Assembly (NCBI GenBank): GCA_027064425.1
Contig: JAMOPO010000027.1
Coordinates: 1-64,000 of the forward strand
Direction of reading: 5' to 3'
Origin: Methanobacteriota archaeon
Lineage (GTDB): Archaea; JAADCQ01; Methanopyri; Methanopyrales; Methanopyraceae
DNA length: 64,000 bases
In this document: positions 1-64,000 of the stretch, one piece after another
How the letters are laid out: the number at the start of each line of letters is the position of its first letter
Numbering within the stretch: the first letter of the stretch is position 1
Made by a program: the position numbers and the translations under genes
The notes under the pieces: model-generated
Databases searched by the model: none
Seen by the model: only the letters and a program-made list of their open reading frames with translations
What the model was told of the DNA's origin: nothing

Positions 1-1520
1 AGGGCAGGGTAGAGATCTGCGGGATCGAGCTGACGCCGGACGCGCCGAAGTCCAGGTTCACCGAGGTGAGGAAGGTCACCGCGATCCACCCGCAGCGAGA
101 GTTCGGTCTGTGGCCTGAAACCGCGGCGGAGAACGTGATGCGGAAGCTGTACTGGAAGCGATCGGGCGTGGAGGAGTTACCGCCCGAGGATACGTCGGAC
201 TACGAGGAGCTGTACGAGGAGGCGCTGGAGTACCTGCGGATCGTGGGGCTGGAGCACAAGGCTGACCACTACGCCCCGGTGCTCTCGGGCGGTGAGAAGC
301 AGCGGCTCCTGCTCGCGAGGCAGCTGGCCAAGGATCCGGAGGTTCTACTCCTGGACGAGCCCGCGGCCATGGCCTGCCCGGGCACGAAGCAGCAGCTGCT
401 GGACGCGATCAAGCGGGCGAACGAGGAGAAAGGGCTGACCGTGATCGTCGTCTCGCACCTGACGGAGGTCATCGAGTACCTGTGCGATTCGGCGACGCTG
501 ATCGAGGATGGGAGGGACGTCCTGCGCGGTTCGCCGAGAGAGGCCGTGGAGCGGCTGACGCGCGGGATGCCCGAGCCGGCGCCGAAGCCGGAGCCGGAGG
601 ACGAGGTCGTCCTGCGAGTCTCCGACCTTGAGAAGCGGTACCAGCTGCTGCGCTGCGGTGAGACCCTGCACATGCGGGACGTGAACCTGGAGGTGCGGCG
701 GGGCGAGGTGCTGGCGGTGGTCGGTCCGAGCGGGGCCGGTAAGACGGTGCTGCTGCGCATGATCGCGGGGGTGGAGCTGCCCGACGACGGGGACATCGAG
801 GTGCTGATCGACGGCGACTGGGTGAGCATGACGGACCTCGGTTACGGCCGGATGAAGGCGCGGCGACGGATCGGGATCGTGCATCAGGAGTTCGGGTACG
901 TGCACCACGCCACGGTCCGGGACCTGCTCGCCGGTCGGCTCGGCGTTAAGAGCGCGAGCGTGCTGGAGCGGGCGCGGGAGCGGGCCAAGGAGCTTGGGAT
1001 CAGTGAAAAGGTGCTGGACGTGCTCTACGCGCTGACGGACCTGCCGCGGGAGGAGGCGGAGGCGCGGCTGGAGGAGCTGGACCTAAGCCCGGAGGTGCTG
1101 GACGAGCTCTTCCCGAAGCTGCCGGCGGAGGAGGTCGAGAAGTTCGCCAAGCCGGTGTTCAAGGCCTTCGACCTGCCCATGGAGGTTCTGGACATGAAGT
1201 TCGGCGAGCTGTCTGGCGGCCAGAAGGTCCGGGTGGCCATCGCGCTGGAGCTGGCCACCGAGCCCGAGATCCTGCTCCTCGACGAGCCGTTCGGGGACCT
1301 GGACCCGGTCACGCTGCGCAGCGTGACGAACTCGCTGAAGCGGTTCGTCAAGGAGCGCGGGATCACGACGATCCTGGTGAGCCACGACGTCCGGTTCGTG
1401 GAGGAGACGGCCACGAGGGCCATCCTGCTGGACGACGGGAAGATCGTGATGGAAGGGGAGCCGGAGGAAGTGTGCCGGGAGTTCGTGGAGCGCAGCGAGG
1501 CGAGGTTCCTTCAGACGTAG
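1..1520 (+). CDS. ABC-type ATPase, methyl-coenzyme M reductase system component A2 (AtwA)-like paralog; 5' truncated by window
   Basis: Frame open from position 3; two ABC domains (LSGGEKQR...LLLDEP; GPSGAGKT, LSGGQKVR, LLLDEPFGDLDP); no TM segments. Confidence 0.8.
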   Translation, partial: GRVEICGIELTPDAPKSRFTEVRKVTAIHPQREFGLWPETAAENVMRKLYWKRSGVEELPPEDTSDYEELYEEALEYLRIVGLEHKADHYAPVLSGGEKQRLLLARQLAKDPEVLLLDEPAAMACPGTKQQLLDAIKRANEEKGLTVIVVSHLTEVIEYLCDSATLIEDGRDVLRGSPREAVERLTRGMPEPAPKPEPEDEVVLRVSDLEKRYQLLRCGETLHMRDVNLEVRRGEVLAVVGPSGAGKTVLLRMIAGVELPDDGDIEVLIDGDWVSMTDLGYGRMKARRRIGIVHQEFGYVHHATVRDLLAGRLGVKSASVLERARERAKELGISEKVLDVLYALTDLPREEAEARLEELDLSPEVLDELFPKLPAEEVEKFAKPVFKAFDLPMEVLDMKFGELSGGQKVRVAIALELATEPEILLLDEPFGDLDPVTLRSVTNSLKRFVKERGITTILVSHDVRFVEETATRAILLDDGKIVMEGEPEEVCREFVERSEARFLQT

Positions 1521-1578
1521 CGGGTCGGTCGGGCCCCTCCCCTCATCGATCGGCTCTGCGGGACTTCGTCATCCCCGC
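1520..1578 (-). ncRNA. C/D-box sRNA candidate
   Basis: Minus strand: ATGACGA (C) - AGTCCCGCAGAG - CCGA (D') - ATGAGGG (C') - GAGGGGCCCGA - CCGA (D), closed by a CGGG/CCCG stem; TATA-like ATTATAG ~25 nt upstream. Confidence 0.7.
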
Positions 1579-1608
1579 CCGACGACGGGTTCGACGCCTA
1601 TAATCTCA

Positions 1609-1668
1609 GGGGTCAGTCCCGGGTTCTCTCCTCATCCGACCTCGGCTTGGCCGAGCCTCTTCATCCGG
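1609..1668 (-). ncRNA. C/D-box sRNA candidate overlapping the ABCE1 stop codon
   Basis: Minus strand: ATGAAGA - GGCTCGGCCAAG - CCGA - ATGAGGA - GAGAACCCGGGA - CTGA; two 12-nt guides. Confidence 0.75.
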
Positions 1669-3463
1669 ACTCGTAGAAGTACTCGCCCCGCCTCTTCTGC
1701 TCGCGGTCCCGGTGACTACCCGGCTTGTTGGCCCTGGGGCGTCGCGTCTCCGGATCGCGTCGGTACGTGACGTCCAGCTCGGACAGGAACCTGTTCATGG
1801 CTTTACGCTTACCCTCCGGCGGGTTCGCTCGACCCTCCCGCCCCGGCTCACCGTCGAAGACCATCATCCGGTCGCTGATGTAGTCCAGGAGCAGCAGGTC
1901 GTGGTCCACCACGATCGCTGCCGCCTTCCGAGCCTCGATCACCCGTCGGATCACCCGGGCCACGTTGATCCGCTCCTCCACGTCCAGGTAGGCGCTGGGC
2001 TCGTCGAGCAGGTACAGGTCCGCGTCCCGGGACAGCGCCGCCGCCACGGCCACCCGCTGCAGCTCGCCGCCGCTGAGCTCGTTGAGCGGTCGGTCCAGCA
2101 GGTACTCCAGATCGAGCGGTTCCAGGATGTTGGACCGGTACCAGCTCGAGCCCCACTCGTCCCCGGCCGCTCGCTTCAGAACGACCTGCACGGGCTCCTC
2201 GGAGTCCACCTCCAGGTACTGAGGCTTGTACGACACCTTGACGTCCACGTCCAGCTCGCCCTCCGTCGGCTCCAACACCCCGGCCAGCAGCTTGACGAAG
2301 GTGGTCTTACCGATCGCGTTGGGGCCCAGCGCGCCCACGATCTCACCCTCACGGATCTCTCCGGGCTCGACGATCAGCCGGAACTCCCCGTCGTACTCCT
2401 TCACCAGCCGCCCGTACTCCACCAGCGTCTCTCGCTCGCCCGCCTCCGCGTCCGCCGGCTTCTCGGGCAGGACCACCTCCTCGTCCCGGAACTTGACGTT
2501 CTCCGCCTCCAGGTACCCCTTCAGGTACGCGTTGATGCCCTTGCCGACCCCCATCGGCTTGGAGACGATACCGTAGGCACCGCGCTTGCCGTAGAGCACG
2601 TGGACGACGTCCGCGATGTAGTCCAGCGTCGCCAGGTCGTGCTCGATCACGAGCATGGGGATCTCCCGCTCCTCCACGATATCTCGCAGGAGCCTCGCCA
2701 GCGTGAGCCGCTCCCGCACGTCCAGGTAGCTGCACGGTTCATCCAGCACGACGAAGTCCGCCTCCCGGGACAGGGCCGCGATGATCGCCACGCGCTGCAG
2801 CTCGCCGCCGCTCAGGTCCGAGACGTCCTTGTTCAACGCCCCGTCCAGCCCCAGCCGCTGCGCGAGCTCGTCCGCGACACCGAGCTCGTCCACGTCTTCG
2901 AGAACCTCCCGGACCCTCCCCTTTACCACCTTGGGGAGGGCCTCGACGTACTGCGGCTTGAGGACGGCGCGGAGCTCGCCGTCCGCGAGCCGGCGGAAGT
3001 GCTCCTGCAGCTCGGTGCCGGAGAACGCCTGAATGACGTCGTCCCAGTCGGGGTCGGCCTCCGGATCGCCGAGGTTGGGCTTGAGCTCGCCCGTGAGGAT
3101 CTTGGCGGACGTTGTCTTGCCGATCGCGTTCCGACCGACGAGCCCCGTCACCTTGCCCGGCTTGGGCACGGGCAGCCGGTACAGCCGGAAGCCGCCCTCT
3201 TCGTACCGGTGCACGCACTCCTCCTCCAGCTCCTCCGGGAGTCGGACGATCTTGATGGCGTCGAACGGACACTTCTGCGCGCAGATGCCGCAGCCGCTGC
3301 AGAGCTCCTCGGAGATCACCGGCTTGCCCGAGTCCTCGCCGATCTGGATGGTCTCCTTGCCCGTTTTAACGCCCGGGCAGTACCGCTGGCAGACGTAGTC
3401 GCACTTCGACCCTCCCTTGCACCGCTCGCGGTCAACGATCGCGACCCTATCGATGGCGACCAC
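1661..3463 (-). CDS. rli: Ribosome recycling factor ABCE1/RLI
   Basis: N-terminal Fe-S domain (CKGGSKCDYVCQRYCP; CSGCGICAQKCP) plus two ABC domains; C-terminal RRDPETRRPRANK. Confidence 0.97.
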   Translation of the reverse strand: MVAIDRVAIVDRERCKGGSKCDYVCQRYCPGVKTGKETIQIGEDSGKPVISEELCSGCGICAQKCPFDAIKIVRLPEELEEECVHRYEEGGFRLYRLPVPKPGKVTGLVGRNAIGKTTSAKILTGELKPNLGDPEADPDWDDVIQAFSGTELQEHFRRLADGELRAVLKPQYVEALPKVVKGRVREVLEDVDELGVADELAQRLGLDGALNKDVSDLSGGELQRVAIIAALSREADFVVLDEPCSYLDVRERLTLARLLRDIVEEREIPMLVIEHDLATLDYIADVVHVLYGKRGAYGIVSKPMGVGKGINAYLKGYLEAENVKFRDEEVVLPEKPADAEAGERETLVEYGRLVKEYDGEFRLIVEPGEIREGEIVGALGPNAIGKTTFVKLLAGVLEPTEGELDVDVKVSYKPQYLEVDSEEPVQVVLKRAAGDEWGSSWYRSNILEPLDLEYLLDRPLNELSGGELQRVAVAAALSRDADLYLLDEPSAYLDVEERINVARVIRRVIEARKAAAIVVDHDLLLLDYISDRMMVFDGEPGREGRANPPEGKRKAMNRFLSELDVTYRRDPETRRPRANKPGSHRDREQKRRGEYFYESG

Positions 3464-3466
3464 CCC

Positions 3467-3733
3467 CTACGTGGGGTAGTTGTAGAAGTACGTCCACGCC
3501 AGGAGCCAGGCCGCGAGGTACGCGCCCAGGCCGTAGGCCAGCCAGCCCTTAGCACCACCGATCCGCTCGGGCTCCAGCCTCATCTCCAGGACTCGGCCCA
3601 GCAGGAACGGCAGCGCGAGGAGCAGCACTCCGAGGATCGCGCCACCGTGAGTGGCCATCAGGTACCCCGCCAGGACCCCGAGGCCCTCGTGCAGCAGGGC
3701 CATCGCCAGCTTGTACTCGGGTTCCCCGCTCAA
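3467..3733 (-). CDS. Small membrane protein, EMC6-like (archaeal)
   Basis: TTG start after GGGGAGGG; 88 aa with three hydrophobic helices ending WLLAWTYFYN; 3 bp upstream of ABCE1. Confidence 0.65.
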   Translation of the reverse strand: MSGEPEYKLAMALLHEGLGVLAGYLMATHGGAILGVLLLALPFLLGRVLEMRLEPERIGGAKGWLAYGLGAYLAAWLLAWTYFYNYPT

Positions 3734-3844
3734 GCTCTCGCCCTCCCCGCAGGCCACTTCCGGCGGGCGCGTCGCCGGTACCGATTTCTTTTTTGCCGTG
3801 AGGTGAGACCGGTGGCTCCGGAGCCCGCGGCAGGGGGTCGTGAG

Positions 3845-5026
3845 TTGAAGGTTTTCGAGCAGCCCGTGGAGGAGATCATGACGCCCGCCGACGAGGTCAT
3901 CACGGCGGACCCGGACGAGCCGGTCTCGAAGATCTTCTCGAAGATGGAGCGGCACGGCGTGAAGGAGATCCCGCTCGTTCGGGACGGCGAGGTGGTGGGG
4001 ATCGTCTCGTACTACGACGTGGTCGACGCGCACGTCGTGGCGGACCCCTCCTCGGTTAAATCGGAAACGGTGAGAATCAAACCGGAAACGATCACCCCGG
4101 ACACGCTCATCGTCGAGGCGATCACGGAGATGCTGGACTCGGGCCTCCGCGCGCTCCCCGTGGTCGAGGACGGCGAGTTCGTGGGTCTGGTCACCGAGTA
4201 CGATATTCTCGACGTGGCGCGCGAGTCGGACAAGCTGGCCGAGATCGACGCGCGCGAGGTCATGAGCTCTCCACCGATCACGATCCACGAGGACGAGACG
4301 ATCGCAAAGGCTCGGGCGCTGATGCGCGACCATGGCGTGAGCCGGCTTCCCGTGGTCGACGATGAGAGCAGGCTGCGCGGCATCGTGACCACCACGGACA
4401 TCATCCGGGAGGTGATCAAGCCGATCACGCGCCTGGGCAAGACGGACCGGAAGGGCGAGAAGGTGCCCGCCTTCGGGCACCCCGTGAAGAACATCATGAG
4501 CTCCCCGTGCATCCGGGCGGAGCCGGACGAGACCCTCGTCGACCTGTGCGAGAAGATCGTCGAGCACGGGATCCGCGGGATGCCGATCGTCAATCAGCTC
4601 GAGGAGCCCATCGGCGTCGTGACCCGCCGCGACATCCTGCAGAAGATCCCGGAGCTGATGCGCAAGCGGGGCGTGTTCGTCTCGCTCAAGGGCGTCGAGG
4701 ACGTGGACGACTTCACCCTGGTCGTCCTGCGCAAGTCGATCGCGACGGCGATCCAGAAGCTCGCCTCGATGCGCCCGAGCATCGAGGCGGCGGAGGTGCA
4801 CATCAAGCGGTACCACGAGGAGGGTAACCGGCACAAGTACTCGGTCCGCATCCACGTGAAGGACGCCCGGAACGTGATCTCGGTCAAGGCGCACGACTGG
4901 GACCTCATCACCGCGCTGAAGAAGGCCATCCGGCACCTAATGCGCGAGACGCTCGGCGAGGAGGAGAAGGAGGAGACCGTCCAGCGGAAGGAGGCGCTGA
5001 AGGCCAAGCTGCAGCGGGGGGACTAG
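3845..5026 (+). CDS. CBS-domain protein (4 CBS repeats) with C-terminal HPF/RaiA-like domain
   Basis: TTG start after GGGGGT; CBS motifs (EIPLV..GIVSYYDV, ALPVV..GLVTEYDI, RLPVV..GIVTTTDI, GMPIV..GVVTRRDI); C-terminal beta-alpha-beta-beta-beta-alpha pattern. Confidence 0.85.
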   Translation: MKVFEQPVEEIMTPADEVITADPDEPVSKIFSKMERHGVKEIPLVRDGEVVGIVSYYDVVDAHVVADPSSVKSETVRIKPETITPDTLIVEAITEMLDSGLRALPVVEDGEFVGLVTEYDILDVARESDKLAEIDAREVMSSPPITIHEDETIAKARALMRDHGVSRLPVVDDESRLRGIVTTTDIIREVIKPITRLGKTDRKGEKVPAFGHPVKNIMSSPCIRAEPDETLVDLCEKIVEHGIRGMPIVNQLEEPIGVVTRRDILQKIPELMRKRGVFVSLKGVEDVDDFTLVVLRKSIATAIQKLASMRPSIEAAEVHIKRYHEEGNRHKYSVRIHVKDARNVISVKAHDWDLITALKKAIRHLMRETLGEEEKEETVQRKEALKAKLQRGD

Positions 5027-5046
5027 CTCCCTCCCCCTCCCTCCTT
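5027..5046 (+). terminator. Pyrimidine-rich tract, possible terminator
   Basis: CTCCCTCCCCCTCCCTCCTT immediately after the stop codon. Confidence 0.35.
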
Positions 5047-5077
5047 AGAGCTCAGGGCGCGCGAGGGGTCGCACCGG

Positions 5078-7093
5078 GTGCAGGCCTGGGCCAAGGACGC
5101 GATGACCTCCTTCGACGTCCGGGCCACCGCCCGCGAGCTCGACTCCTTCCTTGAGGGCGCCCTCATCGACAAGGTCTACCAGGTGGACGAGGGCGAGCTC
5201 AAGATCAAGATCCACGTTCCCGGGCTCGGCTCGCACTATCTGGCCGTTGAGCCTGGCCGTCGGGTGCACCTGACCTGGCGCCCGAAGCCCAGCCCCGAGC
5301 GCCCCTCCACCGTCTCCCAGGCCCTGCGGAAGGTCCTCAGCGGGGACCGGATCGAGTCCGTCTCCCAGGTCGGATTCGACCGCATCCTCCGGTTCGACCT
5401 CCGCTCCGGCAACCGGTTGTACGTCGAGCTCCTGCCGAAGGGCACCCTAGCCGTTGTCAACGAGGATGGCGTGATCGAGCAGGCCTTCCCCACCCGGCGC
5501 TTCCGGGACCGCGCGGTCGTCCCGGGCGAGGAGTACAGGACGCCCGAGAGCCCTCCCAACCCCTACGAGCTGGACGAGGATGCGCTCATGAAGCTGCTCC
5601 TCGAGTCCGAGCGGGACGTGGTCCGAACCCTAGCCGTCGAGGTGGGGCTGGGCGGTCTCTACGCTGAGGAGGTGCTCCTGCGGGCCGGTCTCTTCGAGGA
5701 TCGGGAGAAGCACGCGTCCGAGCTCGAGGAGGAGGACCTGCGGGAGCTGTACGAGACCCTGCGCGATTTGTTGGAGCAGATCTCGGAGGGGGACCTCCGA
5801 CCGACCCTTTACAAGGTGGAGGGTGGGTACGCGGACGCGACCCCCATCCCGCTGGAGCGCTACCGGGAAAAGGGCGTCGAGCTGGTGGAGAAGGAGACGT
5901 TCCAGCGGGCCCTGGACGAGTACTACGTGCGCGAGTTCCTGGCCCGGGAGGAGGAGAAGGCGAGGGAGGAGTGGGAGCGGGAGAGGAAGCGGCTCGAGCG
6001 CACGATTGAGCGGCAGCGTGAGAGCGTGAAGCAGCTGGAGGCGAAGGCCCGGCGGCTCCGGGAGCGCGCGAACGCGCTTTACATGAACTATCAGCTGGTT
6101 GACGGAATCCTCCGAGAGCTGCGGCGGGCGGAGGAAAAGGGGTACTCTTTGGAGGAGATCAAGCGGAGGATCATGGAGGCGAAGGGGTCCGGGATCGAGG
6201 AGGTCGAGCGGATCGTGGACGTGGATGTCGACAACCGGCGCGTGATCCTGAAGCTGGAGGGGGAGGACGGCGAGGTCACCGTCCCCGTGCCGCTGGACGA
6301 GGACGTGCACTCCGTCGCCTCCGAGATGTTCGACAGGGCGAAGGAGCTGGAGCGGAAGGCCGAGCGGGCGCGGGAGGTGCTCGAGGAGAAGGAGCGCGAG
6401 CTGGAGCGGCTGTTGGAGGAGGGGCCGCCCGAGGTCAAGCTGGAGGAGCTGACCGTCCAGCTGACGAAGCGGCGGAAAAAGGCGTGGTACGAGCGCTTCC
6501 GCTGGTTCATCTCCTCGGACGGGTTCGTCGTCATCGGCGGCTCGGACGCGCACACGAACGAGCTCATCCTCCGCCGTTATCTTGAGGACCGGGACATCCT
6601 GGTGCACGCGCACGTGCACGGTGCGCCGCACGTCGTGATTAAGACGGAGGGGAAGGAGGTGCCGGAGCGCACGCTGGAGGAGGCGGCCGTGTTCGCGGCC
6701 TCGTACTCGCGGGCGTGGAGGTGGGGCTTGAAGGCCGCGGACGTGTACTGGGTCCCGGCCGAGCAGGTGGACAAGTCGGCCGAGGCCCCGCACGGTGGAG
6801 CGATCATCCGCGGGGAGCGGAACTGGTTCCGGCGCGTGGAGCTGGAGGTGGCCGTCGGTATCCAGGAGGTCGAGGGTGGCTACCGGGTGATGGGTGGGCC
6901 CGTGTCCGCGGTGAAGGAGCACTGCTTAACCTACGGCGTTCTGGTCCCCGGAGAGGAGAAGAAGTCGAGCGTGGCCAAGCGCCTGTTCGAGGCGTTCAAG
7001 GAGGAGGTGGAGAACCTGCGGCGCTACGTGACCGTGGACGACATCATGCGGGCGATGCCGCCGGGTAAGGCCCGGCTGGTAAAGACGTGCTAA
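5078..7093 (+). CDS. rqcH: Ribosome quality-control factor Rqc2/NEMF/RqcH homolog
   Basis: NFACT-N (MTSFDV, FDRILRF), coiled coil, NFACT-R (WYERFRWFISSDG...HAHVHGAPHV), C-terminal DDIMRAMPPG. Confidence 0.93.
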   Translation: MQAWAKDAMTSFDVRATARELDSFLEGALIDKVYQVDEGELKIKIHVPGLGSHYLAVEPGRRVHLTWRPKPSPERPSTVSQALRKVLSGDRIESVSQVGFDRILRFDLRSGNRLYVELLPKGTLAVVNEDGVIEQAFPTRRFRDRAVVPGEEYRTPESPPNPYELDEDALMKLLLESERDVVRTLAVEVGLGGLYAEEVLLRAGLFEDREKHASELEEEDLRELYETLRDLLEQISEGDLRPTLYKVEGGYADATPIPLERYREKGVELVEKETFQRALDEYYVREFLAREEEKAREEWERERKRLERTIERQRESVKQLEAKARRLRERANALYMNYQLVDGILRELRRAEEKGYSLEEIKRRIMEAKGSGIEEVERIVDVDVDNRRVILKLEGEDGEVTVPVPLDEDVHSVASEMFDRAKELERKAERAREVLEEKERELERLLEEGPPEVKLEELTVQLTKRRKKAWYERFRWFISSDGFVVIGGSDAHTNELILRRYLEDRDILVHAHVHGAPHVVIKTEGKEVPERTLEEAAVFAASYSRAWRWGLKAADVYWVPAEQVDKSAEAPHGGAIIRGERNWFRRVELEVAVGIQEVEGGYRVMGGPVSAVKEHCLTYGVLVPGEEKKSSVAKRLFEAFKEEVENLRRYVTVDDIMRAMPPGKARLVKTC

Positions 7094-7689
7094 TTCCGCG
7101 CCTCGAGCCGCCACTCGTCCTCGGTGCGCCGGGCCACGACCGCGCAGACGAAGTGGTCGAAGGAGGCGACCGGCTCGACCGACAGCGGGTCGTCGCCGGA
7201 CAGCACCACGTTCGGTTCGCGAGGGACGTCGGAGTACTCGCCGTAGACGGATAGCAGGTACCCCTCGCCGTCCCCCGGCTCAACCCGGACGAAGGTCACC
7301 TCATCCCTCGCCGCCTTGCCCAGCCACGCGCTCTCTCCGTCGGTGACCAGCGATATCCGCGGCGTCCCGTACTCGTCGTGCTCGTAGTCCATCGCGAAGG
7401 TAACGGAGATCAGGGCCTCGCGCGGGGGCACGCCGTCCTCCAGCTTATCGGCGATAGGGACCGTCTGCGCCCCGTTCGTCAGGACCAGGTGATCATCCAC
7501 CACCCGGGCGCACGTGTAGGCGATGTACGGGTTTTCGATCACGTCCTCGGGGTCCTCGGGCACGATGTGAGCCGTGTCGCCCGACACCTTCGCCCTCCGA
7601 TCGGGAAAGCTGCGGCTGCAGACCCCGTACACCGCGACCGACTCTCCCTCCTCCGTCCGACCGAAGAGCAGGAACCGGCCTACGTACAC
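7090..7689 (-). CDS. purO: IMP cyclohydrolase (archaeal)
   Basis: MYVGRF...SRSFPDR...NPYIAYTC...NGAQT...DYEHDEYGTPRI. Confidence 0.92.
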   Translation of the reverse strand: MYVGRFLLFGRTEEGESVAVYGVCSRSFPDRRAKVSGDTAHIVPEDPEDVIENPYIAYTCARVVDDHLVLTNGAQTVPIADKLEDGVPPREALISVTFAMDYEHDEYGTPRISLVTDGESAWLGKAARDEVTFVRVEPGDGEGYLLSVYGEYSDVPREPNVVLSGDDPLSVEPVASFDHFVCAVVARRTEDEWRLEARN

Positions 7690-7690
7690 C

Positions 7691-8239
7691 TCACTCACCC
7701 GCCGAGAGCTCGTTCCCGTGAGCGTCGACCGTGACGATGAGCGGGCCGAACTCGCTGACCTCCAGCACCCACATGGCCTCCGGGATGCCCAGGTCGAGCC
7801 AGTGGACGTCCCGAATCCGCTTAACGCGCTCCGCCAACAGCGCCGCGCACCCACCGGGGGCCGTCAGGTAAACAGCCCGACCCTCCATCAGCTCCGGAGC
7901 CTTAGCCCCCATCCCACCCTTGCCCACGATCACCCGCACGCCCGCCTCCAGCGCGTCCTCGAGGTACTTGGCCATGCGAGTGCTGGTGGTGGGGCCCACG
8001 ACGACGAGCTCGTAGTCGCCGTCCACCTCGCGGACGACGGGACCGGCGTGGAAGATCGCGGCGCCCTTCAGGTCGACGGGCGGCTCGCGCCCCTCCTCGA
8101 ACATGCGCTGGTGGGCCTTATCTCGGGCGGTGATCAGCGTCCCGTCCAAGTAAACGATGTCTCCGGCCTTCAATCCCAGCAGCTCGTCCGGGTCCTTTAC
8201 GGGGACGGTCAGCCGGTGCTTGCTCACGTCCTCGCTCAC
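7691..8239 (-). CDS. Fe-S fumarate hydratase, beta subunit
   Basis: TARDKAH, HAGPVV, GPTTSTRM, GKGGMG, LGIPEAMW; GTGA overlap with alpha subunit stop. Confidence 0.92.
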   Translation of the reverse strand: MSEDVSKHRLTVPVKDPDELLGLKAGDIVYLDGTLITARDKAHQRMFEEGREPPVDLKGAAIFHAGPVVREVDGDYELVVVGPTTSTRMAKYLEDALEAGVRVIVGKGGMGAKAPELMEGRAVYLTAPGGCAALLAERVKRIRDVHWLDLGIPEAMWVLEVSEFGPLIVTVDAHGNELSAGE

Positions 8240-9159
8240 TCGACCTCGCCCCTCGGGTAATCGTCCTGGACGATCTCGTAGAACCCGTCCGGGTAGATGA
8301 TGGCCGTGGCCCGCCGGTTCGCCCAGCACTGGATGTTGACCGCTACGGGCAGGCCGGCCGTGTGAGTGTACGCCATCTCGATGTTCACGGCCAGCGCGGT
8401 CGTGTCACCTCCGAGCCCCATGGGACCTATCCCCAGCTCGTTCACGGCCTCGAGGAGCCGGTCCTCCAGGTCGGCGAGCGCGGGGTCAGGGTTGCGGACG
8501 TTGAGCGGTCGAAAGAGCGCGAGCTTGGCGAGGAACGCCGCCTCCTCGATGGTGCCGCCGACGCCTACCCCGAGCACGATGGGCGGGCACGGCATTCCGC
8601 CGGCCTTCTTCACGGTCTCGAGGACGAAGTCCCAGATCCCGTCGAGGCCCTCGGTGGGCAGGAGCCGGGTCACCGCGCTGGAGTTCTCCGAGCCGAACCC
8701 CTTCGGCATGAAGTGCAGTCGGAGCTCCTCGCCCTTCGTCGGGACGAACCGGATCACGGGAGCCCGGCGACCGGTGTTGTCGCCGGTGTTCTCCCGGGTG
8801 ATGGGGTGGACTACGTTGGGCCGCAGCGGGACCTCCTTCGTGGCGCGCTGGACGCCCCGCTTGACTCCCTCTTGGATGGTCTCGGCGAGCCGGATCGGGA
8901 AGCGGCGCCCGACCTCGGCGATCACCGTGATCAGCCCCGTGTCCTGGCACATCGGGAGGCCCTTCTCCTCCGCGATCCTGACGTTCTCGAGGATGGCGTC
9001 GAGGATCATTCGGGCCCGCTCGTTGCTCTCGCTCTCGCGGGCGCTCTCCAGCGACTCCTTCACGTCGTCCGGGAGCCTCGTCTCAGCCACCTTGAGCGCC
9101 TTGACGGTGGCCTCGGCGATGCTCTCGACGAGCTCCTCTTCCGCCTCCTCTTCCGCCAC
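8236..9159 (-). CDS. Fe-S fumarate hydratase, alpha subunit
   Basis: PMCQDTG, KGFGSEN, GGMPCPP, GPMGLGG, NIQCWANR. Confidence 0.93.
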   Translation of the reverse strand: MAEEEAEEELVESIAEATVKALKVAETRLPDDVKESLESARESESNERARMILDAILENVRIAEEKGLPMCQDTGLITVIAEVGRRFPIRLAETIQEGVKRGVQRATKEVPLRPNVVHPITRENTGDNTGRRAPVIRFVPTKGEELRLHFMPKGFGSENSSAVTRLLPTEGLDGIWDFVLETVKKAGGMPCPPIVLGVGVGGTIEEAAFLAKLALFRPLNVRNPDPALADLEDRLLEAVNELGIGPMGLGGDTTALAVNIEMAYTHTAGLPVAVNIQCWANRRATAIIYPDGFYEIVQDDYPRGEVE

Positions 9160-9613
9160 CCCGACTCCCCCTCAGCCGGGCGAGGGTGCGCGCGGCCCGG
9201 TACCGGGACCATCGGACGCGGTCGGACACCCGGGCGATCGTGGCCGCATCGGGGACCGGGCAGGCCTCGACGCAGGGTGGCATCTCTCGGTCCGGGCAGT
9301 TGTCGCACTTGACGGCGCGGTCGTCTCGAAGAAAAATGCCGCCGACCGGACAGGCCTCGGCACACCGACCGCAGGCCGTGCACCGATCCGCGTCGACGTG
9401 CAAGACGTCGCCGGTGGGGACGATGGCGCCCCGGGGGCATGCCTCAGCGCAGGCGGCCCGATCCGGGTGGCAGTGGACGCACCGGACGGCGCGTCCCGCC
9501 TCGATGCGGACGGCGTCCTTGGGGCAGGCCTCGGCGCACAGGCCACACCCTACGCACTCGGGAAGGCCGACCCAGGACCTTACTTCTCGGCGAGTTTCTC
9601 GAGCTCTTCCCAC
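9083..9613 (-). CDS. Polyferredoxin (PorE/PorF-like 4Fe-4S protein); ends uncertain
   Basis: [16 protein letters not shown]...[23 protein letters not shown]...CVEACP; directly follows porB. Confidence 0.8.
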
Positions 9614-10479
9614 TGCTCGTCCACCATCCTTTGGATCTCTTCGATCTCGTCCTCGGTCAGGTGCTGAAAGCGCTTCTGCCGCTTGAGATACTCCTCGACC
9701 GGCTTCCGCTCCTTGGGCCGGTAAGTCAGACGGAACTCGCCGTCCTCAACCTCGTACAGGACCCACATGCCGGTCTCCACGGCCAGCTCACCGATCTCGA
9801 TGGTCTCGGAGGAATCGTAACCCCAGCCGGGTGGGCACGGGCAGAGCACGTGGACGTAGGCGGGCCCGTCGACCTTCTTGGCCTTCTTCACCTTCTTGAT
9901 AAGGTCCTGCGGGAAGGACACGCAGGCGGTGGCGACGTAGGGTACGCCGTGGTCGACCATGATCCTCGGCACGTCTTTCTTGGGCCTCATCTCACCGCGC
10001 CAGACTTTGCCCGCGGGCGTGGTGGTCGTGGCCGCGTAAGGCGGGGTGGCGCCGCTCCGCTGCACGCCCGTGTTCATGTACGCCTCGTTATCATAACATA
10101 TGTACACGACGTTATGGCCGCGCTCCACCATGCCGGACAGCGCCTGGAAGCCGATGTCGACGGTGCCGCCGTCGCCCGCGAAGACGGCGACGGTCACGTC
10201 GTCCTTACCCAGGGCTTTGAGGGCGCGCTCGACGCCGGAGGCGACGGCGGCCGCGTTCTCGAAGGCGACGTGGATCCATGGGACCTTCCACGCGGTCTCG
10301 GGGTACGGCGTCGTGGTCACCTCAATGCAGCCGGTGGAGGTGACGACGATGGTGTTCTTACCGAGCGCCTTCAGGCACAGGCGGACGCAGAGGGCGGACC
10401 CGCACCCGGCGCAGGCGCGGTGTCCCGGGGCCAGGAGCTCCTCCTCGGGAATGGGCAGCCGGGGCTTCCGCCCGCCCAA
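9580..10479 (-). CDS. porB: Pyruvate:ferredoxin oxidoreductase beta subunit
   Basis: [12 protein letters not shown]...[13 protein letters not shown] motif; TTG start. Confidence 0.95.
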
Positions 10480-10490
10480 CCCGGGACCCC

Positions 10491-11648
10491 CTACGCGTTC
10501 ACGTTGATCCAGACGGGCTCGTCCGTTCCCTTCCCCTTCTCCGCGACCTCGATGGCCTTGAGCACGTCTTCCGGTCGGATGTCTCGGCCACCGAGCCCGG
10601 CGATGGTGGAGGAGATCTCGACGTCGGGGGCGTGCGCCTTCACGTCGGTCCATAGGGGCGGCATGGCTCCGTACGAGTGAGCCCGGTCGATCGTGACCAC
10701 GCCCTCTCGATCTTGGATGATCTCGGCGATCTGCTCGCCCGGGAAGGGGCGGTAGGATTTGACCCGGATGAGTCCGACGTCGGGTCGCTCCTCGTCGATC
10801 ACGTGCTTGACGGTCCCGCAGACTGAGCCCATCGCGATCACGATGTAGTCGGCGTCCTCGGTGTTATACTCCTCAACAAGCCCGTTGCCGTACGAGCGAC
10901 CGAACTCGTCCGCGAACTCACGGTTAACCTCCCCGATGACCCTCTCGGCCTCCTTCATCGCCTCGTCCTGCATCTTCTTGAACTCCATGTAGCAGTCCGG
11001 ACCGCCGACGGGGCCCAGCGTCATGGGTTCCTCCGGGTCGAGACGGCAGTGCGTGGGCTCGAACTCACCGACGAACTCCTGCACCTTCTCCTTCGGCGGG
11101 ATCTCCACGGGCTCAAGCGTGTGGGACAGGGTGAACCCGTCGAAGCAGACCATCACGGGCAGGAGCACGTCCTCGTGCTCGGCGATTCGATAAGCCTGGA
11201 TGATCGTGTCGAGGATCTCCTGGTTGGACTCACAGTACAGCTGGATCCAGCAGGCGTCGCGCTGCGCCATGGCGTCCGAGTGGTCGCACCAGATGTTGAT
11301 CGGCGCGGAGAGGGCGCGGTTGGCCACGGCCATGACGATGGGTAGCCGCATGCCGGAGGCAATGAACAGAACCTCGTGCATCAGTGCCAGGCCCTGCGAG
11401 GCGGTGGCCGTGAACACGCGCACGCCGGTCGCTGAGGCCCCGATGACCGCGCTGATGGCGCTGTGCTCGGACTCGACGTGGATGAACTCCGCGTCGAGCT
11501 CCCCGTTGGCGATGAACTCGGAGAGGTACTCCACGACGGGCGTTTGAGGCGTGATGGGGTACGCGGCGATGACGTCAACGTCGACCAGCCTCACCGCCTC
11601 CGCCGCCGCGTAGTTTCCATTTATCACGCGCACCTCGGACTCCGACAA
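10491..11648 (-). CDS. porA: Pyruvate:ferredoxin oxidoreductase alpha subunit
   Basis: [37 protein letters not shown]. Confidence 0.96.
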
Positions 11649-11661
11649 CGCGGGCGTCCCC

Positions 11662-11937
11662 TCACTCCGCCTCCTCTTCCATTACCATCTCAATGGCGTC
11701 GGTCGGGCAGACCTTCGAGCAAATTCCGCACCCTTTGCAGTAATCGTAATCGATCTCGAACCCGTCCTCCGTGGGCCTGATGCACCCGTCCGGGCAGAAC
11801 ATGAAGCACTTGGCGCAGCCGACGCACTTCTCCTCGTCCAGGACGGGCCGGAAGACCCTCCACCGGCCGGTCTTGTTTCGACGCGTGCTCCCGGGCTCCC
11901 TGACGACCGCCCCGATCGTGTACTCCGTCTCACCCAA
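11662..11937 (-). CDS. porD: Pyruvate:ferredoxin oxidoreductase delta subunit
   Basis: KTGRWR, two ferredoxin motifs (YDYCKGCGIC). Confidence 0.95.
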   Translation of the reverse strand: MGETEYTIGAVVREPGSTRRNKTGRWRVFRPVLDEEKCVGCAKCFMFCPDGCIRPTEDGFEIDYDYCKGCGICSKVCPTDAIEMVMEEEAE

Positions 11938-12481
11938 CCCTCTCCACCTCCTCGTACGCGCGTCTCACGGCCCGGATGTTCTTCTCCGCTACCTGGCCGG
12001 AGAATCGGACCCGGATGGCCTCCTCCACGGCCTCCAACGACAGGACGCCCGAGGCTCGGAGGTACGCTCCTACCATCGCGGTGTTCACGATCGGCACTCC
12101 GAGCTCGTCGAGCGCGATCTCGGTGGCGTCGACCGCGTAAACCTCGTAGTCCTCCAGCTCCTCGGAGACGTCGTCCCAGTTGCCCTCTTGGGCGTTGATT
12201 ACGACGAGACCATCCTCGCGCAGGCCCTCGGTCACGTCGACCACGCTCATTAGGCTCGGGTCCAGGACGATGACGTGGTCAGGCTCGTAGATTTGACACC
12301 GCACCTTGATGAACTCGTCCGAGATCCGCGCGAAGGCGGTCACGGGCGCGCCCCGCCGCTCCACGCCGAAGAACGGGAACGCCTGCGAGTACTTCCCGTC
12401 CTCCTTCGCGGCGATCGCCAGGATCTCGGCAGCGGTTACGGCCCCCTGGCCGCCCCGACCGTGGATCCGGATCTCGATCAC
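11930..12481 (-). CDS. porG: Pyruvate:ferredoxin oxidoreductase gamma subunit
   Basis: EIRIHGRGGQG, FGVERRGAPV, NTAMVGA. Confidence 0.95.
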   Translation of the reverse strand: MIEIRIHGRGGQGAVTAAEILAIAAKEDGKYSQAFPFFGVERRGAPVTAFARISDEFIKVRCQIYEPDHVIVLDPSLMSVVDVTEGLREDGLVVINAQEGNWDDVSEELEDYEVYAVDATEIALDELGVPIVNTAMVGAYLRASGVLSLEAVEEAIRVRFSGQVAEKNIRAVRRAYEEVERVG

Positions 12482-12493
12482 GCGGCCTCCCCC

Positions 12494-13297
12494 TCACGGG
12501 AACTCCTTCGGGTACGAACCCAGCACCTTGGAGAAGGGAGTCCTCTCGCGGAGCTCGGAGAGTGCCTCACTCCCGGGGTAGAGCATTCGGTGACCCTCGA
12601 AGTCCAGGAAGAACACGTAGTCGCCCAGCCCGCTCTTCGCGGGCCTGGACTCGATCTTGGTGAGGTTTATCCCGCGGTCCGCGAAGATTCCGAGGACCTC
12701 TCTCAGCGCGCCCGGACGGTCCGTGACCGAGAACACCACCGAGGTCTTGTCCTCACGCGTGGGAGCCCGGTCCCGAGTCGAGAGGACCGCGAACCGGGTC
12801 TCGTTGTTCTCCAGGCGGATCTCCTCCACCACGTCGAGGTCGAAACGCTCGGCCAGCCGGGGTGGGCCCAGCGCGTAGCCGCCTTCCTTCGCGGCCTTCT
12901 TCGCCGCTTCGGCCGTGCTGGAGGTAGGGACGAACTCGTGGTCACCCAGCACGTCTCGGAGGATGTCTCGCGCCTGCTCGTACGCGTGCGGGTGCGAGTA
13001 CACGACGTCACGCTCCTCTTCTCCCACCATCAGCGCGTGGACGATCGGGAGCACGAGCTCCCCGAACACCTTCACGTCCTTCCGTAGGAAGTTGTCCAGG
13101 GTCTCTCCGACCGAGCCCTCCAGCGAGTTCTCCCACGGAACGATCCCGAACTCCGCGTTCCCGCGCTCGACCTGGGAGAAGACCTCGGTGATCGTGCTGA
13201 CCGGGCGGAACTCCACGTCGTCCCGGCCCAGGTCCTTCGCGAACTTCCGCGCAGCCTCCTCCGTGAACGTGCCCGGCGGGCCCAAGTAGGCGATCAC
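12494..13297 (-). CDS. pheA: Prephenate dehydratase
   Basis: AYLGPPGTFTE, ENSLEGSV, NETRF, ACT domain with NLTKIESRP. Confidence 0.96.
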   Translation of the reverse strand: MIAYLGPPGTFTEEAARKFAKDLGRDDVEFRPVSTITEVFSQVERGNAEFGIVPWENSLEGSVGETLDNFLRKDVKVFGELVLPIVHALMVGEEERDVVYSHPHAYEQARDILRDVLGDHEFVPTSSTAEAAKKAAKEGGYALGPPRLAERFDLDVVEEIRLENNETRFAVLSTRDRAPTREDKTSVVFSVTDRPGALREVLGIFADRGINLTKIESRPAKSGLGDYVFFLDFEGHRMLYPGSEALSELRERTPFSKVLGSYPKEFP

Positions 13298-14280
13298 TGG
13301 CGAGAAATTCGCACCCCCATGACCTCGCGGGCTCCGGATGCGATGTCCGCCGCGATCAGCGCTAAGCCTCTCGAAGCCGGCTCGGGCGGCAGCACTCCGA
13401 CGGTGTTAAAAGTCTTACCCAGGAGGCCGCGGAGCGCGCTCATGAAGTCCTCATCCTCCGCGAGCCCGCCCCCGATCCACGCCTCGTCGCACTCGTAGAC
13501 GACCCCCAGCCCCGCGACCTCCCACGCCACCAGCTTCGCCAGCGCCTCCTTCCACTCCCGGCCGCACCGCTCGATGAACTCGTTCACGGCGTCCGTCACG
13601 TCCTCGCTGACGCAGTCCGCCACCTTCACCACGCCGCCCCGGGAGAAGGCCTCGTTCGCCGAGCATTTCCCGGAATCCACCGCCCTGATAGCCTCCAGGT
13701 CCAGCGGGCCCTGGAGCACCCCCGGGGCACCCAGGCACGCGTCGATGCCGCCGACGATCCTCCCGTCCTTAACCACCACGGAGACCGTGTTCGAGCTCGT
13801 ATCGCAGACGACCAGGTCCTCGCTGTCCGCGAGCTCCAGCGCCATCCTTGCGGTCCCGATCTTCTCCCCACTCCCCACGTGGGAGAAGATGCGGAAGGCG
13901 CGATCGAGGCCGGGCGTGTCCCGGTGAAGGCCGGGGGCGAGGTAGGCCTCCACGTCCAGCTTCAGCAGCTCCTCGACCATCCTCCGACCCGCGCCGAACT
14001 CCGGGCCCGCCCCACCGGTGTCCTTCAGTCCGAAGCCTACGCCGATCTCCTCCGCCTCCTCCAGCGGGACGAACTCGGTCAGCGCGTCCCCCATCCCGTA
14101 GTTCAGGCACACGCACTCTGCCTCGCGCAGGGCCTCCGCCGCGGGCTCGGGCAGGGCCTCCAGCAGTCCCCGGCGCGCCACCTCGGGTCGGGGCGCCTTA
14201 CCCAGGAACTCCGGATCGCCCTCCCCGTCGTACGCGGCGACCTTCATCCCCGTCGTACCGTGATCGAGCCCGACGTACAT
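13294..14280 (-). CDS. Methanogenesis marker protein 12 (UPF0285, ASKHA fold)
   Basis: VGLDHGTTG, SHVGSGEK, DTSSNTV, GGIDACLGAPG. Confidence 0.8.
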   Translation of the reverse strand: MYVGLDHGTTGMKVAAYDGEGDPEFLGKAPRPEVARRGLLEALPEPAAEALREAECVCLNYGMGDALTEFVPLEEAEEIGVGFGLKDTGGAGPEFGAGRRMVEELLKLDVEAYLAPGLHRDTPGLDRAFRIFSHVGSGEKIGTARMALELADSEDLVVCDTSSNTVSVVVKDGRIVGGIDACLGAPGVLQGPLDLEAIRAVDSGKCSANEAFSRGGVVKVADCVSEDVTDAVNEFIERCGREWKEALAKLVAWEVAGLGVVYECDEAWIGGGLAEDEDFMSALRGLLGKTFNTVGVLPPEPASRGLALIAADIASGAREVMGVRISRQ

Positions 14281-14281
14281 G

Positions 14282-15619
14282 CTACATCCTCACCCTCATG
14301 GGCTCGTGCTCGCCCGTCTCGGGGTCGACCTTGAGCGATCCGAACTGCACGACCTTCACCGCGCGATCGTGGATCAGTCGGCCCTCCACGACCATGCGCC
14401 CGTCCTCGAAGTCCAGCTCCTGGATCACGCCGATGCCGAGCAGGTCGCCCACACCGTCGCACAACCCCACCAGGAGACCCTCCAGCTCGTCCTCGTTGAC
14501 CACCACCAGCTCCCGCACCCCGAGCAGCTTCTTCAGCTCCTTGGCGTGTCGGCCGCCCTTTCCGACGATCCGGCCCGCCTCGTCCTTGACGATGAGAACC
14601 AGCGCGTCGGGGGAGCGCTCGAAGTGAACGATCTCCGGCTCCACGTCCGACACGGCCTTGATCAATGAGATCAGCTCGTCCTCGGGCTCCTCCGGCTCCC
14701 CGGTGCCCAGGAACGAGCGCTGGATGGAGATCTCGTCCAGGTCCAGCTCGACCTCCTCCCGATCCTCGAAAAACTCCCGAAGGATGCGCTCTCGGCGGCG
14801 GATCCTGTCCGCCCGCTCCACCTCCTTCACGGCGTCCGGTACGGTCAGGTCGTGCACCTTGACGTAGTCCAGCGATCGCACCATCCGCTTGATGTGGGAG
14901 ACCTGTCCCTCCTTGTCCAGGAAGGCGACGTGGGTCGGCCGGATCACGTCGATCTTGTGCAGCTTCAGCGCGCGGGCGGGGCCGCCGTGGACCATACCCG
15001 AAGTGTCGATGAGCACTGCGTCCACGTTCTCGGCCAGCGCGAGGTCTACCATCCGGCGGGTTCCGACGGTGGTCTGAAGCAGGTGGCCCGACGGCGTGAT
15101 CGACCCGACGAAGTATCCGTGCCGCATTTCGACCTCGGAGAGCTCGTGCACGGGTTCCTCCATGATCCCCAGCGAGACGACCGCGGGCGGTCCAACGTCC
15201 GACTGCCCGATGTCGGCGTCCACGATCCCGACCCTCAGCCCCCGGTCCACGAGCTCGTTGGCCAGGAAGGTGGCGAGGGTGGTCTTCCCGGAGTCCTGCG
15301 GGCCGATGATCATGCAGACGGGCGTGCCCGAGTACTCCGCCAGCTCCTCCGCCAGGTCGACCCAGTCCGAGGGTGTTTCGAGGCCCTCCTCTTCTTCGAC
15401 CGTCGAGTACTTGGCACCGGTGCCCAGGATCAGCTCCAGCTCCGCTCCATCCTCCTCCGGCGTGATCGTGATCCGGTCCCCGCGCCGGACGACGACCTCG
15501 TCGCCCGACCCCAGCTCGCTCCCCCGGCTGGTCTTGACCTGCCCCTCCACGACCCGGACCTTGGCGGGACCATCCACGCGGACCGAGCCCGAGTCCAGCT
15601 CGACACGCTCCTTTCGCAC
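14282..15619 (-). CDS. Clp1/Grc3-family polynucleotide 5'-kinase with KH-like insertion
   Basis: GPQDSGKTT, DADIGQSDVGPP, IDTSG; inserted GRIVGKGG motif. Confidence 0.85.
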   Translation of the reverse strand: MRKERVELDSGSVRVDGPAKVRVVEGQVKTSRGSELGSGDEVVVRRGDRITITPEEDGAELELILGTGAKYSTVEEEEGLETPSDWVDLAEELAEYSGTPVCMIIGPQDSGKTTLATFLANELVDRGLRVGIVDADIGQSDVGPPAVVSLGIMEEPVHELSEVEMRHGYFVGSITPSGHLLQTTVGTRRMVDLALAENVDAVLIDTSGMVHGGPARALKLHKIDVIRPTHVAFLDKEGQVSHIKRMVRSLDYVKVHDLTVPDAVKEVERADRIRRRERILREFFEDREEVELDLDEISIQRSFLGTGEPEEPEDELISLIKAVSDVEPEIVHFERSPDALVLIVKDEAGRIVGKGGRHAKELKKLLGVRELVVVNEDELEGLLVGLCDGVGDLLGIGVIQELDFEDGRMVVEGRLIHDRAVKVVQFGSLKVDPETGEHEPMRVRM

Positions 15620-15622
15620 GCC

Positions 15623-16444
15623 TCACTCCCCCTGTACGACCATCAGCGAGACCAGCTTCCCTTGAGTCACCTCCTCGAGCAGCTTCTTCGCATCGTCCTC
15701 GTCCAGGACCAGAACGACCCGGTCGTCGACCCGCTTCCAGACCTCCGCCTCTCCCAGCTCGCGCCCGTCCACGAAGACCCTCACCCGATCCCCCTCGCCG
15801 ATATGGATGGCACCGCCCATCGGCTCGACGGAGACCGCCACCTTTCCGGGCGGGAGAGTGTGCGAGACCGGCGGCTTGGAGCCGGCGAGCAGGACCTCGA
15901 CCTTCCCATCCTCCGACACCCTCACGATCGCCCGGCCGACGCCCTCCTCCCGCTCGAGGTCTCGCTTGATCACCCGCTCCACCTCCTCGCGCGAGACGCC
16001 CCGCGGGAACTCGTACTTCCGGCCCGCGACCCGCTCCTTCACGTCCTTGGGGGCGGGCGGCTCGCCGGGGATGTCCCGGATCTCGTCCGGGTCCTCCGGT
16101 AGCTGGTACACCTTCGTCCTGGGGTTCACGGCGGCGCGCAGTCGGGTCTGCAGGATCTTATCCCCGATCACGTCCCCGTACGTGCGGCCCGGGATCGAGA
16201 ACAGGGCCGCGATCGCCCACGCCAGCATCTCCACGTTAGGGTGCTGGTAAGTCATCGCCGTCAGCTCTCGAGGGCCGGCCGCGAACCCGGCCGTGAGCAG
16301 GCCCATGAAGGCGCAGGCGGTCATTCGAATCCGCTCCTCGGCCACGTACCGGTACAGGGCGGCTGCCACGAACGAGCCGGCGAAGACGTAGAACCCCCGC
16401 ACAACGCCCAGCACGATGGCCCACGACAGGCTCGACAGATCCAT
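15623..16444 (-). CDS. Membrane protein resembling the N-terminal part of archaeal TrkA-C-associated membrane proteins
   Basis: N-terminal hydrophobic helices, then soluble LPEDPDEIRDIPGEPP...TLPPGKVAVSV region. Confidence 0.55.
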   Translation of the reverse strand: MDLSSLSWAIVLGVVRGFYVFAGSFVAAALYRYVAEERIRMTACAFMGLLTAGFAAGPRELTAMTYQHPNVEMLAWAIAALFSIPGRTYGDVIGDKILQTRLRAAVNPRTKVYQLPEDPDEIRDIPGEPPAPKDVKERVAGRKYEFPRGVSREEVERVIKRDLEREEGVGRAIVRVSEDGKVEVLLAGSKPPVSHTLPPGKVAVSVEPMGGAIHIGEGDRVRVFVDGRELGEAEVWKRVDDRVVLVLDEDDAKKLLEEVTQGKLVSLMVVQGE

Positions 16445-17388
16445 CAACGCGCGATCACCTCCTGACCGATGCTGATCACGCCCCCTTCCGCAACCCGCCA
16501 CCGACCACCATCCCGCACCAACCGGACCTCCCCAATCTCCAGCTCCTCGGCCTCCGGCAGCTCGCTGAGGCAGACCTCAGCGCTCGGGTCCACGCCCAGC
16601 CGCACCTCCTGCCCCTCCTCGACTCGCATCGCCCCCCGCATCCGCCAGCCCGAGTTCAGGGAGCAGACGCGGCATCCGGGCCGGGAGGAGGCGGCGAGGA
16701 AGATGTCGGTCGGGTGCACGGAGGTGGAGAGGCCGGGCCGATCCAGGGACACCCGGGCCGGGCACGTGCCGGCGAGCATCGCTACATCGGCCGCGACGTC
16801 CAGGGCGGCGTGCTCCGGGGTCTTGTTGCTCACGTTCCCCCTCAGCACGGTGCGCTCGTCCAGCGGGACCCGCTCGCCGTCTACCATCACGGTGAACTCC
16901 TCGTCCGGCTCGATCGCGCCCCGCACGTTCCTGACCCGAGACGGGGCCTCGCCCTCCCGGATGAAAACCCTCTTAGCCGCCCTCTCAAAGCCCCCCTCGG
17001 GCGGATCGGCGGGGCCGCCCAGCTCCTCGACCAGCTCGCGAACGTAGCAGTCCGCCCTCCACACGTGGTCCGCGTACCCGGGTCGACCCCGGATCTCGAC
17101 CTCGGCCCCCGGGCACCCGGACACGAACAGGGCGGCGAGCACGTGCTCCGGAACGATCACGGAGGGGTTGTCCGGGCCAGGCTCGCGGGTCGGGTCCGCG
17201 TGCAGGGTGATCGTGTCCTCCACCATCCGCAGATGCCGGAGGTCCGCGGGCACCTTACCCTCGGGCGTCACGAATACTACCCCGGGCTTCTCCCGGGTCC
17301 TGATCCGGAGGACGTCCTCCTCGGACATCGGCTCGTGTCCTCGGTCGCGCCCGTACTTCCGGCGCACCTCCACGCGCAAGTCGCTCAC
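16444..17388 (-). CDS. LpxC-like Zn-dependent deacetylase homolog (function unknown)
   Basis: PEHVLAAL and PEHAALDVAAD resemble the LpxC EHLxAAL and HKxLDxxGD zinc motifs; downstream His in SVHP. Confidence 0.55.
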   Translation of the reverse strand: MSDLRVEVRRKYGRDRGHEPMSEEDVLRIRTREKPGVVFVTPEGKVPADLRHLRMVEDTITLHADPTREPGPDNPSVIVPEHVLAALFVSGCPGAEVEIRGRPGYADHVWRADCYVRELVEELGGPADPPEGGFERAAKRVFIREGEAPSRVRNVRGAIEPDEEFTVMVDGERVPLDERTVLRGNVSNKTPEHAALDVAADVAMLAGTCPARVSLDRPGLSTSVHPTDIFLAASSRPGCRVCSLNSGWRMRGAMRVEEGQEVRLGVDPSAEVCLSELPEAEELEIGEVRLVRDGGRWRVAEGGVISIGQEVIAR

Positions 17389-17395
17389 CCCGCTC

Positions 17396-17454
17396 CGGCG
17401 ATGAGGAGGGCCACCACTCGGGACGAGCGCTGATGATCGGCCGGGATGACGCCG
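17396..17454 (+). ncRNA. C/D-box sRNA candidate
   Basis: CGGCG - ATGAGGA - GGGCCACCACTC - GGGA - CTGATGA - TCGGCCGGG - ATGA - CGCCG; 5-bp terminal stem. Confidence 0.65.
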
Positions 17455-17469
17455 AGCCGGGGTGGTGAA

Positions 17470-18312
17470 ATGCGGGCCGCCACGGACGTGCACCTACACT
17501 TCAACCCCGTGCGAGGCGAGGGCTACTGCGTGTTCGAGCGGTTCCATCGGGCCGGCGGCACCGGGTTCGTCTCCCCCGTCCTCACGCTGGAGAGCTACGG
17601 GATCAAAGGATACGACCGAGAGGCGTTCGAGCGGGCTTTCCGCCTGCACCTAGAGGGCGTGCGGTTCGGGAGGACCGAGTACCCGCTGCGGGGGTACGCG
17701 AGCCTGGGGTGGCACCCCGCGGAGGTCGCCCGGCTCGCCGAGCGCGACCCCGACCGGGTGATGAAAGTGGCGGAGACGGTCTGCGACCTGATCGAGCGGT
17801 TTCACGCGGAGTACGAGGAGGTCGTGGCCGTCGGCGAGGTGGGCCACCCTCACTTTCCCGTCCCGGACGGGGTCGAGCGGCTCTGTCACCGGGTCTTCCT
17901 GAGGTTCTTGGAGCTGGCGAAGGACCTGGACCTGGCCGTCATTTACCATGGACCGGAAGCCTCCAGGGAGCACTACGCGAGGCTGCGTGAGTGGCTGAAC
18001 GAGGCCGGGTTCGACGCCGAGCGGTTCGTGCGGCACCGGGCCTCACCCGACGTTGAGACGGCCCGGGAGGTTGGCGTGTGGCCGTCCGTTCCGGCCTCCA
18101 GGCGCGGCGTTCGCGAGGCGGCTGAGTCGGGCGAGGAGTTCCTGCTGGAGAGTGACTACCTGGACGATCCCGACCGACCGAACGCGGCGCTGCCCGTCCG
18201 GGCCGTCCCCAGGGCCGCAAGGCTGCTAAGGTTGGTGGACGAGGACCTCGTTCAGCGGGTTATGGTGGAGAACCCGGAGCGGGTGTTCGGGGTGGAGTTC
18301 GAGCCGGTGTAG
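17470..18312 (+). CDS. TatD-related metal-dependent hydrolase
   Basis: DVHLH, GWHP, AVGEVGHPHF, LLESDYLDDP, ENPERVF. Confidence 0.88.
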   Translation: MRAATDVHLHFNPVRGEGYCVFERFHRAGGTGFVSPVLTLESYGIKGYDREAFERAFRLHLEGVRFGRTEYPLRGYASLGWHPAEVARLAERDPDRVMKVAETVCDLIERFHAEYEEVVAVGEVGHPHFPVPDGVERLCHRVFLRFLELAKDLDLAVIYHGPEASREHYARLREWLNEAGFDAERFVRHRASPDVETAREVGVWPSVPASRRGVREAAESGEEFLLESDYLDDPDRPNAALPVRAVPRAARLLRLVDEDLVQRVMVENPERVFGVEFEPV

Positions 18313-18325
18313 CGGGGGATCGGGG

Positions 18326-19204
18326 ATGATCGAGACGGTGGTGTTGGTGCACAATTACCAGCGACCGGAGGTGCAGCTGCTCGCCGACTTCCTGGGAGAC
18401 TCGCTGGAGCTGGCGATGAAGGCCAGGGAGGTGGATGCGGACCGGATCGTGATGTGCGGCGTGGACTTCATGGCGGAGGTGGTGAAGATCCTGAACCCGG
18501 ACCGGGAGGTGGTGATCCCTGACCACCGGGCCATGTGCGGCATGGCCATGCGGCTTCGGGCCGAGGACCTGCGGGAGTTCCGCCGAGAACATCCGGACGC
18601 GGCCGTGGTCGCGTACGTGAACACGACCGCGGAGGTCAAGGCCGAGGCCGACGTGATGTGCACCAGCGCCAACGCGGTGGAGGTCGTGTCCAAGCTCCCG
18701 GAGGATGAGGTCATCTTCGTCCCGGACAACAACCTGGCGGCCTGGGTGGACGCCAACGTCGAGGACAAGGAGGTCATCCCGTTCCCCGGGCGAGGGTGCT
18801 GCCCGGTGCACCACGCGATCACCCTCTCCGACCTTCGGGAGCTGGTCGCCCGGCACCCGGACGCGGACGTGCTCGTGCACCCGGAGTGCCCGCTGGAGGT
18901 CTGCCGCGCCGCGGATCACGTCGGATCAACGTCACAGATCTACGAGTACTGTAAGGAGCGTCAGCCGGAGAAGATCATCATGGGAACCGAGGTCGGCCTG
19001 GGGTTTCGGATCGAGCGGGAGCTGGGCGTCGAGGTCATCGCCCCGGACCACGCCGTGTGCCCGGACATGAAGGTGATCACCGGGGAGAAGGTCGAGCGGG
19101 TCCTGGACGGGAGGGTGCCGGAGCCCCTTCGGGTCGAGCTTGACCGAGACCTGATCGTGGACGCCGAGGAGACCGTGGAAGAGATGTTTAGGATCACCGG
19201 GTAA
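18326..19204 (+). CDS. nadA: Quinolinate synthase
   Basis: HNYQ, GDSLEL, CGVDFMAE, YVNT, CPVH, HPEC, CPDMK. Confidence 0.96.
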   Translation: MIETVVLVHNYQRPEVQLLADFLGDSLELAMKAREVDADRIVMCGVDFMAEVVKILNPDREVVIPDHRAMCGMAMRLRAEDLREFRREHPDAAVVAYVNTTAEVKAEADVMCTSANAVEVVSKLPEDEVIFVPDNNLAAWVDANVEDKEVIPFPGRGCCPVHHAITLSDLRELVARHPDADVLVHPECPLEVCRAADHVGSTSQIYEYCKERQPEKIIMGTEVGLGFRIERELGVEVIAPDHAVCPDMKVITGEKVERVLDGRVPEPLRVELDRDLIVDAEETVEEMFRITG

Positions 19205-19221
19205 CGGAAGGGCGAGGAGGC

Positions 19222-20331
19222 ATGCTCCGCCGCATTTTCCGAAGACCACGCCGGGCCGCCCGGAGCCGCCTCCGCTCGATTAAAAAGCAGGTGGGTACCG
19301 TAGACCCCGAGGCGGTGGCCAAGACCGTGGGAGGGCCGATGGAGGAGGAGGGTCGCCCGGCGCGAGTTCAGCCGGAGCGGACTGAAGAGCGGGAGGAGGG
19401 CGAGGTGGACCGGGAGAAGTTCGACTCGTTCATTCGGACCTACTCGGGAAGGACGAGGACGGAGATGGTCACCGCCTACCCGGTGTACGAGGCCATTCGC
19501 CTGCTCTCCTCGATGGACGGCCGCAGGATCAGGAAGACGCTCCACGACGTCGCCGCGATGCGCCTCCCGCTGCTGCTCGCCTCCCACAATGCGGTCGGTC
19601 CAACGACCAATCTGACGGAGGGACTCCCGCCCGAGTCCAACGAGTACGTTGTGGCCTCCCCGTATTACAGGCAGAGCCTGAGGCCGCTCTACCCGGACTC
19701 GCTTCGAGTAGCCAAGTTGGAGGAGGGAAACATCGTCAAGCGCCGCTGGAAGCGGCTGCCCGAGGTGTGCTCCTGGGGTGTTGAGGCGGCCATCGTCCAG
19801 GAGCTGTGGGAGAGCTCCCCCGTGGTCGTCCTGACCACGGACTCCGTGTCGTCGCTGTACGGGGTCTACCTGTCCTCGATGCTGGACGCCCCCGTCATGG
19901 ACGTATCCTACCTGTGGTTATACACCAAGGGTAAGCCGCTGTGGAGGGATGAGCGGGGCAGGAAGCGCGCGCTCCACTGGTGCCAGGCGGAGGTGCTCCG
20001 CTCCCTGAAGCCAGACTACATCGTGATCCTAGGGAGCATCAAGCGCCGGAAGTTCAAGCGCGTCCGCCGCGCGATCAGGTCGGAGGTGCGCAGTTCCACG
20101 CTCGTCCCCATTATTGCCAGGGATCATCGGTCCCTGGGCGAGAAGCTCCTGAAGAGCATCGAGAGCGAGGTTCCGCTGGCCGGGGAGCCTGTTCACAAGG
20201 TCTTCCAGCCGGATCCGCGCGTGTCCCGACTGATCAAGGAGCGAACGCTGGTCCCGCTTCCCGTCTCGGCTTACAATGAGGTGAAGTCCCTGCGGTTCCG
20301 GCCGCTGACGCTCGAAATCGAAATTGAGTAA
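19222..20331 (+). CDS. Hypothetical protein (basic, lineage-specific)
   Basis: 369-aa ORF, GAGGAGG RBS, fills the gap; no recognisable motif. Confidence 0.7.
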   Translation: MLRRIFRRPRRAARSRLRSIKKQVGTVDPEAVAKTVGGPMEEEGRPARVQPERTEEREEGEVDREKFDSFIRTYSGRTRTEMVTAYPVYEAIRLLSSMDGRRIRKTLHDVAAMRLPLLLASHNAVGPTTNLTEGLPPESNEYVVASPYYRQSLRPLYPDSLRVAKLEEGNIVKRRWKRLPEVCSWGVEAAIVQELWESSPVVVLTTDSVSSLYGVYLSSMLDAPVMDVSYLWLYTKGKPLWRDERGRKRALHWCQAEVLRSLKPDYIVILGSIKRRKFKRVRRAIRSEVRSSTLVPIIARDHRSLGEKLLKSIESEVPLAGEPVHKVFQPDPRVSRLIKERTLVPLPVSAYNEVKSLRFRPLTLEIEIE

Positions 20332-20333
20332 CG

Positions 20334-21101
20334 TCAGACCACCCAGCACCTCCGGAAGCACTCGGCCACGGCCTCCGTTACCGGCCCCTTGAGCACGCGC
20401 ACCCGGGTCGAGTTATCCTCCTTCACACATTCGAACCGCTCTCCCCTCTCCTCCGGCAGCGGTGCGTGAACGAGGACGTTGAAGCACTCCGAAAGCCGCC
20501 ATCCGCGCGACTCGTCCTCACGCTCGGCGGACCTAGACCGAGCGTTGGCCTCGCCCGGGTCCACCCCTTTCACCTGCGGCCACTCCGGTAGGAGGGTCAG
20601 CGAGCAGGCTCCGGGTCGAGCCTTCAGCCCGAGCCGGGCCGCCAGCCAGGCGGTGGACTGGTCTCCGAGACCGCACTTCAGTAACGGCACGTCCACCTCC
20701 AGCTCGTACAGGGCCCGGAGCCCGGGTCGACCCCGGATCAGCTCGGAGACGTTCGTCCCGTCCAGCACGGCATCGACGCCGTCAACGGCCTCGGTTATGG
20801 CCGAGTAGATCTCGAGCTTGCACGCGTAGCACGGGTGGTCGTCGGCACCGGACAGGACCTCTTCCACGCTCGGCCGGACGATGATCTGATCGACGTCCAG
20901 CGGCGGTTTCGGGGTGAGGTCGGGCCGGTAGGGCAGGGCGGCCGTGCACGCGACGACGTTTTCCCTCCCCAAAGCTTTAACCGCGGCCTGGAGCAGGACG
21001 GAGCTGTCGCGGCCGCCCGAGTAAGCCACCGCCACGCGCTCGTACGACGATTCAAGGTAGTTCCTCAGCCGCCGGTACAGTCTCAGCGGAAACGACGGCA
21101 C
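20334..21101 (-). CDS. PP-loop ATPase, LarE-like sulfur transferase
   Basis: AYSGGRDS, CYACK, DGTN...RPGLRA. Confidence 0.75.
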   Translation of the reverse strand: MPSFPLRLYRRLRNYLESSYERVAVAYSGGRDSSVLLQAAVKALGRENVVACTAALPYRPDLTPKPPLDVDQIIVRPSVEEVLSGADDHPCYACKLEIYSAITEAVDGVDAVLDGTNVSELIRGRPGLRALYELEVDVPLLKCGLGDQSTAWLAARLGLKARPGACSLTLLPEWPQVKGVDPGEANARSRSAEREDESRGWRLSECFNVLVHAPLPEERGERFECVKEDNSTRVRVLKGPVTEAVAECFRRCWVV

Positions 21102-21143
21102 GGGCCCTCCCCCACCGAGGCGGTGTAAACCGGGGGTTGAGGG

Positions 21144-23417
21144 TTGGAGGAGGTGTTGATTGAAGGGTTCGGGCCCGGAGACACGCCCAAGGACGTCCTC
21201 AACCGGCTCCGCGATCACCGCGTCAACCCCTCGGAGGTCGGTAAGATTTGGCTGGCCAACGGGGCCGCCCTGTGTGAGGTCCGGCCCGGCGCGGCAAGGA
21301 GGCTGCTGCGCAGCGGGTCCGCACGTCGGCCGGGTGAGGACGAGGCCCGGGAGATAAAGGCCGTGGACGAGTACGTCCGGCGGTTTCAGCGGCTGGTTCA
21401 GCTCGAGCGGGAGGCGGAGATGAAGGCCATGGAGGAGGAGATCAAGCGGCTCTCGGGCCGCGAGCGCGAGGAGAAGGGGCGGGCCGTGCTCAACCTCCGG
21501 GGAACCCGAGCGGGGCGCGAGGTCGGCGGTTACTACCTGGTCAAGTACGGGAGGCGGGAGGAGATCGACACCCAAATCTCGGTGGGAGACCTCGTCCTGG
21601 TGAGTCGCGGCGACCCGCTGAAGAGCGATTTAACCGGGACCGTCGTGGAGAAGACGCGGCGCTCGATCACCGTCGCGTTCGAGAACCCGCCGCCCAAGTG
21701 GGCCCTTGGGAAGGGGATCCGGCTCGACCTGTACGCCAACGACGTCACGTTCCAGCGCATGATGGAGGCGCTGGAGAGGATCCGGCACGCCGAGGGTCGA
21801 CTTCGGGAGCTGCGGAACGCGATCATCGGGCTCAGGGAACCGAAGGAGGCGAGCCCCGAGGACGTCGACTTCGTGGACCGCGAGCTGAACCGCTCGCAGA
21901 AGGAGGCGGTCCGGTACTCCCTGGGCGCACCCGACTTCTTCCTAATCCACGGTCCGCCGGGCACGGGCAAGACACGGACGCTGACCGAGGTGATCGTGCA
22001 GGAGGTGAGGCGAGGAAACAAGGTGCTCGCCACGGCCGAGTCGAACGTGGCGGCGGACAACCTGCTCGAGAACCTGCTGGAGCGGGGCGTGAACGCGGTC
22101 CGGGTCGGACACCCCGCCCGGGTCTCGAAGCGGCTGAAGGAGCGCACGCTCAGCGCGCTGGTGGAGGAGCACCCGCTCTACGAGAAGGCGGAGCGGCTCC
22201 GGGAGAAGGCGCGGAAGCTGATGAAGGAACGGGACCGGTACCAGCGTCCCGTGCCCAGGTGGCGTCGCGGCATGTCGGACGAGATGATCCTGCGGCTCGC
22301 CAAGCAGGGAAGAGGAGCGCGCGGGGTACCGCCCCGGATCATCAAGAGCATGGCCCAGTGGATCAGGCTGAACCGGAAGGTGGAGAAGCTCTTTGAGAAG
22401 GCCGAGGAGCTGGAGGAGAAGGCGGTCCGAGAGATCCTGGAGGAGGCCGAGGTAGTGGTCACGACCAACGCGAGCGCGGGCCTCGAGTTCCTGGACGGGA
22501 TCGAGTTCGATGTGGCCGTGATCGACGAGGGCTCCCAGGCGACCGAGCCCTCCGTCCTGATCCCAATCACCCGGGCCAAGCGGTTCGTTATCGCGGGCGA
22601 CCACAAGCAGCTTCCCCCGACGATCCTCAGCGAGGAGGCGGAGCCGGAGCTCTCCAGGACCCTGTTCGAGCGTTTGATCGAGGAGCACCCGAGGCTGTCC
22701 CGCATGCTGCGCGTCCAGTACCGCATGCACGAGGACATCATGGAGTTTCCGAACCGGGAGTTCTACGAGGGCAAGCTGGAGGCGCACGAGAGCGTCCGGC
22801 ACCACACGCTGGCCGACCTCGGGGTGGCCGAGCCCGACGCGGAGGAGCCGTGGTCGCGGGTGTTGGACCCGGAGGAGCCGCTCGGCTTCGTCGACACTTC
22901 GGGGCTGCCCGAGAGGGTGCGGCGGGAGCGGAGGCGACCGGGCTCTAAGTCCCGGGAGAACCCGCTGGAGGCGGCTATCAGCGTCTTCCTGGTGGAGCGG
23001 CTGGTCGAGCAGGGGCTCCCGGCGGACGACGTGGCCATCATCACCCCGTACGATGACCAGGTGGACCTCATCAGCCGCCTGCTGCGCGAGCGGGACCTTG
23101 AGGACGTGGAGGTGAACTCGGTGGACGGGTTCCAGGGAAGGGAGAAGGAGGCCATCATCGTGTCGTTCGTGCGCAGCAACCCGGAGGGCCGAGTGGGCTT
23201 CCTGGAGGACCTCCGTCGGCTCAACGTGGCCATCACCCGGCCGCGGCGGAAGCTCGTCTGCGTGGGAGACGCCGAGACGCTGTCCAGCCACCCCACCTAC
23301 CGGCGCTTCATCGACCACGTCCGGGAGCGCGGAGTCCTAATAAAGCCGACCTCCCTGCGCCCCCTGGCGCCGCTCCTGGACGCGGCCAGGGCGGTCCCCA
23401 GCGGTGGTAGGGGGTGA
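21144..23417 (+). CDS. Superfamily I (IGHMBP2/Upf1-like) DNA/RNA helicase
   Basis: GPPGTGKT, IDEGSQ, GDHKQLPP, QYRM, VDGFQGREK, RRLNVAITR. Confidence 0.95.
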   Translation: MEEVLIEGFGPGDTPKDVLNRLRDHRVNPSEVGKIWLANGAALCEVRPGAARRLLRSGSARRPGEDEAREIKAVDEYVRRFQRLVQLEREAEMKAMEEEIKRLSGREREEKGRAVLNLRGTRAGREVGGYYLVKYGRREEIDTQISVGDLVLVSRGDPLKSDLTGTVVEKTRRSITVAFENPPPKWALGKGIRLDLYANDVTFQRMMEALERIRHAEGRLRELRNAIIGLREPKEASPEDVDFVDRELNRSQKEAVRYSLGAPDFFLIHGPPGTGKTRTLTEVIVQEVRRGNKVLATAESNVAADNLLENLLERGVNAVRVGHPARVSKRLKERTLSALVEEHPLYEKAERLREKARKLMKERDRYQRPVPRWRRGMSDEMILRLAKQGRGARGVPPRIIKSMAQWIRLNRKVEKLFEKAEELEEKAVREILEEAEVVVTTNASAGLEFLDGIEFDVAVIDEGSQATEPSVLIPITRAKRFVIAGDHKQLPPTILSEEAEPELSRTLFERLIEEHPRLSRMLRVQYRMHEDIMEFPNREFYEGKLEAHESVRHHTLADLGVAEPDAEEPWSRVLDPEEPLGFVDTSGLPERVRRERRRPGSKSRENPLEAAISVFLVERLVEQGLPADDVAIITPYDDQVDLISRLLRERDLEDVEVNSVDGFQGREKEAIIVSFVRSNPEGRVGFLEDLRRLNVAITRPRRKLVCVGDAETLSSHPTYRRFIDHVRERGVLIKPTSLRPLAPLLDAARAVPSGGRG

Positions 23418-23689
23418 GAAAGTTCACCCCCATGATCGTCGAGACGATCGCCGGCGGCGAGGTCTTCCTGGGAATGGGCGAGTACTCGCAGCGTATCCAC
23501 CTGGACGAGCTGGTCCTGTGGTTTGGGGTACTCCTGGACGATGAGCACGTGATCGACGAGGACCGTCGCGTCGAAGAAAAGGTGGACAAGCTCCTGAAAA
23601 CGCTGTACTACGGCACCGTCGGCTACGTGGTTGAGAAGCACACGGACGAGGGTGACAACGCCTGGATCTATGCCCGCGCGCACACGTGA
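23414..23689 (+). CDS. Small hypothetical protein
   Basis: GTGA overlap with the helicase stop; acidic composition typical of the genome. Confidence 0.6.
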   Translation: MRKFTPMIVETIAGGEVFLGMGEYSQRIHLDELVLWFGVLLDDEHVIDEDRRVEEKVDKLLKTLYYGTVGYVVEKHTDEGDNAWIYARAHT

Positions 23690-23747
23690 ACCGCAACGGA
23701 TATTACATGCACTGGTCGGCGTGCTACCGCGGTGGGGGAGGCGGGCG

Positions 23748-24359
23748 GTGCGGTGGCAGGCCGCGGCGGCACTGGCGATAGCGCTGACGCTCTCGCCGCT
23801 CCCGCTGCGAGGGGTGTTCGACGAGAAGTACTCCCAGTACCTCCACGCCGTCCGGCTCCAGGCCGCGGTCTCGGACCTGGACAAGGCGTGCAAGGACCTC
23901 ACGGCGGTGCTCGCCTCACTGGACTACTTGTCGTACAAGGCCGCGTTGTACGATAACACCGTGAGGCTGGGCCAAGACCCCGGCCGCGACCGGCTGGAGC
24001 TGCTGAAGACCGTCCGCGGGGCCGAGCGCCGCCTTAACGCTGCCCGCCACCGACTGCTGAACGCGGAGAAAAAAGGGGTGAAGGTGCACGGGTCCCTGCG
24101 GCGAGTGTCCGCGGCCCTGCGCGCGCTGGACGAGGTGCGGCGACTAGTCGAGGAGGGACGACCCGGTGCCTCTGACCGGCTAAGGCCGGTGGCCAAGCTC
24201 GCGCGGGTGGTGAACGGGCTGGAGGCGAAGAAGCAGGAACTGATGCAGCGCATGGTGGCGACCATGGTGAGGACGAAGTACTACGAGCTCGTTGAGAACG
24301 TGCTGTTCCTGCCCCCCTTCAACGCGGTGTTCGCACTGGCCACCGCCGCCGGGCCGTAG
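23748..24359 (+). CDS. Hypothetical exported/membrane-anchored helical protein
   Basis: GGGGGAGG RBS; signal-like N-terminus; hydrophobic C-terminus; 12 bp upstream of DUF2162 gene. Confidence 0.6.
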   Translation: MRWQAAAALAIALTLSPLPLRGVFDEKYSQYLHAVRLQAAVSDLDKACKDLTAVLASLDYLSYKAALYDNTVRLGQDPGRDRLELLKTVRGAERRLNAARHRLLNAEKKGVKVHGSLRRVSAALRALDEVRRLVEEGRPGASDRLRPVAKLARVVNGLEAKKQELMQRMVATMVRTKYYELVENVLFLPPFNAVFALATAAGP

Positions 24360-24371
24360 GGGGCCGGGGTC

Positions 24372-25580
24372 TTGAGGTTCGCCCCGGCGCTGACCTTCCT
24401 CGCGTACGCGGTCGCCAGCACCCTCGTCCTGGTCAGGTACCACCCCATGACACCGTCGGACGCTCTCGCTTACGGCCTGGTGTACGGTCTCGCGGCCTCG
24501 GCTCTGGCCGTGGGAACCGGAGCCCTGCTGGACAGGATGCTGCGGCTGGGTGAGATCAGGAAGCTCGTGCGAAGCGTGTCGGAGGGGTTCGCCCTCTCCG
24601 GGGCGGCTTTGACGGCGGGCCTGGCGGATCCGGTCCTTGGGGCCAGCCTGGCCTCGCTGACCGCGCTCCTGACCTCAGGATACCTAATCTCGAGGCGCGC
24701 CGAGGTACCGCTGTCCAAGAGCGTCGCGGGCGTCGCGGCCGCCGCGTCGGTGGTGTTCGCGGCGCTCACCTCCTGGATGGTCGTCCCGTTCTTCGCGGAC
24801 AACCCGATTTACGCGCTTGCGATCGCGTTCTTCGTCTTCATTGTCGGCCTGAAAACGGGACTGGGTATCGGGTTCGCGGGGTTCAGCCTGCCCCGCGCCG
24901 CGCTAGTCGTCCTCCTGCTATCCGCGCTGATGGTGCCGGCGATCCTGGGGCTGGGCCACCTGGTGAGCGAGTTCATGTCTGCGGCCCTGGCGACTCAGCG
25001 GTACGCGCTCCTCGGGCACGCGATCCTTGGAGGCCTGCTGATGGGAATCGGGGCCTTCATCGCTCGCAGGTGGCACGTGGAGCGGTCCGCCGAGGACGTG
25101 GCCCGGCTGGGCGCCTTCGTCGTGGCCGTACCGTGCCCGATCTGCCTGATCGGCGTCGCGCTGTCCGTGGCACTGTACTCCAAGATCGGCTCGCTCAGCC
25201 TGACGCAGTCCGCGCTCGTTCTCTGGGCCTGCTACGCGTCCACGGCGTTCGCCAGCCTGATCACGGCCGAGTCCCTGCTTCGAGCCCTCCGGGTGTCGCC
25301 CGCGGTGGCCCTTAGCGGCTTGGAGAACGCCGTCGGCCTGCTGTTCGTGCTCACCGGGCTTATCGCCTGGCTGTACCCGCTGTGGAAGAAGGCCCCGAAG
25401 GTCAGGATCCCGGTGCCACCGGCGCGCGAGCTGTGTCCAGTGCTGCTTACACTCCTCGGACTAGCGGCCCTCGGTTACTACTGGGCCGTGCGGCGGGAGG
25501 AGCGTGGCGAGTACCCGCCCTCCAACCCCATCGACGACGCGCTGAGGGTGGTGATAAGGTGGCTAGCGTCGCGACGGTGA
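24372..25580 (+). CDS. DUF2162-like polytopic membrane protein (putative transporter)
   Basis: Many TM helices; PCPIC motif; context with ExbB-like and DUF2149 genes. Confidence 0.7.
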   Translation: MRFAPALTFLAYAVASTLVLVRYHPMTPSDALAYGLVYGLAASALAVGTGALLDRMLRLGEIRKLVRSVSEGFALSGAALTAGLADPVLGASLASLTALLTSGYLISRRAEVPLSKSVAGVAAAASVVFAALTSWMVVPFFADNPIYALAIAFFVFIVGLKTGLGIGFAGFSLPRAALVVLLLSALMVPAILGLGHLVSEFMSAALATQRYALLGHAILGGLLMGIGAFIARRWHVERSAEDVARLGAFVVAVPCPICLIGVALSVALYSKIGSLSLTQSALVLWACYASTAFASLITAESLLRALRVSPAVALSGLENAVGLLFVLTGLIAWLYPLWKKAPKVRIPVPPARELCPVLLTLLGLAALGYYWAVRREERGEYPPSNPIDDALRVVIRWLASRR

Positions 25581-26173
25581 TCAACCAGGTGCTGTACGTC
25601 GTGATGGAGGCCCTGTTCTACCCGACGGTGATTTTCCTGCTGCTCTTCTTCGGGTACTCCATCGTCGAGCTGGGCATGTTTCTCCGAGAAGTCATCCTCC
25701 GCCCGCACTTCACGCGTCGGGACCTGGAGGAGGTGGCGGAGAAGTTCCCCGACGTCGGCGACGTCCCGCTGCCGCCGCACTTCCGAGAGTATCTGCGCCG
25801 GTTGAAGCAGATCATTCAGAACTCGGGCGATCCGGAGGAGGCGGGGCTCCGGGCCGAGAAGGAGCTGGAAAACCTGGAGAACTACCTGGCCAGGAAGCTC
25901 GGCAGAACCAGGATCGTCGTCAGGCTGGGTCCGATGCTGGGGCTGATGGGCACGCTGATCCCGCTGGGCCCGGGCCTCGAGCAGATGGCGAAGGGCAACA
26001 TCGCCGGGCTCGCCACGGCCCTCATCACGGCCTTCGCGACCACCGTCGTCGGGCTGGCCTCCGCCGGCGTCTGCTACGTGATCACCCTCTTCCGCTCCCG
26101 CTGGTACGAAAAGGACGTCTCCGACCTCGAGTTCCTGGCGGAGACCATCATCAGCCGCGAGCTCGGGGGATAG
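25559..26173 (+). CDS. MotA/TolQ/ExbB proton-channel family protein
   Basis: RLGPMLGLMGTLIPLG...LITAFATTVVGL. Confidence 0.9.
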   Translation: MASVATVINQVLYVVMEALFYPTVIFLLLFFGYSIVELGMFLREVILRPHFTRRDLEEVAEKFPDVGDVPLPPHFREYLRRLKQIIQNSGDPEEAGLRAEKELENLENYLARKLGRTRIVVRLGPMLGLMGTLIPLGPGLEQMAKGNIAGLATALITAFATTVVGLASAGVCYVITLFRSRWYEKDVSDLEFLAETIISRELGG

Positions 26174-26176
26174 ACC

Positions 26177-26551
26177 GTGCCCCGGTACCTCCGCCGCCGA
26201 CGCCGACGGCGGTTCCTGAACCCGGACGAGGATGACGACCCGCTCACGGGCGTCGCCAACCTCTTCGACGCCGCGATGGTCTTCGCGCTGGCCTTTATCA
26301 TCACGATGTCCGCCAGCTACGGGCTGACGAAGGTGCTGAACCCGAAGGTGTCGGAGGCGACCATTATCACCAAGACAACCTCCGGCAAGGTGGTCGTGAC
26401 CAAGGTTTACCGGACTCCGTCCGGCGTCAAGGTCGAGCGGTTCAAGGAGGTAACCCGGGCCAAGCGCGGCGGCGCGCAGCTGGGCCAGATGAAGAAGGTG
26501 GGCGGAACGGTGTACAAGGTGGGCAAGAAGTACGTGTGGGTGCCGGGCTAG
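26177..26551 (+). CDS. DUF2149 family protein (ExbD-like)
   Basis: DDPLTGVANLFDAAMVFA single TM; C-terminal GTVYK...YVWVP. Confidence 0.85.
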   Translation: MPRYLRRRRRRRFLNPDEDDDPLTGVANLFDAAMVFALAFIITMSASYGLTKVLNPKVSEATIITKTTSGKVVVTKVYRTPSGVKVERFKEVTRAKRGGAQLGQMKKVGGTVYKVGKKYVWVPG

Positions 26552-27390
26552 CGCCGCCGGACCGGCGGAATCACCGGAATCACCACCCACTCGGTGCCGG
26601 CCTGAGCCCCACCGCCCTCGGTTCCGCCCCCTCTTTTCGGTTGAGGCTGCGGTCGGTGCACCGTCACCTGCGGGTTGAACCGGGCCATCCACGCCAGGAG
26701 CTCCTCCGGGTCCGCCGTGATCCTGACGCCCTGGATGGTGATGTACGTCGGCGGATTCTCGTCGTATCCGTACCTGTCCCAGAACCACCTGACCCAGTCC
26801 ACCAGGTGCAGGTTCGGGTCCCCGAAGTACGCCCTTGAGATGTTCTTCAGGTACGCCCCGCGGACGTAGTCGCCCATCAGTCGCTCCGCGACCTCACAGG
26901 CCCGCTCCACGTACCTCCAGAACGCCTCCTCGCCGCCCAAGGTGGCCACCGCGTTGCCCAGCGCCCACCTGGCGAACGGACCCACCCACCTGTCCCACGG
27001 TCGGTAAAAGTCGCGGAGGACGGTGGTGATCCCGGCCCGCTCCCGCCACTCCCTCAGCGGCGACGTGCGCACGTGCGTGTAGACGTCCAGGAACAGGTGG
27101 CTGGCGATTCCAACCTCCGCGCACCAGATCGTCTGTAACCGGTCCAGCTGGAGGGCCGGCAGCACCGTCCTGTCCGCGATGATCTCGGCGTACTCGTGGA
27201 CGTGCCCGGGCCAGTGAGCCCACCGGTAGTCAACGTACCGGAGGTCTGGGTACCGGTCGTGGTAGGCCGCAGTCGCGAAATCCGGCGCCAGCGACGAGTA
27301 CAGGATTACGCCACCGTAATCGGGGTTCCCCGGGTAAGCCATTGTGGCTAGGACCAGCCCGTAGATCAGGTGGACCGGGCCCGAGGGCAT
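26548..27390 (-). CDS. Putative metal-dependent hydrolase (Zn-phospholipase C/YdjM-like) with Pro/Arg C-terminal tail
   Basis: N-terminal His, SSLAPD, GIASHLFLD; ends VVIPVIPPVRRR. Confidence 0.6.
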   Translation of the reverse strand: MPSGPVHLIYGLVLATMAYPGNPDYGGVILYSSLAPDFATAAYHDRYPDLRYVDYRWAHWPGHVHEYAEIIADRTVLPALQLDRLQTIWCAEVGIASHLFLDVYTHVRTSPLREWRERAGITTVLRDFYRPWDRWVGPFARWALGNAVATLGGEEAFWRYVERACEVAERLMGDYVRGAYLKNISRAYFGDPNLHLVDWVRWFWDRYGYDENPPTYITIQGVRITADPEELLAWMARFNPQVTVHRPQPQPKRGGGTEGGGAQAGTEWVVIPVIPPVRRR

Positions 27391-27412
27391 ACGCGCACCC
27401 CCCGGGGAGCGG

Positions 27413-27589
27413 GTGAGGTTGCCCAGGCATGTTATCTGCGCCAACTGCGGTAGGAGGGTCGGCAGGAAAAGGGTCCCGGCCGAGTGCCCGTTCTGCGGTG
27501 GAAGGACCTTCGTGCGCATGGATCCTAGGGAGCGCTCTCGGGACCTGCCCTGGTGGGTTCGGGAGCAGCTGAGGGAGGAGGCGGGTTGA
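27413..27589 (+). CDS. Small Zn-ribbon protein (58 aa; absent from ORF track)
   Basis: MRLPRHVICANCGRRVGRKRVPAECPFCGGRTFVRM...; GGGGAG RBS; TTGA overlap with next gene. Confidence 0.75.
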   Translation: MRLPRHVICANCGRRVGRKRVPAECPFCGGRTFVRMDPRERSRDLPWWVREQLREEAG

Positions 27590-28200
27590 TCGACAAGCGG
27601 GTTGCGATGGTGCTTGACCGGCTCCGGGGGTTCGAGCGGCCGAAGCTGCGGTTGGAGCAGTACGAGACTCCGGGGGAGCTGGTTCAGGCCCTGCTGTCCG
27701 TCGCTGAGGCGGAGGTGGGGTTGGAGGGCGCGCGGGTCCTGGACCTGGGGGCGGGGACGGGGAAGATCGGGATCGGGGCGGTGCTGGCCGGGGCGCGCCG
27801 GGCGACGCTGGTGGACGTGGACGAGGAGGCGCTGGAGGTGGCCAGGGAGAACGCGGAGCGGGCGGGCGTCCTGGATCGGGTGGAGCTGGTCTGCTGTGAC
27901 GTGCGGGAGTTCGAGGGCGGGGAGTTCGACGTCACGGTGATGAACCCACCGTTCGGCGTGCAGCGCCGGGGCGCGGACCGGCCGTTCGTGCGGGTAGGGC
28001 TGGAGCACTCGCCCGTGGTCGTTTCTCTGCACCGGGCGGGTACGGAGGACTTCTGGCGGGCGCGGGCGCGGGAGCTGGGGGCGGAGTGCGAGGTGGTTGG
28101 GAGGGCGCGGTTCCCCATCCCCGCGATGTACAAGCATCACCGGAGTAGGGTTAAACATGTGGAGGCGGTCGTGCTCGTGTTCCGGAGGAGGGAGGGGTAA
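27586..28200 (+). CDS. METTL5-family RNA methyltransferase
   Basis: LEQYETP, DLGAGTG, NPPFG. Confidence 0.92.
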   Translation: MIDKRVAMVLDRLRGFERPKLRLEQYETPGELVQALLSVAEAEVGLEGARVLDLGAGTGKIGIGAVLAGARRATLVDVDEEALEVARENAERAGVLDRVELVCCDVREFEGGEFDVTVMNPPFGVQRRGADRPFVRVGLEHSPVVVSLHRAGTEDFWRARARELGAECEVVGRARFPIPAMYKHHRSRVKHVEAVVLVFRRREG

Positions 28201-28212
28201 AGGGGGAACACC

Positions 28213-29235
28213 TTGGAGGATCCCGTCGAGAAGGTGAGGAACGCGCTGGTCCCGCACCTGGAGGAGCTGGACGAGGAGCGCGTGGCGGTGGTTGCGGACA
28301 TCGACGTGGATGGGTTGGCGAGCGCGGCGATACTGGGCCACGTGTTGGAGGGGCTGGAGCTGGACTTCGTGCTGTACTTCTCCCCGCCCGCGAACTTCGA
28401 GGAGGTCGTTTCCGGGATCGCGCCGGAGTGCGACGTGCTGATCGCGGCGGACCTGGGCTCCACGGCGAGGGACGCGGTGCAGGACGCTAAGTCCGAGGGC
28501 TGCAAGGTCTTCATCGTGGACCATCACCAGGTGCTCGAGGACGTGCGCCCGGACGTGTTCGTGCACGACACGCGGCTGTGCGCGGCGGAGCTGTGCTACT
28601 GGGCCACCCTGGATCTGCACGAGCGGGATCTGAAGCTGCTGGCGGCTTACGCGGCGTTCACGGACTACGCGGAGGAGCACTCACGCGTGCTGCGAGAGGT
28701 GCTCAAGGAGTACGATCGGCGCAAGGTTTACACAGAAGCCAGCCTGCTCGACTACGCGCTGGTGAAGATGGATGGTGACGACCGGCGCGAGCTCGCGCTC
28801 AAGCTCCCGGAAACCCCCGTTCCCGAGTTGGAGGAGGTCTACGAGCTGGCGCGGGAGGCCATGGAGGAGGAACACGAAGCACTTCAGCGCGCTCGGGAGG
28901 TGGCCGAATGCCTGGAAGAGGTCGTGGCGTACGCGATCATGAACGACATTCATCCCGCGATGACCGGCAGGGTCGCGTCTCACGTGGCGGGCGTGATGGG
29001 GACTCCCGTCGGGGTGTGCGTGAGAAGAGGGAAGGTCAGCGCCAGGGTCGTGGGCGAGGAAAGGGTCGACGTGGCCCGGGCGATCAGAAAGGCCGCGAAG
29101 GAGGTGGGAGGAAAGGGCGGAGGTCACGCTCCGGCGGCCGGCGGGGTCGTCCCCGAGAGTCGGGTGGAGGAGTTCCTGAAGCTGTTCGCGGAGGAGGTGA
29201 AGAAGCAGATACAGAACCGGACGAAGAGGTCCTGA
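28213..29235 (+). CDS. DHH/DHHA1 phosphoesterase (RecJ/NrnA-like)
   Basis: DIDVDG, ADLG, DHH, GGGHAPAAG. Confidence 0.9.
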   Translation: MEDPVEKVRNALVPHLEELDEERVAVVADIDVDGLASAAILGHVLEGLELDFVLYFSPPANFEEVVSGIAPECDVLIAADLGSTARDAVQDAKSEGCKVFIVDHHQVLEDVRPDVFVHDTRLCAAELCYWATLDLHERDLKLLAAYAAFTDYAEEHSRVLREVLKEYDRRKVYTEASLLDYALVKMDGDDRRELALKLPETPVPELEEVYELAREAMEEEHEALQRAREVAECLEEVVAYAIMNDIHPAMTGRVASHVAGVMGTPVGVCVRRGKVSARVVGEERVDVARAIRKAAKEVGGKGGGHAPAAGGVVPESRVEEFLKLFAEEVKKQIQNRTKRS

Positions 29236-29243
29236 GGAAGTAC

Positions 29244-29810
29244 GTGGAACCGGGCAAGTTCGTGCTGCCCGGTGACAAGATCACGCTGGCCGAGGCGTTC
29301 TACCCGGGCCCGGGAACGTACGAGGACAACGGCATCGTGCGGGCCGCCGTGACCGGGGTCGTGGAGGTCGACCTGGAGAACCGCGAGGTGCGCGTCAAGC
29401 CCACCGTGGACACCCCACCGAAGCTCCGCGAGGGCGTCCCCATCATCGGACGCGTGCAGACGGTGAAGGATCAGGTCGTCCTCGTCCGGATCGACTTCGC
29501 CCACGACCGCACGGACCGCGAGCCCGCGGCCTCGGGCGTCGGCGGCATCCACATCTCGCGCGTCAGGGACGCCTACGTCGAGGATCTTGCGGACGAGTTC
29601 CAGCCCGGAGACATCGTCCGCGCCAAGGTGATCAGCGTCAAGACGCCGATCCAGCTCTCCACGATGGGCGAGGAGTACGGGGTCATCCTGGCCTACTGCA
29701 GCCGGTGCCGCAGCGAGCTCGAGCGGATCAAAGGTAGAAAACTGAGGTGCCCCGCCTGCGGTCACACGGAGACCAGGAAGGTCGCGGCGGGGTACCTGAG
29801 GGAGGCCTGA
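29244..29810 (+). CDS. csl4: Exosome RNA-binding subunit Csl4
   Basis: FVLPGD, S1 domain (GDIVRAKV), Zn ribbon CSRC...CPACG..ETRKVA. Confidence 0.93.
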   Translation: MEPGKFVLPGDKITLAEAFYPGPGTYEDNGIVRAAVTGVVEVDLENREVRVKPTVDTPPKLREGVPIIGRVQTVKDQVVLVRIDFAHDRTDREPAASGVGGIHISRVRDAYVEDLADEFQPGDIVRAKVISVKTPIQLSTMGEEYGVILAYCSRCRSELERIKGRKLRCPACGHTETRKVAAGYLREA

Positions 29811-29828
29811 CCGAGGGAGGCCCGAGCC

Positions 29829-30509
29829 TTGACCCGGATGGAGAAACGCGAGGTCACCTTCTCCTTCCCCGACCAGGACACCGTGCACAAGTTCATCCGG
29901 GCGGTCGAGAACGAGCGGACCCGGGGCGTCGACGCCTTCCTCGAGGCGAAGGGGAACCGGGTCAAGGTCAAGGTGTTCGGCCCGCACACGGCCGTAGACG
30001 CCTACATCCAGCGGCTCAGCGAGCTGCGCAAGACCGTCTTGACGGAATCCGAGGACGAGAAAACCGTCCGACTGCATTTGAGCACGATCTGCCGGGAGGC
30101 CGAGGCACCCAAGGTGCCGGCCGAGCTCCTGGCCCAGGCCCTCGAGCGGCGCGGCTACAGGGCCGAGGCGCGCGGTCCCTGGCTCACCACTGATGCCCCC
30201 ATGCACGAGATCAAGGAGCTCGCCCGCGAGCTGTCCGAGGTGTACAAGGAGGCCCGATTTTACGCCGCCTCGGAGCCCGTCCGGCGCATTTTAGCCCTCG
30301 TTTGTCACGAGCACGACCTGGATCCTATGGACCTAGCCTACGAGGCTCTCGACCGGGGCCTCCTCCGGGAGAGTGAGGACGGCCGCTGCGAGCTGAGGAA
30401 GGATCCAGAAGAGACCCTAAAGGAGCTCGAGAAGCTCGCGTCCGAGCTCACGAGCGAGGAGGGTGAGCGCGGCCGGACCCTGGAGGAGATCTTCGAAGAG
30501 CGGCTGTAG
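29829..30509 (+). CDS. DUF2067-like protein
   Basis: ORF between csl4 and rpoL, the position where this family is commonly found. Confidence 0.6.
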   Translation: MTRMEKREVTFSFPDQDTVHKFIRAVENERTRGVDAFLEAKGNRVKVKVFGPHTAVDAYIQRLSELRKTVLTESEDEKTVRLHLSTICREAEAPKVPAELLAQALERRGYRAEARGPWLTTDAPMHEIKELARELSEVYKEARFYAASEPVRRILALVCHEHDLDPMDLAYEALDRGLLRESEDGRCELRKDPEETLKELEKLASELTSEEGERGRTLEEIFEERL

Positions 30510-30522
30510 GGGGTCGGGCCTC

Positions 30523-30864
30523 GTGCGGCTTCCCGATGTGGAGGTGAAGGTGAAGAAGTACGAGCGGGAGGAGGTCCTCCTCGAGCTGCCGGGCGAGGAC
30601 CACACGCTCTGCAACCTGCTGAAGTGGGCGCTCAACCAGAAGGATGGCATCGTCGCCACCTACCGGATCGAGCACCCCATCCTGGGCAAGCGGCACAAGG
30701 TCGAGGAGGAAGAGGAGCACGTGCCGCCCAAGGTGAGGATCCGCGCCATGGAGGAGGACGCGGACGCTCGGGAGGCGTTGAAGGAGGCCATCGACGAGCT
30801 GCTGGAGCTCATCGAGGAAGCCCGGGAGGAGTTTCAGGGGGCCCTGGAGGAGGTCGAGAGTTGA
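30523..30864 (+). CDS. rpoL: RNA polymerase subunit L (Rpo11)
   Basis: GEDHTLCNLL...YRIEHP. Confidence 0.95.
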   Translation: MRLPDVEVKVKKYEREEVLLELPGEDHTLCNLLKWALNQKDGIVATYRIEHPILGKRHKVEEEEEHVPPKVRIRAMEEDADAREALKEAIDELLELIEEAREEFQGALEEVES

Positions 30865-31454
30865 AGCTCAGGGAGGTCAAACCGGAGATCCGGGTCCTGG
30901 GCGTCGACGACGGTCACTACGGCCCGGAGGACGACCGCACGCTGGTCGTCGGCGTCGTGATGCGAGGCGGCAAGTGGATCGACGGCGTCATGTGCACCGA
31001 GGTCACCGTGGACGGTCTCGACGCCACGGACAGGATCGCCGAGATGATCAATCGGTCCAAGCACAAGCCCCAGCTCCGCGTGGTGCTCACGGACGGAGTA
31101 ACCTTCGCGGGCTTCAACATCCTCGACATCCAGCGCCTTCACGAGGAGACCGGGCTTCCGGTGGTCGCCGTGATCAAGCACGAGCCCGATCTCTCCTCCA
31201 TCATCTCCGCGCTGGAGAACCTGGACAGGACCGAGGAGCGCCGGAAGATGGTGCTCCGCGCGGGCCCCGTGTACGAGGCCACCACTAAACCGGGGGAACC
31301 GCCCGTATACTTCCAGTGCGCCGGGATCAGCCCGCGCGTTGCCGAGCTCGTCCTGAAGCGAACCGCCACGCGGCACCGGCTCCCCGAGCCCATCCGCGTC
31401 GCCCACTTCATTGCCACGGGGATCACCAAGGGGGAGTCCTCCAGTGGGGCCTAG
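30861..31454 (+). CDS. DUF99 family (endonuclease V-like, endonuclease dU)
   Basis: LGVDDG, DGLDAT, DGVTFAGFN, PEPIRVAH. Confidence 0.88.
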   Translation: MKLREVKPEIRVLGVDDGHYGPEDDRTLVVGVVMRGGKWIDGVMCTEVTVDGLDATDRIAEMINRSKHKPQLRVVLTDGVTFAGFNILDIQRLHEETGLPVVAVIKHEPDLSSIISALENLDRTEERRKMVLRAGPVYEATTKPGEPPVYFQCAGISPRVAELVLKRTATRHRLPEPIRVAHFIATGITKGESSSGA

Positions 31455-32028
31455 GCGCGTCGGCCGCGTTACCATCGCCCTGTACAACTCGTACGACCCG
31501 AGCCGGTACCATGAGATCCACACCCGGATGATCGCCCGAGCAGCCCCACTGTGCGTGGCGTACGACTTCAAGCTCGCGCTGCTCGGCTTCCCCCTGGACG
31601 ACGTCGGCGTGGAGACGCCGCGGGAGCTGGCGGAGCTCGTCGCCGAGGAGACGACCATCGGCGCCTCCGGCAGGGAGGTCCTGGAGCTCGCCGAGCGCAA
31701 CCACCTGGAGATTTACGACTACCCGGACCCCGGGTTCCCACCGCAGCTGGGGACTATCGTCGCCACGACCTGCCGCCCCGACCCCCGGAAGTCGATCGAG
31801 CCGGAGGACGTGGTGGAGCTCGTCCTGAAACCCCGGTCTGTGACCCTGGTGTTTGGACTGGGCCGACGCGGACTGCCGGACGAGGTGCTGGAGCAGGCCG
31901 AGTACCACCTGGACATCACCGGGCGGGGGATCTCGCTGGAGACGTCGACCGCGATCGGCGCCGTGACGGCCGTCGTCGGCCACCTGCTGAAGAGGAGGCT
32001 GGAGCCCGACCCGGCTAAACGTTATTGA
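31444..32028 (+). CDS. DUF531 family, SPOUT-like RNA methyltransferase
   Basis: TIALYNSYD, GLGRRGLP, HLDITG..ISLETSTAIG. Confidence 0.85.
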   Translation: MGPRRVGRVTIALYNSYDPSRYHEIHTRMIARAAPLCVAYDFKLALLGFPLDDVGVETPRELAELVAEETTIGASGREVLELAERNHLEIYDYPDPGFPPQLGTIVATTCRPDPRKSIEPEDVVELVLKPRSVTLVFGLGRRGLPDEVLEQAEYHLDITGRGISLETSTAIGAVTAVVGHLLKRRLEPDPAKRY

Positions 32029-32038
32029 ACTCGAAACG
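32020..32038. repeat. 19-bp palindromic element, copy 1 (degenerate), 3' of tRNA-Trp
   Basis: Minus strand GAAT-CGTTTCGA-GTT-CAATAACG. Confidence 0.6.
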
Positions 32039-32046
32039 ATTCGGGC

Positions 32047-32202
32047 TGGTGGGCCCGCCGGGATTTGAACCCGGGTCACGGGGTGTCTTCGACCCGCCTC
32101 ATCGCTCCAAGGGGCTCCACACCAGAGCCCCGGCACACCCCATGCCAGTCATCGGCGGGCCCCTGGAGCCCCGCATGATAGACCAGGCTACACCGCGGGC
32201 CC
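32047..32202 (-). tRNA. trnW: tRNA-Trp(CCA) with 78-nt intron (32085-32162); C8; encoded CCA
   Basis: GGGCCCG-C8-GGTGTAGCCTGG...CGGGG-CT-CCA-G|intron|A-CCCCG...TTCAAAT...CGGGCCC-A-CCA; bulge-helix-bulge junction. Confidence 0.96.
32085..32162 (-). ncRNA. Intron-encoded C/D-box guide RNA of pre-tRNA-Trp
   Basis: GCCCGCC/GGCGGGT stem, C-like GATGAC, D-like ATGA; guides GGGGTGT and CCTTGGAGC are complementary to the tRNA's own anticodon arm. Confidence 0.8.
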
Positions 32203-32231
32203 GACACCCAGGCCGGGGCGACCCCAGCCGA

Positions 32232-32242
32232 ATACTTAAGCG
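32232..32242 (-). promoter_or_regulatory. TATA-like promoter of tRNA-Trp
   Basis: CGCTTAAGTAT on the minus strand, ~30-40 nt upstream of the tRNA. Confidence 0.55.
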
Positions 32243-32255
32243 TTGCCCCGACCTA

Positions 32256-32274
32256 CGTTACGAGGCTCGCAACG
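32256..32274. repeat. 19-bp palindromic element, copy 2
   Basis: CGTTACGA-GGC-TCGCAACG. Confidence 0.75.
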
Positions 32275-32302
32275 ATACGCGGCGGGGCGATGAACCCTGA
32301 CG

Positions 32303-32441
32303 TCGCCAGTCGGCACGCTTCGGGCGTCCCGGGAGTCCTGGAGGCCCCGTGATACACACTTCAACCAGACTCATCGGGTGCGCCGTGGTTCCCCTCCCGC
32401 GAGCCCGCCGGAGTCGGTTCCCCCGCGGCTCCGCTGGCGAC
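32303..32441. ncRNA. Unassigned rod-like structured RNA candidate
   Basis: Nested stems GTCGCCAG/CTGGCGAC, CGGGC..CGGGAG/CTCCCG..GCCCG, CCCG(A)TGA/TCACGGG in a gap with no credible ORF. Confidence 0.5.
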
Positions 32442-32487
32442 TGGCCCCCGGCCGGGACGTCCCCCTGCGGCCCCGTCGGGCCGGGAC

Positions 32488-32506
32488 CGTTCTGGGCGTC
32501 GCAACG
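32488..32506. repeat. 19-bp palindromic element, copy 3 (degenerate)
   Basis: CGTTCTGG-GCG-TCGCAACG followed by AT. Confidence 0.55.
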
Positions 32507-32564
32507 ATGCGCCCAGGCCCAATTTAGTCGACGGTTCGAGGGATCCATCCGGGGGGAGGCCGGG

Positions 32565-33482
32565 ATGCTCCACGGTCGCGTGGAAGAGGTGCTCCGGAAG
32601 CAGGGTTACGGTCTCGTGGGCAAGCATTCGGCCGTGAAGCCCTGCCACTGGTGCCGGGAGGCGATCAAGAACGGGCGGCACTGCTACAAGGCCAAGTTCT
32701 ACGGGGTGGAGAGCCATCGCTGCCTTCAGATGACGCCCACGGTCGCGTGGTGTCAGCAGCGGTGCGTGTACTGCTGGAGGCCCGTCGAGCTAACGGAGGG
32801 GACCGACGACGTTCCGGACCCGGACGACCCGGATCTGATCGTGGAGAGAAGCGTCGAGGAGCAGCGGCGCTTCCTGCAGGGCTACGGTCATCTGGAGGGT
32901 GAGGCGCGGAGGCGGTGGAAGGAGGCGATGGAGCCGCGGCACGCGGCGATCAGCCTGGCGGGCGAGCCCACGCTGTACCCGCGCATCGGGGAGCTCATCG
33001 ACGCGTTCCACTCGCACGGATTCAAGACGACTTTCCTGGTCACTAACGGCCTGCGGCCCGACCGGATCGAGTCGTTAGAGCGCGAACCCACCCAGCTGTA
33101 CGTGTCCCTGGACGCGCCCAACGAGGACCTGCATCGCCGGATTAACCGGCCGATGGTGCCGGACTCCTGGGAGCGGATCCGCCAGACCCTGGAGCTGCTG
33201 AGCTCCCTCAGCTGTCGTACCGTAATTCGGATCACCGCGATCAAGGGGTGGAACATGGACGGGACGGCGGAGGAGTTCGGCCGGCTGCTGGCCGAGGTGG
33301 AGCCGGACTACGTCGAGGTCAAGGGGTTCATGTGCGTGGGATGGGCGGCGTTCCGGATGACGCCGGACAACATGCCCAGCCACGAGGAGGTGAAGGAGTT
33401 CGCCGCCGAGATCGCCGAGCACGCCGGGTTCGAGCTCGTGGACGAGTCGCCACCCAGCCGCGTCGCCCTCCTGTCCTCCTAG
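32565..33482 (+). CDS. taw1: 4-demethylwyosine synthase (radical SAM, Taw1/TYW1)
   Basis: HSAVKPCHW, CYKAKFYG.ESHRCLQMTP, CQQRCVYCWR, AISLAGEP. Confidence 0.95.
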   Translation: MLHGRVEEVLRKQGYGLVGKHSAVKPCHWCREAIKNGRHCYKAKFYGVESHRCLQMTPTVAWCQQRCVYCWRPVELTEGTDDVPDPDDPDLIVERSVEEQRRFLQGYGHLEGEARRRWKEAMEPRHAAISLAGEPTLYPRIGELIDAFHSHGFKTTFLVTNGLRPDRIESLEREPTQLYVSLDAPNEDLHRRINRPMVPDSWERIRQTLELLSSLSCRTVIRITAIKGWNMDGTAEEFGRLLAEVEPDYVEVKGFMCVGWAAFRMTPDNMPSHEEVKEFAAEIAEHAGFELVDESPPSRVALLSS

Positions 33483-33846
33483 GCGCGTACTCACCCCGGG
33501 CGACTCCGCGGCAATGAGTTTAGGGCGCGCTACCCTCGCCCCGGACTCGACTCTGATGGCCAGTGCTAGGCGGGTCGAGCGCCCGGCGCGCTAACGACGC
33601 GGCGGTCAGGCTCGGGGCATCGGGCCGGCCGAGGTCGGTGTGCACGCGTCTGGCACCGTGTCCGCGGCTGCGGGCGCGCCGATCCGGCTGTCGCCGGAGC
33701 CGCGGGCGCCGCCGGGCTACCCCCCCGCGCCAAGGGGCTCGTCACCGCAGAATCGGGAGGATCGAGCCCGGGAGGACTCCGCTGCGAACTGCCGCGTGGC
33801 TTACCCGGTTCTTGATGTTCCGGAAACACCTTTGGAGGGAAGTCGG

Positions 33847-34770
33847 ATGATCGTCCGGCTGGCCTGGGCGGTGATGGACTTCCTGGTGACGGTGCTGAAG
33901 GTGGCTCCGATGGTCTTCCTGGGCTTCTTCGCGGCCTCGCTGATGACGGGGTTGAGGGTACACGAGAGGATGGGTAGGCTGCTGGGAGACCGGCTGGCGG
34001 GCTGGGGACTCACCCCGGAGGCCGCCTCGGCGCTGGCGGCCTCACTGGTGAGTCCAAGCGCCAGCTACCCGATGCTCGCGGAGCTTCAGCGGGATGGGCG
34101 GCTGGACGATCGGGACGTGGTGCTGCTGGTCGTGGCGACGACGCTCCCGACGACGGTCGGCGAGATGCTCCTCAAGGGACCCCTCTTCGCGGCCCTGGCG
34201 ATCCTGGGCCCGAAGCTCGGCCTGGAGTACGTGGGCGCGCTCCTGCTCTCGGCCTCGATTCAGACCGTGCCGGCCCTGTTGGTCTACGGTCGACGAAGGT
34301 CCCGCGCGGGTGGTTCACCCGACGTGCCGGTCGGTCCCGGAGCCGCCCAGCCGGTGAGGGAGGTCGTGAGGAGTGCGCTGCGAAGGGCGGCGCGGCGCAT
34401 GGCTCACGTGCTCCCGCGGATGATCGGGGTGGGCGCGCTGACCGTGGTGTTGGCCGAGCTCGTCCGGTGGCACGTTCGAGGCGGGTTCGGCCCGGTGCTG
34501 GCCACGGTGCTGGCCAACCTGAGCCACTACACCGTTGGGTACGCGACGGTGGCCGAGTTCGTCCGCCGGGGAATGCTCTCGGAGCGGGAGGCGGTCGCGG
34601 CGCTGCTGATCGCCGGCTGTGCGAACGTGCTGGCGATCTTCCTGCGCGCGTCGCTGGCCACGTACGTGTCGATCTTTGGGGGTCGGCTGGGAGTTAAGGT
34701 GTGGGCGGCGAACCTGGGGACGAGTATCGGGGCGAGGTTGCTGGTGGCCGGACTGCTGCTGCTGGCGTGA
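33847..34770 (+). CDS. Polytopic membrane protein (nucleoside-recognition/Gate domain-like)
   Basis: GGAGGG RBS; two hydrophobic halves. Confidence 0.7.
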   Translation: MIVRLAWAVMDFLVTVLKVAPMVFLGFFAASLMTGLRVHERMGRLLGDRLAGWGLTPEAASALAASLVSPSASYPMLAELQRDGRLDDRDVVLLVVATTLPTTVGEMLLKGPLFAALAILGPKLGLEYVGALLLSASIQTVPALLVYGRRRSRAGGSPDVPVGPGAAQPVREVVRSALRRAARRMAHVLPRMIGVGALTVVLAELVRWHVRGGFGPVLATVLANLSHYTVGYATVAEFVRRGMLSEREAVAALLIAGCANVLAIFLRASLATYVSIFGGRLGVKVWAANLGTSIGARLLVAGLLLLA

Positions 34771-34778
34771 TCGAGGGG

Positions 34779-34790
34779 TGAACTTTATAG
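34779..34790 (+). promoter_or_regulatory. TATA box upstream of alba
   Basis: TGAACTTTATAG. Confidence 0.55.
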
Positions 34791-34849
34791 CGTCCGCTCA
34801 GGGCGCGAAACCGCGCTAAAGGCGCAAAGCGGCGCGAGGGGTGGTTTCG

Positions 34850-35134
34850 ATGGCGGAAGAGGAGAACGTCATCTACGTCGGCAACAAGCCCGTGACCAAC
34901 TACGTGCTCGCCGTGATGACGCAGTTCAGTGAGGGCGCCGACGAGGTCAAGCTGGTGGCCAGGGGCCGGGCCATCAGCCGGGCCGTCGACGTCGCCGAGT
35001 TCATCAGGAACAACGTCATGCCGGAGGTGGAAGTGAAGGACATTGAGATCGGCACCGAGGAGATCGAAACGGAGGAAGGAGACACGATCAGCGTGTCCAC
35101 GATCGCCATTACGCTGGTTAAGCCCTCGGAGTAA
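34850..35134 (+). CDS. albA: Chromatin protein Alba
   Basis: [12 protein letters not shown]...[14 protein letters not shown]. Confidence 0.97.
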
Positions 35135-35166
35135 GCCCCTCCTTCCTCCCACGCCCCCTTACGAGG

Positions 35167-35982
35167 GTGCCCTTCTTGTCGCTTAAAGTTGAGGACGTGA
35201 TGACGGAAGACCCGGTCACGGTCGACGCGGACCAGTCCCTCAAGTTCGCCCTCCGCACGATGGAACGCGAGCGGGTCAACCGGCTCCTCGTGACCGAGCG
35301 CGTCTCTGAGGGTCGGAAGGAGCTAGTTGGGATCATCACCGTCCTCGACGCCGCGCTCGCGGTTGCCGACGCGCGCTTCGGTGACGTCCCGCCGTCGCGG
35401 ATTAAGGTCTCCGAGGTCATGACCTCGCCCGTCGTGACCATTTCCCCGGACGCGACCGTGGACCAGGCGATCAAGACGATGCTCTCCCACGGGATCTCCG
35501 GCCTGCCCGTCCTGGACGGGGACCGGCTCGTCGGCATCGTCACCAAGACCGACCTGCTCGACCTGGTCGAGTCCGAGGACTACGTCGCCCTGCACATGAC
35601 CAAAAACCCCGTTACGGTGTCCGCGGGGGCCAGCCTGCTCCACGCTCGCCGGCTGATGTTCGAGGAGGGCGCGAAGGTCCTTCCCGTCGTGGAGCGTGAG
35701 CGCCTGTCGGGCCTCCTCACAGATAGGACTTTGGCCGTGGAACTGGCGCGGCTGAGGGAGAAAACGCCCAAGGGTAAGTTCAAGTCGAGGCTGAAGCGGG
35801 TGCTCGTGGACGACGTCATGCGCCCACCGGTGGCGGTTAGGACGGACTTCGGCCTGGTGGACGCGGCGGAGCTGATCGCGCGGAAGCGCGTGCCGGGCCT
35901 GCCCGTGGTTAACTACCGGGATGAGGTGGTCGGGGTGATCACCAAGACGGACCTCCTCCGGACCCTGGTGGAGGGAACCTAG
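35167..35982 (+). CDS. CBS-domain protein (4 CBS)
   Basis: Repeated VMT..PVTV and LPV...GIVTKTDL motifs. Confidence 0.92.
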   Translation: MPFLSLKVEDVMTEDPVTVDADQSLKFALRTMERERVNRLLVTERVSEGRKELVGIITVLDAALAVADARFGDVPPSRIKVSEVMTSPVVTISPDATVDQAIKTMLSHGISGLPVLDGDRLVGIVTKTDLLDLVESEDYVALHMTKNPVTVSAGASLLHARRLMFEEGAKVLPVVERERLSGLLTDRTLAVELARLREKTPKGKFKSRLKRVLVDDVMRPPVAVRTDFGLVDAAELIARKRVPGLPVVNYRDEVVGVITKTDLLRTLVEGT

Positions 35983-38019
35983 TTGTCACTCGTCGGGATC
36001 GACATCGGCGGCACTTTCACCGACCTCGTCGAGTACGACGGCCGGCGCCTCCGGGTCAAAAAGGTGCCCTCTTCACCCCGGCGGCCCGAGCGGGCCTTCA
36101 AGCGCGCCCTGTCGGAGGTGAAAGGGTCACCGGACGCCGTCCTTCACGCGACCACGATCGGCACGAACGCGTTCCTGGGGCAGCGCGGGCTCGAGCTTCC
36201 GAAGGTCGCCCTAATCACCACGCTCGGCTTCCGGGACCTCATCGAGATCGGTCGCCAGGTCCGGCCCCAAATGTACACCCTGGAGCCCAGGAAGCCCGAG
36301 CCGCTGGTCCCGCGCAGCCTGAGATTCGAGGTCAAGGAGCGGGTGTCCCCGGACGGCGAGGTGATCGTCCCGGTGGACGAGGACGGGCTCCGGGAGATCG
36401 CTCGAGAACTGCGCTCGAGGAACGTTCGCGTGGTCGTCATCTCCTTCCTGCACGCGTACGCGAACCCCGAGAACGAGAAGCGGGCGAAAGAAGTGCTGAG
36501 AAAGGAGCTCGGCGATGAGGTGGAGATCGTCTGCTCCCACGAGGTGTGCCGGGAGTACCGGGAGTACGAGCGCACGTCCACGGCGTTGGTGAACGCGGTC
36601 CTGCGCCCGCTGGTGAGCGAGTACGTGGAGCGAACGCGCGAGGCCGTCCGGAAGGCGGGCGCCTCGGATTACCTCCTGATGCAGTCTGACGGGTACGCGG
36701 TGCCGGCGGAGCGTGTCATACACACTCCGGCCAAGCTGATCGAGTCGGGACCGGCCGCCGGGGTGGTGGCGACGCGGGTCGTGGGCGAGTGGCTGGGCGA
36801 GTCCCGGCTTATATCGTTCGACATGGGCGGGACGACGGCGAAGGCGGGGACGGTCGTTGACGGGCGCTACGAGGTGACTAAGGAGTACGAGGTGGGCGGC
36901 GAGACTCACCGCGGTCGGCGCATCCGGGGCTCCGGGTACCCGGTGCTGCACCGGTTCGTCGACCTGACCGAGTGCAGCGCGGGCGGCGGGACGATCGTCT
37001 GGGTGGACGAGGCCGGCGCGCTGCGCGTCGGGCCCATCAGCGCCGGTGCGGATCCCGGCCCGGTGTGTTACGGGAAGGGCGGCGCTGACCCGACGATCAC
37101 TGACGCCAACGTGACGCTGGGCCGGCTGAACCGGAAGGCGTTGTTAGGAGGCGAGATGCCCATCGACGCGGGGGCGGCGGACCGAGCGTTCAAAGGTCTA
37201 GCGGAGGCCGTGGGCGACGAGCCCGAGGAGGTGGCCTACCAGGCCATTCGGCTCGCGGTGGAGGAGATGGCGCGCATCGTCCGCATCGTCACCGTGGAGC
37301 GGGGGCACGATCCTCGGGACTTCTCCCTGGTGGCCTTCGGCGGGGCGGGCCCACTCCACGCGGCCGAGCTGGCGGAGGTGCTGGGCGTCCAGCGCGTGAT
37401 CGTGCCGCAGCACCCCGGCGTCTTCTCGGCGTTCGGGCTGCTGGCCGCTGAGACGGCCTGGGAGCACGTGGTCCCGGTGCTGAAGTCCACGGGGGAGCTG
37501 GAGGACGAGGAGCTGGAGCGCGCGATAAGCGAGGCCGTGTCGCGCGCCTCGAAGGTACTGCCCGGCGAGCCGGACGAGGTGCGAGTTATCGTCGAGGCCC
37601 GGTATCAGGGCCAGGCTCACGAGCTGGACGTCGACGTGGAACCCAAGACCTCGGTGAAGGACGTGGAGGAGGCGTTCCACGCCCGCCACGAGGCCGTGCA
37701 CGGGTTCCGTCTGGACGCTCCGGTTGAGATCGTGAACGTGCGGGCCGTGGCCGTCGCCCGCCGGGAGCCCCCGAGGCCGGAGCCGCTGAAGGAAGGGGGA
37801 GAGGAGAACCCGGACCGGGCGGTGAACGAGCGCCGGGAGGTTTACTTCGAGGACGAGGGGTTCGTGGAGGCCCCCGTCTTCGACCGAGGGCGGCTCCGGG
37901 CGGGGGATGAGATCGAGGGGCCCGCGGTCATTGAGGAGTACGACTCCACGACGCTCGTTCCGCCGGGGTGGAGGGCGCGCGTCCACGAGTTAGGCGCCCT
38001 GATTCTGACCCGGGAGTGA
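35983..38019 (+). CDS. Hydantoinase A/5-oxoprolinase alpha family protein
   Basis: IDIGGTFTD, HATTIGTN, ESGPAAG, DMGGTT, SAGADPGP, FGGAGPLH. Confidence 0.92.
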   Translation: MSLVGIDIGGTFTDLVEYDGRRLRVKKVPSSPRRPERAFKRALSEVKGSPDAVLHATTIGTNAFLGQRGLELPKVALITTLGFRDLIEIGRQVRPQMYTLEPRKPEPLVPRSLRFEVKERVSPDGEVIVPVDEDGLREIARELRSRNVRVVVISFLHAYANPENEKRAKEVLRKELGDEVEIVCSHEVCREYREYERTSTALVNAVLRPLVSEYVERTREAVRKAGASDYLLMQSDGYAVPAERVIHTPAKLIESGPAAGVVATRVVGEWLGESRLISFDMGGTTAKAGTVVDGRYEVTKEYEVGGETHRGRRIRGSGYPVLHRFVDLTECSAGGGTIVWVDEAGALRVGPISAGADPGPVCYGKGGADPTITDANVTLGRLNRKALLGGEMPIDAGAADRAFKGLAEAVGDEPEEVAYQAIRLAVEEMARIVRIVTVERGHDPRDFSLVAFGGAGPLHAAELAEVLGVQRVIVPQHPGVFSAFGLLAAETAWEHVVPVLKSTGELEDEELERAISEAVSRASKVLPGEPDEVRVIVEARYQGQAHELDVDVEPKTSVKDVEEAFHARHEAVHGFRLDAPVEIVNVRAVAVARREPPRPEPLKEGGEENPDRAVNERREVYFEDEGFVEAPVFDRGRLRAGDEIEGPAVIEEYDSTTLVPPGWRARVHELGALILTRE

Positions 38020-38036
38020 TCCGCCCAGGCGCCGAT

Positions 38037-38055
38037 CGTTTTGATAATCAGAACG
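38037..38055. repeat. 19-bp palindromic element, copy 4, 3' of tRNA-Cys
   Basis: AT-CGTTTTGA-TAA-TCAGAACG-AT. Confidence 0.8.
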
Positions 38056-38063
38056 ATTCCCGG

Positions 38064-38139
38064 TGGAGCCGCGGCCGGGATTTGAACCCGGGTTACGGGA
38101 TCTGCAGTCCCGCGCCCCGCCAGGCTAGGCTGCCGCGGC
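38064..38139 (-). tRNA. trnC: tRNA-Cys(GCA); C8; U73; encoded CCA
   Basis: GCCGCGG-C8-A-GCCTAGCCTGG...CGGGA-CT-GCA-GA-TCCCG...TTCAAAT...CCGCGGC-T-CCA. Confidence 0.96.
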
Positions 38140-38172
38140 CTCGGTGGGGCCGTGCGTGCGCACCCGGCCCCC

Positions 38173-38189
38173 AGTTTTAAGTCTTTCCC
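38173..38189 (-). promoter_or_regulatory. BRE/TATA promoter of tRNA-Cys
   Basis: GAAAGACTTAAAA, near-identical to the tRNA-Ile promoter GAAAGACTTAATA. Confidence 0.7.
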
Positions 38190-39629
38190 CTACGGCGGCT
38201 CCACCCCGGGCCGCTCGTACAGCCACACCTCCGCCCACTGACCCACGCGGACCCCACCGCGCACGATCTCGAACGCCCTCACCGACACCTCGTCGGGCTC
38301 GAACCCCGCGACCTCAGACGCCAGCTCGACGAGCTCCTCCTCATCGTACACCCTGCCCTTCTCCACCTCGAACCGCTCGCCCGCCGGGACCACGTGCCCG
38401 TAGCCGCGCTCCGTGTGCACGTACACCGTCGCCTCTCGCGCCCTCTTCGCGACCGCGCACCCGACGGCGTTGCACACCGGGTGGTGCGGGACCACCTCGC
38501 CCACGCCAGTGAGCTCCCGGTACTCCTCCGCCAGCCCTCCCGCCCAGAGGACCTTCTCGCCTTCCAAGCGCTCCCTCAGCTCCCGGCGGACCTCGACCAG
38601 GACCCGCTCGGCCACCTCCTCGGGATCTCCGAGCTCCCTCAGCGCCCGCCGGGACTCGCGCGGGTCGCCGTCCGGCTCCGGGTCATGGTACCCGGCGACC
38701 ACCAGCGCGTCCGTGATCGTCGGCTTCGAGCCCCCGTAGCACGCGGGCAGGGACGTCTCCTCAGTGACCCCATCCTCGGAGAGGACCGCGTTACCGCCCA
38801 GGGGGAGCGACCTTACCTTGGCCGCGAGCACCGAGGTCGGGTGCCCGAACAGGGTGGCGTTCCGCTCCACCATCGGGGCCCCGTCCCGCGCCCGCACGAG
38901 GTCCACGGTCGATCCTCCCACGTCGGCCAGCAGGAAGTCGCGCTCTCCCGACAGGTACGCGGCACCCAGCACGCCCGCCGCCGGGCCGGAGTGCAGGACG
39001 TTTACCGGGACGCGCAGCGCCTCCCGGGGCGTTTGAAGCCCGCCGTCTCCGCGCAAGACTCCGTCAACGTCGCCTATGGATCGGAGGAACCTGCGCGTCA
39101 CCCGCTTCACCCGGGCGCTGAGCACGGCCGTGGCGACGCGGCGGGGGAAGCTGCCCCGAGGGACGTGGTGGCCCGGGACCACGGCGAGCGCCTCATCCCT
39201 GACGGCCTCGGCGATCTTCGCCTCCAGCTCCGAGTTCCGCTGCGAGAACTTCGAGACGACGGCGACGGCGTGCTCCGCGGGCGCGGTGACGGAGTCCGGG
39301 TCCACGTCCTCGACCACGTCCCCCTTGTGGTCCACGTACCCCTCCACCACCTCCATGCTGTCGGCGAGCTCCCCGAGCGGGCTCGGGTCGAGCCCGGGGC
39401 CCGGGATCACGACCAGGTGGACTGGGTCGCCCCGGTCCCGGACGAGCGCGTTGATGGGGAGGGTCGTGCTGACGCGGCGCTCGTCCGCCTCCAGCTCCCT
39501 CAGAGCCTTTTTCGTGGGCTCGACGAGCCTCCCATCGCGAAGGACCTTAACGCTCTCGACGACCTCCCCGTCCTCCAGGACCACCGCGTCCACGTGCGTG
39601 CTGCCCGTGTCCAGGCCGAGCACGCGCAC
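38190..39629 (-). CDS. Hydantoinase/oxoprolinase family protein (short type)
   Basis: LDTGSTHVD, STTLPIN, HSGPAAG, DVGGSTVD, PTITDA. Confidence 0.85.
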   Translation of the reverse strand: MRVLGLDTGSTHVDAVVLEDGEVVESVKVLRDGRLVEPTKKALRELEADERRVSTTLPINALVRDRGDPVHLVVIPGPGLDPSPLGELADSMEVVEGYVDHKGDVVEDVDPDSVTAPAEHAVAVVSKFSQRNSELEAKIAEAVRDEALAVVPGHHVPRGSFPRRVATAVLSARVKRVTRRFLRSIGDVDGVLRGDGGLQTPREALRVPVNVLHSGPAAGVLGAAYLSGERDFLLADVGGSTVDLVRARDGAPMVERNATLFGHPTSVLAAKVRSLPLGGNAVLSEDGVTEETSLPACYGGSKPTITDALVVAGYHDPEPDGDPRESRRALRELGDPEEVAERVLVEVRRELRERLEGEKVLWAGGLAEEYRELTGVGEVVPHHPVCNAVGCAVAKRAREATVYVHTERGYGHVVPAGERFEVEKGRVYDEEELVELASEVAGFEPDEVSVRAFEIVRGGVRVGQWAEVWLYERPGVEPP

Positions 39630-39636
39630 CGGCGGT

Positions 39637-39696
39637 CCCCCTCAGTAATAAGGGACCTCCTCATCGGTCGGCAAGCCGGCCTCTCCTCATCGGGGG
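39637..39696 (-). ncRNA. C/D-box sRNA
   Basis: CCCCC-G-ATGAGGA-GAGGCCGGCTTG-CCGA-CCG-ATGAGGA-GGTCCCTTATTA-CTGA-GGGGG; two 12-nt guides and a 5-bp stem. Confidence 0.85.
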
Positions 39697-39709
39697 GTCC
39701 GCGAGGTTG

Positions 39710-40801
39710 ATGGAACTGAAGGTCCTGGCGGCGACCGCGCTGTGGGTGGTGGTCGAGAGGGACTACCCGTTCGCCACTTATTACCAGAACGTGGACCTGC
39801 AGCGGCTGATTCAGGTTCACCCGCGGACGGTCTGCGTCGACCCCTACTCCGGGCCCGGAGGAGACCCGTGGACTCTGGAGGAGCTGGGCCGGTTAAGGAG
39901 GGCGGGGATACGGCCGGTTGCGTACCTGACCCTCGGGGTCGTGCCGAGATTCCATCCGGACCTGTTCCAGCGGGCCCGGGAACTGGGACTGCTGGGCCCC
40001 GAAGACCCGAGGTGGAAGGGGGACTACGCGGTCGAGTTCTGGGACCCTCGGTGGCAGGAGGTCCTGGCCGAGAAGCTCGCGAGCCTGCGTGAGCTAGGCT
40101 TCGAGGGCGTTCTCTTCGACGTCATCGACGTGTGGACGAGCAGGTGGTACGTCCGGTGGTTCGAGGACGTGACGGGGAGATCGCCGGACGAGCTCCGGGA
40201 GCTCGTGTACCGAACCCTGGCCAGGCTCGCCGACGTGGCCCACTCCCTGGGGATGGAGGTCTACGTGTGCGCCGGGGCGGCCATCTACGACAGGGAGTTC
40301 GGCGCGTTCGTGGAGAGGCACGGTATCAAAGTGGTGACCGAGAACGTGATCGCCACGGACAATGGCACGCTGCAGCCCGCCGAGGCGTTCATGGACGCGC
40401 TCGAGGTGCTGATGACTTTGAGCCGGATCACGGACGTTTACGACGTGGAGTACGGGCTGGACCTGGAGGACGAGGAGGTGAAGCGTCGGCTGACACTCCT
40501 CCTCGGCTCGACCAGGGTTCGGGAGGTGTACGTGACCTCCCCGGCGCACGATCGGCTGGGCGTGGCCGTGGTGCCGGCGGGTCGGTCCGGGCGGGTCGGG
40601 ACCGCCGAGGCGAGGACCGGGAGGGGCGAGAGCTCGACCGCGGGTTCCCAGCGCCCGCACCGCGGGGTACCGTTGATCCCGGTGGTTCCCGTGGGGAGGA
40701 GGGGGAAGCTCCGCCCTGCCCAGTCCGTTCATCCCCGGGCGGGTCGGCGTTACAACCCCTCTTCACGGCCGGCGTGCGGGGAGGTGCCGGCGCGGGGATA
40801 A
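39710..40801 (+). CDS. Putative extracellular glycoside hydrolase (GH114/PelA-hydrolase-like TIM barrel)
   Basis: PVAYLTLG, VEFWDPRWQ, GFEGVLFDVID, VYDVEY; C-terminal VPLIPVVPVGRR. Confidence 0.7.
   Translation: MELKVLAATALWVVVERDYPFATYYQNVDLQRLIQVHPRTVCVDPYSGPGGDPWTLEELGRLRRAGIRPVAYLTLGVVPRFHPDLFQRARELGLLGPEDPRWKGDYAVEFWDPRWQEVLAEKLASLRELGFEGVLFDVIDVWTSRWYVRWFEDVTGRSPDELRELVYRTLARLADVAHSLGMEVYVCAGAAIYDREFGAFVERHGIKVVTENVIATDNGTLQPAEAFMDALEVLMTLSRITDVYDVEYGLDLEDEEVKRRLTLLLGSTRVREVYVTSPAHDRLGVAVVPAGRSGRVGTAEARTGRGESSTAGSQRPHRGVPLIPVVPVGRRGKLRPAQSVHPRAGRRYNPSSRPACGEVPARG
40706..40770 (-). ncRNA. C/D-box sRNA candidate, antisense to the 3' end of the GH114-like ORF
   Basis: GTGAAGA-GGGGTTGTAACG-CCGA...ATGAACG-GACTGGGCAGGG-CGGA; weak terminal stem. 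Confidence 0.45.
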
Positions 40802-40825
40802 GGGTCCTTCGGGGCGGCGAGGGGC

Positions 40826-41743
40826 TTGAGGTGCCGTCGGTGCGGTGAGCGGCGGGGTGAGTACGAGCGTCCCTACGCGGGCGACGTAGTGTGCGGCCGG
40901 TGCCTGGTCGAGCTGGTCAGAGACCGGGTGTTCCGGGAGGTCCGCCGCTGGAGGTGGTTTGAGCCGGGGCAGCGGGTAGTCGTGGCGCTCTCGGGTGGAA
41001 AGGACAGCGCGGTCGCGCTCCGGCTCATCCTCGAGTATTTGGAGCCGCTGCCTGAGGTCGAGGTGATCGCGCTCACGGTCGACGAGGGGATCTCGGGGTT
41101 CCGGGACAGGTGCCTGCGTCAGGCTGAGAGGCTGGTGGAGGAGCTCGAGGTGGAGTGGGAGGTGGTGTCGTTCGAGGAGGAGTACGGGTTTAGGCTCGAG
41201 GACGTCGTGGAGGACACCGAGTACCCGGCGTGCACCGTCTGCGGGGTGCTGAGGCGGCGGCTGATAAACGCCAAGGCCCGGGAGCTGAACGCCGACGTCG
41301 TGGTGACGGGGCATAACCTAGACGACGAGGCGCAGGCCGTGCTGATGAACTTCGTGAAGGCGGACCTGGCTCAGCTCTCCAAGCTGCATCCGGAGGTTAA
41401 GCCCGAGTCCGAGTCGGTGGTGCCGAGGGTTAAGCCGCTGCGGCGGGTCCCGGAGCGGGAGGTCCGGTGGGTTGCTGACGAGCTGAACCTGCCGTATCAC
41501 CCGGACCCCTGCCCGTTCGCCGAGTCCTCCGTCCGGTCGTTCTTCCGGCGACTGCTGGACGAGCTGGAGGAGGAGCTCCCGAACGCGAAGTTCGGGATCC
41601 TGCAGGCCCTCGACCGGGCCGGTCCGCTCCTGGCCGAAGAGTTCCTCCAGGGCGAGGTTAGAGCGTGCGAGCGCTGCGGGGAGCCGGCCTCCGGGGAGCT
41701 CTGCAAGGCCTGCGAGATCTTGGAGGCGCTCGATCAGCGCTGA
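40826..41743 (+). CDS. tRNA 2-thiolation protein (TtuA/NcsA/Ctu1 family)
   Basis: N- and C-terminal Zn fingers, SGGKDS, CTVCGVLRR, GHNLDDEAQ. Confidence 0.9.
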   Translation: MRCRRCGERRGEYERPYAGDVVCGRCLVELVRDRVFREVRRWRWFEPGQRVVVALSGGKDSAVALRLILEYLEPLPEVEVIALTVDEGISGFRDRCLRQAERLVEELEVEWEVVSFEEEYGFRLEDVVEDTEYPACTVCGVLRRRLINAKARELNADVVVTGHNLDDEAQAVLMNFVKADLAQLSKLHPEVKPESESVVPRVKPLRRVPEREVRWVADELNLPYHPDPCPFAESSVRSFFRRLLDELEEELPNAKFGILQALDRAGPLLAEEFLQGEVRACERCGEPASGELCKACEILEALDQR

Positions 41744-42897
41744 TCGCGGGTCCTGCGCAGCAGCTCCGCCCGGACGAGCAGGGACGAGTGGTTTTCAACG
41801 CGCTCGCGGACGTCGTCCCACTCCGGCTTGGCGTGCTCGACGTCATTGAACCGCGACAGCTTGACCCGAACGCCGTCCACCTCGACGATCTCCCGCTCCG
41901 CCATCACCCGCTCGCACCGGTAAACCCGGGCGCCCAAGGACCCCGTCCAGCGGAAGATCTCGCGGAAAACCTCCTCCTCCACACCGGGCCGGTCCTCCGC
42001 GATCACGCGCAGGATGAACCTGGGCCGGTTTTTCTTCCCCAGCCCGTGCAGCACCTCTACGTCCCGCACGCCGTTCAGCTCGAGCAGCCGGGTGATGGCC
42101 TCCCCGATCATCTCCCCGTCCGCGTCGTCCACCGACGTTTCCACGATCTTCACGAACCCTCCACCCGCACCGGGCTCGCAGACTAGAGCCCGGAGGACGT
42201 TCGGCCGGTCGTCCAGCTCGCGGGACCCGGCCCCGAATCCTTGCCTGACCACCCTCCAGGGTGGCTCCGCATCCTCCGTGAGCTCGTCAATCGCCCTCAG
42301 CAGCGCCGCGCCCGTCGGCGTGAGCAGCTCACCCTCGCCGCTCGCGTGGAACTCGCGCCCCCAACCTGATAGGATCTCGGCGACCGCGGGCGCCGGCACG
42401 GGGAGCTCACCGTGCTCGGTCCTCACGGTGCCGGAGCCCACGTTCGGTGGGAGCACGGCGACCCGCGCTGGGTCGAGATCCTGGAGGAGGGCGGCGCACC
42501 CCACCAGATCCACGACGGTGTCCACGGCGCCCAGCTCGTGGAGGTGGTCGAGCTCCCCGTGCACCTTCTCCTCCGCCTCAAAGAGCAGCTTCAGCGCCCT
42601 CTCCGGTAGCCTCGACCAGGGCTCCTTCGCCAGCACCTCCCGGGAGACGTCCTCAACGAGGCTCTCCAGCTCTTCGGGGTCCCGGACCTCCCCGTCGGCC
42701 TCCACCGCGACCCGAACCGCCCGGAACCCTTTGACCGTCACCCAGTTCCAGTCGATGTCCACCCGGTACCCCCGCTCTCGGAGGACCCGCACCACGCGGT
42801 CGAGGTTCTCGCCGCTCGCGCCCACGGCCAGCAGGCAGCCAAGGAGCATGTCGCCCGAGGCGCCGGCCACCTGCGGGTCGAGGACCAGCAGCTCCAC
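41734..42897 (-). CDS. larC: Nickel insertase LarC family
   Basis: GASGDM, EEKVHG..HLHELG, PVPAPA, ELLTPTGAA, ETSVDD, KPEWDD. Confidence 0.9.
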   Translation of the reverse strand: MELLVLDPQVAGASGDMLLGCLLAVGASGENLDRVVRVLRERGYRVDIDWNWVTVKGFRAVRVAVEADGEVRDPEELESLVEDVSREVLAKEPWSRLPERALKLLFEAEEKVHGELDHLHELGAVDTVVDLVGCAALLQDLDPARVAVLPPNVGSGTVRTEHGELPVPAPAVAEILSGWGREFHASGEGELLTPTGAALLRAIDELTEDAEPPWRVVRQGFGAGSRELDDRPNVLRALVCEPGAGGGFVKIVETSVDDADGEMIGEAITRLLELNGVRDVEVLHGLGKKNRPRFILRVIAEDRPGVEEEVFREIFRWTGSLGARVYRCERVMAEREIVEVDGVRVKLSRFNDVEHAKPEWDDVRERVENHSSLLVRAELLRRTRDQR

Positions 42898-42965
42898 CGA
42901 TCCTCCCCCGGGCGAGTTCGGGGGTCTCTTAACCCCTCTCGCCACCCAGGGACCCGGGGATAAGG

Positions 42966-43292
42966 TTGGGTCTGGTTGAGGTGCGGGTCTTCGTGGACCC
43001 CGAGAACGTCGGCAAGCTGATGAACGCGATGGCGGACGCCGGCGTGACCGGGTTCTACGCGGTGGAGTATCGGGGCGTGGCCCCGGATCGTTGGGAAGGG
43101 TTCGAGATCGACGAGGATCCGGAGCAGGCGATCAAGGCCATGAACGACCTCTCGGAGCGCGCGGTCATGGTGGTGACGGTGATCCCGGAGGACCGGCTGG
43201 ACGACCTGAAAAAGGCCGTGAGGGAGCGTCTGTCGGGCGACAGGTACACGATCATGGTGGCTGAGGTGAGGGAAGTCGAGGTGAGGGGCTAG
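42966..43292 (+). CDS. MJ1244-like small protein (PII-like fold probable)
   Basis: ENVGKLMNAM..GVTGFYAVEYRG. Confidence 0.7.
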   Translation: MGLVEVRVFVDPENVGKLMNAMADAGVTGFYAVEYRGVAPDRWEGFEIDEDPEQAIKAMNDLSERAVMVVTVIPEDRLDDLKKAVRERLSGDRYTIMVAEVREVEVRG

Positions 43293-44257
43293 CGGAACGC
43301 CCGCCGCACGGCGTCCGCCACCTTCTTCACCTTCCACGCGATTCCCTCGATGCGGACCTCGCACGAGCCAACGACGGCGTCCTTGGTGGCCGAGCATTCC
43401 ACCTCCACGACCCGCTTGAACGGGATTCCGTAGTGCTCCAGCAGCATCGACAGGGCGCCGCGCACCGCGTGGCAGACGGGCTCGTCGGACTCCATCCCGG
43501 CGCACTCCAGGCACTTCTCCACGCGGAACCGGTCGCCCTCGAGCTCGTAGCTGGACCCGCTGATCTCCTCCACCCTGGCCACCAGCTCCTCCGGATCCTC
43601 CGGATCGAACGCATCGATGAACGCCTCGGCGTACAGCCGGCCCGCCCGAAAGAACATGGGCCGGGCCGCGTCGCCGAAGACCTCCCGCAGCAGGCTCTCC
43701 GAGGCGATCTTAAAGGCCGCCACCTCCTCCGGGTCGCGGCTCGCGCTGAGCATCTCCTCGAACTCCGACTCGGTGAAGTCGCGAAGCTCCGGGATGTGGG
43801 GCTCCCCGTTGCCGCCCTTGCTCTCGTCCCCGATCACGAATACGCATCGACCATCACCCGCTCCCTCGCACTCCGTCTGGACGACCTTGACCGGTTCTCC
43901 CGTCACCTCCTTCACGACGCCCGCGATGAACCCTCGGATGAAGTTGCAGGCGGGGCCGTTGAGGCGCGGGTAGCCGGCGCACTCGGGGCAGTTTCGGACG
44001 ATCACAACTCCGTCCTTCTCATCCACCTCGCAGTCGGCACCTACCATGTCAAGGAACTCAGTTAGCGGCTCCTCGAGATCGTCACCCTTGAACCACCTGG
44101 CCAACATCGAGCCCGCATTGACCAGCGCCCCGCAGCACTTGTCGCCGACCAGCGTGTACAGCGCCAGCACGACCATCTTGTTGGTCGCCTGAAGCTCCCC
44201 GGCCGTGAACTCGGACCCTACCTCCTCCGCCACCTGTCGGAGCTTGTCGGGGGACAT
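43289..44257 (-). CDS. Tandem V4R-domain protein
   Basis: Two CxEC...C..xRG...ECxxxG..C-type domains. Confidence 0.8.
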   Translation of the reverse strand: MSPDKLRQVAEEVGSEFTAGELQATNKMVVLALYTLVGDKCCGALVNAGSMLARWFKGDDLEEPLTEFLDMVGADCEVDEKDGVVIVRNCPECAGYPRLNGPACNFIRGFIAGVVKEVTGEPVKVVQTECEGAGDGRCVFVIGDESKGGNGEPHIPELRDFTESEFEEMLSASRDPEEVAAFKIASESLLREVFGDAARPMFFRAGRLYAEAFIDAFDPEDPEELVARVEEISGSSYELEGDRFRVEKCLECAGMESDEPVCHAVRGALSMLLEHYGIPFKRVVEVECSATKDAVVGSCEVRIEGIAWKVKKVADAVRRAFR

Positions 44258-44346
44258 CTCAAGTCCCCCGCTGAGCGCCACATTCACGGTGCCGGGCTTC
44301 TCATTACCGGCGGACGTCGGCGCGGGCACCGTAGCGAACCCAGTCG

Positions 44347-45579
44347 TCATTGGGATACGAAGATGCTTTCGATAGGGGCGTTGATGCGCTCGATCCACCT
44401 GGACATCAGCTCGGACACCCTGCGTACGTCCTCCTCCTCGACCCTGTCAGACAGCCTCAGACGGGCGTGGGCCCGGGCCAGCAGCAGCATGGTCCGCTCT
44501 ATCCTCCTCTTGGACGGGCCCCAGCTGGAGGCCCTGGACAGCTCCGAGGCCCGAGACGACACCATCCTCACGACGCTCGACGAACACCTCGGCCCCTCGA
44601 CCCGAGAGGCACACTTCAGCAGCGCCCTGACGTCCTCCTCCCTGATTCGTCTCCCGCTGACCCTCTCCGGGTAAGGATCCGGCCACAGGATCAGGTCCAC
44701 GCTCCTCAGCGCGGCTCCGGGGATCTTCAGGCAGGTGAGGGCGGGGTGCTCGTCTGGTGAGGACTCCAGCGCGCAGATGACGGAGCATCGGACCCCGAAC
44801 CGGACGCCGGAGACCGGGATCACGCCACGCCGGGTTAGGGAGAGCAGCTCCAGGAGTTTGGGATCGTGCGGATCGACGCCGTCGGCGATCAGCAGGCCGT
44901 CGTTGGCCAGCATCGGAACACCGGCCTCGAACCTCCACCCGGTCTCGGTAACCGTCAAGTCCCCTCGGAGGTTCCGGGAGCTGGCGGACCTCAGGTTTAC
45001 CTTGTGGGCCTGGGGCGAGAGCCGCCGGATCCGCTCCGTGACCGCACGCGCGACCCGCGGAGGGGCCAGGAAGAGCGCGCTCGCAGCCGCGCCGCCCACC
45101 GGGGTGACCATCAGCAGTGCCAAGAGCTCATAGCATGGCTCCGGCCTCCTCCGAGGCGAGAGAACGCTCGCGCACGCCTCGAGCGGGTCGTCATCCGAGA
45201 GCTCCTGGGCCGCAACCATCTCCTCAGGTGAGGGGGAGGGGTCCGACTCGACGGGTCTGACGTCGATGGCCACAACCTCGCCGCGGTCGTTGCGCCCGCC
45301 CAGCACCAGAACCTCACGACCGGGCCGCAGGAGGTCCGGGGCCACCCTGACCGACGGCCTCACGGGGACCGTCTCGCCCTCCTCCGTTAGCAGCTTGAAC
45401 CCGCGGACGTGTTCCACCCCCTCCACGGACTTGACGCGGCCGCGCACGACGACCGGCGCCAAATTCCTCAGCTCGAGTGAGCTGGGGGCTGAATCCTCGG
45501 GAACGCTGTCCTGAGGGACGTCCAGCTCGGACAGCCGCCGCAGCGCGTCAGCCGTCAGGTCCTCGTCCGCGTCCTCCAT
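44347..45579 (-). CDS. Degenerate MCM-like AAA+ protein
   Basis: OB-like N-terminus, EAGVPMLANDGLLIADG, RCSVICA, LARAHARLRL; Walker A absent. Confidence 0.7.
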   Translation of the reverse strand: MEDADEDLTADALRRLSELDVPQDSVPEDSAPSSLELRNLAPVVVRGRVKSVEGVEHVRGFKLLTEEGETVPVRPSVRVAPDLLRPGREVLVLGGRNDRGEVVAIDVRPVESDPSPSPEEMVAAQELSDDDPLEACASVLSPRRRPEPCYELLALLMVTPVGGAAASALFLAPPRVARAVTERIRRLSPQAHKVNLRSASSRNLRGDLTVTETGWRFEAGVPMLANDGLLIADGVDPHDPKLLELLSLTRRGVIPVSGVRFGVRCSVICALESSPDEHPALTCLKIPGAALRSVDLILWPDPYPERVSGRRIREEDVRALLKCASRVEGPRCSSSVVRMVSSRASELSRASSWGPSKRRIERTMLLLARAHARLRLSDRVEEEDVRRVSELMSRWIERINAPIESIFVSQ

Positions 45580-45709
45580 ACTCTCCTTGACCTTCCTCGC
45601 GCGGGCGCCGACGGGCGAGTCTCGCCAGGGTGGCTTAATCCCCTCGTCACCCCCTTGACGGGCCCGGTTTCCGAAACGCGCGCCCCGGATTTCAGTTAAT
45701 CAATTAACC

Positions 45710-46942
45710 TCACGATCCTCCGCACTCCGACGCCGGAACGAGGCCGCGACGAGACCGCAGCGCCGCGGGCAGTGGGAGCGGGACCGTGGGTAGCGGGGGC
45801 AGCCGCCTCTTCCGTTCAGCCCCACCCCCTCCCTTGACGGCAACGCCGCTCGGTGCCACGATCACGGTGACCGGGTTGCTGAACGCTGGAGCCATGAGCG
45901 GTCCCCCCTGGAACATGGCCACGTAGACGAACCGACCGGACTTCTTCGGAGTGACCCTCAGGGGCGGGGTCTTACCGTCCGGACCGGTGACCCAGCCCGC
46001 AAGGGCCGAGGCGCTCACTATCGCCCCGTTTTCCAGCAGGAAGATCCTGGCGTTCGGGACCGGGCGGCCCCTGTAATCCGTGAGCACGGCCCGGAGCTCG
46101 AACGCCCTACCACCGTCGACGGCCTTGGCGAGGAGCCTCAGCCTGACCCGCTCCCGGAACGTGCACACGGTTCTCCAGGTGGCGGGCTCGTAGAGGGGAC
46201 CGCCCGCGTACCGGACCTCGATGGCGAGGATCCCGGGCTTCTTGGGCCTGACCCACAGCTGGAACCCGCCGGCTCGGTCCGGCCGCGCGGTGATCGTCTC
46301 GCTCAGCCCGCACCCCTGAACGACCACCGTGATCGGCGCGGGGATCGGCACCCCGAACACCCCGTCCCGCAGCTCTCCCCGGATCATCACGCGCTGTCCG
46401 ATCAGGCCAACCCGTGGGAGGACCGCGACCCGCAGGCTCACCGGGAGCCTCGTTAGGAACTTCGTCAGCGGGTGGATGACGCAGTCCGGGACCCTGGCCA
46501 CCGGTCTCGAGGTTGCTCCACGGAGCTCCAACAGCAGCAGCTCGGGCCTGGTCAGGTTGTTCGGGCCGGTAATTAGCAGTCCGTAGAGGCGCAGGTACCG
46601 GCCGGTAAGACCCACGTAAGCTCGGGCCTTAATCGCGGACGACCGGGTTTTAAGCGCGCGGGCGGTGACCTCGATCCACCCTCTGGTCTCGTCGCCCACG
46701 CGGACGCGGGTGATCCATCTGACCCCGCCGTTCTCCGCGAGGACCAACCTACACCACGGCTTACCGTTCACCAGCAGGTCCACGGCCCAGCCCACTCTCG
46801 GGTCCAGCCGCAGCAGCGGGTAGTACTTCAGACCGATCGCGTAGACCGCTGCGTGGCCGGTCGCTGGAGCCGTGAACGCCGCTAACAGCACCACCGCGAG
46901 CGTCAGAGCGGTCCGAAGTATTACCCCCGAGGCGGCCGGCAC
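45710..46942 (-). CDS. Secreted protein with Ig-like repeats and Pro-rich C-terminal tail
   Basis: Signal peptide; repeats YAGGPLYEPA / FQGGPLMAPA; tail LPPLPTVPLPLPAALRSRR. Confidence 0.75.
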   Translation of the reverse strand: MPAASGVILRTALTLAVVLLAAFTAPATGHAAVYAIGLKYYPLLRLDPRVGWAVDLLVNGKPWCRLVLAENGGVRWITRVRVGDETRGWIEVTARALKTRSSAIKARAYVGLTGRYLRLYGLLITGPNNLTRPELLLLELRGATSRPVARVPDCVIHPLTKFLTRLPVSLRVAVLPRVGLIGQRVMIRGELRDGVFGVPIPAPITVVVQGCGLSETITARPDRAGGFQLWVRPKKPGILAIEVRYAGGPLYEPATWRTVCTFRERVRLRLLAKAVDGGRAFELRAVLTDYRGRPVPNARIFLLENGAIVSASALAGWVTGPDGKTPPLRVTPKKSGRFVYVAMFQGGPLMAPAFSNPVTVIVAPSGVAVKGGGGAERKRRLPPLPTVPLPLPAALRSRRGLVPASECGGS

Positions 46943-46973
46943 TCCCCGACGGACCCTCCACTGGGTAAACGGA

Positions 46974-46985
46974 AGGCATATAAGT
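46974..46985 (+). promoter_or_regulatory. TATA box in the divergent promoter region of the surface protein genes
   Basis: GGCATATAAG. Confidence 0.5.
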
Positions 46986-47036
46986 GTCTCTTCGGTCGGT
47001 CAAGTATGAGGCCGGTCGGAAGGGGGTGAGAACCCA

Positions 47037-49715
47037 GTGGCCCGCGTGGGGCCGGTAATCCTCGCGGCGTTGGCCGCTTTGTTGGCGCTCACGGGCGCCT
47101 CGGCGGCGGCGCCGCTGTCGGTTAGCCAGTCGGACGTGGTCAGGGGAGTCGTCGAGTGGGAGCTCAGCAAGGGTGTCTTCACGCCGGTGTACAGGCAGCT
47201 GGAGATCACCTCAGAGGCCGCCGTATCCAACCCGTCGACCAACCAGAAGACCTACGATGTGGTCCCTGTGGCGCGGTCGCCGTCGCTGACGGGTTTCCAG
47301 ATGCTACAGGACCCGAACGCGCAGGTGCAGGTAGCGCAGCTCAGCGACAAGGTGGTCGGTGAAACTTACGTTAAGCTGTCGCCCGGAAGCCAGGCGGCGG
47401 TCGGCTACCGGCTGGTTTGCGTCAGCCCGACCGAGGGTGAGTGGGGTCGGGTCGCTCCGGTAGTGAAGTACGACATCATGGTCAACGGAGCCCCGTGGTT
47501 CCAAACGCAGGTGTCGGGCGCCGACACCATCGCGGAGGTGATCGAGATCGCCAACCACGGCGTCCAGGTGTGGGTCGACGACGAGCAGGGAGGCACGCAG
47601 CAGGCCGGTTCGCTCTACAACCTGATGGTGCTGGTCCCGGTTGATCAGCTCTACCAGCTCAGGCAGGCCCTCGGAGTCGACTACGAGGTCACACTGTCCG
47701 TGGCCGAGAACCCGTTGAACGGGACGATCCCGAGCAATCTGCAGCCGACGGCTAGGGTCACCGTGGACGCGAACGGGAACCCGACCATCACCTTCGACCT
47801 GGACGGTGACGGCGCCTCGGACTCGTGCCTGATGATCTACACCCTGAATGGCGTTCAGTACCTGACGATCGGTGTCGACACGAACGGTGACGGTGCGGTG
47901 GACGAGCCCGCGAAGTACGCGGTGGACCCGGACTCGAAGCTCGGCGTTCGGGTGATGTACCAGCTGTCCTCGGCGCCCTCGCAGGCCGCGACGGCGCTGC
48001 TGCCGGACGTGTACCTCGAGTACGAGTACGCGTACAAGGACTCCTCAGGCAACTACGTAACGAGCGGGGTCACCGTCACCCCACCGTGGTACGTGGCCGT
48101 GCGGCCCGACGAGCTGATCGAGGTCTCGTGGGTCGGTGAGCCGCTGCAGGTGCCGTCGAACGGTGATTGGGGCAGCGTGGACTGGCAGGTCGTGCCGAGG
48201 GTGCGGAACCTGGCGGAGTTCGGGGTCTACCTGCAGCAGGTCAACGTTTACGGACTGTCGAGCGCGGACCTAGTCAACGGGTGGACGCTGGTGCAGTCGT
48301 TCTCGTTCAACCCGCCGAGCGACGGGCTGATCCCGGCCGGTGGTGAGTGGGTCGGGGAGGCCGTAACGATCAGCCCGGCGTCGAGCCCGATCTACGGCAG
48401 CGCGGTGTACTGGAAGATCGAGGTGCAGCTGGGCAACCCGCTGCTGGGTCAGGAGGTGGAGCTGGACAAGACCCGGGCGGCCACCGGTGAGGTCGTGGTG
48501 AAGGGTGTGGCACTACCGGTCGTGCCGCAGGGCGTCCCGGCGGTCTTCGGGCTCTCGGCGTACACCGAGCCGACGAGCGTGCAGCCGGGCACGCGGACGG
48601 TGACGTTCCACTTCAAGTTGGGCGTGGACGGGTCCGCACTGACGTCCGACTCGGTGACCGTCTCGATCTCGATCCCAACCCAGACGGCCCTGGGCGGTTC
48701 GGCCAGCTACGTCGCCGGGAGCGTGAGGGTGTACGTGTACAAGGCCGTGCAGCACTCGAACGGCACGGTGAGTCTGGTGAGGGAGGACGTCACGGGCCAG
48801 GCCAGCATCACGGAGCCGTCGAGCACGAGCAACACGCTGACGATCACGCTCGGTCCGAGCCAGGACCTGGCGTCGGTGCGGTACATCGAGGTCGTGTTCC
48901 AGGTGAACGCCGACTTCCAGTCGGGTGACGCGTACACGATCTCGGACGCCACGGTGCAGATCGGTAGCGTGAGCTACGCGTTCCCGGAGGTTCGGGTAAC
49001 GTCAACCTACGTGCCCGACGTCCCGGTGATCTCGGGTGAGAAGACGAGCTCGGGCTTCGTGGTTGAGGCGAACGGGTTCGTGAGCCCGAAGACCGGTGAC
49101 TTCGGCATGCCGATGGTGGTCGTGGATTACGTGCCGATGGCCGACGTGAAGGACACTGATGGTGACGGGCAGCCGGACATCAACGCGTTCCTGCAGAACC
49201 TGAGCGTCACCGGCCGGTGGGGTCAGACGGACATCGCGTCAGCGGAGTACGTCGGGCAGGCGTCGACGGGAGAGTACATCCTGGCGCTGAAGGACGCGAG
49301 CGGGAACGTGCTGGCGTACCTCGCGGTGAAGGTGCTGGGCACGGTAACCATCGGCAACGTTGACTACTACGCCATCCTGCTGTACAGCGTGAGCTACGAC
49401 CCGAGCTCCGGCACGATCACCGGCGTCCGGAACATGCTGCCGAACACGCAGATTCAGGTGACCTACCCGAGCACGTACTACGACCCGAACGGCGTGCCGG
49501 TGCGGTACTGGGACGAGATCCGGCTGCTGATCGCCGTGGACCCATCGTCCATCCCGATGACCCACTCGGCCGGTGGACCAACGCTGAAGGTCAGGCTGCC
49601 AACGACGGAGGGCGCGCACCAGTACAGCATCACCAAGAAGGGCAAGCGGGCGGTGCCGGTGGCCATCGCGCTGCTGGGCGCGCTGATCCCGCTGATCGCC
49701 CGCCGGCGCTTCTAA
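47037..49715 (+). CDS. Large exported cell-surface (S-layer-like) protein
   Basis: Signal peptide; Ser/Thr/Val/Gly-rich; Dx(D/N)GDG loops; C-terminal TM helix + RRRF. Confidence 0.85.
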   Translation: MARVGPVILAALAALLALTGASAAAPLSVSQSDVVRGVVEWELSKGVFTPVYRQLEITSEAAVSNPSTNQKTYDVVPVARSPSLTGFQMLQDPNAQVQVAQLSDKVVGETYVKLSPGSQAAVGYRLVCVSPTEGEWGRVAPVVKYDIMVNGAPWFQTQVSGADTIAEVIEIANHGVQVWVDDEQGGTQQAGSLYNLMVLVPVDQLYQLRQALGVDYEVTLSVAENPLNGTIPSNLQPTARVTVDANGNPTITFDLDGDGASDSCLMIYTLNGVQYLTIGVDTNGDGAVDEPAKYAVDPDSKLGVRVMYQLSSAPSQAATALLPDVYLEYEYAYKDSSGNYVTSGVTVTPPWYVAVRPDELIEVSWVGEPLQVPSNGDWGSVDWQVVPRVRNLAEFGVYLQQVNVYGLSSADLVNGWTLVQSFSFNPPSDGLIPAGGEWVGEAVTISPASSPIYGSAVYWKIEVQLGNPLLGQEVELDKTRAATGEVVVKGVALPVVPQGVPAVFGLSAYTEPTSVQPGTRTVTFHFKLGVDGSALTSDSVTVSISIPTQTALGGSASYVAGSVRVYVYKAVQHSNGTVSLVREDVTGQASITEPSSTSNTLTITLGPSQDLASVRYIEVVFQVNADFQSGDAYTISDATVQIGSVSYAFPEVRVTSTYVPDVPVISGEKTSSGFVVEANGFVSPKTGDFGMPMVVVDYVPMADVKDTDGDGQPDINAFLQNLSVTGRWGQTDIASAEYVGQASTGEYILALKDASGNVLAYLAVKVLGTVTIGNVDYYAILLYSVSYDPSSGTITGVRNMLPNTQIQVTYPSTYYDPNGVPVRYWDEIRLLIAVDPSSIPMTHSAGGPTLKVRLPTTEGAHQYSITKKGKRAVPVAIALLGALIPLIARRRF

Positions 49716-49740
49716 ACCCCTCCCTTCTTATTTCCGGAAT

Positions 49741-49759
49741 CGTTACGAACCTCGTAACG
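49741..49759. repeat. 19-bp palindromic element, copy 5 (perfect arms)
   Basis: GAAT-CGTTACGA-ACC-TCGTAACG after a pyrimidine tract following the surface-protein stop. Confidence 0.85.
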
Positions 49760-49773
49760 GGGGAGCCCGGCCC

Positions 49774-50964
49774 TTGCCGCCCGCAGCCCTCGCCTTCCTC
49801 ACGGCCTTGATCGCGCTCTCCTCTCCGGTCTCGGCGTCAACGCCCCAGAAGGTGGACATCGTCGTTGACTCGGGGAGTGGCCAGCTCCCGGACCCGCGCT
49901 ACCTGAACTCCTACCCCAACACTCCCTCGTACGACTCCCGGATCATCGTCACCACCAAATCCGGGTCCGTCGTCTGGCGGTACTCCATCTACCTCGGCAT
50001 CGTGGACGGGCGGGGGGCGACCGCCCCGGCCCCGATGATCGTGGCCCGGGTGGACGAGGGTGCGGACGGGACCTGGGACGTCGTCCTGTTCGAGGGCAGC
50101 CCGCCGAACCCGACCGTGACGCTCCCTTACACGGCCGAGTACACCGTGCCGGTCGCCCTGGAGGTCCGGGCGGACGACAACGAGGGGGATGGCGACTACG
50201 ACGACGTGGACGTGATCCTCAAGATCACCGGCACCGGGATCACGGTGGAGTGGGTGAGCGTATCCTCGGGGGTCACCCCGTGGCTGGAGGTGAAGCCCCT
50301 CACCGTCAACGCCTCTTGGGACCCCGCGGGCGGGACGCTGAGCGTTGGCACGCCGCCCGCCTACCGGTTCTCACGGTCGACCGTGAGCGTCTCGTTCCGG
50401 GACGATGGAACGGTGGTCGGCGTGGACGCGCAGGGGAACCCCTCGTACTATGACGATCCCAACGTCAGCGGGGTGGCCCCGCCGTACCTCTCGAACTTCA
50501 AGGCGCTCGTGCTGATCCCCGCCCCGGAGAACGCGGCCTCCGTGGAGCTTCAGGGATCCTTCGTCGTAACGCGGACCATCAACGACGGGTCACAGACGTT
50601 GGATGAGGGAACGTTCGACGTGACCCTGCAGCCCGGTAGCTCGGTTCAGGTCACCGGCACCAACCAGGCGGCTCAGCTGACCTTCCAGCTGGAGGCGTTC
50701 TCGTCGGGCTACGCCATCCTGCTGATCACCATGTCCGCCGACTCGGGCGGCTCGGCGGTGTTCAGCTCGGGCGACAGGTACGAGCTGACGTTCTCCAGGG
50801 TAGTCGTCTACGACTCCTCGGGCAACGCCGTGGAGATCCCACCGGACCGGGTGCTAACGCTGGCTGTGATCTTCGGCGGCGCGCCCGGAGACCGGGCGAG
50901 CGTGCTACCGTTCTCGGTCGTCGGCCTCCTCGCCCTCGCACGCCTTCTTCAGCGATCGCCATAG
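49774..50964 (+). CDS. Exported beta-rich surface protein with C-terminal membrane anchor
   Basis: Signal peptide; DDNEGDGDYDD loop; hydrophobic C-terminus. Confidence 0.8.
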   Translation: MPPAALAFLTALIALSSPVSASTPQKVDIVVDSGSGQLPDPRYLNSYPNTPSYDSRIIVTTKSGSVVWRYSIYLGIVDGRGATAPAPMIVARVDEGADGTWDVVLFEGSPPNPTVTLPYTAEYTVPVALEVRADDNEGDGDYDDVDVILKITGTGITVEWVSVSSGVTPWLEVKPLTVNASWDPAGGTLSVGTPPAYRFSRSTVSVSFRDDGTVVGVDAQGNPSYYDDPNVSGVAPPYLSNFKALVLIPAPENAASVELQGSFVVTRTINDGSQTLDEGTFDVTLQPGSSVQVTGTNQAAQLTFQLEAFSSGYAILLITMSADSGGSAVFSSGDRYELTFSRVVVYDSSGNAVEIPPDRVLTLAVIFGGAPGDRASVLPFSVVGLLALARLLQRSP

Positions 50965-51855
50965 GCGGTCGAGGAGCTCGACGCGGTCCATGGACAGCTC
51001 CAGCCTCAGCCACTCGAGCCCGTGGGCGACCTTGCCGCGCAAGGTTGCGGCGTAGGGCTTCGAGTACGGGCAGTCCGCGTTGAACGGCTCGAGCCCGGTC
51101 TCCTCCGGGACGCGGGCGGTCCACTCCTCCGGGACCCGGACGATGGGTCGCACGATCGTCGTGGGAGGGAACTCGTAGTTGACGTACCTCGAGACCATCC
51201 CTTCGAGCCGCTCCTTCGGGGGCAGGAGCTTCACTCCCTCCCCCTTCACGGCCGTCGCGAGGGCGGTGATCACCGCGTCGTCCAGCGTGTGAGCCAGAAC
51301 GATCTTCTCCGAGCGCTCCCGGAGCTCGCGCCGGCGGATCAGCGAGCAGATCAGGCAGGGGGACTCGTCGTGCTCCTCGGCCAGCTCTCCCACGTCCTCG
51401 CGCGGTCGGACGTACTCCAGCTCCAGGCCTAGGCGCCGGCAGAGCTCCTCGCAGTGCCGCCGCCCCTCGCTCCCCCAGACCTCCTCGCCGTGAAGCCTGA
51501 CGTCGATCAGGACGGGGCGGAGCCGGAGGCCCAGCCGGCGGGTGAGGGGCTCCAGCACGAGCAGGCAGGTCAGGCTGTCCTTGCCGCCGCTGAACCCGAC
51601 GGCGACTTCCTCCCGAGGCTCGAAAAGCTCATACCTGGTTATAACGCGATGGGCCCGGACCGAGGCGCGCTCGAGGGTCTTGGACCGGACGATCGTTAGC
51701 CCCGCTCGCTCCAGCCTCCGGCGCCGGCGCTCCGTGAGCTTAGCCCGGCGGGGGTTTAGCGGCACTATCACGCCCTCCTCCAGCACCGCGACGTACCGGG
51801 CGTCCACTCCCACGTCCCGGAGCTCCTCGAGCACCTCCTCGCGCCGCAACGCCAC
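50905..51855 (-). CDS. PP-loop ATPase, TtcA/TilS-like
   Basis: SGGKDS, CLICSLIRR, AHTLDD, VRP, CPY. Confidence 0.8.
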   Translation of the reverse strand: MALRREEVLEELRDVGVDARYVAVLEEGVIVPLNPRRAKLTERRRRRLERAGLTIVRSKTLERASVRAHRVITRYELFEPREEVAVGFSGGKDSLTCLLVLEPLTRRLGLRLRPVLIDVRLHGEEVWGSEGRRHCEELCRRLGLELEYVRPREDVGELAEEHDESPCLICSLIRRRELRERSEKIVLAHTLDDAVITALATAVKGEGVKLLPPKERLEGMVSRYVNYEFPPTTIVRPIVRVPEEWTARVPEETGLEPFNADCPYSKPYAATLRGKVAHGLEWLRLELSMDRVELLDRLWRSLKKACEGEEADDRER

Positions 51856-51864
51856 GACCCCGGG

Positions 51865-52506
51865 GTGATCGTCTCGCTAACGATGCTACTGATGGCCGCG
51901 AACGTGGCCGCCTACGTGGTGACGATCGGGCCGGACGGGACCATCCGACCGGACGTCGCATGGGCCTACGGGCTGTACGCCGCGAACCTGATCTACCACC
52001 CGGAGTGCCTGATAACCCACATGTTCCTGCACGCCGGACCGCTTCACCTCCTGTTCAACATGCTGGGGCTGCTCACCTTCGGTCTGCAGCTTGAGCGGAT
52101 GCTCTCCCGGGGCGAGTACCTGTTCCTGTACCTCGCCTCCGGGGTCGCGGGCGGGCTGCTCCAGGTGGTGGTGACTCCGAACATCCCCACCATCGGCGCC
52201 TCGTCGGCCGTCTTCGGCCTGGTCGGGTGCCTGACGATGCTGCGGCCGATGAGCATGATCATGTTCTTCTTCGTCCCCATGCCGCTGGTCCTGTTCTCGG
52301 TCCTGTACGCGCTGGCGGCCGTGTTCGTGATCGAGTCGGGAGCGTTCACGCACGTGGCGCACGCCGGGCACCTCGGAGGCATGCTTGCGGGCGGGGCGCT
52401 GGCCCTGCTCTACCGGCCGCGGGAGGCGCTGAAGGGGCTCGCGGCCGTGTCGGTGGTGGTCCTCCTGCTCCTGGTCGGGTACTGGATGCTGGTGGGTGGA
52501 CCGTAG
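51865..52506 (+). CDS. Rhomboid intramembrane serine protease
   Basis: HMFLH..HLLFNM, GASSA, AHAGHLGG. Confidence 0.93.
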   Translation: MIVSLTMLLMAANVAAYVVTIGPDGTIRPDVAWAYGLYAANLIYHPECLITHMFLHAGPLHLLFNMLGLLTFGLQLERMLSRGEYLFLYLASGVAGGLLQVVVTPNIPTIGASSAVFGLVGCLTMLRPMSMIMFFFVPMPLVLFSVLYALAAVFVIESGAFTHVAHAGHLGGMLAGGALALLYRPREALKGLAAVSVVVLLLLVGYWMLVGGP

Positions 52507-52509
52507 GGC

Positions 52510-52521
52510 GAAATCTTTATG
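52510..52521 (+). promoter_or_regulatory. BRE/TATA promoter of tRNA-Ala
   Basis: GAAATCTTTATG. Confidence 0.65.
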
Positions 52522-52551
52522 CTGGTCCACGCCCGGGTGCCGCCTGGAGGA

Positions 52552-52628
52552 GGGCCCGCAGCTCAGCCTGGTAGAGCGCGGCCCTGGCGCGGCCGTGGCC
52601 CCGGGTTCAAATCCCGGCGGGTCCACCA
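52552..52628 (+). tRNA. trnA: tRNA-Ala(GGC); C8; G3:U70; encoded CCA
   Basis: GGGCCCG-C8-AGCTCAGCCTGGTAGAGC-G-CGGCC-CT-GGC-GC-GGCCG...CGGGTCC-A-CCA. Confidence 0.95.
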
Positions 52629-52638
52629 AGCCGCGAAT

Positions 52639-52657
52639 CGTTATGAATCTCAAAACG
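52639..52657. repeat. 19-bp palindromic element, copy 6, 3' of tRNA-Ala
   Basis: GAAT-CGTTATGA-ATC-TCAAAACG-AT. Confidence 0.8.
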
Positions 52658-52666
52658 ATCCGGGGC

Positions 52667-52680
52667 GAAAGACTTAATAA
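52667..52680 (+). promoter_or_regulatory. BRE/TATA promoter of tRNA-Ile
   Basis: GAAAGACTTAATAA. Confidence 0.7.
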
Positions 52681-52715
52681 TTGGATCCGAGAGCGGGCCG
52701 CATGGAGCCGCGGCA

Positions 52716-52793
52716 GGGCCCGCAGCTCAGCCAGGTCAGAGCGCGGGGCTGATAACCCCGAGGTCCCGGGTTCAAATCCCGGCGGGCCCACCA
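52716..52793 (+). tRNA. trnI: tRNA-Ile(GAT); C8; encoded CCA
   Basis: GGGCCCG-C8-AGCTCAGCCAGGTCAGAGC-G-CGGGG-CT-GAT-AA-CCCCG...CGGGCCC-A-CCA. Confidence 0.97.
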
Positions 52794-52801
52794 GCTCGGA
52801 T

Positions 52802-52820
52802 CGTTACGAGAATCGTAACG
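52802..52820. repeat. 19-bp palindromic element, copy 7 (perfect arms), 3' of tRNA-Ile
   Basis: GGAT-CGTTACGA-GAA-TCGTAACG. Confidence 0.85.
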
Positions 52821-52834
52821 TTCGGGTGATCCCC

Positions 52835-54007
52835 GTGTCCCGGCGGGTCGAGCTGGAAGGGTGTCGGACGTGTGGGTACTGCTCGCAGGTTGTGGACTGC
52901 CCCGCCGGGGATCCGCTCTGGAGCCGGGAGGAGTGCTACGGGTGCGGGGCCTGCGTACCCGCCTGCCCCCACGAGGCCCGGAAGCTCGTTGAGGTGGAGC
53001 GCGAGCCCATCGAGATCGTGGTGGACGGGGAGCGGGTCGAGGTGGAGGCCCGGTCGGTGGAGGAGGCGCTGCGGGAGCTGGGCAAGGAGGTGGACGCCCC
53101 GTGCGGCGTGGGCGGCTGCTACGCGTGCGCGGTGGAGGTGAACGGGGAGCTGCGTCCCGCCTGCAACACTGGGCTGGGGGAGGGTGACGAGATCCGGACG
53201 GAGGGTGTGCGCCGGGACGTGCGCGTGGTGAGCGGCTTCCAGCCGCACGGGGTGGGCGGCGTCGGCACGCCCGTGGAGCTCAAGGATCGCCCGGGCCCGG
53301 TGGAGGCGGCCTGCTTCGCCCACGGCTGCAACCTGCGGTGCCCGCAGTGTCAGAACCACGCGATCGCCTTCGGGGCGGCGTCCGGGGCTCGGATGACCGC
53401 GGAGGAGGCCGCGAGGCTGGTGGTGGGCACGGCCCGGGAGCACGGGCTGGATCGGGTGGCGATCTCGGGCGGTGAGCCGACGCTGAACCCGGACTTCCTG
53501 GTGGAGTTCGTGCGGAGGTGCCGGGAGCTGGAGCCGAACGTGCGGGTGCACGTGGACACGAACGGCACGGTTCTGACCCCGGAGTACGTGGACCGGTTGG
53601 TTGAGGCGGGGATGACGGACATCGGGATCGACATCAAGGGGTTCCGGCCGGAGACGTTCGCCCGGATCGCGGGCGTGGACGAGGAGCGGGCGGCGGAGTA
53701 CCTGGACAACGTGCTGCGGATCCTGGAGTACCTGGCGGACGAGTACCTGGGCGAGGGGCTGTTCGTGGGCGTGGGGATCCCGTACAACCCGAAGCTCGTG
53801 GACAAGGAGGAGGTCTTCGCGCTCACGGACTGGCTGCACGCTCACGTGGGCGAGGAGCTGCAGGTCTGCTATCTGGACTACCGGCCGGAGTTCCGGCGTC
53901 GGGATCTCCCGCTGCCCAGGTATGAGGACATGGTGGAGCTGGAGGAGTACGCGCGCTCGCTGGGGTTCAAGCGGGTTCACGCGCAGAAGGTCTCGGTGCG
54001 AAGGTAG
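52835..54007 (+). CDS. Radical SAM protein (PFL-activating-enzyme-like) with N-terminal ferredoxin-type domains
   Basis: CRTCGYC, CYGCGACVPACP, CGVGGCYAC, CNLRCPQCQN, SGGEP, DTNG. Confidence 0.88.
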   Translation: MSRRVELEGCRTCGYCSQVVDCPAGDPLWSREECYGCGACVPACPHEARKLVEVEREPIEIVVDGERVEVEARSVEEALRELGKEVDAPCGVGGCYACAVEVNGELRPACNTGLGEGDEIRTEGVRRDVRVVSGFQPHGVGGVGTPVELKDRPGPVEAACFAHGCNLRCPQCQNHAIAFGAASGARMTAEEAARLVVGTAREHGLDRVAISGGEPTLNPDFLVEFVRRCRELEPNVRVHVDTNGTVLTPEYVDRLVEAGMTDIGIDIKGFRPETFARIAGVDEERAAEYLDNVLRILEYLADEYLGEGLFVGVGIPYNPKLVDKEEVFALTDWLHAHVGEELQVCYLDYRPEFRRRDLPLPRYEDMVELEEYARSLGFKRVHAQKVSVRR

Positions 54008-54028
54008 CGGGGGCGAGGCCTCCATAGA

Positions 54029-54099
54029 CCCCCGATGACGAAAGGGTAGGTTGCCGTAGCCGGCCCAGCGATGCGGAGAGCCGTCCCGACCAGAGGGGG
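54029..54099 (+). ncRNA. C/D-box sRNA candidate
   Basis: CCCCC-G-ATGACGA-AAGGGTAGGTTG-CCGT...ATGCGGA-GAGCCGTCCCGAC-CAGA-GGGGG. Confidence 0.6.
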
Positions 54100-54106
54100 T
54101 CCCCGG

Positions 54107-55516
54107 TTGCCCGTTCACCCCATCGAGTCCCGGTACGGGTCGGACGAGCTGCGCGAGGTCTTCTCGGAGGAGAACAAGGTGGCGAAGATGCTCGAGGTTG
54201 AGGCGGCGCTGGTCCGGGCGCTCTCCGAGAGCTTCGACTTCGTTCCGGAGGAGGCGGCGGACGAGGTCGAGCGCGTGGTGGAGGAGATCACGGGGGACGA
54301 GGAGGAGCTGCGGCGGTTCGTGGAGCGGGTGAAGGAGATCGAGGCGGAGATCAAGCACGACGTGATGGCCCTGGTTCGGGCGCTCTCCGAGCGGTGCGAG
54401 GTCGCGGGCGACTACATTCACCTCGGTGCCACCAGCAACGACATCATCGACACCGCGCACGCGCTGATCCTCCGGGATGCGATCCGGATCGTCTACCGGA
54501 AGCTGCGGAGGCTGGCGGAGCTGCTCGCGGACCGGGCGGAGGAGTACGCGGATCTGCCGATCGTGGGCCGAACGCACGGCCAGCACGCGGTCCCGACGAC
54601 GCTGGGGATGAAGTTCGCGATCTGGGCGAGGGAGGTCGTCCGCCACCTTAGGCGGCTTCGGGAGTGCGCCGAGCGGGTCCTGGTCGGCCAGCTCTCCGGC
54701 GCGGTGGGAACGATGGCCGCGCTGGGTGAGAAGGGGCCCGAGGTGGAGCGTCGGGTGATGGAGCTCCTGGGCCTGCGCCCGGTGACGGTCTCCAACCAGG
54801 TCATTCAGCGGGACCGGTACGCCGAGCTGATCTCGCTCCTGGCGCTGATCGGGAGCACGCTGGACAAGATCGCCCGGGAGATCCGGCACCTGCAGCGCAC
54901 GGAGATCCGGGAGCTGGAGGAGCCGTTCGACCCGGAGAAGCAGGTCGGATCCTCCACCATGCCTCACAAGCGCAACCCCATCCGCTCCGAGCGGGTGTGC
55001 AGCCTGGCCAAGGTCCTCCGGTCCAACGTGCAGGTGGCGCTCGAGAACGTGCCGCTGGAGCACGAGCGGGACCTCACGAACTCCGCCAGCGAGCGGGTGC
55101 TGTTCCCGGAGCAGTTCCTGCTCCTGGATGAGATGCTGGACCTGACGATCACCAACCTGGAGGGCCTCCGCGTCAACGAGGAGAACATCCGCCGCAACCT
55201 GCGCCTGACCAAGGGGCTCAACATGGCGGAGGCGCTGATGGTCGAGCTGGTCAAGCGCGGCATGGGCCGGCAGGAGGCGCACGAGCTCGTCCGGCGGCTC
55301 GCCATGAGGGCCTGGGAGGAGGACCGCGAGTTCCTGGAGGTCGTCCGCGAGGAGGAGCGCGTCCTGGAGCTGATCCCGGAGGACGAGCTGACCGAGATCC
55401 TGGACCCGGAGCGCTACCTAGGAGTGGCCCCGGAGCTGGCGCGGGAGGCGGCGGAGAGGACCCGCCGGGACCTGGAGCGGCTGGAGGAGGAGTTCGACGA
55501 TGTCCTCGGCGCCTGA
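54107..55516 (+). CDS. purB: Adenylosuccinate lyase
   Basis: PIESRYG, KHDV, GATSND, GRTHGQHA, GSSTMPHKRNP. Confidence 0.97.
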   Translation: MPVHPIESRYGSDELREVFSEENKVAKMLEVEAALVRALSESFDFVPEEAADEVERVVEEITGDEEELRRFVERVKEIEAEIKHDVMALVRALSERCEVAGDYIHLGATSNDIIDTAHALILRDAIRIVYRKLRRLAELLADRAEEYADLPIVGRTHGQHAVPTTLGMKFAIWAREVVRHLRRLRECAERVLVGQLSGAVGTMAALGEKGPEVERRVMELLGLRPVTVSNQVIQRDRYAELISLLALIGSTLDKIAREIRHLQRTEIRELEEPFDPEKQVGSSTMPHKRNPIRSERVCSLAKVLRSNVQVALENVPLEHERDLTNSASERVLFPEQFLLLDEMLDLTITNLEGLRVNEENIRRNLRLTKGLNMAEALMVELVKRGMGRQEAHELVRRLAMRAWEEDREFLEVVREEERVLELIPEDELTEILDPERYLGVAPELAREAAERTRRDLERLEEEFDDVLGA

Positions 55517-57038
55517 GGTCCGGGTGCGCCGGTGCGACTGCGCGCGCGTGCTGGAGCTCGACGGCACGACCACCCCCGCCCCCTTCCTCCACCTACCCCG
55601 GCTCGAGTCGCTCTCCCGGCTGGAACCCGAGGCGGGGGAGCTGGCGACCGAGCTCCTCGAGCTGGCGGGGTCCGAGTGCGTCCGGCTTCGCCCCTCCCCG
55701 CCCGGGAACTGGGCCCCCAGTAGACCGGCTCGGGACGGTCCGATAGTCCATTACTCGTTGGAGCGCACGCCCGATCCGGAGGAGCTCGTCGGGCTCGTGC
55801 GCGAGGTCCGGGAGTCCGGGAGCGTCCGCGCGGTCACCGTTCTGGACCCGGAGTGGATCCCGCTGTTGTACTACCTGGGGTTCGACCTGTTCGACGCGCT
55901 CGTGTGCGTGCACCTCTCCCTGAGGGGCGAGGTTCTGCTGGAGGATTTCGCGACGGAGGAGCGCGAGGATGAGCCGTCGGAGCTTCTCCGGGAGAATTGG
56001 CACCGGTTCCAGGTCGCGCTGGAGCGGCTCGAGCGGCTGCTGCGATCGGGCGAGCTTCGCGAGTTCGTCGAGTCGGTGGCGGCCCGAAACCCGCGGGTCG
56101 CGGAGGTCTTGCGAGTGTGTGACCGGGAGCGGGCGCTCACGAGGCACGTGAACATGGCCCGGGACTCGGAGATCAGGTGTTCCACCGACCTCTCCTTCGA
56201 TCGACCCGAGGTCTCGGAGTGGGTGCGCAGGGTGACCCGGTACCGGCCCCCGGAGTGGGCCGAGGCGTTCGTCCTGCTCCCGTGCACGGCCCGGAAGCCG
56301 TACTCTCAATCCCCTATGCACCGACGCGTTTCCCGGATAACTAGGGAGTTTCCCGTGGACGAGCTGATCATCACGAGCCCGCTAGGGATCGTACCGAGGG
56401 CGCTCGAGCGCACCTTCCCGGCGGCGCACTACGACGTGAGGGTGACCGGGGAGTGGTCCGAGGAGGAGGTCGAGCGGGTGGCGAACCTCGTCGAGAGGAT
56501 CGTGCCGGAGTCCGCGGTGCTCGTGTGCCACGCGCACGGCGGGTATAGACTGGCGGGCGAGGAGCTGAGCGAGCGGGGGTTCGAGGTGGAGTTCACCTGC
56601 GACCGGGATGAGAACCCCGCGTCCCGGAGGGCCCTGGCCAGGCTGGAGGAGACGCTGGGGGAGCTGCTGGACCGGGACGGTGGGAACCTTTGGGATCACG
56701 TGCCCCGGGCGGTCTCAACGTTCCAGTTCGGCGTCGACGTGCTGGAGGGGGTCGAGTACCGGTTCGACGGGCAGCACGTGCGGTCGAGCGACGGTGAGCG
56801 GCTGCTCACCGTCCCACCCACGACCGGGCTCTTAGCCCTGTCGGAGCCCGGCGCGCGCGTCTGCCTACGGGCCGGCGTGGACCCCGTCCGGGTGGAAGAG
56901 GGAGATGTGGAGGTGCCGGAGGAGGCTCGCCCGGGCTTCCAGTGGCCGGCGGTGGTGGAGGGAGAAGTGAAGGTCTGCCGTCTGCTCGTTAGGCCCGAGG
57001 ATGTTCCGCCGGGAGCTCAGGTCATTGAGCTTAGGTGA
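55500..57038 (+). CDS. arcS: Archaeosine synthase ArcS (TgtA2-like)
   Basis: Degenerate TGT N-terminus; LLPCTARKPYS...ITSPLGIVPR...YD..VTGEW. Confidence 0.8.
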   Translation: MSSAPEVRVRRCDCARVLELDGTTTPAPFLHLPRLESLSRLEPEAGELATELLELAGSECVRLRPSPPGNWAPSRPARDGPIVHYSLERTPDPEELVGLVREVRESGSVRAVTVLDPEWIPLLYYLGFDLFDALVCVHLSLRGEVLLEDFATEEREDEPSELLRENWHRFQVALERLERLLRSGELREFVESVAARNPRVAEVLRVCDRERALTRHVNMARDSEIRCSTDLSFDRPEVSEWVRRVTRYRPPEWAEAFVLLPCTARKPYSQSPMHRRVSRITREFPVDELIITSPLGIVPRALERTFPAAHYDVRVTGEWSEEEVERVANLVERIVPESAVLVCHAHGGYRLAGEELSERGFEVEFTCDRDENPASRRALARLEETLGELLDRDGGNLWDHVPRAVSTFQFGVDVLEGVEYRFDGQHVRSSDGERLLTVPPTTGLLALSEPGARVCLRAGVDPVRVEEGDVEVPEEARPGFQWPAVVEGEVKVCRLLVRPEDVPPGAQVIELR

Positions 57039-57106
57039 AGCCCGAGTGGCGCTCGCGGAGAGAACGTTTATTATCTGAAAGTCCGATGAGTTACCGAGGG
57101 GCGGGA

Positions 57107-58570
57107 TTGGGCAAACCTGAGGTCACGATAGTGACGGAGGGAACCTACCCCATCACGCTGGGAGGAGTTACGACCTGGGTGCAGAGGCTGATCAAGTATT
57201 CGCCTGACGTGAAATTTAACGTCCTGTGTCTGGCCCCGCCGGACAGGAAGAAGCCCGCGGTGGACATTCCGGATAACGTGCGGAAGGTGGTCATCCGGGA
57301 GCTGGTCCCGCGCCGACTGAGCAAGTACAGATGGGTGGCCCGGATCCTGCCCGTTCACCGGATCAGGTGGCTGCTCGGTCGGAGGTTGGACCGTGCCCCT
57401 CGGGGCTACCGGGTCCTGGAGCGAACGTTTGAGCTGATGCTGGAGGGTGAGCCGCTCGAGGAGGAGATGCTGGAGCGGCTGTACCGGGTTTCGAAGGAGC
57501 CCGTGAGGGTTCTCGAGGGGCCCGTCATGTACGCGTTGACCGAGTTCGTGGAGGATCAGATGGGGGCGGACGAGCGGTTCAGCGACCTTTACTGGGCCGT
57601 GGTGAACGTGTGCTCGTTCGTTCTGGGGGCAGCCTCTGGCGCCCGGAGCATGCCCAGGTGTGATGTGGCGCACCCGCAGAACTGCGGGGTCTGTGGGTTC
57701 CTGTGCGCGGTCAAAAAGGTGGTAGAGGGCACCCCGTACATCATCACCGAGCACGGGATCCTGACTCGAGAGCTCGAGTCCAGGCTGGAGGGGATGGGCG
57801 AGGTCGCGCGGGAGCTGTACCGGCGCTGCTTCGAGTCGATGATCAGGACCTCGTACCAGTACTGCGACGAGATCCTGGCGATATCCGATTACCACCGGGA
57901 GCACTCCGTGAGACAGGGGGCGCCGGAGGACAGAATCGACGTGATCTACTCGGGGATAGAGACCTGGAAGTTCCCGCCACCATCGGACATGGAAAGGAAG
58001 TTTCGCGAGGCTGACCGGCTGCACGTGGGGACGGTCGCGCGGGTGGAACCCATCAAGGGCATCGACGTTTTCGTCCGCATGGCGGCCGAGGTCGTCGAGG
58101 AGGTAGGGCACGATAGGGTCCGATTTCACGTCGTCGGGCCCATAGACGACCAGGATCACTACGAGGAGTGCAAGGAGATATTGAGGCAGCATGAGCTGGA
58201 GCGGGTCGTAAAGTTCCACGGGCCGCAGCCTCCGGACGAGATCCTGAAGTTTTATCACAAGTTCCACGTGTTCGTGCTGTCGAGCCGGTCGGAGGGCCTG
58301 CCGATGGCCCTGCTGGAGGCGATGAGCGCCGGATGTCCCGTGGTGGCGTCCGAGGTGGGTGCTGTCCCGTACATCGTGACTGAGGAGATCGGTAGGACGT
58401 TCCCAGTGGAGGATCACGAGGCGGGGGCCAGGGCCCTCCTGGAGCTGCTTCGGGACCGAGAGATGCTTCTGGAGATGGCTCACGCGGCCACGAGGACGGC
58501 CGAGAAGTTCGACATCACCAGGATGTGTGAGGAGTACACCCGACGGTACTCCGACTACGCCCGATTCTGA
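57107..58570 (+). CDS. GT4 glycosyltransferase, PelF-like (DUF3492 + GT-B)
   Basis: TEGTYP...GGVTTW, TEHGI, RVEPIKG, SEGLPMALLEAM. Confidence 0.85.
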   Translation: MGKPEVTIVTEGTYPITLGGVTTWVQRLIKYSPDVKFNVLCLAPPDRKKPAVDIPDNVRKVVIRELVPRRLSKYRWVARILPVHRIRWLLGRRLDRAPRGYRVLERTFELMLEGEPLEEEMLERLYRVSKEPVRVLEGPVMYALTEFVEDQMGADERFSDLYWAVVNVCSFVLGAASGARSMPRCDVAHPQNCGVCGFLCAVKKVVEGTPYIITEHGILTRELESRLEGMGEVARELYRRCFESMIRTSYQYCDEILAISDYHREHSVRQGAPEDRIDVIYSGIETWKFPPPSDMERKFREADRLHVGTVARVEPIKGIDVFVRMAAEVVEEVGHDRVRFHVVGPIDDQDHYEECKEILRQHELERVVKFHGPQPPDEILKFYHKFHVFVLSSRSEGLPMALLEAMSAGCPVVASEVGAVPYIVTEEIGRTFPVEDHEAGARALLELLRDREMLLEMAHAATRTAEKFDITRMCEEYTRRYSDYARF

Positions 58571-58584
58571 CTGGGTGAACGTTA

Positions 58585-60096
58585 ATGGGGTTCATCTCCG
58601 AGGCCGTCTCCGAGGCGCTGCGAGGTCTCAAGCGCGGACCCAGCGTGCGGTCGGCGGTCCGGTCGGCGCTGCTGCTGTCGCCCGTCTGGAGCGTGATCGC
58701 GCTCACGGCGGTGATCCAGTCGGCGTCGCTGGAGAGGGTGTCCGAGCTGAGCTTCGGCCTGATCGCGGGAGTCCTCGCGTCGGCGCCGTTCCAGACGCTG
58801 GGGTCCAGAGTGGTTTCGGACGCCCGGTACCTGGGCGTTCTGTCGCCCTTTTTGGGCACGGTGGTCCTGACGACGCTCGCGTACCCGCCCGCCGCCTACC
58901 TCCTCGGCAAGCATCTGGCGCTAATTTTCAGGGTGAAGTTCTCCGAGGACGTCGCCCTGACGACCGAGCTCACGGGGGCCGCGTACACCCTAAGCTGCAT
59001 GGTCGTGGCCAGCTGGGGGGAGCATCAATGGCGGGCCGTCCTCCAGATCGTGCTGGCCTGGGCGCTGTTCTCGGTACTCTTCTCGGCGCTCTTTCTGGTC
59101 ACGTTCGACGTCGTGCGGGCCCTCCTCGTCTCGGCCTCGGTCCTCATCGCTACGCTCTCGGCGTGCCTGTTACTCAACGTCCTGGAGCACGTGGAAGACC
59201 GTCCAAAGCTGACGGCCCGGTACGTGTTCGGGAGCGTGATCGTGGCCGCAGCCGCCGCGCTGGACTACGCGATGACCGCGGTGTCATCCGCGATGTACTA
59301 CGCCATGGTCTTCTTCGACAAGGCGCTCGTGTGGTGGGAGCGCGGCTTCCCCTGCCCACCCCTGGACACGCCAGCCTTCGTGGGGATGATCCCCCTCCTA
59401 GCGGGCACGTTCGCGGCCGGCTTCTTCTGGACGAGCGCGGGGGACGATCTCGATCGAGTGTATGACGCGAGGCGGGAGGAGATGGCCCGCATTCAACGCA
59501 GGGTGTTCCTGCAGTTCCTCCAGGGGATGGGGGCGTCCCTGGCCCTGGCCGGGGTGCTCCTGCTTCTCTTGGTCCTGCTGGTAGGATCCGAGTTCAGGTG
59601 CTGGATTCTCCGGTACGTGGTGCCCCTGCTCGGTCCCGCGCTGGGCGTGCTGTCCGCCCACCTGATCGGTGGAGGGAGGACCAGCATCAAAGCGCTGCTA
59701 CCCTTGTGTATGTCCGCCCTCTCCCTGCTAACCTGGCTGAAGCCGCGGCCGGCCAGCATCAGCGCGGACCTGACGCTGATCTACGCGCTCGGCAGCGTCC
59801 CGGGAGCGCTGGTAGTCTACATATACCCCCAACTGGTCGCACTCCGGAGGGAGATCGAGGCCACGGCGGCGCTGGCCCTGATTCCGACGGCCGAAGCGCT
59901 CGCCTGGCGCTGGTGGGGAGTTGAGTGGGTAGCGCTGGGATACCTGGCCGGGACCGCCGCGTCGGCGGCCGTTCACGCGCTGGTCGCCGCCAGGATGTGG
60001 CGGGACCTGCGCGCAGAGATCTGCCGGGTGCTCTCGTACAACAACTTCGTCTCGTACGTCATAGAGATCCCGAGGTACGGGGGTGAGAGGCTCTGA
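58585..60096 (+). CDS. Polytopic polysaccharide exporter, PelG-like
   Basis: Many TM helices; FQ..GSRVVSD, FFDKALVW, D.PAF motifs; adjacent to PelF-like gene. Confidence 0.6.
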   Translation: MGFISEAVSEALRGLKRGPSVRSAVRSALLLSPVWSVIALTAVIQSASLERVSELSFGLIAGVLASAPFQTLGSRVVSDARYLGVLSPFLGTVVLTTLAYPPAAYLLGKHLALIFRVKFSEDVALTTELTGAAYTLSCMVVASWGEHQWRAVLQIVLAWALFSVLFSALFLVTFDVVRALLVSASVLIATLSACLLLNVLEHVEDRPKLTARYVFGSVIVAAAAALDYAMTAVSSAMYYAMVFFDKALVWWERGFPCPPLDTPAFVGMIPLLAGTFAAGFFWTSAGDDLDRVYDARREEMARIQRRVFLQFLQGMGASLALAGVLLLLLVLLVGSEFRCWILRYVVPLLGPALGVLSAHLIGGGRTSIKALLPLCMSALSLLTWLKPRPASISADLTLIYALGSVPGALVVYIYPQLVALRREIEATAALALIPTAEALAWRWWGVEWVALGYLAGTAASAAVHALVAARMWRDLRAEICRVLSYNNFVSYVIEIPRYGGERL

Positions 60097-61367
60097 CCGC
60101 CAGGGTCAACGTCGAGGTCTACGGGTGCGCGGCGAACCGGGACGACGGCAGGCTGGTGAAGGCTCTGCTCCGCCGGGCGGGGTTCGAGATCGTCGGCTCC
60201 GAGGACGAGGCCGACGCCACGGTCCTGCTCACCTGCATCGTCCGGGACAGCGTGGACGCGCGGATGGTCAACCGGATGGTGGAGCTGGAGGGTCACCCGA
60301 CGGTGGTAGCGGGCTGCTTCCCGGAGGCCTACCCGGATCGGGTCCGGAAGCTTCGGCCTGACGCCTCCCTCGTCGGCCCTCGCCACCTGGACCGGATCGT
60401 GGAGGCCGTTCGGGCGGTGCTGGAGGGGTCCAGGGTGGAGTTCATCGGCGACCGGGAGGATCTGGATTGGAAGGCCGACGCGCCCAGGGTTCTCCCCGGC
60501 CTGAGCGCTATTGTACCCATCTGCGAGGGGTGCCCGAACCGGTGCGCCTACTGCGCCGTTAAGCTCGCCCGCGGCGACCTGCGCAGCTTCTCGCCGGAGC
60601 GCATCCTGCGGCGGGTGGAGCGGGAGCTGGAGCGGGGCGCGGTTGAGATCCACCTCACGGCCCAGGACACGGCCGCGTACGGTCAGGACCTCGGCGTGGA
60701 CCTGATCGACCTGCTGGAGGACGTGGTCGAGTTGTGCTCGCGGTACGGGGCCCGGGTGCGGCTGGGCATGTTTAACCCTGGCAGCGCGTACCCGATCGCG
60801 GACGAGCTGGCCGACCTGTTCGCCACATGGGATGACGTGCTCTACCGATCCGTGCACATGCCGGTGCAGAGCGGCGACGACGAGGTGCTGCGGCGCATGA
60901 ACCGTAACTACACCGTCGAGGAGGCGCTGGAGATCTACCGGGCCTTCGAGCGGCGGCTCGGGTACTTCGCGTTCATCACGGACGTGATCGTGGGGTTCCC
61001 CGGGGAGACGGAGGAGGCATTCCGTAACACGCTGGAGTTCCTGGAGCGGACCAGGCCTCACATCCTGCACGCCTCCCGGTTCTGCAGGCGCCCCCGCACG
61101 CCGGCCGCCGAGATGGAGGACCAGGTCCCGGAGGAGGTCAAGCTCCGGCGGAGCCGCGTCCTGCACAGGAAGCGGTTGGAGTGGGCGCGCGAGGCCAACC
61201 GGGAGCTGGTCGGTAGGAGGGTTGAGGTAACGGTGCTGGGCGAGGGGTGGGGTCGTGACGAGCACGCCAAGAAGTCGGTGTTCCGGGGCGACGAGCCCGA
61301 GCCGGGCGAGCGGGTGCGGTGTCGGGTCGTGGACGCGTGTCACTCGAGGCTGGTGGTGACGACTTAA
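60093..61367 (+). CDS. mtaB: tRNA t6A37 methylthiotransferase (MtaB/CDKAL1, MiaB family); probable CTG start
   Basis: YGCAAN, TCIV, AGC, EGCPNRCAYC, QSGDD, VGFPGET, C-terminal TRAM domain. Confidence 0.9.
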   Translation: MTARVNVEVYGCAANRDDGRLVKALLRRAGFEIVGSEDEADATVLLTCIVRDSVDARMVNRMVELEGHPTVVAGCFPEAYPDRVRKLRPDASLVGPRHLDRIVEAVRAVLEGSRVEFIGDREDLDWKADAPRVLPGLSAIVPICEGCPNRCAYCAVKLARGDLRSFSPERILRRVERELERGAVEIHLTAQDTAAYGQDLGVDLIDLLEDVVELCSRYGARVRLGMFNPGSAYPIADELADLFATWDDVLYRSVHMPVQSGDDEVLRRMNRNYTVEEALEIYRAFERRLGYFAFITDVIVGFPGETEEAFRNTLEFLERTRPHILHASRFCRRPRTPAAEMEDQVPEEVKLRRSRVLHRKRLEWAREANRELVGRRVEVTVLGEGWGRDEHAKKSVFRGDEPEPGERVRCRVVDACHSRLVVTT

Positions 61368-61375
61368 GCGTCGGG

Positions 61376-61435
61376 GCGGTCGGAGAGTACAGCCCTCGTC
61401 ACCAGGTCTCTGCCACGAGCCGGTCGTCATCCCGC
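61376..61435 (-). ncRNA. C/D-box sRNA
   Basis: GCGG-G-ATGACGA-CCGGCTCGTGG-CAGA-..-GTGACGA-GGGCTGTACTCT-CCGA-CCGC. Confidence 0.8.
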
Positions 61436-61449
61436 GGGGGGTGACCCGA

Positions 61450-61614
61450 ATGTTTCCGATCCTAATAGTGCTGGCGGTCCTGCTCCTGGGGCTGATAGCC
61501 TGTCTGCTCGTGATCGGCGCGATGGTGCTCTTAGGGGTGCGACCGTCCAGGCTACTGAGGCGGCTGGCGGACGTGTTGGAGCGGCTAGAGGAGCGCCTCA
61601 CGTCGGAGAGCTAG
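61450..61614 (+). CDS. Small single-pass membrane protein (54 aa; absent from ORF track)
   Basis: GGGGTGA RBS; MFPILIVLAVLLLGLIACLLVIGAMVLLG + amphipathic tail. Confidence 0.65.
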   Translation: MFPILIVLAVLLLGLIACLLVIGAMVLLGVRPSRLLRRLADVLERLEERLTSES

Positions 61615-62294
61615 AGGCGCACGGCGACCAGCGCGCGCTCCCCTCCACCCCCCTTCAGCGACCGCACCAGTGACCCCACCACGTTTCGAACGAGCCGCGC
61701 GACGAAGGGGTTGAGGTGCAGCGGCCGGTCGTCGACGAGGACCGCGGCGTTCTCCGGCACCCGACAGTCGTCCGGTGACACCTCCCCGCGCGCCACCGCC
61801 CGCCAGAACGCCCGGCAGGAATCGTACCCACACCGCCCGCAGTCGGCCTCAGCCGTGTACTTGACCGCGTACTTGCGGACAATCTCGCCCGGCGACTCCC
61901 CCTCGAGCGGCACGGTCGGCCCTCGCCCGTCCCTCCCCAGATCCACCCTCGTCCCGACCTCGCGCGACCGGAATCCCTCGACCAGCGCGTAGTCCACGCC
62001 CACCAGGGCGAGGAGCGCCAGCGCCCCGTCGAGGTCCAGGTCTAGGAACGCGACCGTCTCCTCCTCCGCCACGCCGACCCTCACGTCCGCGGGCACGCGG
62101 CCCGTATCCCGGCTCTTCAGGTCCAGCCGGCGCTCCCCGACGGACTTCACGTAGCCCACCCGGTAACCCTCCTCGGTCAGCTCCTCGGCCGCCTCCGCGC
62201 AGAACTCGGTCTTGCCCGAACCCTTGGGTCCCACCACCTGAAGGACCCGCACGTTCGGTCCCCCTAACCTTATCAGGGACCGCGGGAGGGTCAC
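61611..62294 (-). CDS. mobB: MobB-family P-loop protein with Fe-S domain
   Basis: GPKGSGKT, LVEGF, DCGRCGYDSC...C, LNPFV. Confidence 0.85.
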   Translation of the reverse strand: MTLPRSLIRLGGPNVRVLQVVGPKGSGKTEFCAEAAEELTEEGYRVGYVKSVGERRLDLKSRDTGRVPADVRVGVAEEETVAFLDLDLDGALALLALVGVDYALVEGFRSREVGTRVDLGRDGRGPTVPLEGESPGEIVRKYAVKYTAEADCGRCGYDSCRAFWRAVARGEVSPDDCRVPENAAVLVDDRPLHLNPFVARLVRNVVGSLVRSLKGGGGERALVAVRL

Positions 62295-62311
62295 GCGGTC
62301 GGGGGCGCGGA

Positions 62312-62959
62312 TTGTACAAGGTGACCGTGGTGGTCTCGGACGAGCCTCCGCTGGAGGAGGGTCTGAAGTCCGGACCCGGATTCGCGGCGCTGGTCGAGGG
62401 AAGGAGAACGGTGCTCTTCGACACCGGTCCCAGCCCGGACCTGCTGGAGCATAACCTCAAGGAGCTGGGGTACGAGCCGGACGACATCGACTTCGTCGTG
62501 GTGTCTCACAACCACTGGGACCACACGGGAGGGTTGGAGGCCGTCGCCTCCTCGGCCCTGAAAGTGGTCACCCCGGAGGAGCTGGGCGCGCCGAACGAGA
62601 TGGTTCGGGAGGAGTGGCTCGGCATCGACGACATCGTGCTGACCGACGTGCTCGAGGGACCGCCCCGGGAGCGGGCGCTCTTCATCAGCGGCCTCCTGGT
62701 GACCGGGTGCGCCCACCCCGGCATCGACAAGTTCGCGGAGTGGTGCGACCGGCGCGGGTTCAAGGTGACCGCCGTCCTCGGCGGGTTCCATCTGTCGGGC
62801 GCGTCGAAGCGGGAGGTCGAGCGCATCGCCGATCGGTTGGAGGAGCTCGGGGTGGAGATCGCGGGACCGTGCCACTGCTCGGGCGAGGTCGCGAAGGAAG
62901 TGTTCAAGGAGCGGTTCGAGTTCATCGACGTGGGCCCGGGACTCGAGGTGAAGATCTAG
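62312..62959 (+). CDS. Metallo-beta-lactamase-fold hydrolase (COG1237-like)
   Basis: LFDTG, SHNHWDHTGG, GCAHPG, GGFHL, PCHCSG. Confidence 0.88.
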   Translation: MYKVTVVVSDEPPLEEGLKSGPGFAALVEGRRTVLFDTGPSPDLLEHNLKELGYEPDDIDFVVVSHNHWDHTGGLEAVASSALKVVTPEELGAPNEMVREEWLGIDDIVLTDVLEGPPRERALFISGLLVTGCAHPGIDKFAEWCDRRGFKVTAVLGGFHLSGASKREVERIADRLEELGVEIAGPCHCSGEVAKEVFKERFEFIDVGPGLEVKI

Positions 62960-63029
62960 CCGCGCCCGGCGCCGCGACGCCCGGGGAGGCGCCCGGGATG
63001 GTGAGGGACGACCGGGGGCCGGCGCCGGG

Positions 63030-64000
63030 TCACGGATGGTACCCGAACTCTTCCAGTCCCGCCGCTTCCTCGAACCCCATCCGGATGTTCATGTTCTGGA
63101 TAGCCTGACCGGAGGCTCCCTTGGTCAGGTTGTCGATGGCCGAGGCCACGACGATGCGGCCGTCACCCACGGCGAAGACGCCGATGTCGCAGTAGTTGGT
63201 GCCCCGCACCGCCCACAGCCGCGGCGCCTCACCGACCTCGCACAGGCGGATGAACGGCTCATCCTCGTAGTAATCCTCGTAGAGCTCCCGGAGCTCTTGG
63301 GGCTCGATCTCCGCGTCGCCGAGGCAGTGGGCGGTCGTCTCGATGCCGCGGACGAGCGGTGCCAGGTGCGGGGTGAAGTGCACCTCCGCGTCGCCCAGCT
63401 TGCTCAGCTCCTGCCGGATCTCGGGCAGGTGCCGGTGGTCCGTGGGGTTGTACGGGGTGAGGTCCTCCGCGCACTCCGGGTGGTGGGTCGTCTGGGAGGG
63501 CTTGACACCGGCGCCCGAGGTCCCGCTCTTGGAGTCGAAGATGATCACGTCGGCCAGGCCCTCCTCCACGATCGGGGCGGCGGCGAGGATCGCTCCGGTG
63601 GGGTAGCACCCGGGGTTGGCGATGAGATCGGCCTTCCGTATCTCGTCCCGGTGCAGCTCGGGCAGCCCGTACACGGCCTTGTCGTTGAGCTCCGGGGCCT
63701 TGTGTTCGACGCCGTACCAGCGCTCGTACTCCTCGACGTCGTCGAACCGGAAGTCGGCGCTGAGGTCGATCACGACGGCCCCACCGTCGAGCAGCTCGGG
63801 CACGATCTCCATGGCCGCGGTGTGTGGCACGGCCGTGAACACGACGTCGCACTCCTCACCGACCTCCGCCGGGTCTGGGTCCGTGAACCGGAGGTCGGGG
63901 TACTCGTCGCGGAGGTTAGGGTGCACCTTCCAGACGGGTTCTCCCTCCATCTTGCGGGAGGTCGCGTACCGGACCTCCTCAACCTCGGGGTGCCGGGCGA
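63030..64000 (-). CDS. argC: N-acetyl-gamma-glutamyl-phosphate reductase; 5' truncated by window
   Basis: IDLSADFR, YGLPEL, ANPGCYPT, SGTSGAG, DNLTKGASGQA. Confidence 0.96.
   Translation of the reverse strand, partial: ARHPEVEEVRYATSRKMEGEPVWKVHPNLRDEYPDLRFTDPDPAEVGEECDVVFTAVPHTAAMEIVPELLDGGAVVIDLSADFRFDDVEEYERWYGVEHKAPELNDKAVYGLPELHRDEIRKADLIANPGCYPTGAILAAAPIVEEGLADVIIFDSKSGTSGAGVKPSQTTHHPECAEDLTPYNPTDHRHLPEIRQELSKLGDAEVHFTPHLAPLVRGIETTAHCLGDAEIEPQELRELYEDYYEDEPFIRLCEVGEAPRLWAVRGTNYCDIGVFAVGDGRIVVASAIDNLTKGASGQAIQNMNIRMGFEEAAGLEEFGYHP

Follow-up and report, generated by a model that had tools for sequence, protein, structure and literature searches.

A lineage-specific palindrome behind the tRNA, 5S rRNA and strongly codon-biased protein genes of Methanopyrus

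A palindrome lies a few nucleotides behind every Rfam-supported tRNA gene of a genome of the Methanopyrus lineage, and it also follows the 5S rRNA gene and about 35–40 protein genes. The element is kept at orthologous positions across the genus and is accompanied at protein genes by a directional C-rich box. By the criterion of Tong et al. 2017, it is restricted to Methanopyrus. The reading that we tentatively prefer, while giving it somewhat less than an even chance, is that of a lineage-specific "end of RNA" signal which would be carried in the transcribed end (3' trailer or 3' UTR) and recognised in the RNA by a sequence-specific protein.

Occurrence and Structure of the Element

The window (the whole stretch of 64 kb that was analysed) was scanned with the strict palindrome pattern CGTTNYGANNNTCRNAACG, using 100 shuffles as a control. 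Five strict matches (32256, 38037, 49741, 52639, and 52802) were found versus 0.00 expected, and with up to two mismatches the number rose to seven (32020 and 32488 added; shuffle mean 0.71, maximum 4). An earlier note on this DNA had located seven copies, graded their arms, and placed the core 8–10 nt after four tRNA genes and 25 nt past the stop codon of a long reading frame; all of this was confirmed (Table 1).

Table 1. Palindrome copies and neighboring features in the window.
Feature	Position	Strand	Remarks
Predicted 205-aa CDS	31411-32028	+	Convergent; last codons overlapped by copy 32020
Palindrome copy	32020..32038	.	26.1 bits; 8 nt 3' of tRNA-Trp
tRNA-Trp(cca)	32047..32202	-	78-nt intron; ARAGORN, introns allowed
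Palindrome copy	32256..32274	.	25.3 bits; 53 nt upstream of tRNA-Trp 5' end
Palindrome copy	32488..32506	.	Degenerate, marginal; 12.9 bits
678-aa CDS	35983-38019	+	Convergent; stop 17 nt before copy 38037
Palindrome copy	38037..38055	.	36.5 bits; 8 nt 3' of tRNA-Cys
tRNA-Cys(gca)	38064..38139	-	
892-aa ORF	47037..49715	+	Signal peptide, C-terminal membrane anchor
C/T-rich, G-poor spacer	49716..49740	+	Between 892-aa ORF stop and palindrome; an instance of the directional C-rich tract at protein-gene copies
Palindrome copy	49741..49759	.	Perfect 8-bp arms, 30.1 bits; 25 nt after 892-aa ORF stop
tRNA-Ala(ggc)	52552..52628	+	
Palindrome copy	52639..52657	.	43.2 bits; 10 nt 3' of tRNA-Ala
AT-rich box gaaagacttaataatt	52667..52682	+	Between palindrome and tRNA-Ile; likely the tRNA-Ile promoter, judged from its sequence
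tRNA-Ile(gat)	52716..52793	+	
Palindrome copy	52802..52820	.	Perfect 8-bp arms, 39.8 bits; 8 nt 3' of tRNA-Ile

Two of the copies, 32256 and 32488, are downstream of neither a tRNA nor a predicted CDS. Copy 32256 sits just outside an AT-rich promoter-like box of tRNA-Trp, and its "AT" flank is better kept on the side facing the minus-strand direction. The 213 nt between this copy and position 32487 gave no structure signal on either strand and no Rfam match, and at the tRNA-Trp locus itself Rfam returned only a sub-threshold match of the tmRNA clan. The 892-aa ORF, previously called a major surface protein, has no Pfam or NCBIfam match; a surface location is plausible because of its signal peptide and C-terminal membrane anchor, and the word "major" could not be upheld.

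A genome-wide scan with a symmetrised matrix built from the element returned 107 copies, as against 0–1 in simulated genomes; the strict pattern finds 37. The full element spans about 27 bp (gAATCGTTAYGA-RNY-TCRTAACGATTc), so that the 19 bp originally proposed represent its core and not its length. The spacer, too, had been described as free, which holds for the centre base of its three nucleotides: among the 39 tRNA-linked copies only this base varies freely, position 9 being a purine in 36/39 and position 11 a pyrimidine in 28/39. The conservation profile is two-fold symmetric and not translational (positions 2/18 kept in 100/100%, 6/14 in 72/54%, 9/11 as R/Y), and the spacing from arm to arm is fixed. 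Half-sites belong almost exclusively to full elements, within which TCGTTACGA falls in 53/55 and ATCGTTAYGA in 71/71 of their genome occurrences. Each arm, TCGTWACGA, reads as a near-palindrome in itself, and the whole is AT-rich in a host genome of 68% GC.

Linkage to RNA and Protein Genes

In the source genome (G000), the core lies 7–13 nt past the 3' end of 34/34 Rfam-supported tRNA genes, which bears out the proposal that it follows every tRNA. The same is true of 39/43 ARAGORN calls, with a distance of exactly 8 nt in 25/39, and the four calls lacking a copy also lack Rfam support. CCA is encoded in the tRNA genes, and the edge of the full element begins 4–8 bp after it. In two further genomes, the palindrome was found at 30/31 tRNA flanks (G002) and at 11/11 flanks examined out of 31 (G001). 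Among the rRNA genes, copies lie at +14 nt of 5S, +86 of the 16S end, and +136 of the 23S end. The two arms are unequally kept at tRNA genes, the proximal one deviating less than the distal one both in G000 (1.13 vs 2.77 deviations, p=4e-6) and in G002 (1.77 vs 3.52, p=1e-5). Gene conversion could account for this asymmetry, as identical trailers and proximal arms are found behind different tRNAs.

Outside the tRNA genes, 35 of 68 copies are located 11–58 nt after predicted stop codons, and 32/59 lie within 10–40 nt of a stop, compared with 7% of random intergenic positions. The protein genes concerned include those of the thermosome, AtpA, McrB, S15, L7Ae, S10, EF-1beta, and rubrerythrin, and their codon bias exceeds that of the remaining genes (0.68 vs 0.55 bits per codon, p=1e-5). 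A matrix scan, as suggested in the earlier note, located copies 3' of tRNA, 5S rRNA, and mcrB genes, and its idea of an element of specific sequence that closes stable-RNA and strongly expressed genes is supported. Upstream of the protein-gene copies, a C-rich box, CACGCC, is directional, being present on the gene side in 13/30 cases versus 2/30 on the far side; arm asymmetry is weak here (2.2 vs 2.8 deviations, p=0.11). In five cases, one copy is shared by two convergent genes. A copy stands between mcrB and mcrD of the mcrBDCGA operon in 6/6 genomes, and the one after atpA abuts the start codon of the gene that follows. Transcription must cross these two copies because of their positions inside an operon and against a start codon.

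Conservation and Lineage Range

The palindrome is present in 5/5 other genomes of the genus, all of which carry the thermosome and mcrB copies. Across species, orthologous sites are kept while spacer and flanks are randomised; in 28 tRNA pairs of G000 and G002, identity reaches 0.89–1.0 in the arm cores versus 0.18–0.36 in the spacer. No palindrome was found in any of the 25 other archaeal families searched, nor in viral contigs. An exact-match scan of 185,579 species genomes gave 36 matches, of which 32 fall in three Methanopyri/Methanobacteriota MAGs and the remaining four are single matches in unrelated bacteria.

The element had been thought undescribed, which is not the case. Tong et al. 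2017 (PMC5217627) report CGTTA(N)9TAACG at a distance of about 10 bp behind tRNA genes of M. kandleri, at about half of them with "similar patterns" at others, and speculate on a role in 3' maturation; positions 2–5 and 15–18 are given as most conserved and the motif as specific to M. kandleri. The palindromic form CGTTA-N9-TAACG is present in the source genome, and the palindrome studied here is that element. Their account concerns tRNAs only. In contrast, the element is found here at essentially every supported tRNA gene in three genomes and also at 5S rRNA and protein genes, and it is described as a 27-bp sequence with a C-rich companion box and conserved orthologous sites across the genus. 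New in the present work are the universality at tRNA genes, the extension to 5S rRNA and mRNA, the orthologous conservation, the CACGCC box, and the near absence of oligo-T tracts.

Transcript Evidence and Pairing Tests

A run of five T residues occurs within 60 nt after 0/43 ARAGORN tRNA calls, as the earlier note had stated for the tRNAs of the window, and within 60 nt of the ends of only 2.4% of 1417 CDS; the archaeal intrinsic oligo-T terminator was rejected on these counts. The genome encodes FttA/aCPSF1 (909 bits) and an RNase E/G-family protein (64.7 bits). The cleavage factor TFS was not found in it beyond a 21-bit partial match, and the review PMC7289017 likewise describes the Methanopyrus lineage as being without TFS. 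RNA-library contigs start within the tRNA-Ile palindrome and continue for about 360 nt, and one contig (2/4 runs, one study) extends from a tRNA-Val-like gene across its palindrome and about 125 nt further; such contigs show neither strand nor true RNA ends, and the listings include no RNA 3' end in or after a palindrome.

Pairing between the arms was examined in 69 oriented copies. The 690 arm pairs comprise 31 G.U, 39 A.C, and 84 other mismatches, without wobble bias, and no covariation was seen at the variable pairs (6-14, p=0.11; 5-15, p=0.6). Among orthologues, 16 double changes were seen, nine of them keeping a Watson–Crick pair, approximately as expected under independent change at a rate estimated by hand. 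Arm mismatches are therefore uncompensated, as had been claimed. As naked RNA, in the absence of salt or protein, all 69 copies are predicted unfolded at both 85 and 98 °C, in line with the instability near 100 °C assumed in the earlier note. Two hairpin models were thereby rejected: a bacterial-type intrinsic terminator (the stem is A/U-rich and unfolded, and there is no U tract) and a structured hairpin kept by compensatory or wobble changes. There is no sign that base pairing is selected, and the symmetric spacer positions 9/11 (R/Y) cannot pair in a hairpin; these observations, and the predicted lack of folding, count against a reading on the transcript.

DNA Site or Transcript Signal

The statistics of the sequence favour a duplex-DNA site for a two-fold symmetric protein. 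A putative lineage-specific dimeric or tetrameric protein bound there, where heavily transcribed units end, would either terminate transcription in both directions, leakily, by pausing or blocking the polymerase, or serve as an insulator; it may be assisted by a release factor that loads on C-rich RNA. Such an operator would agree with the two-fold, non-translational conservation including R/Y at 9/11, the paired half-sites, the fixed spacing without compensation or wobble bias, and the AT-richness of an element whose RNA form is unstable at growth temperature; the near-palindromic arms would suit paired dimers, and a single copy can serve two convergent genes. The position of the element, however, suits a tight DNA roadblock poorly. 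If RNA polymerase stalls about 11–14 bp before a DNA-bound block, a protein bound 4–8 bp after CCA would be too close for the polymerase to finish the tRNA and would leave truncated molecules. The copies in the mcr operon and at the start codon after atpA, and those crossed by RNA-library contigs, are awkward as well, and a symmetric static site predicts neither a bias toward the proximal arm nor a box on the sense side only. The operator is the reading preferred in the earlier note, and we regard it as a serious candidate, somewhat less likely than a signal on the transcript. Recruitment of a hypothetical topoisomerase or nucleoid protein, which would release supercoils, or keep them confined, behind the most transcribed units without a direct role at RNA ends, would tolerate read-through and intra-operon positions and suits a symmetric AT-rich sequence enriched behind stable-RNA genes and genes of strong codon bias. 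It is nevertheless improbable, as it leaves the tight 7–13 nt tRNA spacing, the directional CACGCC box, and the arm asymmetry unexplained.

The scarcity of oligo-T tracts, the missing TFS, and the weak RNA:DNA hybrid expected over the element could also mean that the unusual RNA polymerase of Methanopyrus pauses or terminates by itself on the AT-rich sequence, which would replace oligo-T. An asymmetric polymerase would not need two-fold symmetry over 27 bp or half-sites that always come in pairs, and the read-through positions stand against such a signal as well, which makes it quite improbable. Least credible, and disfavoured, is a selfish REP- or MITE-like repeat spread through intergenic regions: about 100 extragenic palindromes in one lineage, mostly 3' of genes, may recall one, but no match to the Y1 (RAYT-type) transposase family PF01797 exists in the 99.17% complete genome, viral contigs are devoid of the element, and copies hold a fixed position after every tRNA gene and are kept at orthologous sites while flanks diverge.

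Position favours a signal on the transcript, given the 4–8 bp from CCA, the copy inside the mcr operon, and the read-through in RNA libraries. The directionality of CACGCC, the better-kept tRNA-proximal arm, and the near absence of oligo-T tracts argue in the same direction; the weak arm asymmetry at protein genes counts against it. Between DNA and transcript, we lean slightly toward the latter. A putative protein would clamp the weak A/U-rich inverted repeat in the RNA, and the complex would promote endonucleolytic 3'-end formation with coupled, leaky termination. As a DNA palindrome, the element could serve transcripts of either strand, and at protein genes the sense-strand CACGCC box upstream of it may help to load the factor. 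FttA/aCPSF1 and the RNase E/G-like protein are candidate enzymes by their presence in the genome.

Relation to Known Systems

Oligo-T and FttA/aCPSF1-assisted termination operates at the same places, the 3' ends of tRNA, rRNA, and mRNA genes, and FttA is encoded here; the Methanopyrus signal differs in being a specific palindrome instead of a composition feature, with no T tract. Roadblock terminators such as Reb1/Nsi1 and TTF-I of RNA polymerase I and mTERF1 of mitochondria likewise use a site of specific sequence shortly behind stable-RNA genes, and a release element may lie upstream of it. Their sites are asymmetric and lie at a distance that lets the RNA be completed, with RNA 3' ends about 11–16 bp before the bound site, unlike the palindromic site 4–8 bp from the tRNA end. 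The REP/BIME elements of enterobacteria and the 3' inverted repeats of chloroplast mRNAs are also extragenic palindromes 3' of genes, some inside operons; they are transcribed, terminate poorly, and serve RNA 3'-end processing or stability. Here, in contrast, there is no RAYT transposase, the position after tRNA genes is fixed, and pairing does not covary. RNase E of E. coli cuts tRNA trailers immediately behind CCA and also acts in 9S-to-5S rRNA processing, at A/U-rich sites a few nucleotides past tRNA and 5S ends and also within operons, and a protein of its family is encoded here; its sites are short, single-stranded, and non-palindromic, whereas the Methanopyrus element is palindromic.

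Significance

The palindrome bears on how archaeal transcripts end without an oligo-T tract. It is possible, if rather unlikely, that Methanopyrus has replaced oligo-T terminators at its most-used genes by the palindrome, the CACGCC box, and a putative two-fold symmetric protein; reading either DNA or nascent RNA, this would be the first sequence-specific termination or 3'-end factor known in Archaea. Because a single 27-bp sequence stands behind every tRNA gene, the 5S rRNA gene, and about 40 strongly expressed genes, and is easily synthesised, it offers a direct experimental handle on archaeal transcript ends. The motif is also a reliable annotation marker of RNA-gene ends in the Methanopyrus lineage.

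Occurrence and conservation of the palindrome

The genome holding the window (G000; 1.54 Mb, 57 contigs, 67.8% GC) contains 37 occurrences of the strict core pattern CGTTNYGANNNTCRNAACG, and the copies share a longer consensus, gAATCGTTAYGA-N3-TCRTAACGATTc, whose 19-bp centre is called the core here. A symmetrised matrix built from the copies, as the earlier note had suggested, retrieved 107 sites at ≥12 bits, against 0, 0, 1, 0, and 0 sites in five first-order Markov genomes; such copy counts are slightly inflated, and independent loci slightly fewer, owing to a few apparently duplicate contigs carrying tRNA-His (three) and tRNA-Ser-tga (two). These near-identical loci, with near-identical flanks on short contigs (C16 and C18 vs C3; C29 vs C32), look like assembly redundancy or strain variants. 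The half-site TCGTTACGA lies within a full element in 53 of its 55 occurrences, and the half-site ATCGTTAYGA in 71 of 71. Among the 1417 CDS called by a crude codon-usage gene finder (85% coding), 51 have a 3' end scoring ≥12 bits and one further CDS appears down to 4 bits. The idea of weak, degenerate copies behind most genes was rejected because the score is bimodal, without a tail.

All seven copies that the earlier note had described in the window were recovered (see table). Five match the strict pattern (0.00 expected from 100 shuffles), and allowing up to two mismatches raises the matches to seven, whereas the shuffles give 0.71 on average and at most 4. Their contexts stood as well: by tRNA prediction and sequence reading, the core starts 8, 8, 10, and 8 nt past tRNA-Trp, tRNA-Cys, tRNA-Ala, and tRNA-Ile, and another core starts 25 nt past the stop codon of an 892-aa ORF. 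The ORF encodes a signal peptide and a C-terminal membrane anchor; it matched no Pfam or NCBIfam family and, used as a query, gave partial matches only, in three of the five other genomes of the genus. From these features, this secreted, membrane-anchored protein looks like a fast-evolving surface protein. The tRNA-Trp gene contains an intron and lies on the minus strand, with one copy (32256) just outside its promoter-like box. This copy and the one at 32488 are degenerate and 232 nt apart, separated by a GC-rich stretch. A structured RNA in this stretch was rejected, given folding z-scores of +1.2 and +0.3 and no Rfam match.

Each of the five other genomes of the genus contains the strict pattern (3–26 copies), and none of 25 genomes of other archaeal families does. 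Across 185,579 species, represented by one genome each, a longer exact pattern matched 36 stretches, of which 32 belong to three MAGs with a Methanopyri or Methanobacteriota label and four are single matches in unrelated bacteria; viral contigs gave no match to the palindrome pattern. Within the genus, the element stands at 30 of 31 tRNA 3' flanks in genome G002 and at all 11 flanks examined, of 31 tRNAs, in genome G001. Comparison of 28 orthologous tRNA pairs of G000 and G002 shows near-identical tRNA bodies and arm cores that are 0.89–1.0 identical, whereas identity falls to 0.18–0.36 for the spacer and to about 0.3 for the flanks. The copies past the thermosome gene and past mcrB are each found in 5/5 other genomes. 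Since the arms are kept at orthologous sites while spacer and flanks diverge, the element is under purifying selection at fixed sites rather than being a drifting repeat.

Coordinates of palindrome copies and related features (G000 coordinates are given as contig and position)
Feature	Location	Remark
Predicted 205-aa CDS	window 31411-32028, plus strand	convergent with tRNA-Trp
Palindrome of tRNA-Trp	window 32017-32038	contains stop codon of the 205-aa CDS
Core copy	window 32020	found at ≤2 mismatches
Core copy	window 32256	strict
Core copy	window 32488	found at ≤2 mismatches
Pair of degenerate copies	window 32256-32506	
Core copy	window 38037	strict
892-aa ORF	window 47037-49715	
C-rich, G-poor stretch	window 49716-49740	between ORF stop and palindrome
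Core copy	window 49741	strict
Core copy	window 52639	strict
Core copy	window 52802	strict
Copy between mcrB and mcrD	G000:C26:20006	34 nt past mcrB
Weak copy past mcrA	G000:C26:23947	13.0 bits
Two overlapping copies	G000:C3:131780 and 131797	17-nt offset; between thermosome gene and convergent DUF131 gene
Palindrome past atpA	G000:C3:145634-145652	ends on first base of next gene's GTG start codon
RNase E/G-family domain	G000:C57:139200-139493	64.7 bits
TFS fragment	G000:C15:25482-25592	21 bits

Association with RNA 3' ends

The earlier note had proposed a search behind other tRNA, rRNA, and mcr genes, and copies were found at each. Thirty-nine ARAGORN tRNA calls have a copy 7–13 nt past the 3' end (8 nt in 25 of them, 10 nt in 8); they include all 34 Rfam tRNA matches, and none of the four calls without a copy is Rfam-supported. 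Copies also lie 14 nt past the 5S rRNA gene, 86 nt past the 16S 3' end, and 136 nt past the 23S 3' end. In the mcrBDCGA operon, a copy separates mcrB from mcrD, a palindrome present in 6/6 genomes, including G000. At the operon end, past mcrA, a weak copy is accompanied by one of the rare T5 tracts.

Among the 68 copies away from tRNAs, 35 lie 11–58 nt past a predicted stop, 5 near a gene start only, 9 within predicted ORFs (mostly spurious ones overlapping tRNAs), and 19 elsewhere in intergenic DNA. A position within 10–40 nt of a stop is occupied by 32 of 59 copies, as compared with 7% of random intergenic positions. The 37 motif-bearing protein genes include those for the thermosome, A-ATPase subunit A, McrB and, weakly, McrA, together with ribosomal proteins S15, L7Ae, and S10, EF-1beta, rubrerythrin, a polyferredoxin, and PdxS; ordinary enzymes (NrdD, TruD, ArgRS) are also represented, and 12 of the 37 have no Pfam family at E≤1e-5. 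Motif-bearing genes exceed the rest in codon bias, a proxy only for expression, with medians of 0.68 and 0.55 bits per codon, respectively (p=1.3e-5).

Between stop codon and palindrome, protein genes carry a C-rich, G-poor stretch. C makes up 62% and G 19% of its first 10 nt, whereas other genes have 34% C and 37% G there, and CACGCC or ACGCCC occurs at 38% of motif genes vs 2.5–3.5% of others. This C-rich box is directional (gene side in 13/30 copies, far side in 2/30), giving a strand-specific part to an element that is otherwise symmetric. The genome has hardly any canonical archaeal oligo-T terminators: T5 is found within 60 nt downstream of 2.4% of the 1417 predicted CDS and within 60 nt of none of 43 tRNA calls, in line with the lack of oligo-T at the tRNAs reported in the earlier note.

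Duplex DNA or transcript

The earlier note favoured a dimeric DNA-binding-protein site, and the sequence statistics argue for such a reading. In 69 copies oriented by their gene, the 690 arm pairs comprise 536 Watson-Crick, 31 G.U, 39 A.C, and 84 other pairs, without a wobble preference on the sense strand, and neither of the variable pairs shows covariation (6-14, p=0.11; 5-15, p=0.6). Orthologous copies differ by 81 single-sided and 16 double-sided changes, 9 of the 16 keeping a Watson-Crick pair; the double changes come close to an independent-change expectation estimated by hand, so the mismatches are indeed uncompensated. Structure prediction leaves all 69 copies unfolded at both 85 and 98 °C, which agrees with the instability of an RNA hairpin near growth temperature that had been argued before. 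The conservation profile is two-fold symmetric and extends into the spacer, where tRNA-linked copies have a purine at position 9 (36/39) and a pyrimidine at position 11 (28/39), positions unable to pair in a hairpin. A possible reading, which we hold with some doubt, is that the palindrome is an operator in duplex DNA that, together with a symmetric protein, serves as a leaky terminator or insulator. A static block on the DNA agrees poorly with the geometry. The palindrome starts only 4–8 bp past the CCA, and if a polymerase stalls 11–14 bp before a bound protein, one stalled there would leave the tRNA unfinished. The mcrB-mcrD copy sits within an operon whose downstream genes are required in the same amounts. 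Past atpA, the palindrome touches the next gene's start codon, and the encoded Methyltrn_RNA_2 family protein matches Pfam from residue 1, which implies that this gene must be transcribed through the palindrome. Sequence statistics and geometry thus point in opposite directions on a DNA or RNA reading. Our tentative preference, short of even confidence, is that the element may be a transcribed signal, clamped by a protein, that directs 3'-end formation with leaky termination.

RNA contigs and the unequal conservation of the arms also count towards a transcript reading, or at least against a static block. The contigs come from four small-RNA libraries of one study and cover a G002 region that is non-syntenic for the 892-aa gene; they attest the presence of an RNA but neither its strand nor its true ends, and no weight attaches to uncovered regions or to the lack of RNA ends listed at palindromes. 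A-tailed contig ends mark the mature CCA of both tRNA-Ala and tRNA-Ile; other contigs begin within the tRNA-Ile palindrome, where the assembly graph branches, and extend about 360 nt. In two of the four runs, one contig extends from a tRNA-Val-like gene across its palindrome and about 125 nt further. Two species show better conservation of the arm proximal to the tRNA than of the distal one (1.13 vs 2.77 deviations, p=4e-6; 1.77 vs 3.52, p=1e-5), an effect that is weak at protein genes (p=0.11). Within a single genome, 3' trailers and proximal arms can be the same at different tRNA genes (loci L022 and L025 in G002; L051, L054, and L057 in G001), which suggests gene conversion from the tRNA 3' end into the element; the arm asymmetry could partly reflect such conversion.

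Several structural variants were set aside. An extended GC-rich lower stem was rejected because flank pairs at 85 °C are no commoner than in flank-shuffled controls (tRNA 8.4 vs 7.7; CDS 5.87 vs 5.87), and a direct-repeat reading (period 12) of the near-identical arms because conservation is two-fold symmetric, not translational. A K-turn, a bulge-helix-bulge, and a stem-centred dimer were dropped from sequence alone, given the two-fold symmetric profile or the lack of the defining GA pairs. That the palindrome is a topological or chromatin mark is unlikely, and a signal read by the polymerase itself appears quite improbable. A selfish repeat is hardly credible for an element under purifying selection at fixed sites; no Y1 transposase was found in the genome. 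As to a general link with C/D-box small RNAs, a strict box pattern gave only 5 candidates genome-wide, 2 of them adjoining a copy, and Rfam gave 3 weak sub-threshold C/D-box matches.

Candidate enzymes and earlier description

Genes for FttA/aCPSF1 (909 bits) and for an RNase E/G-family protein are present in the genome, along with one for an RNase Z-like protein that scores below its cut-off (187 vs 293 bits); the Pfam model of the RNase E/G family matched none of four archaeal control genomes. Beyond a short fragment, TFS was not found in the genome, in agreement with the statement of a review that M. kandleri is without TFS (PMC7289017).

The earlier note knew of no description of the motif; this has to be corrected. 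Tong, Schliekelman and Mrazek (2017, PMC5217627) record ‘CGTTA(N)9TAACG, tRNA downstream’ for M. kandleri AV19 as a palindromic, organism-specific motif about 10 bp past the gene, with similar versions at roughly half of the tRNA genes, and speculate that it is a target for the 3'-maturation enzyme. No further report was found in the library searched; term searches in the study of M. kandleri small RNAs by Su et al. (2013, PMC3695527) gave no mention of a tRNA trailer motif. The motif itself is already published, and what is added here is its occurrence at all tRNA genes, 5S rRNA, and mRNAs, its genus-wide conservation, and the C-rich box. In these archaea, the element is real, selected, lineage-specific, and tied to RNA 3' ends.
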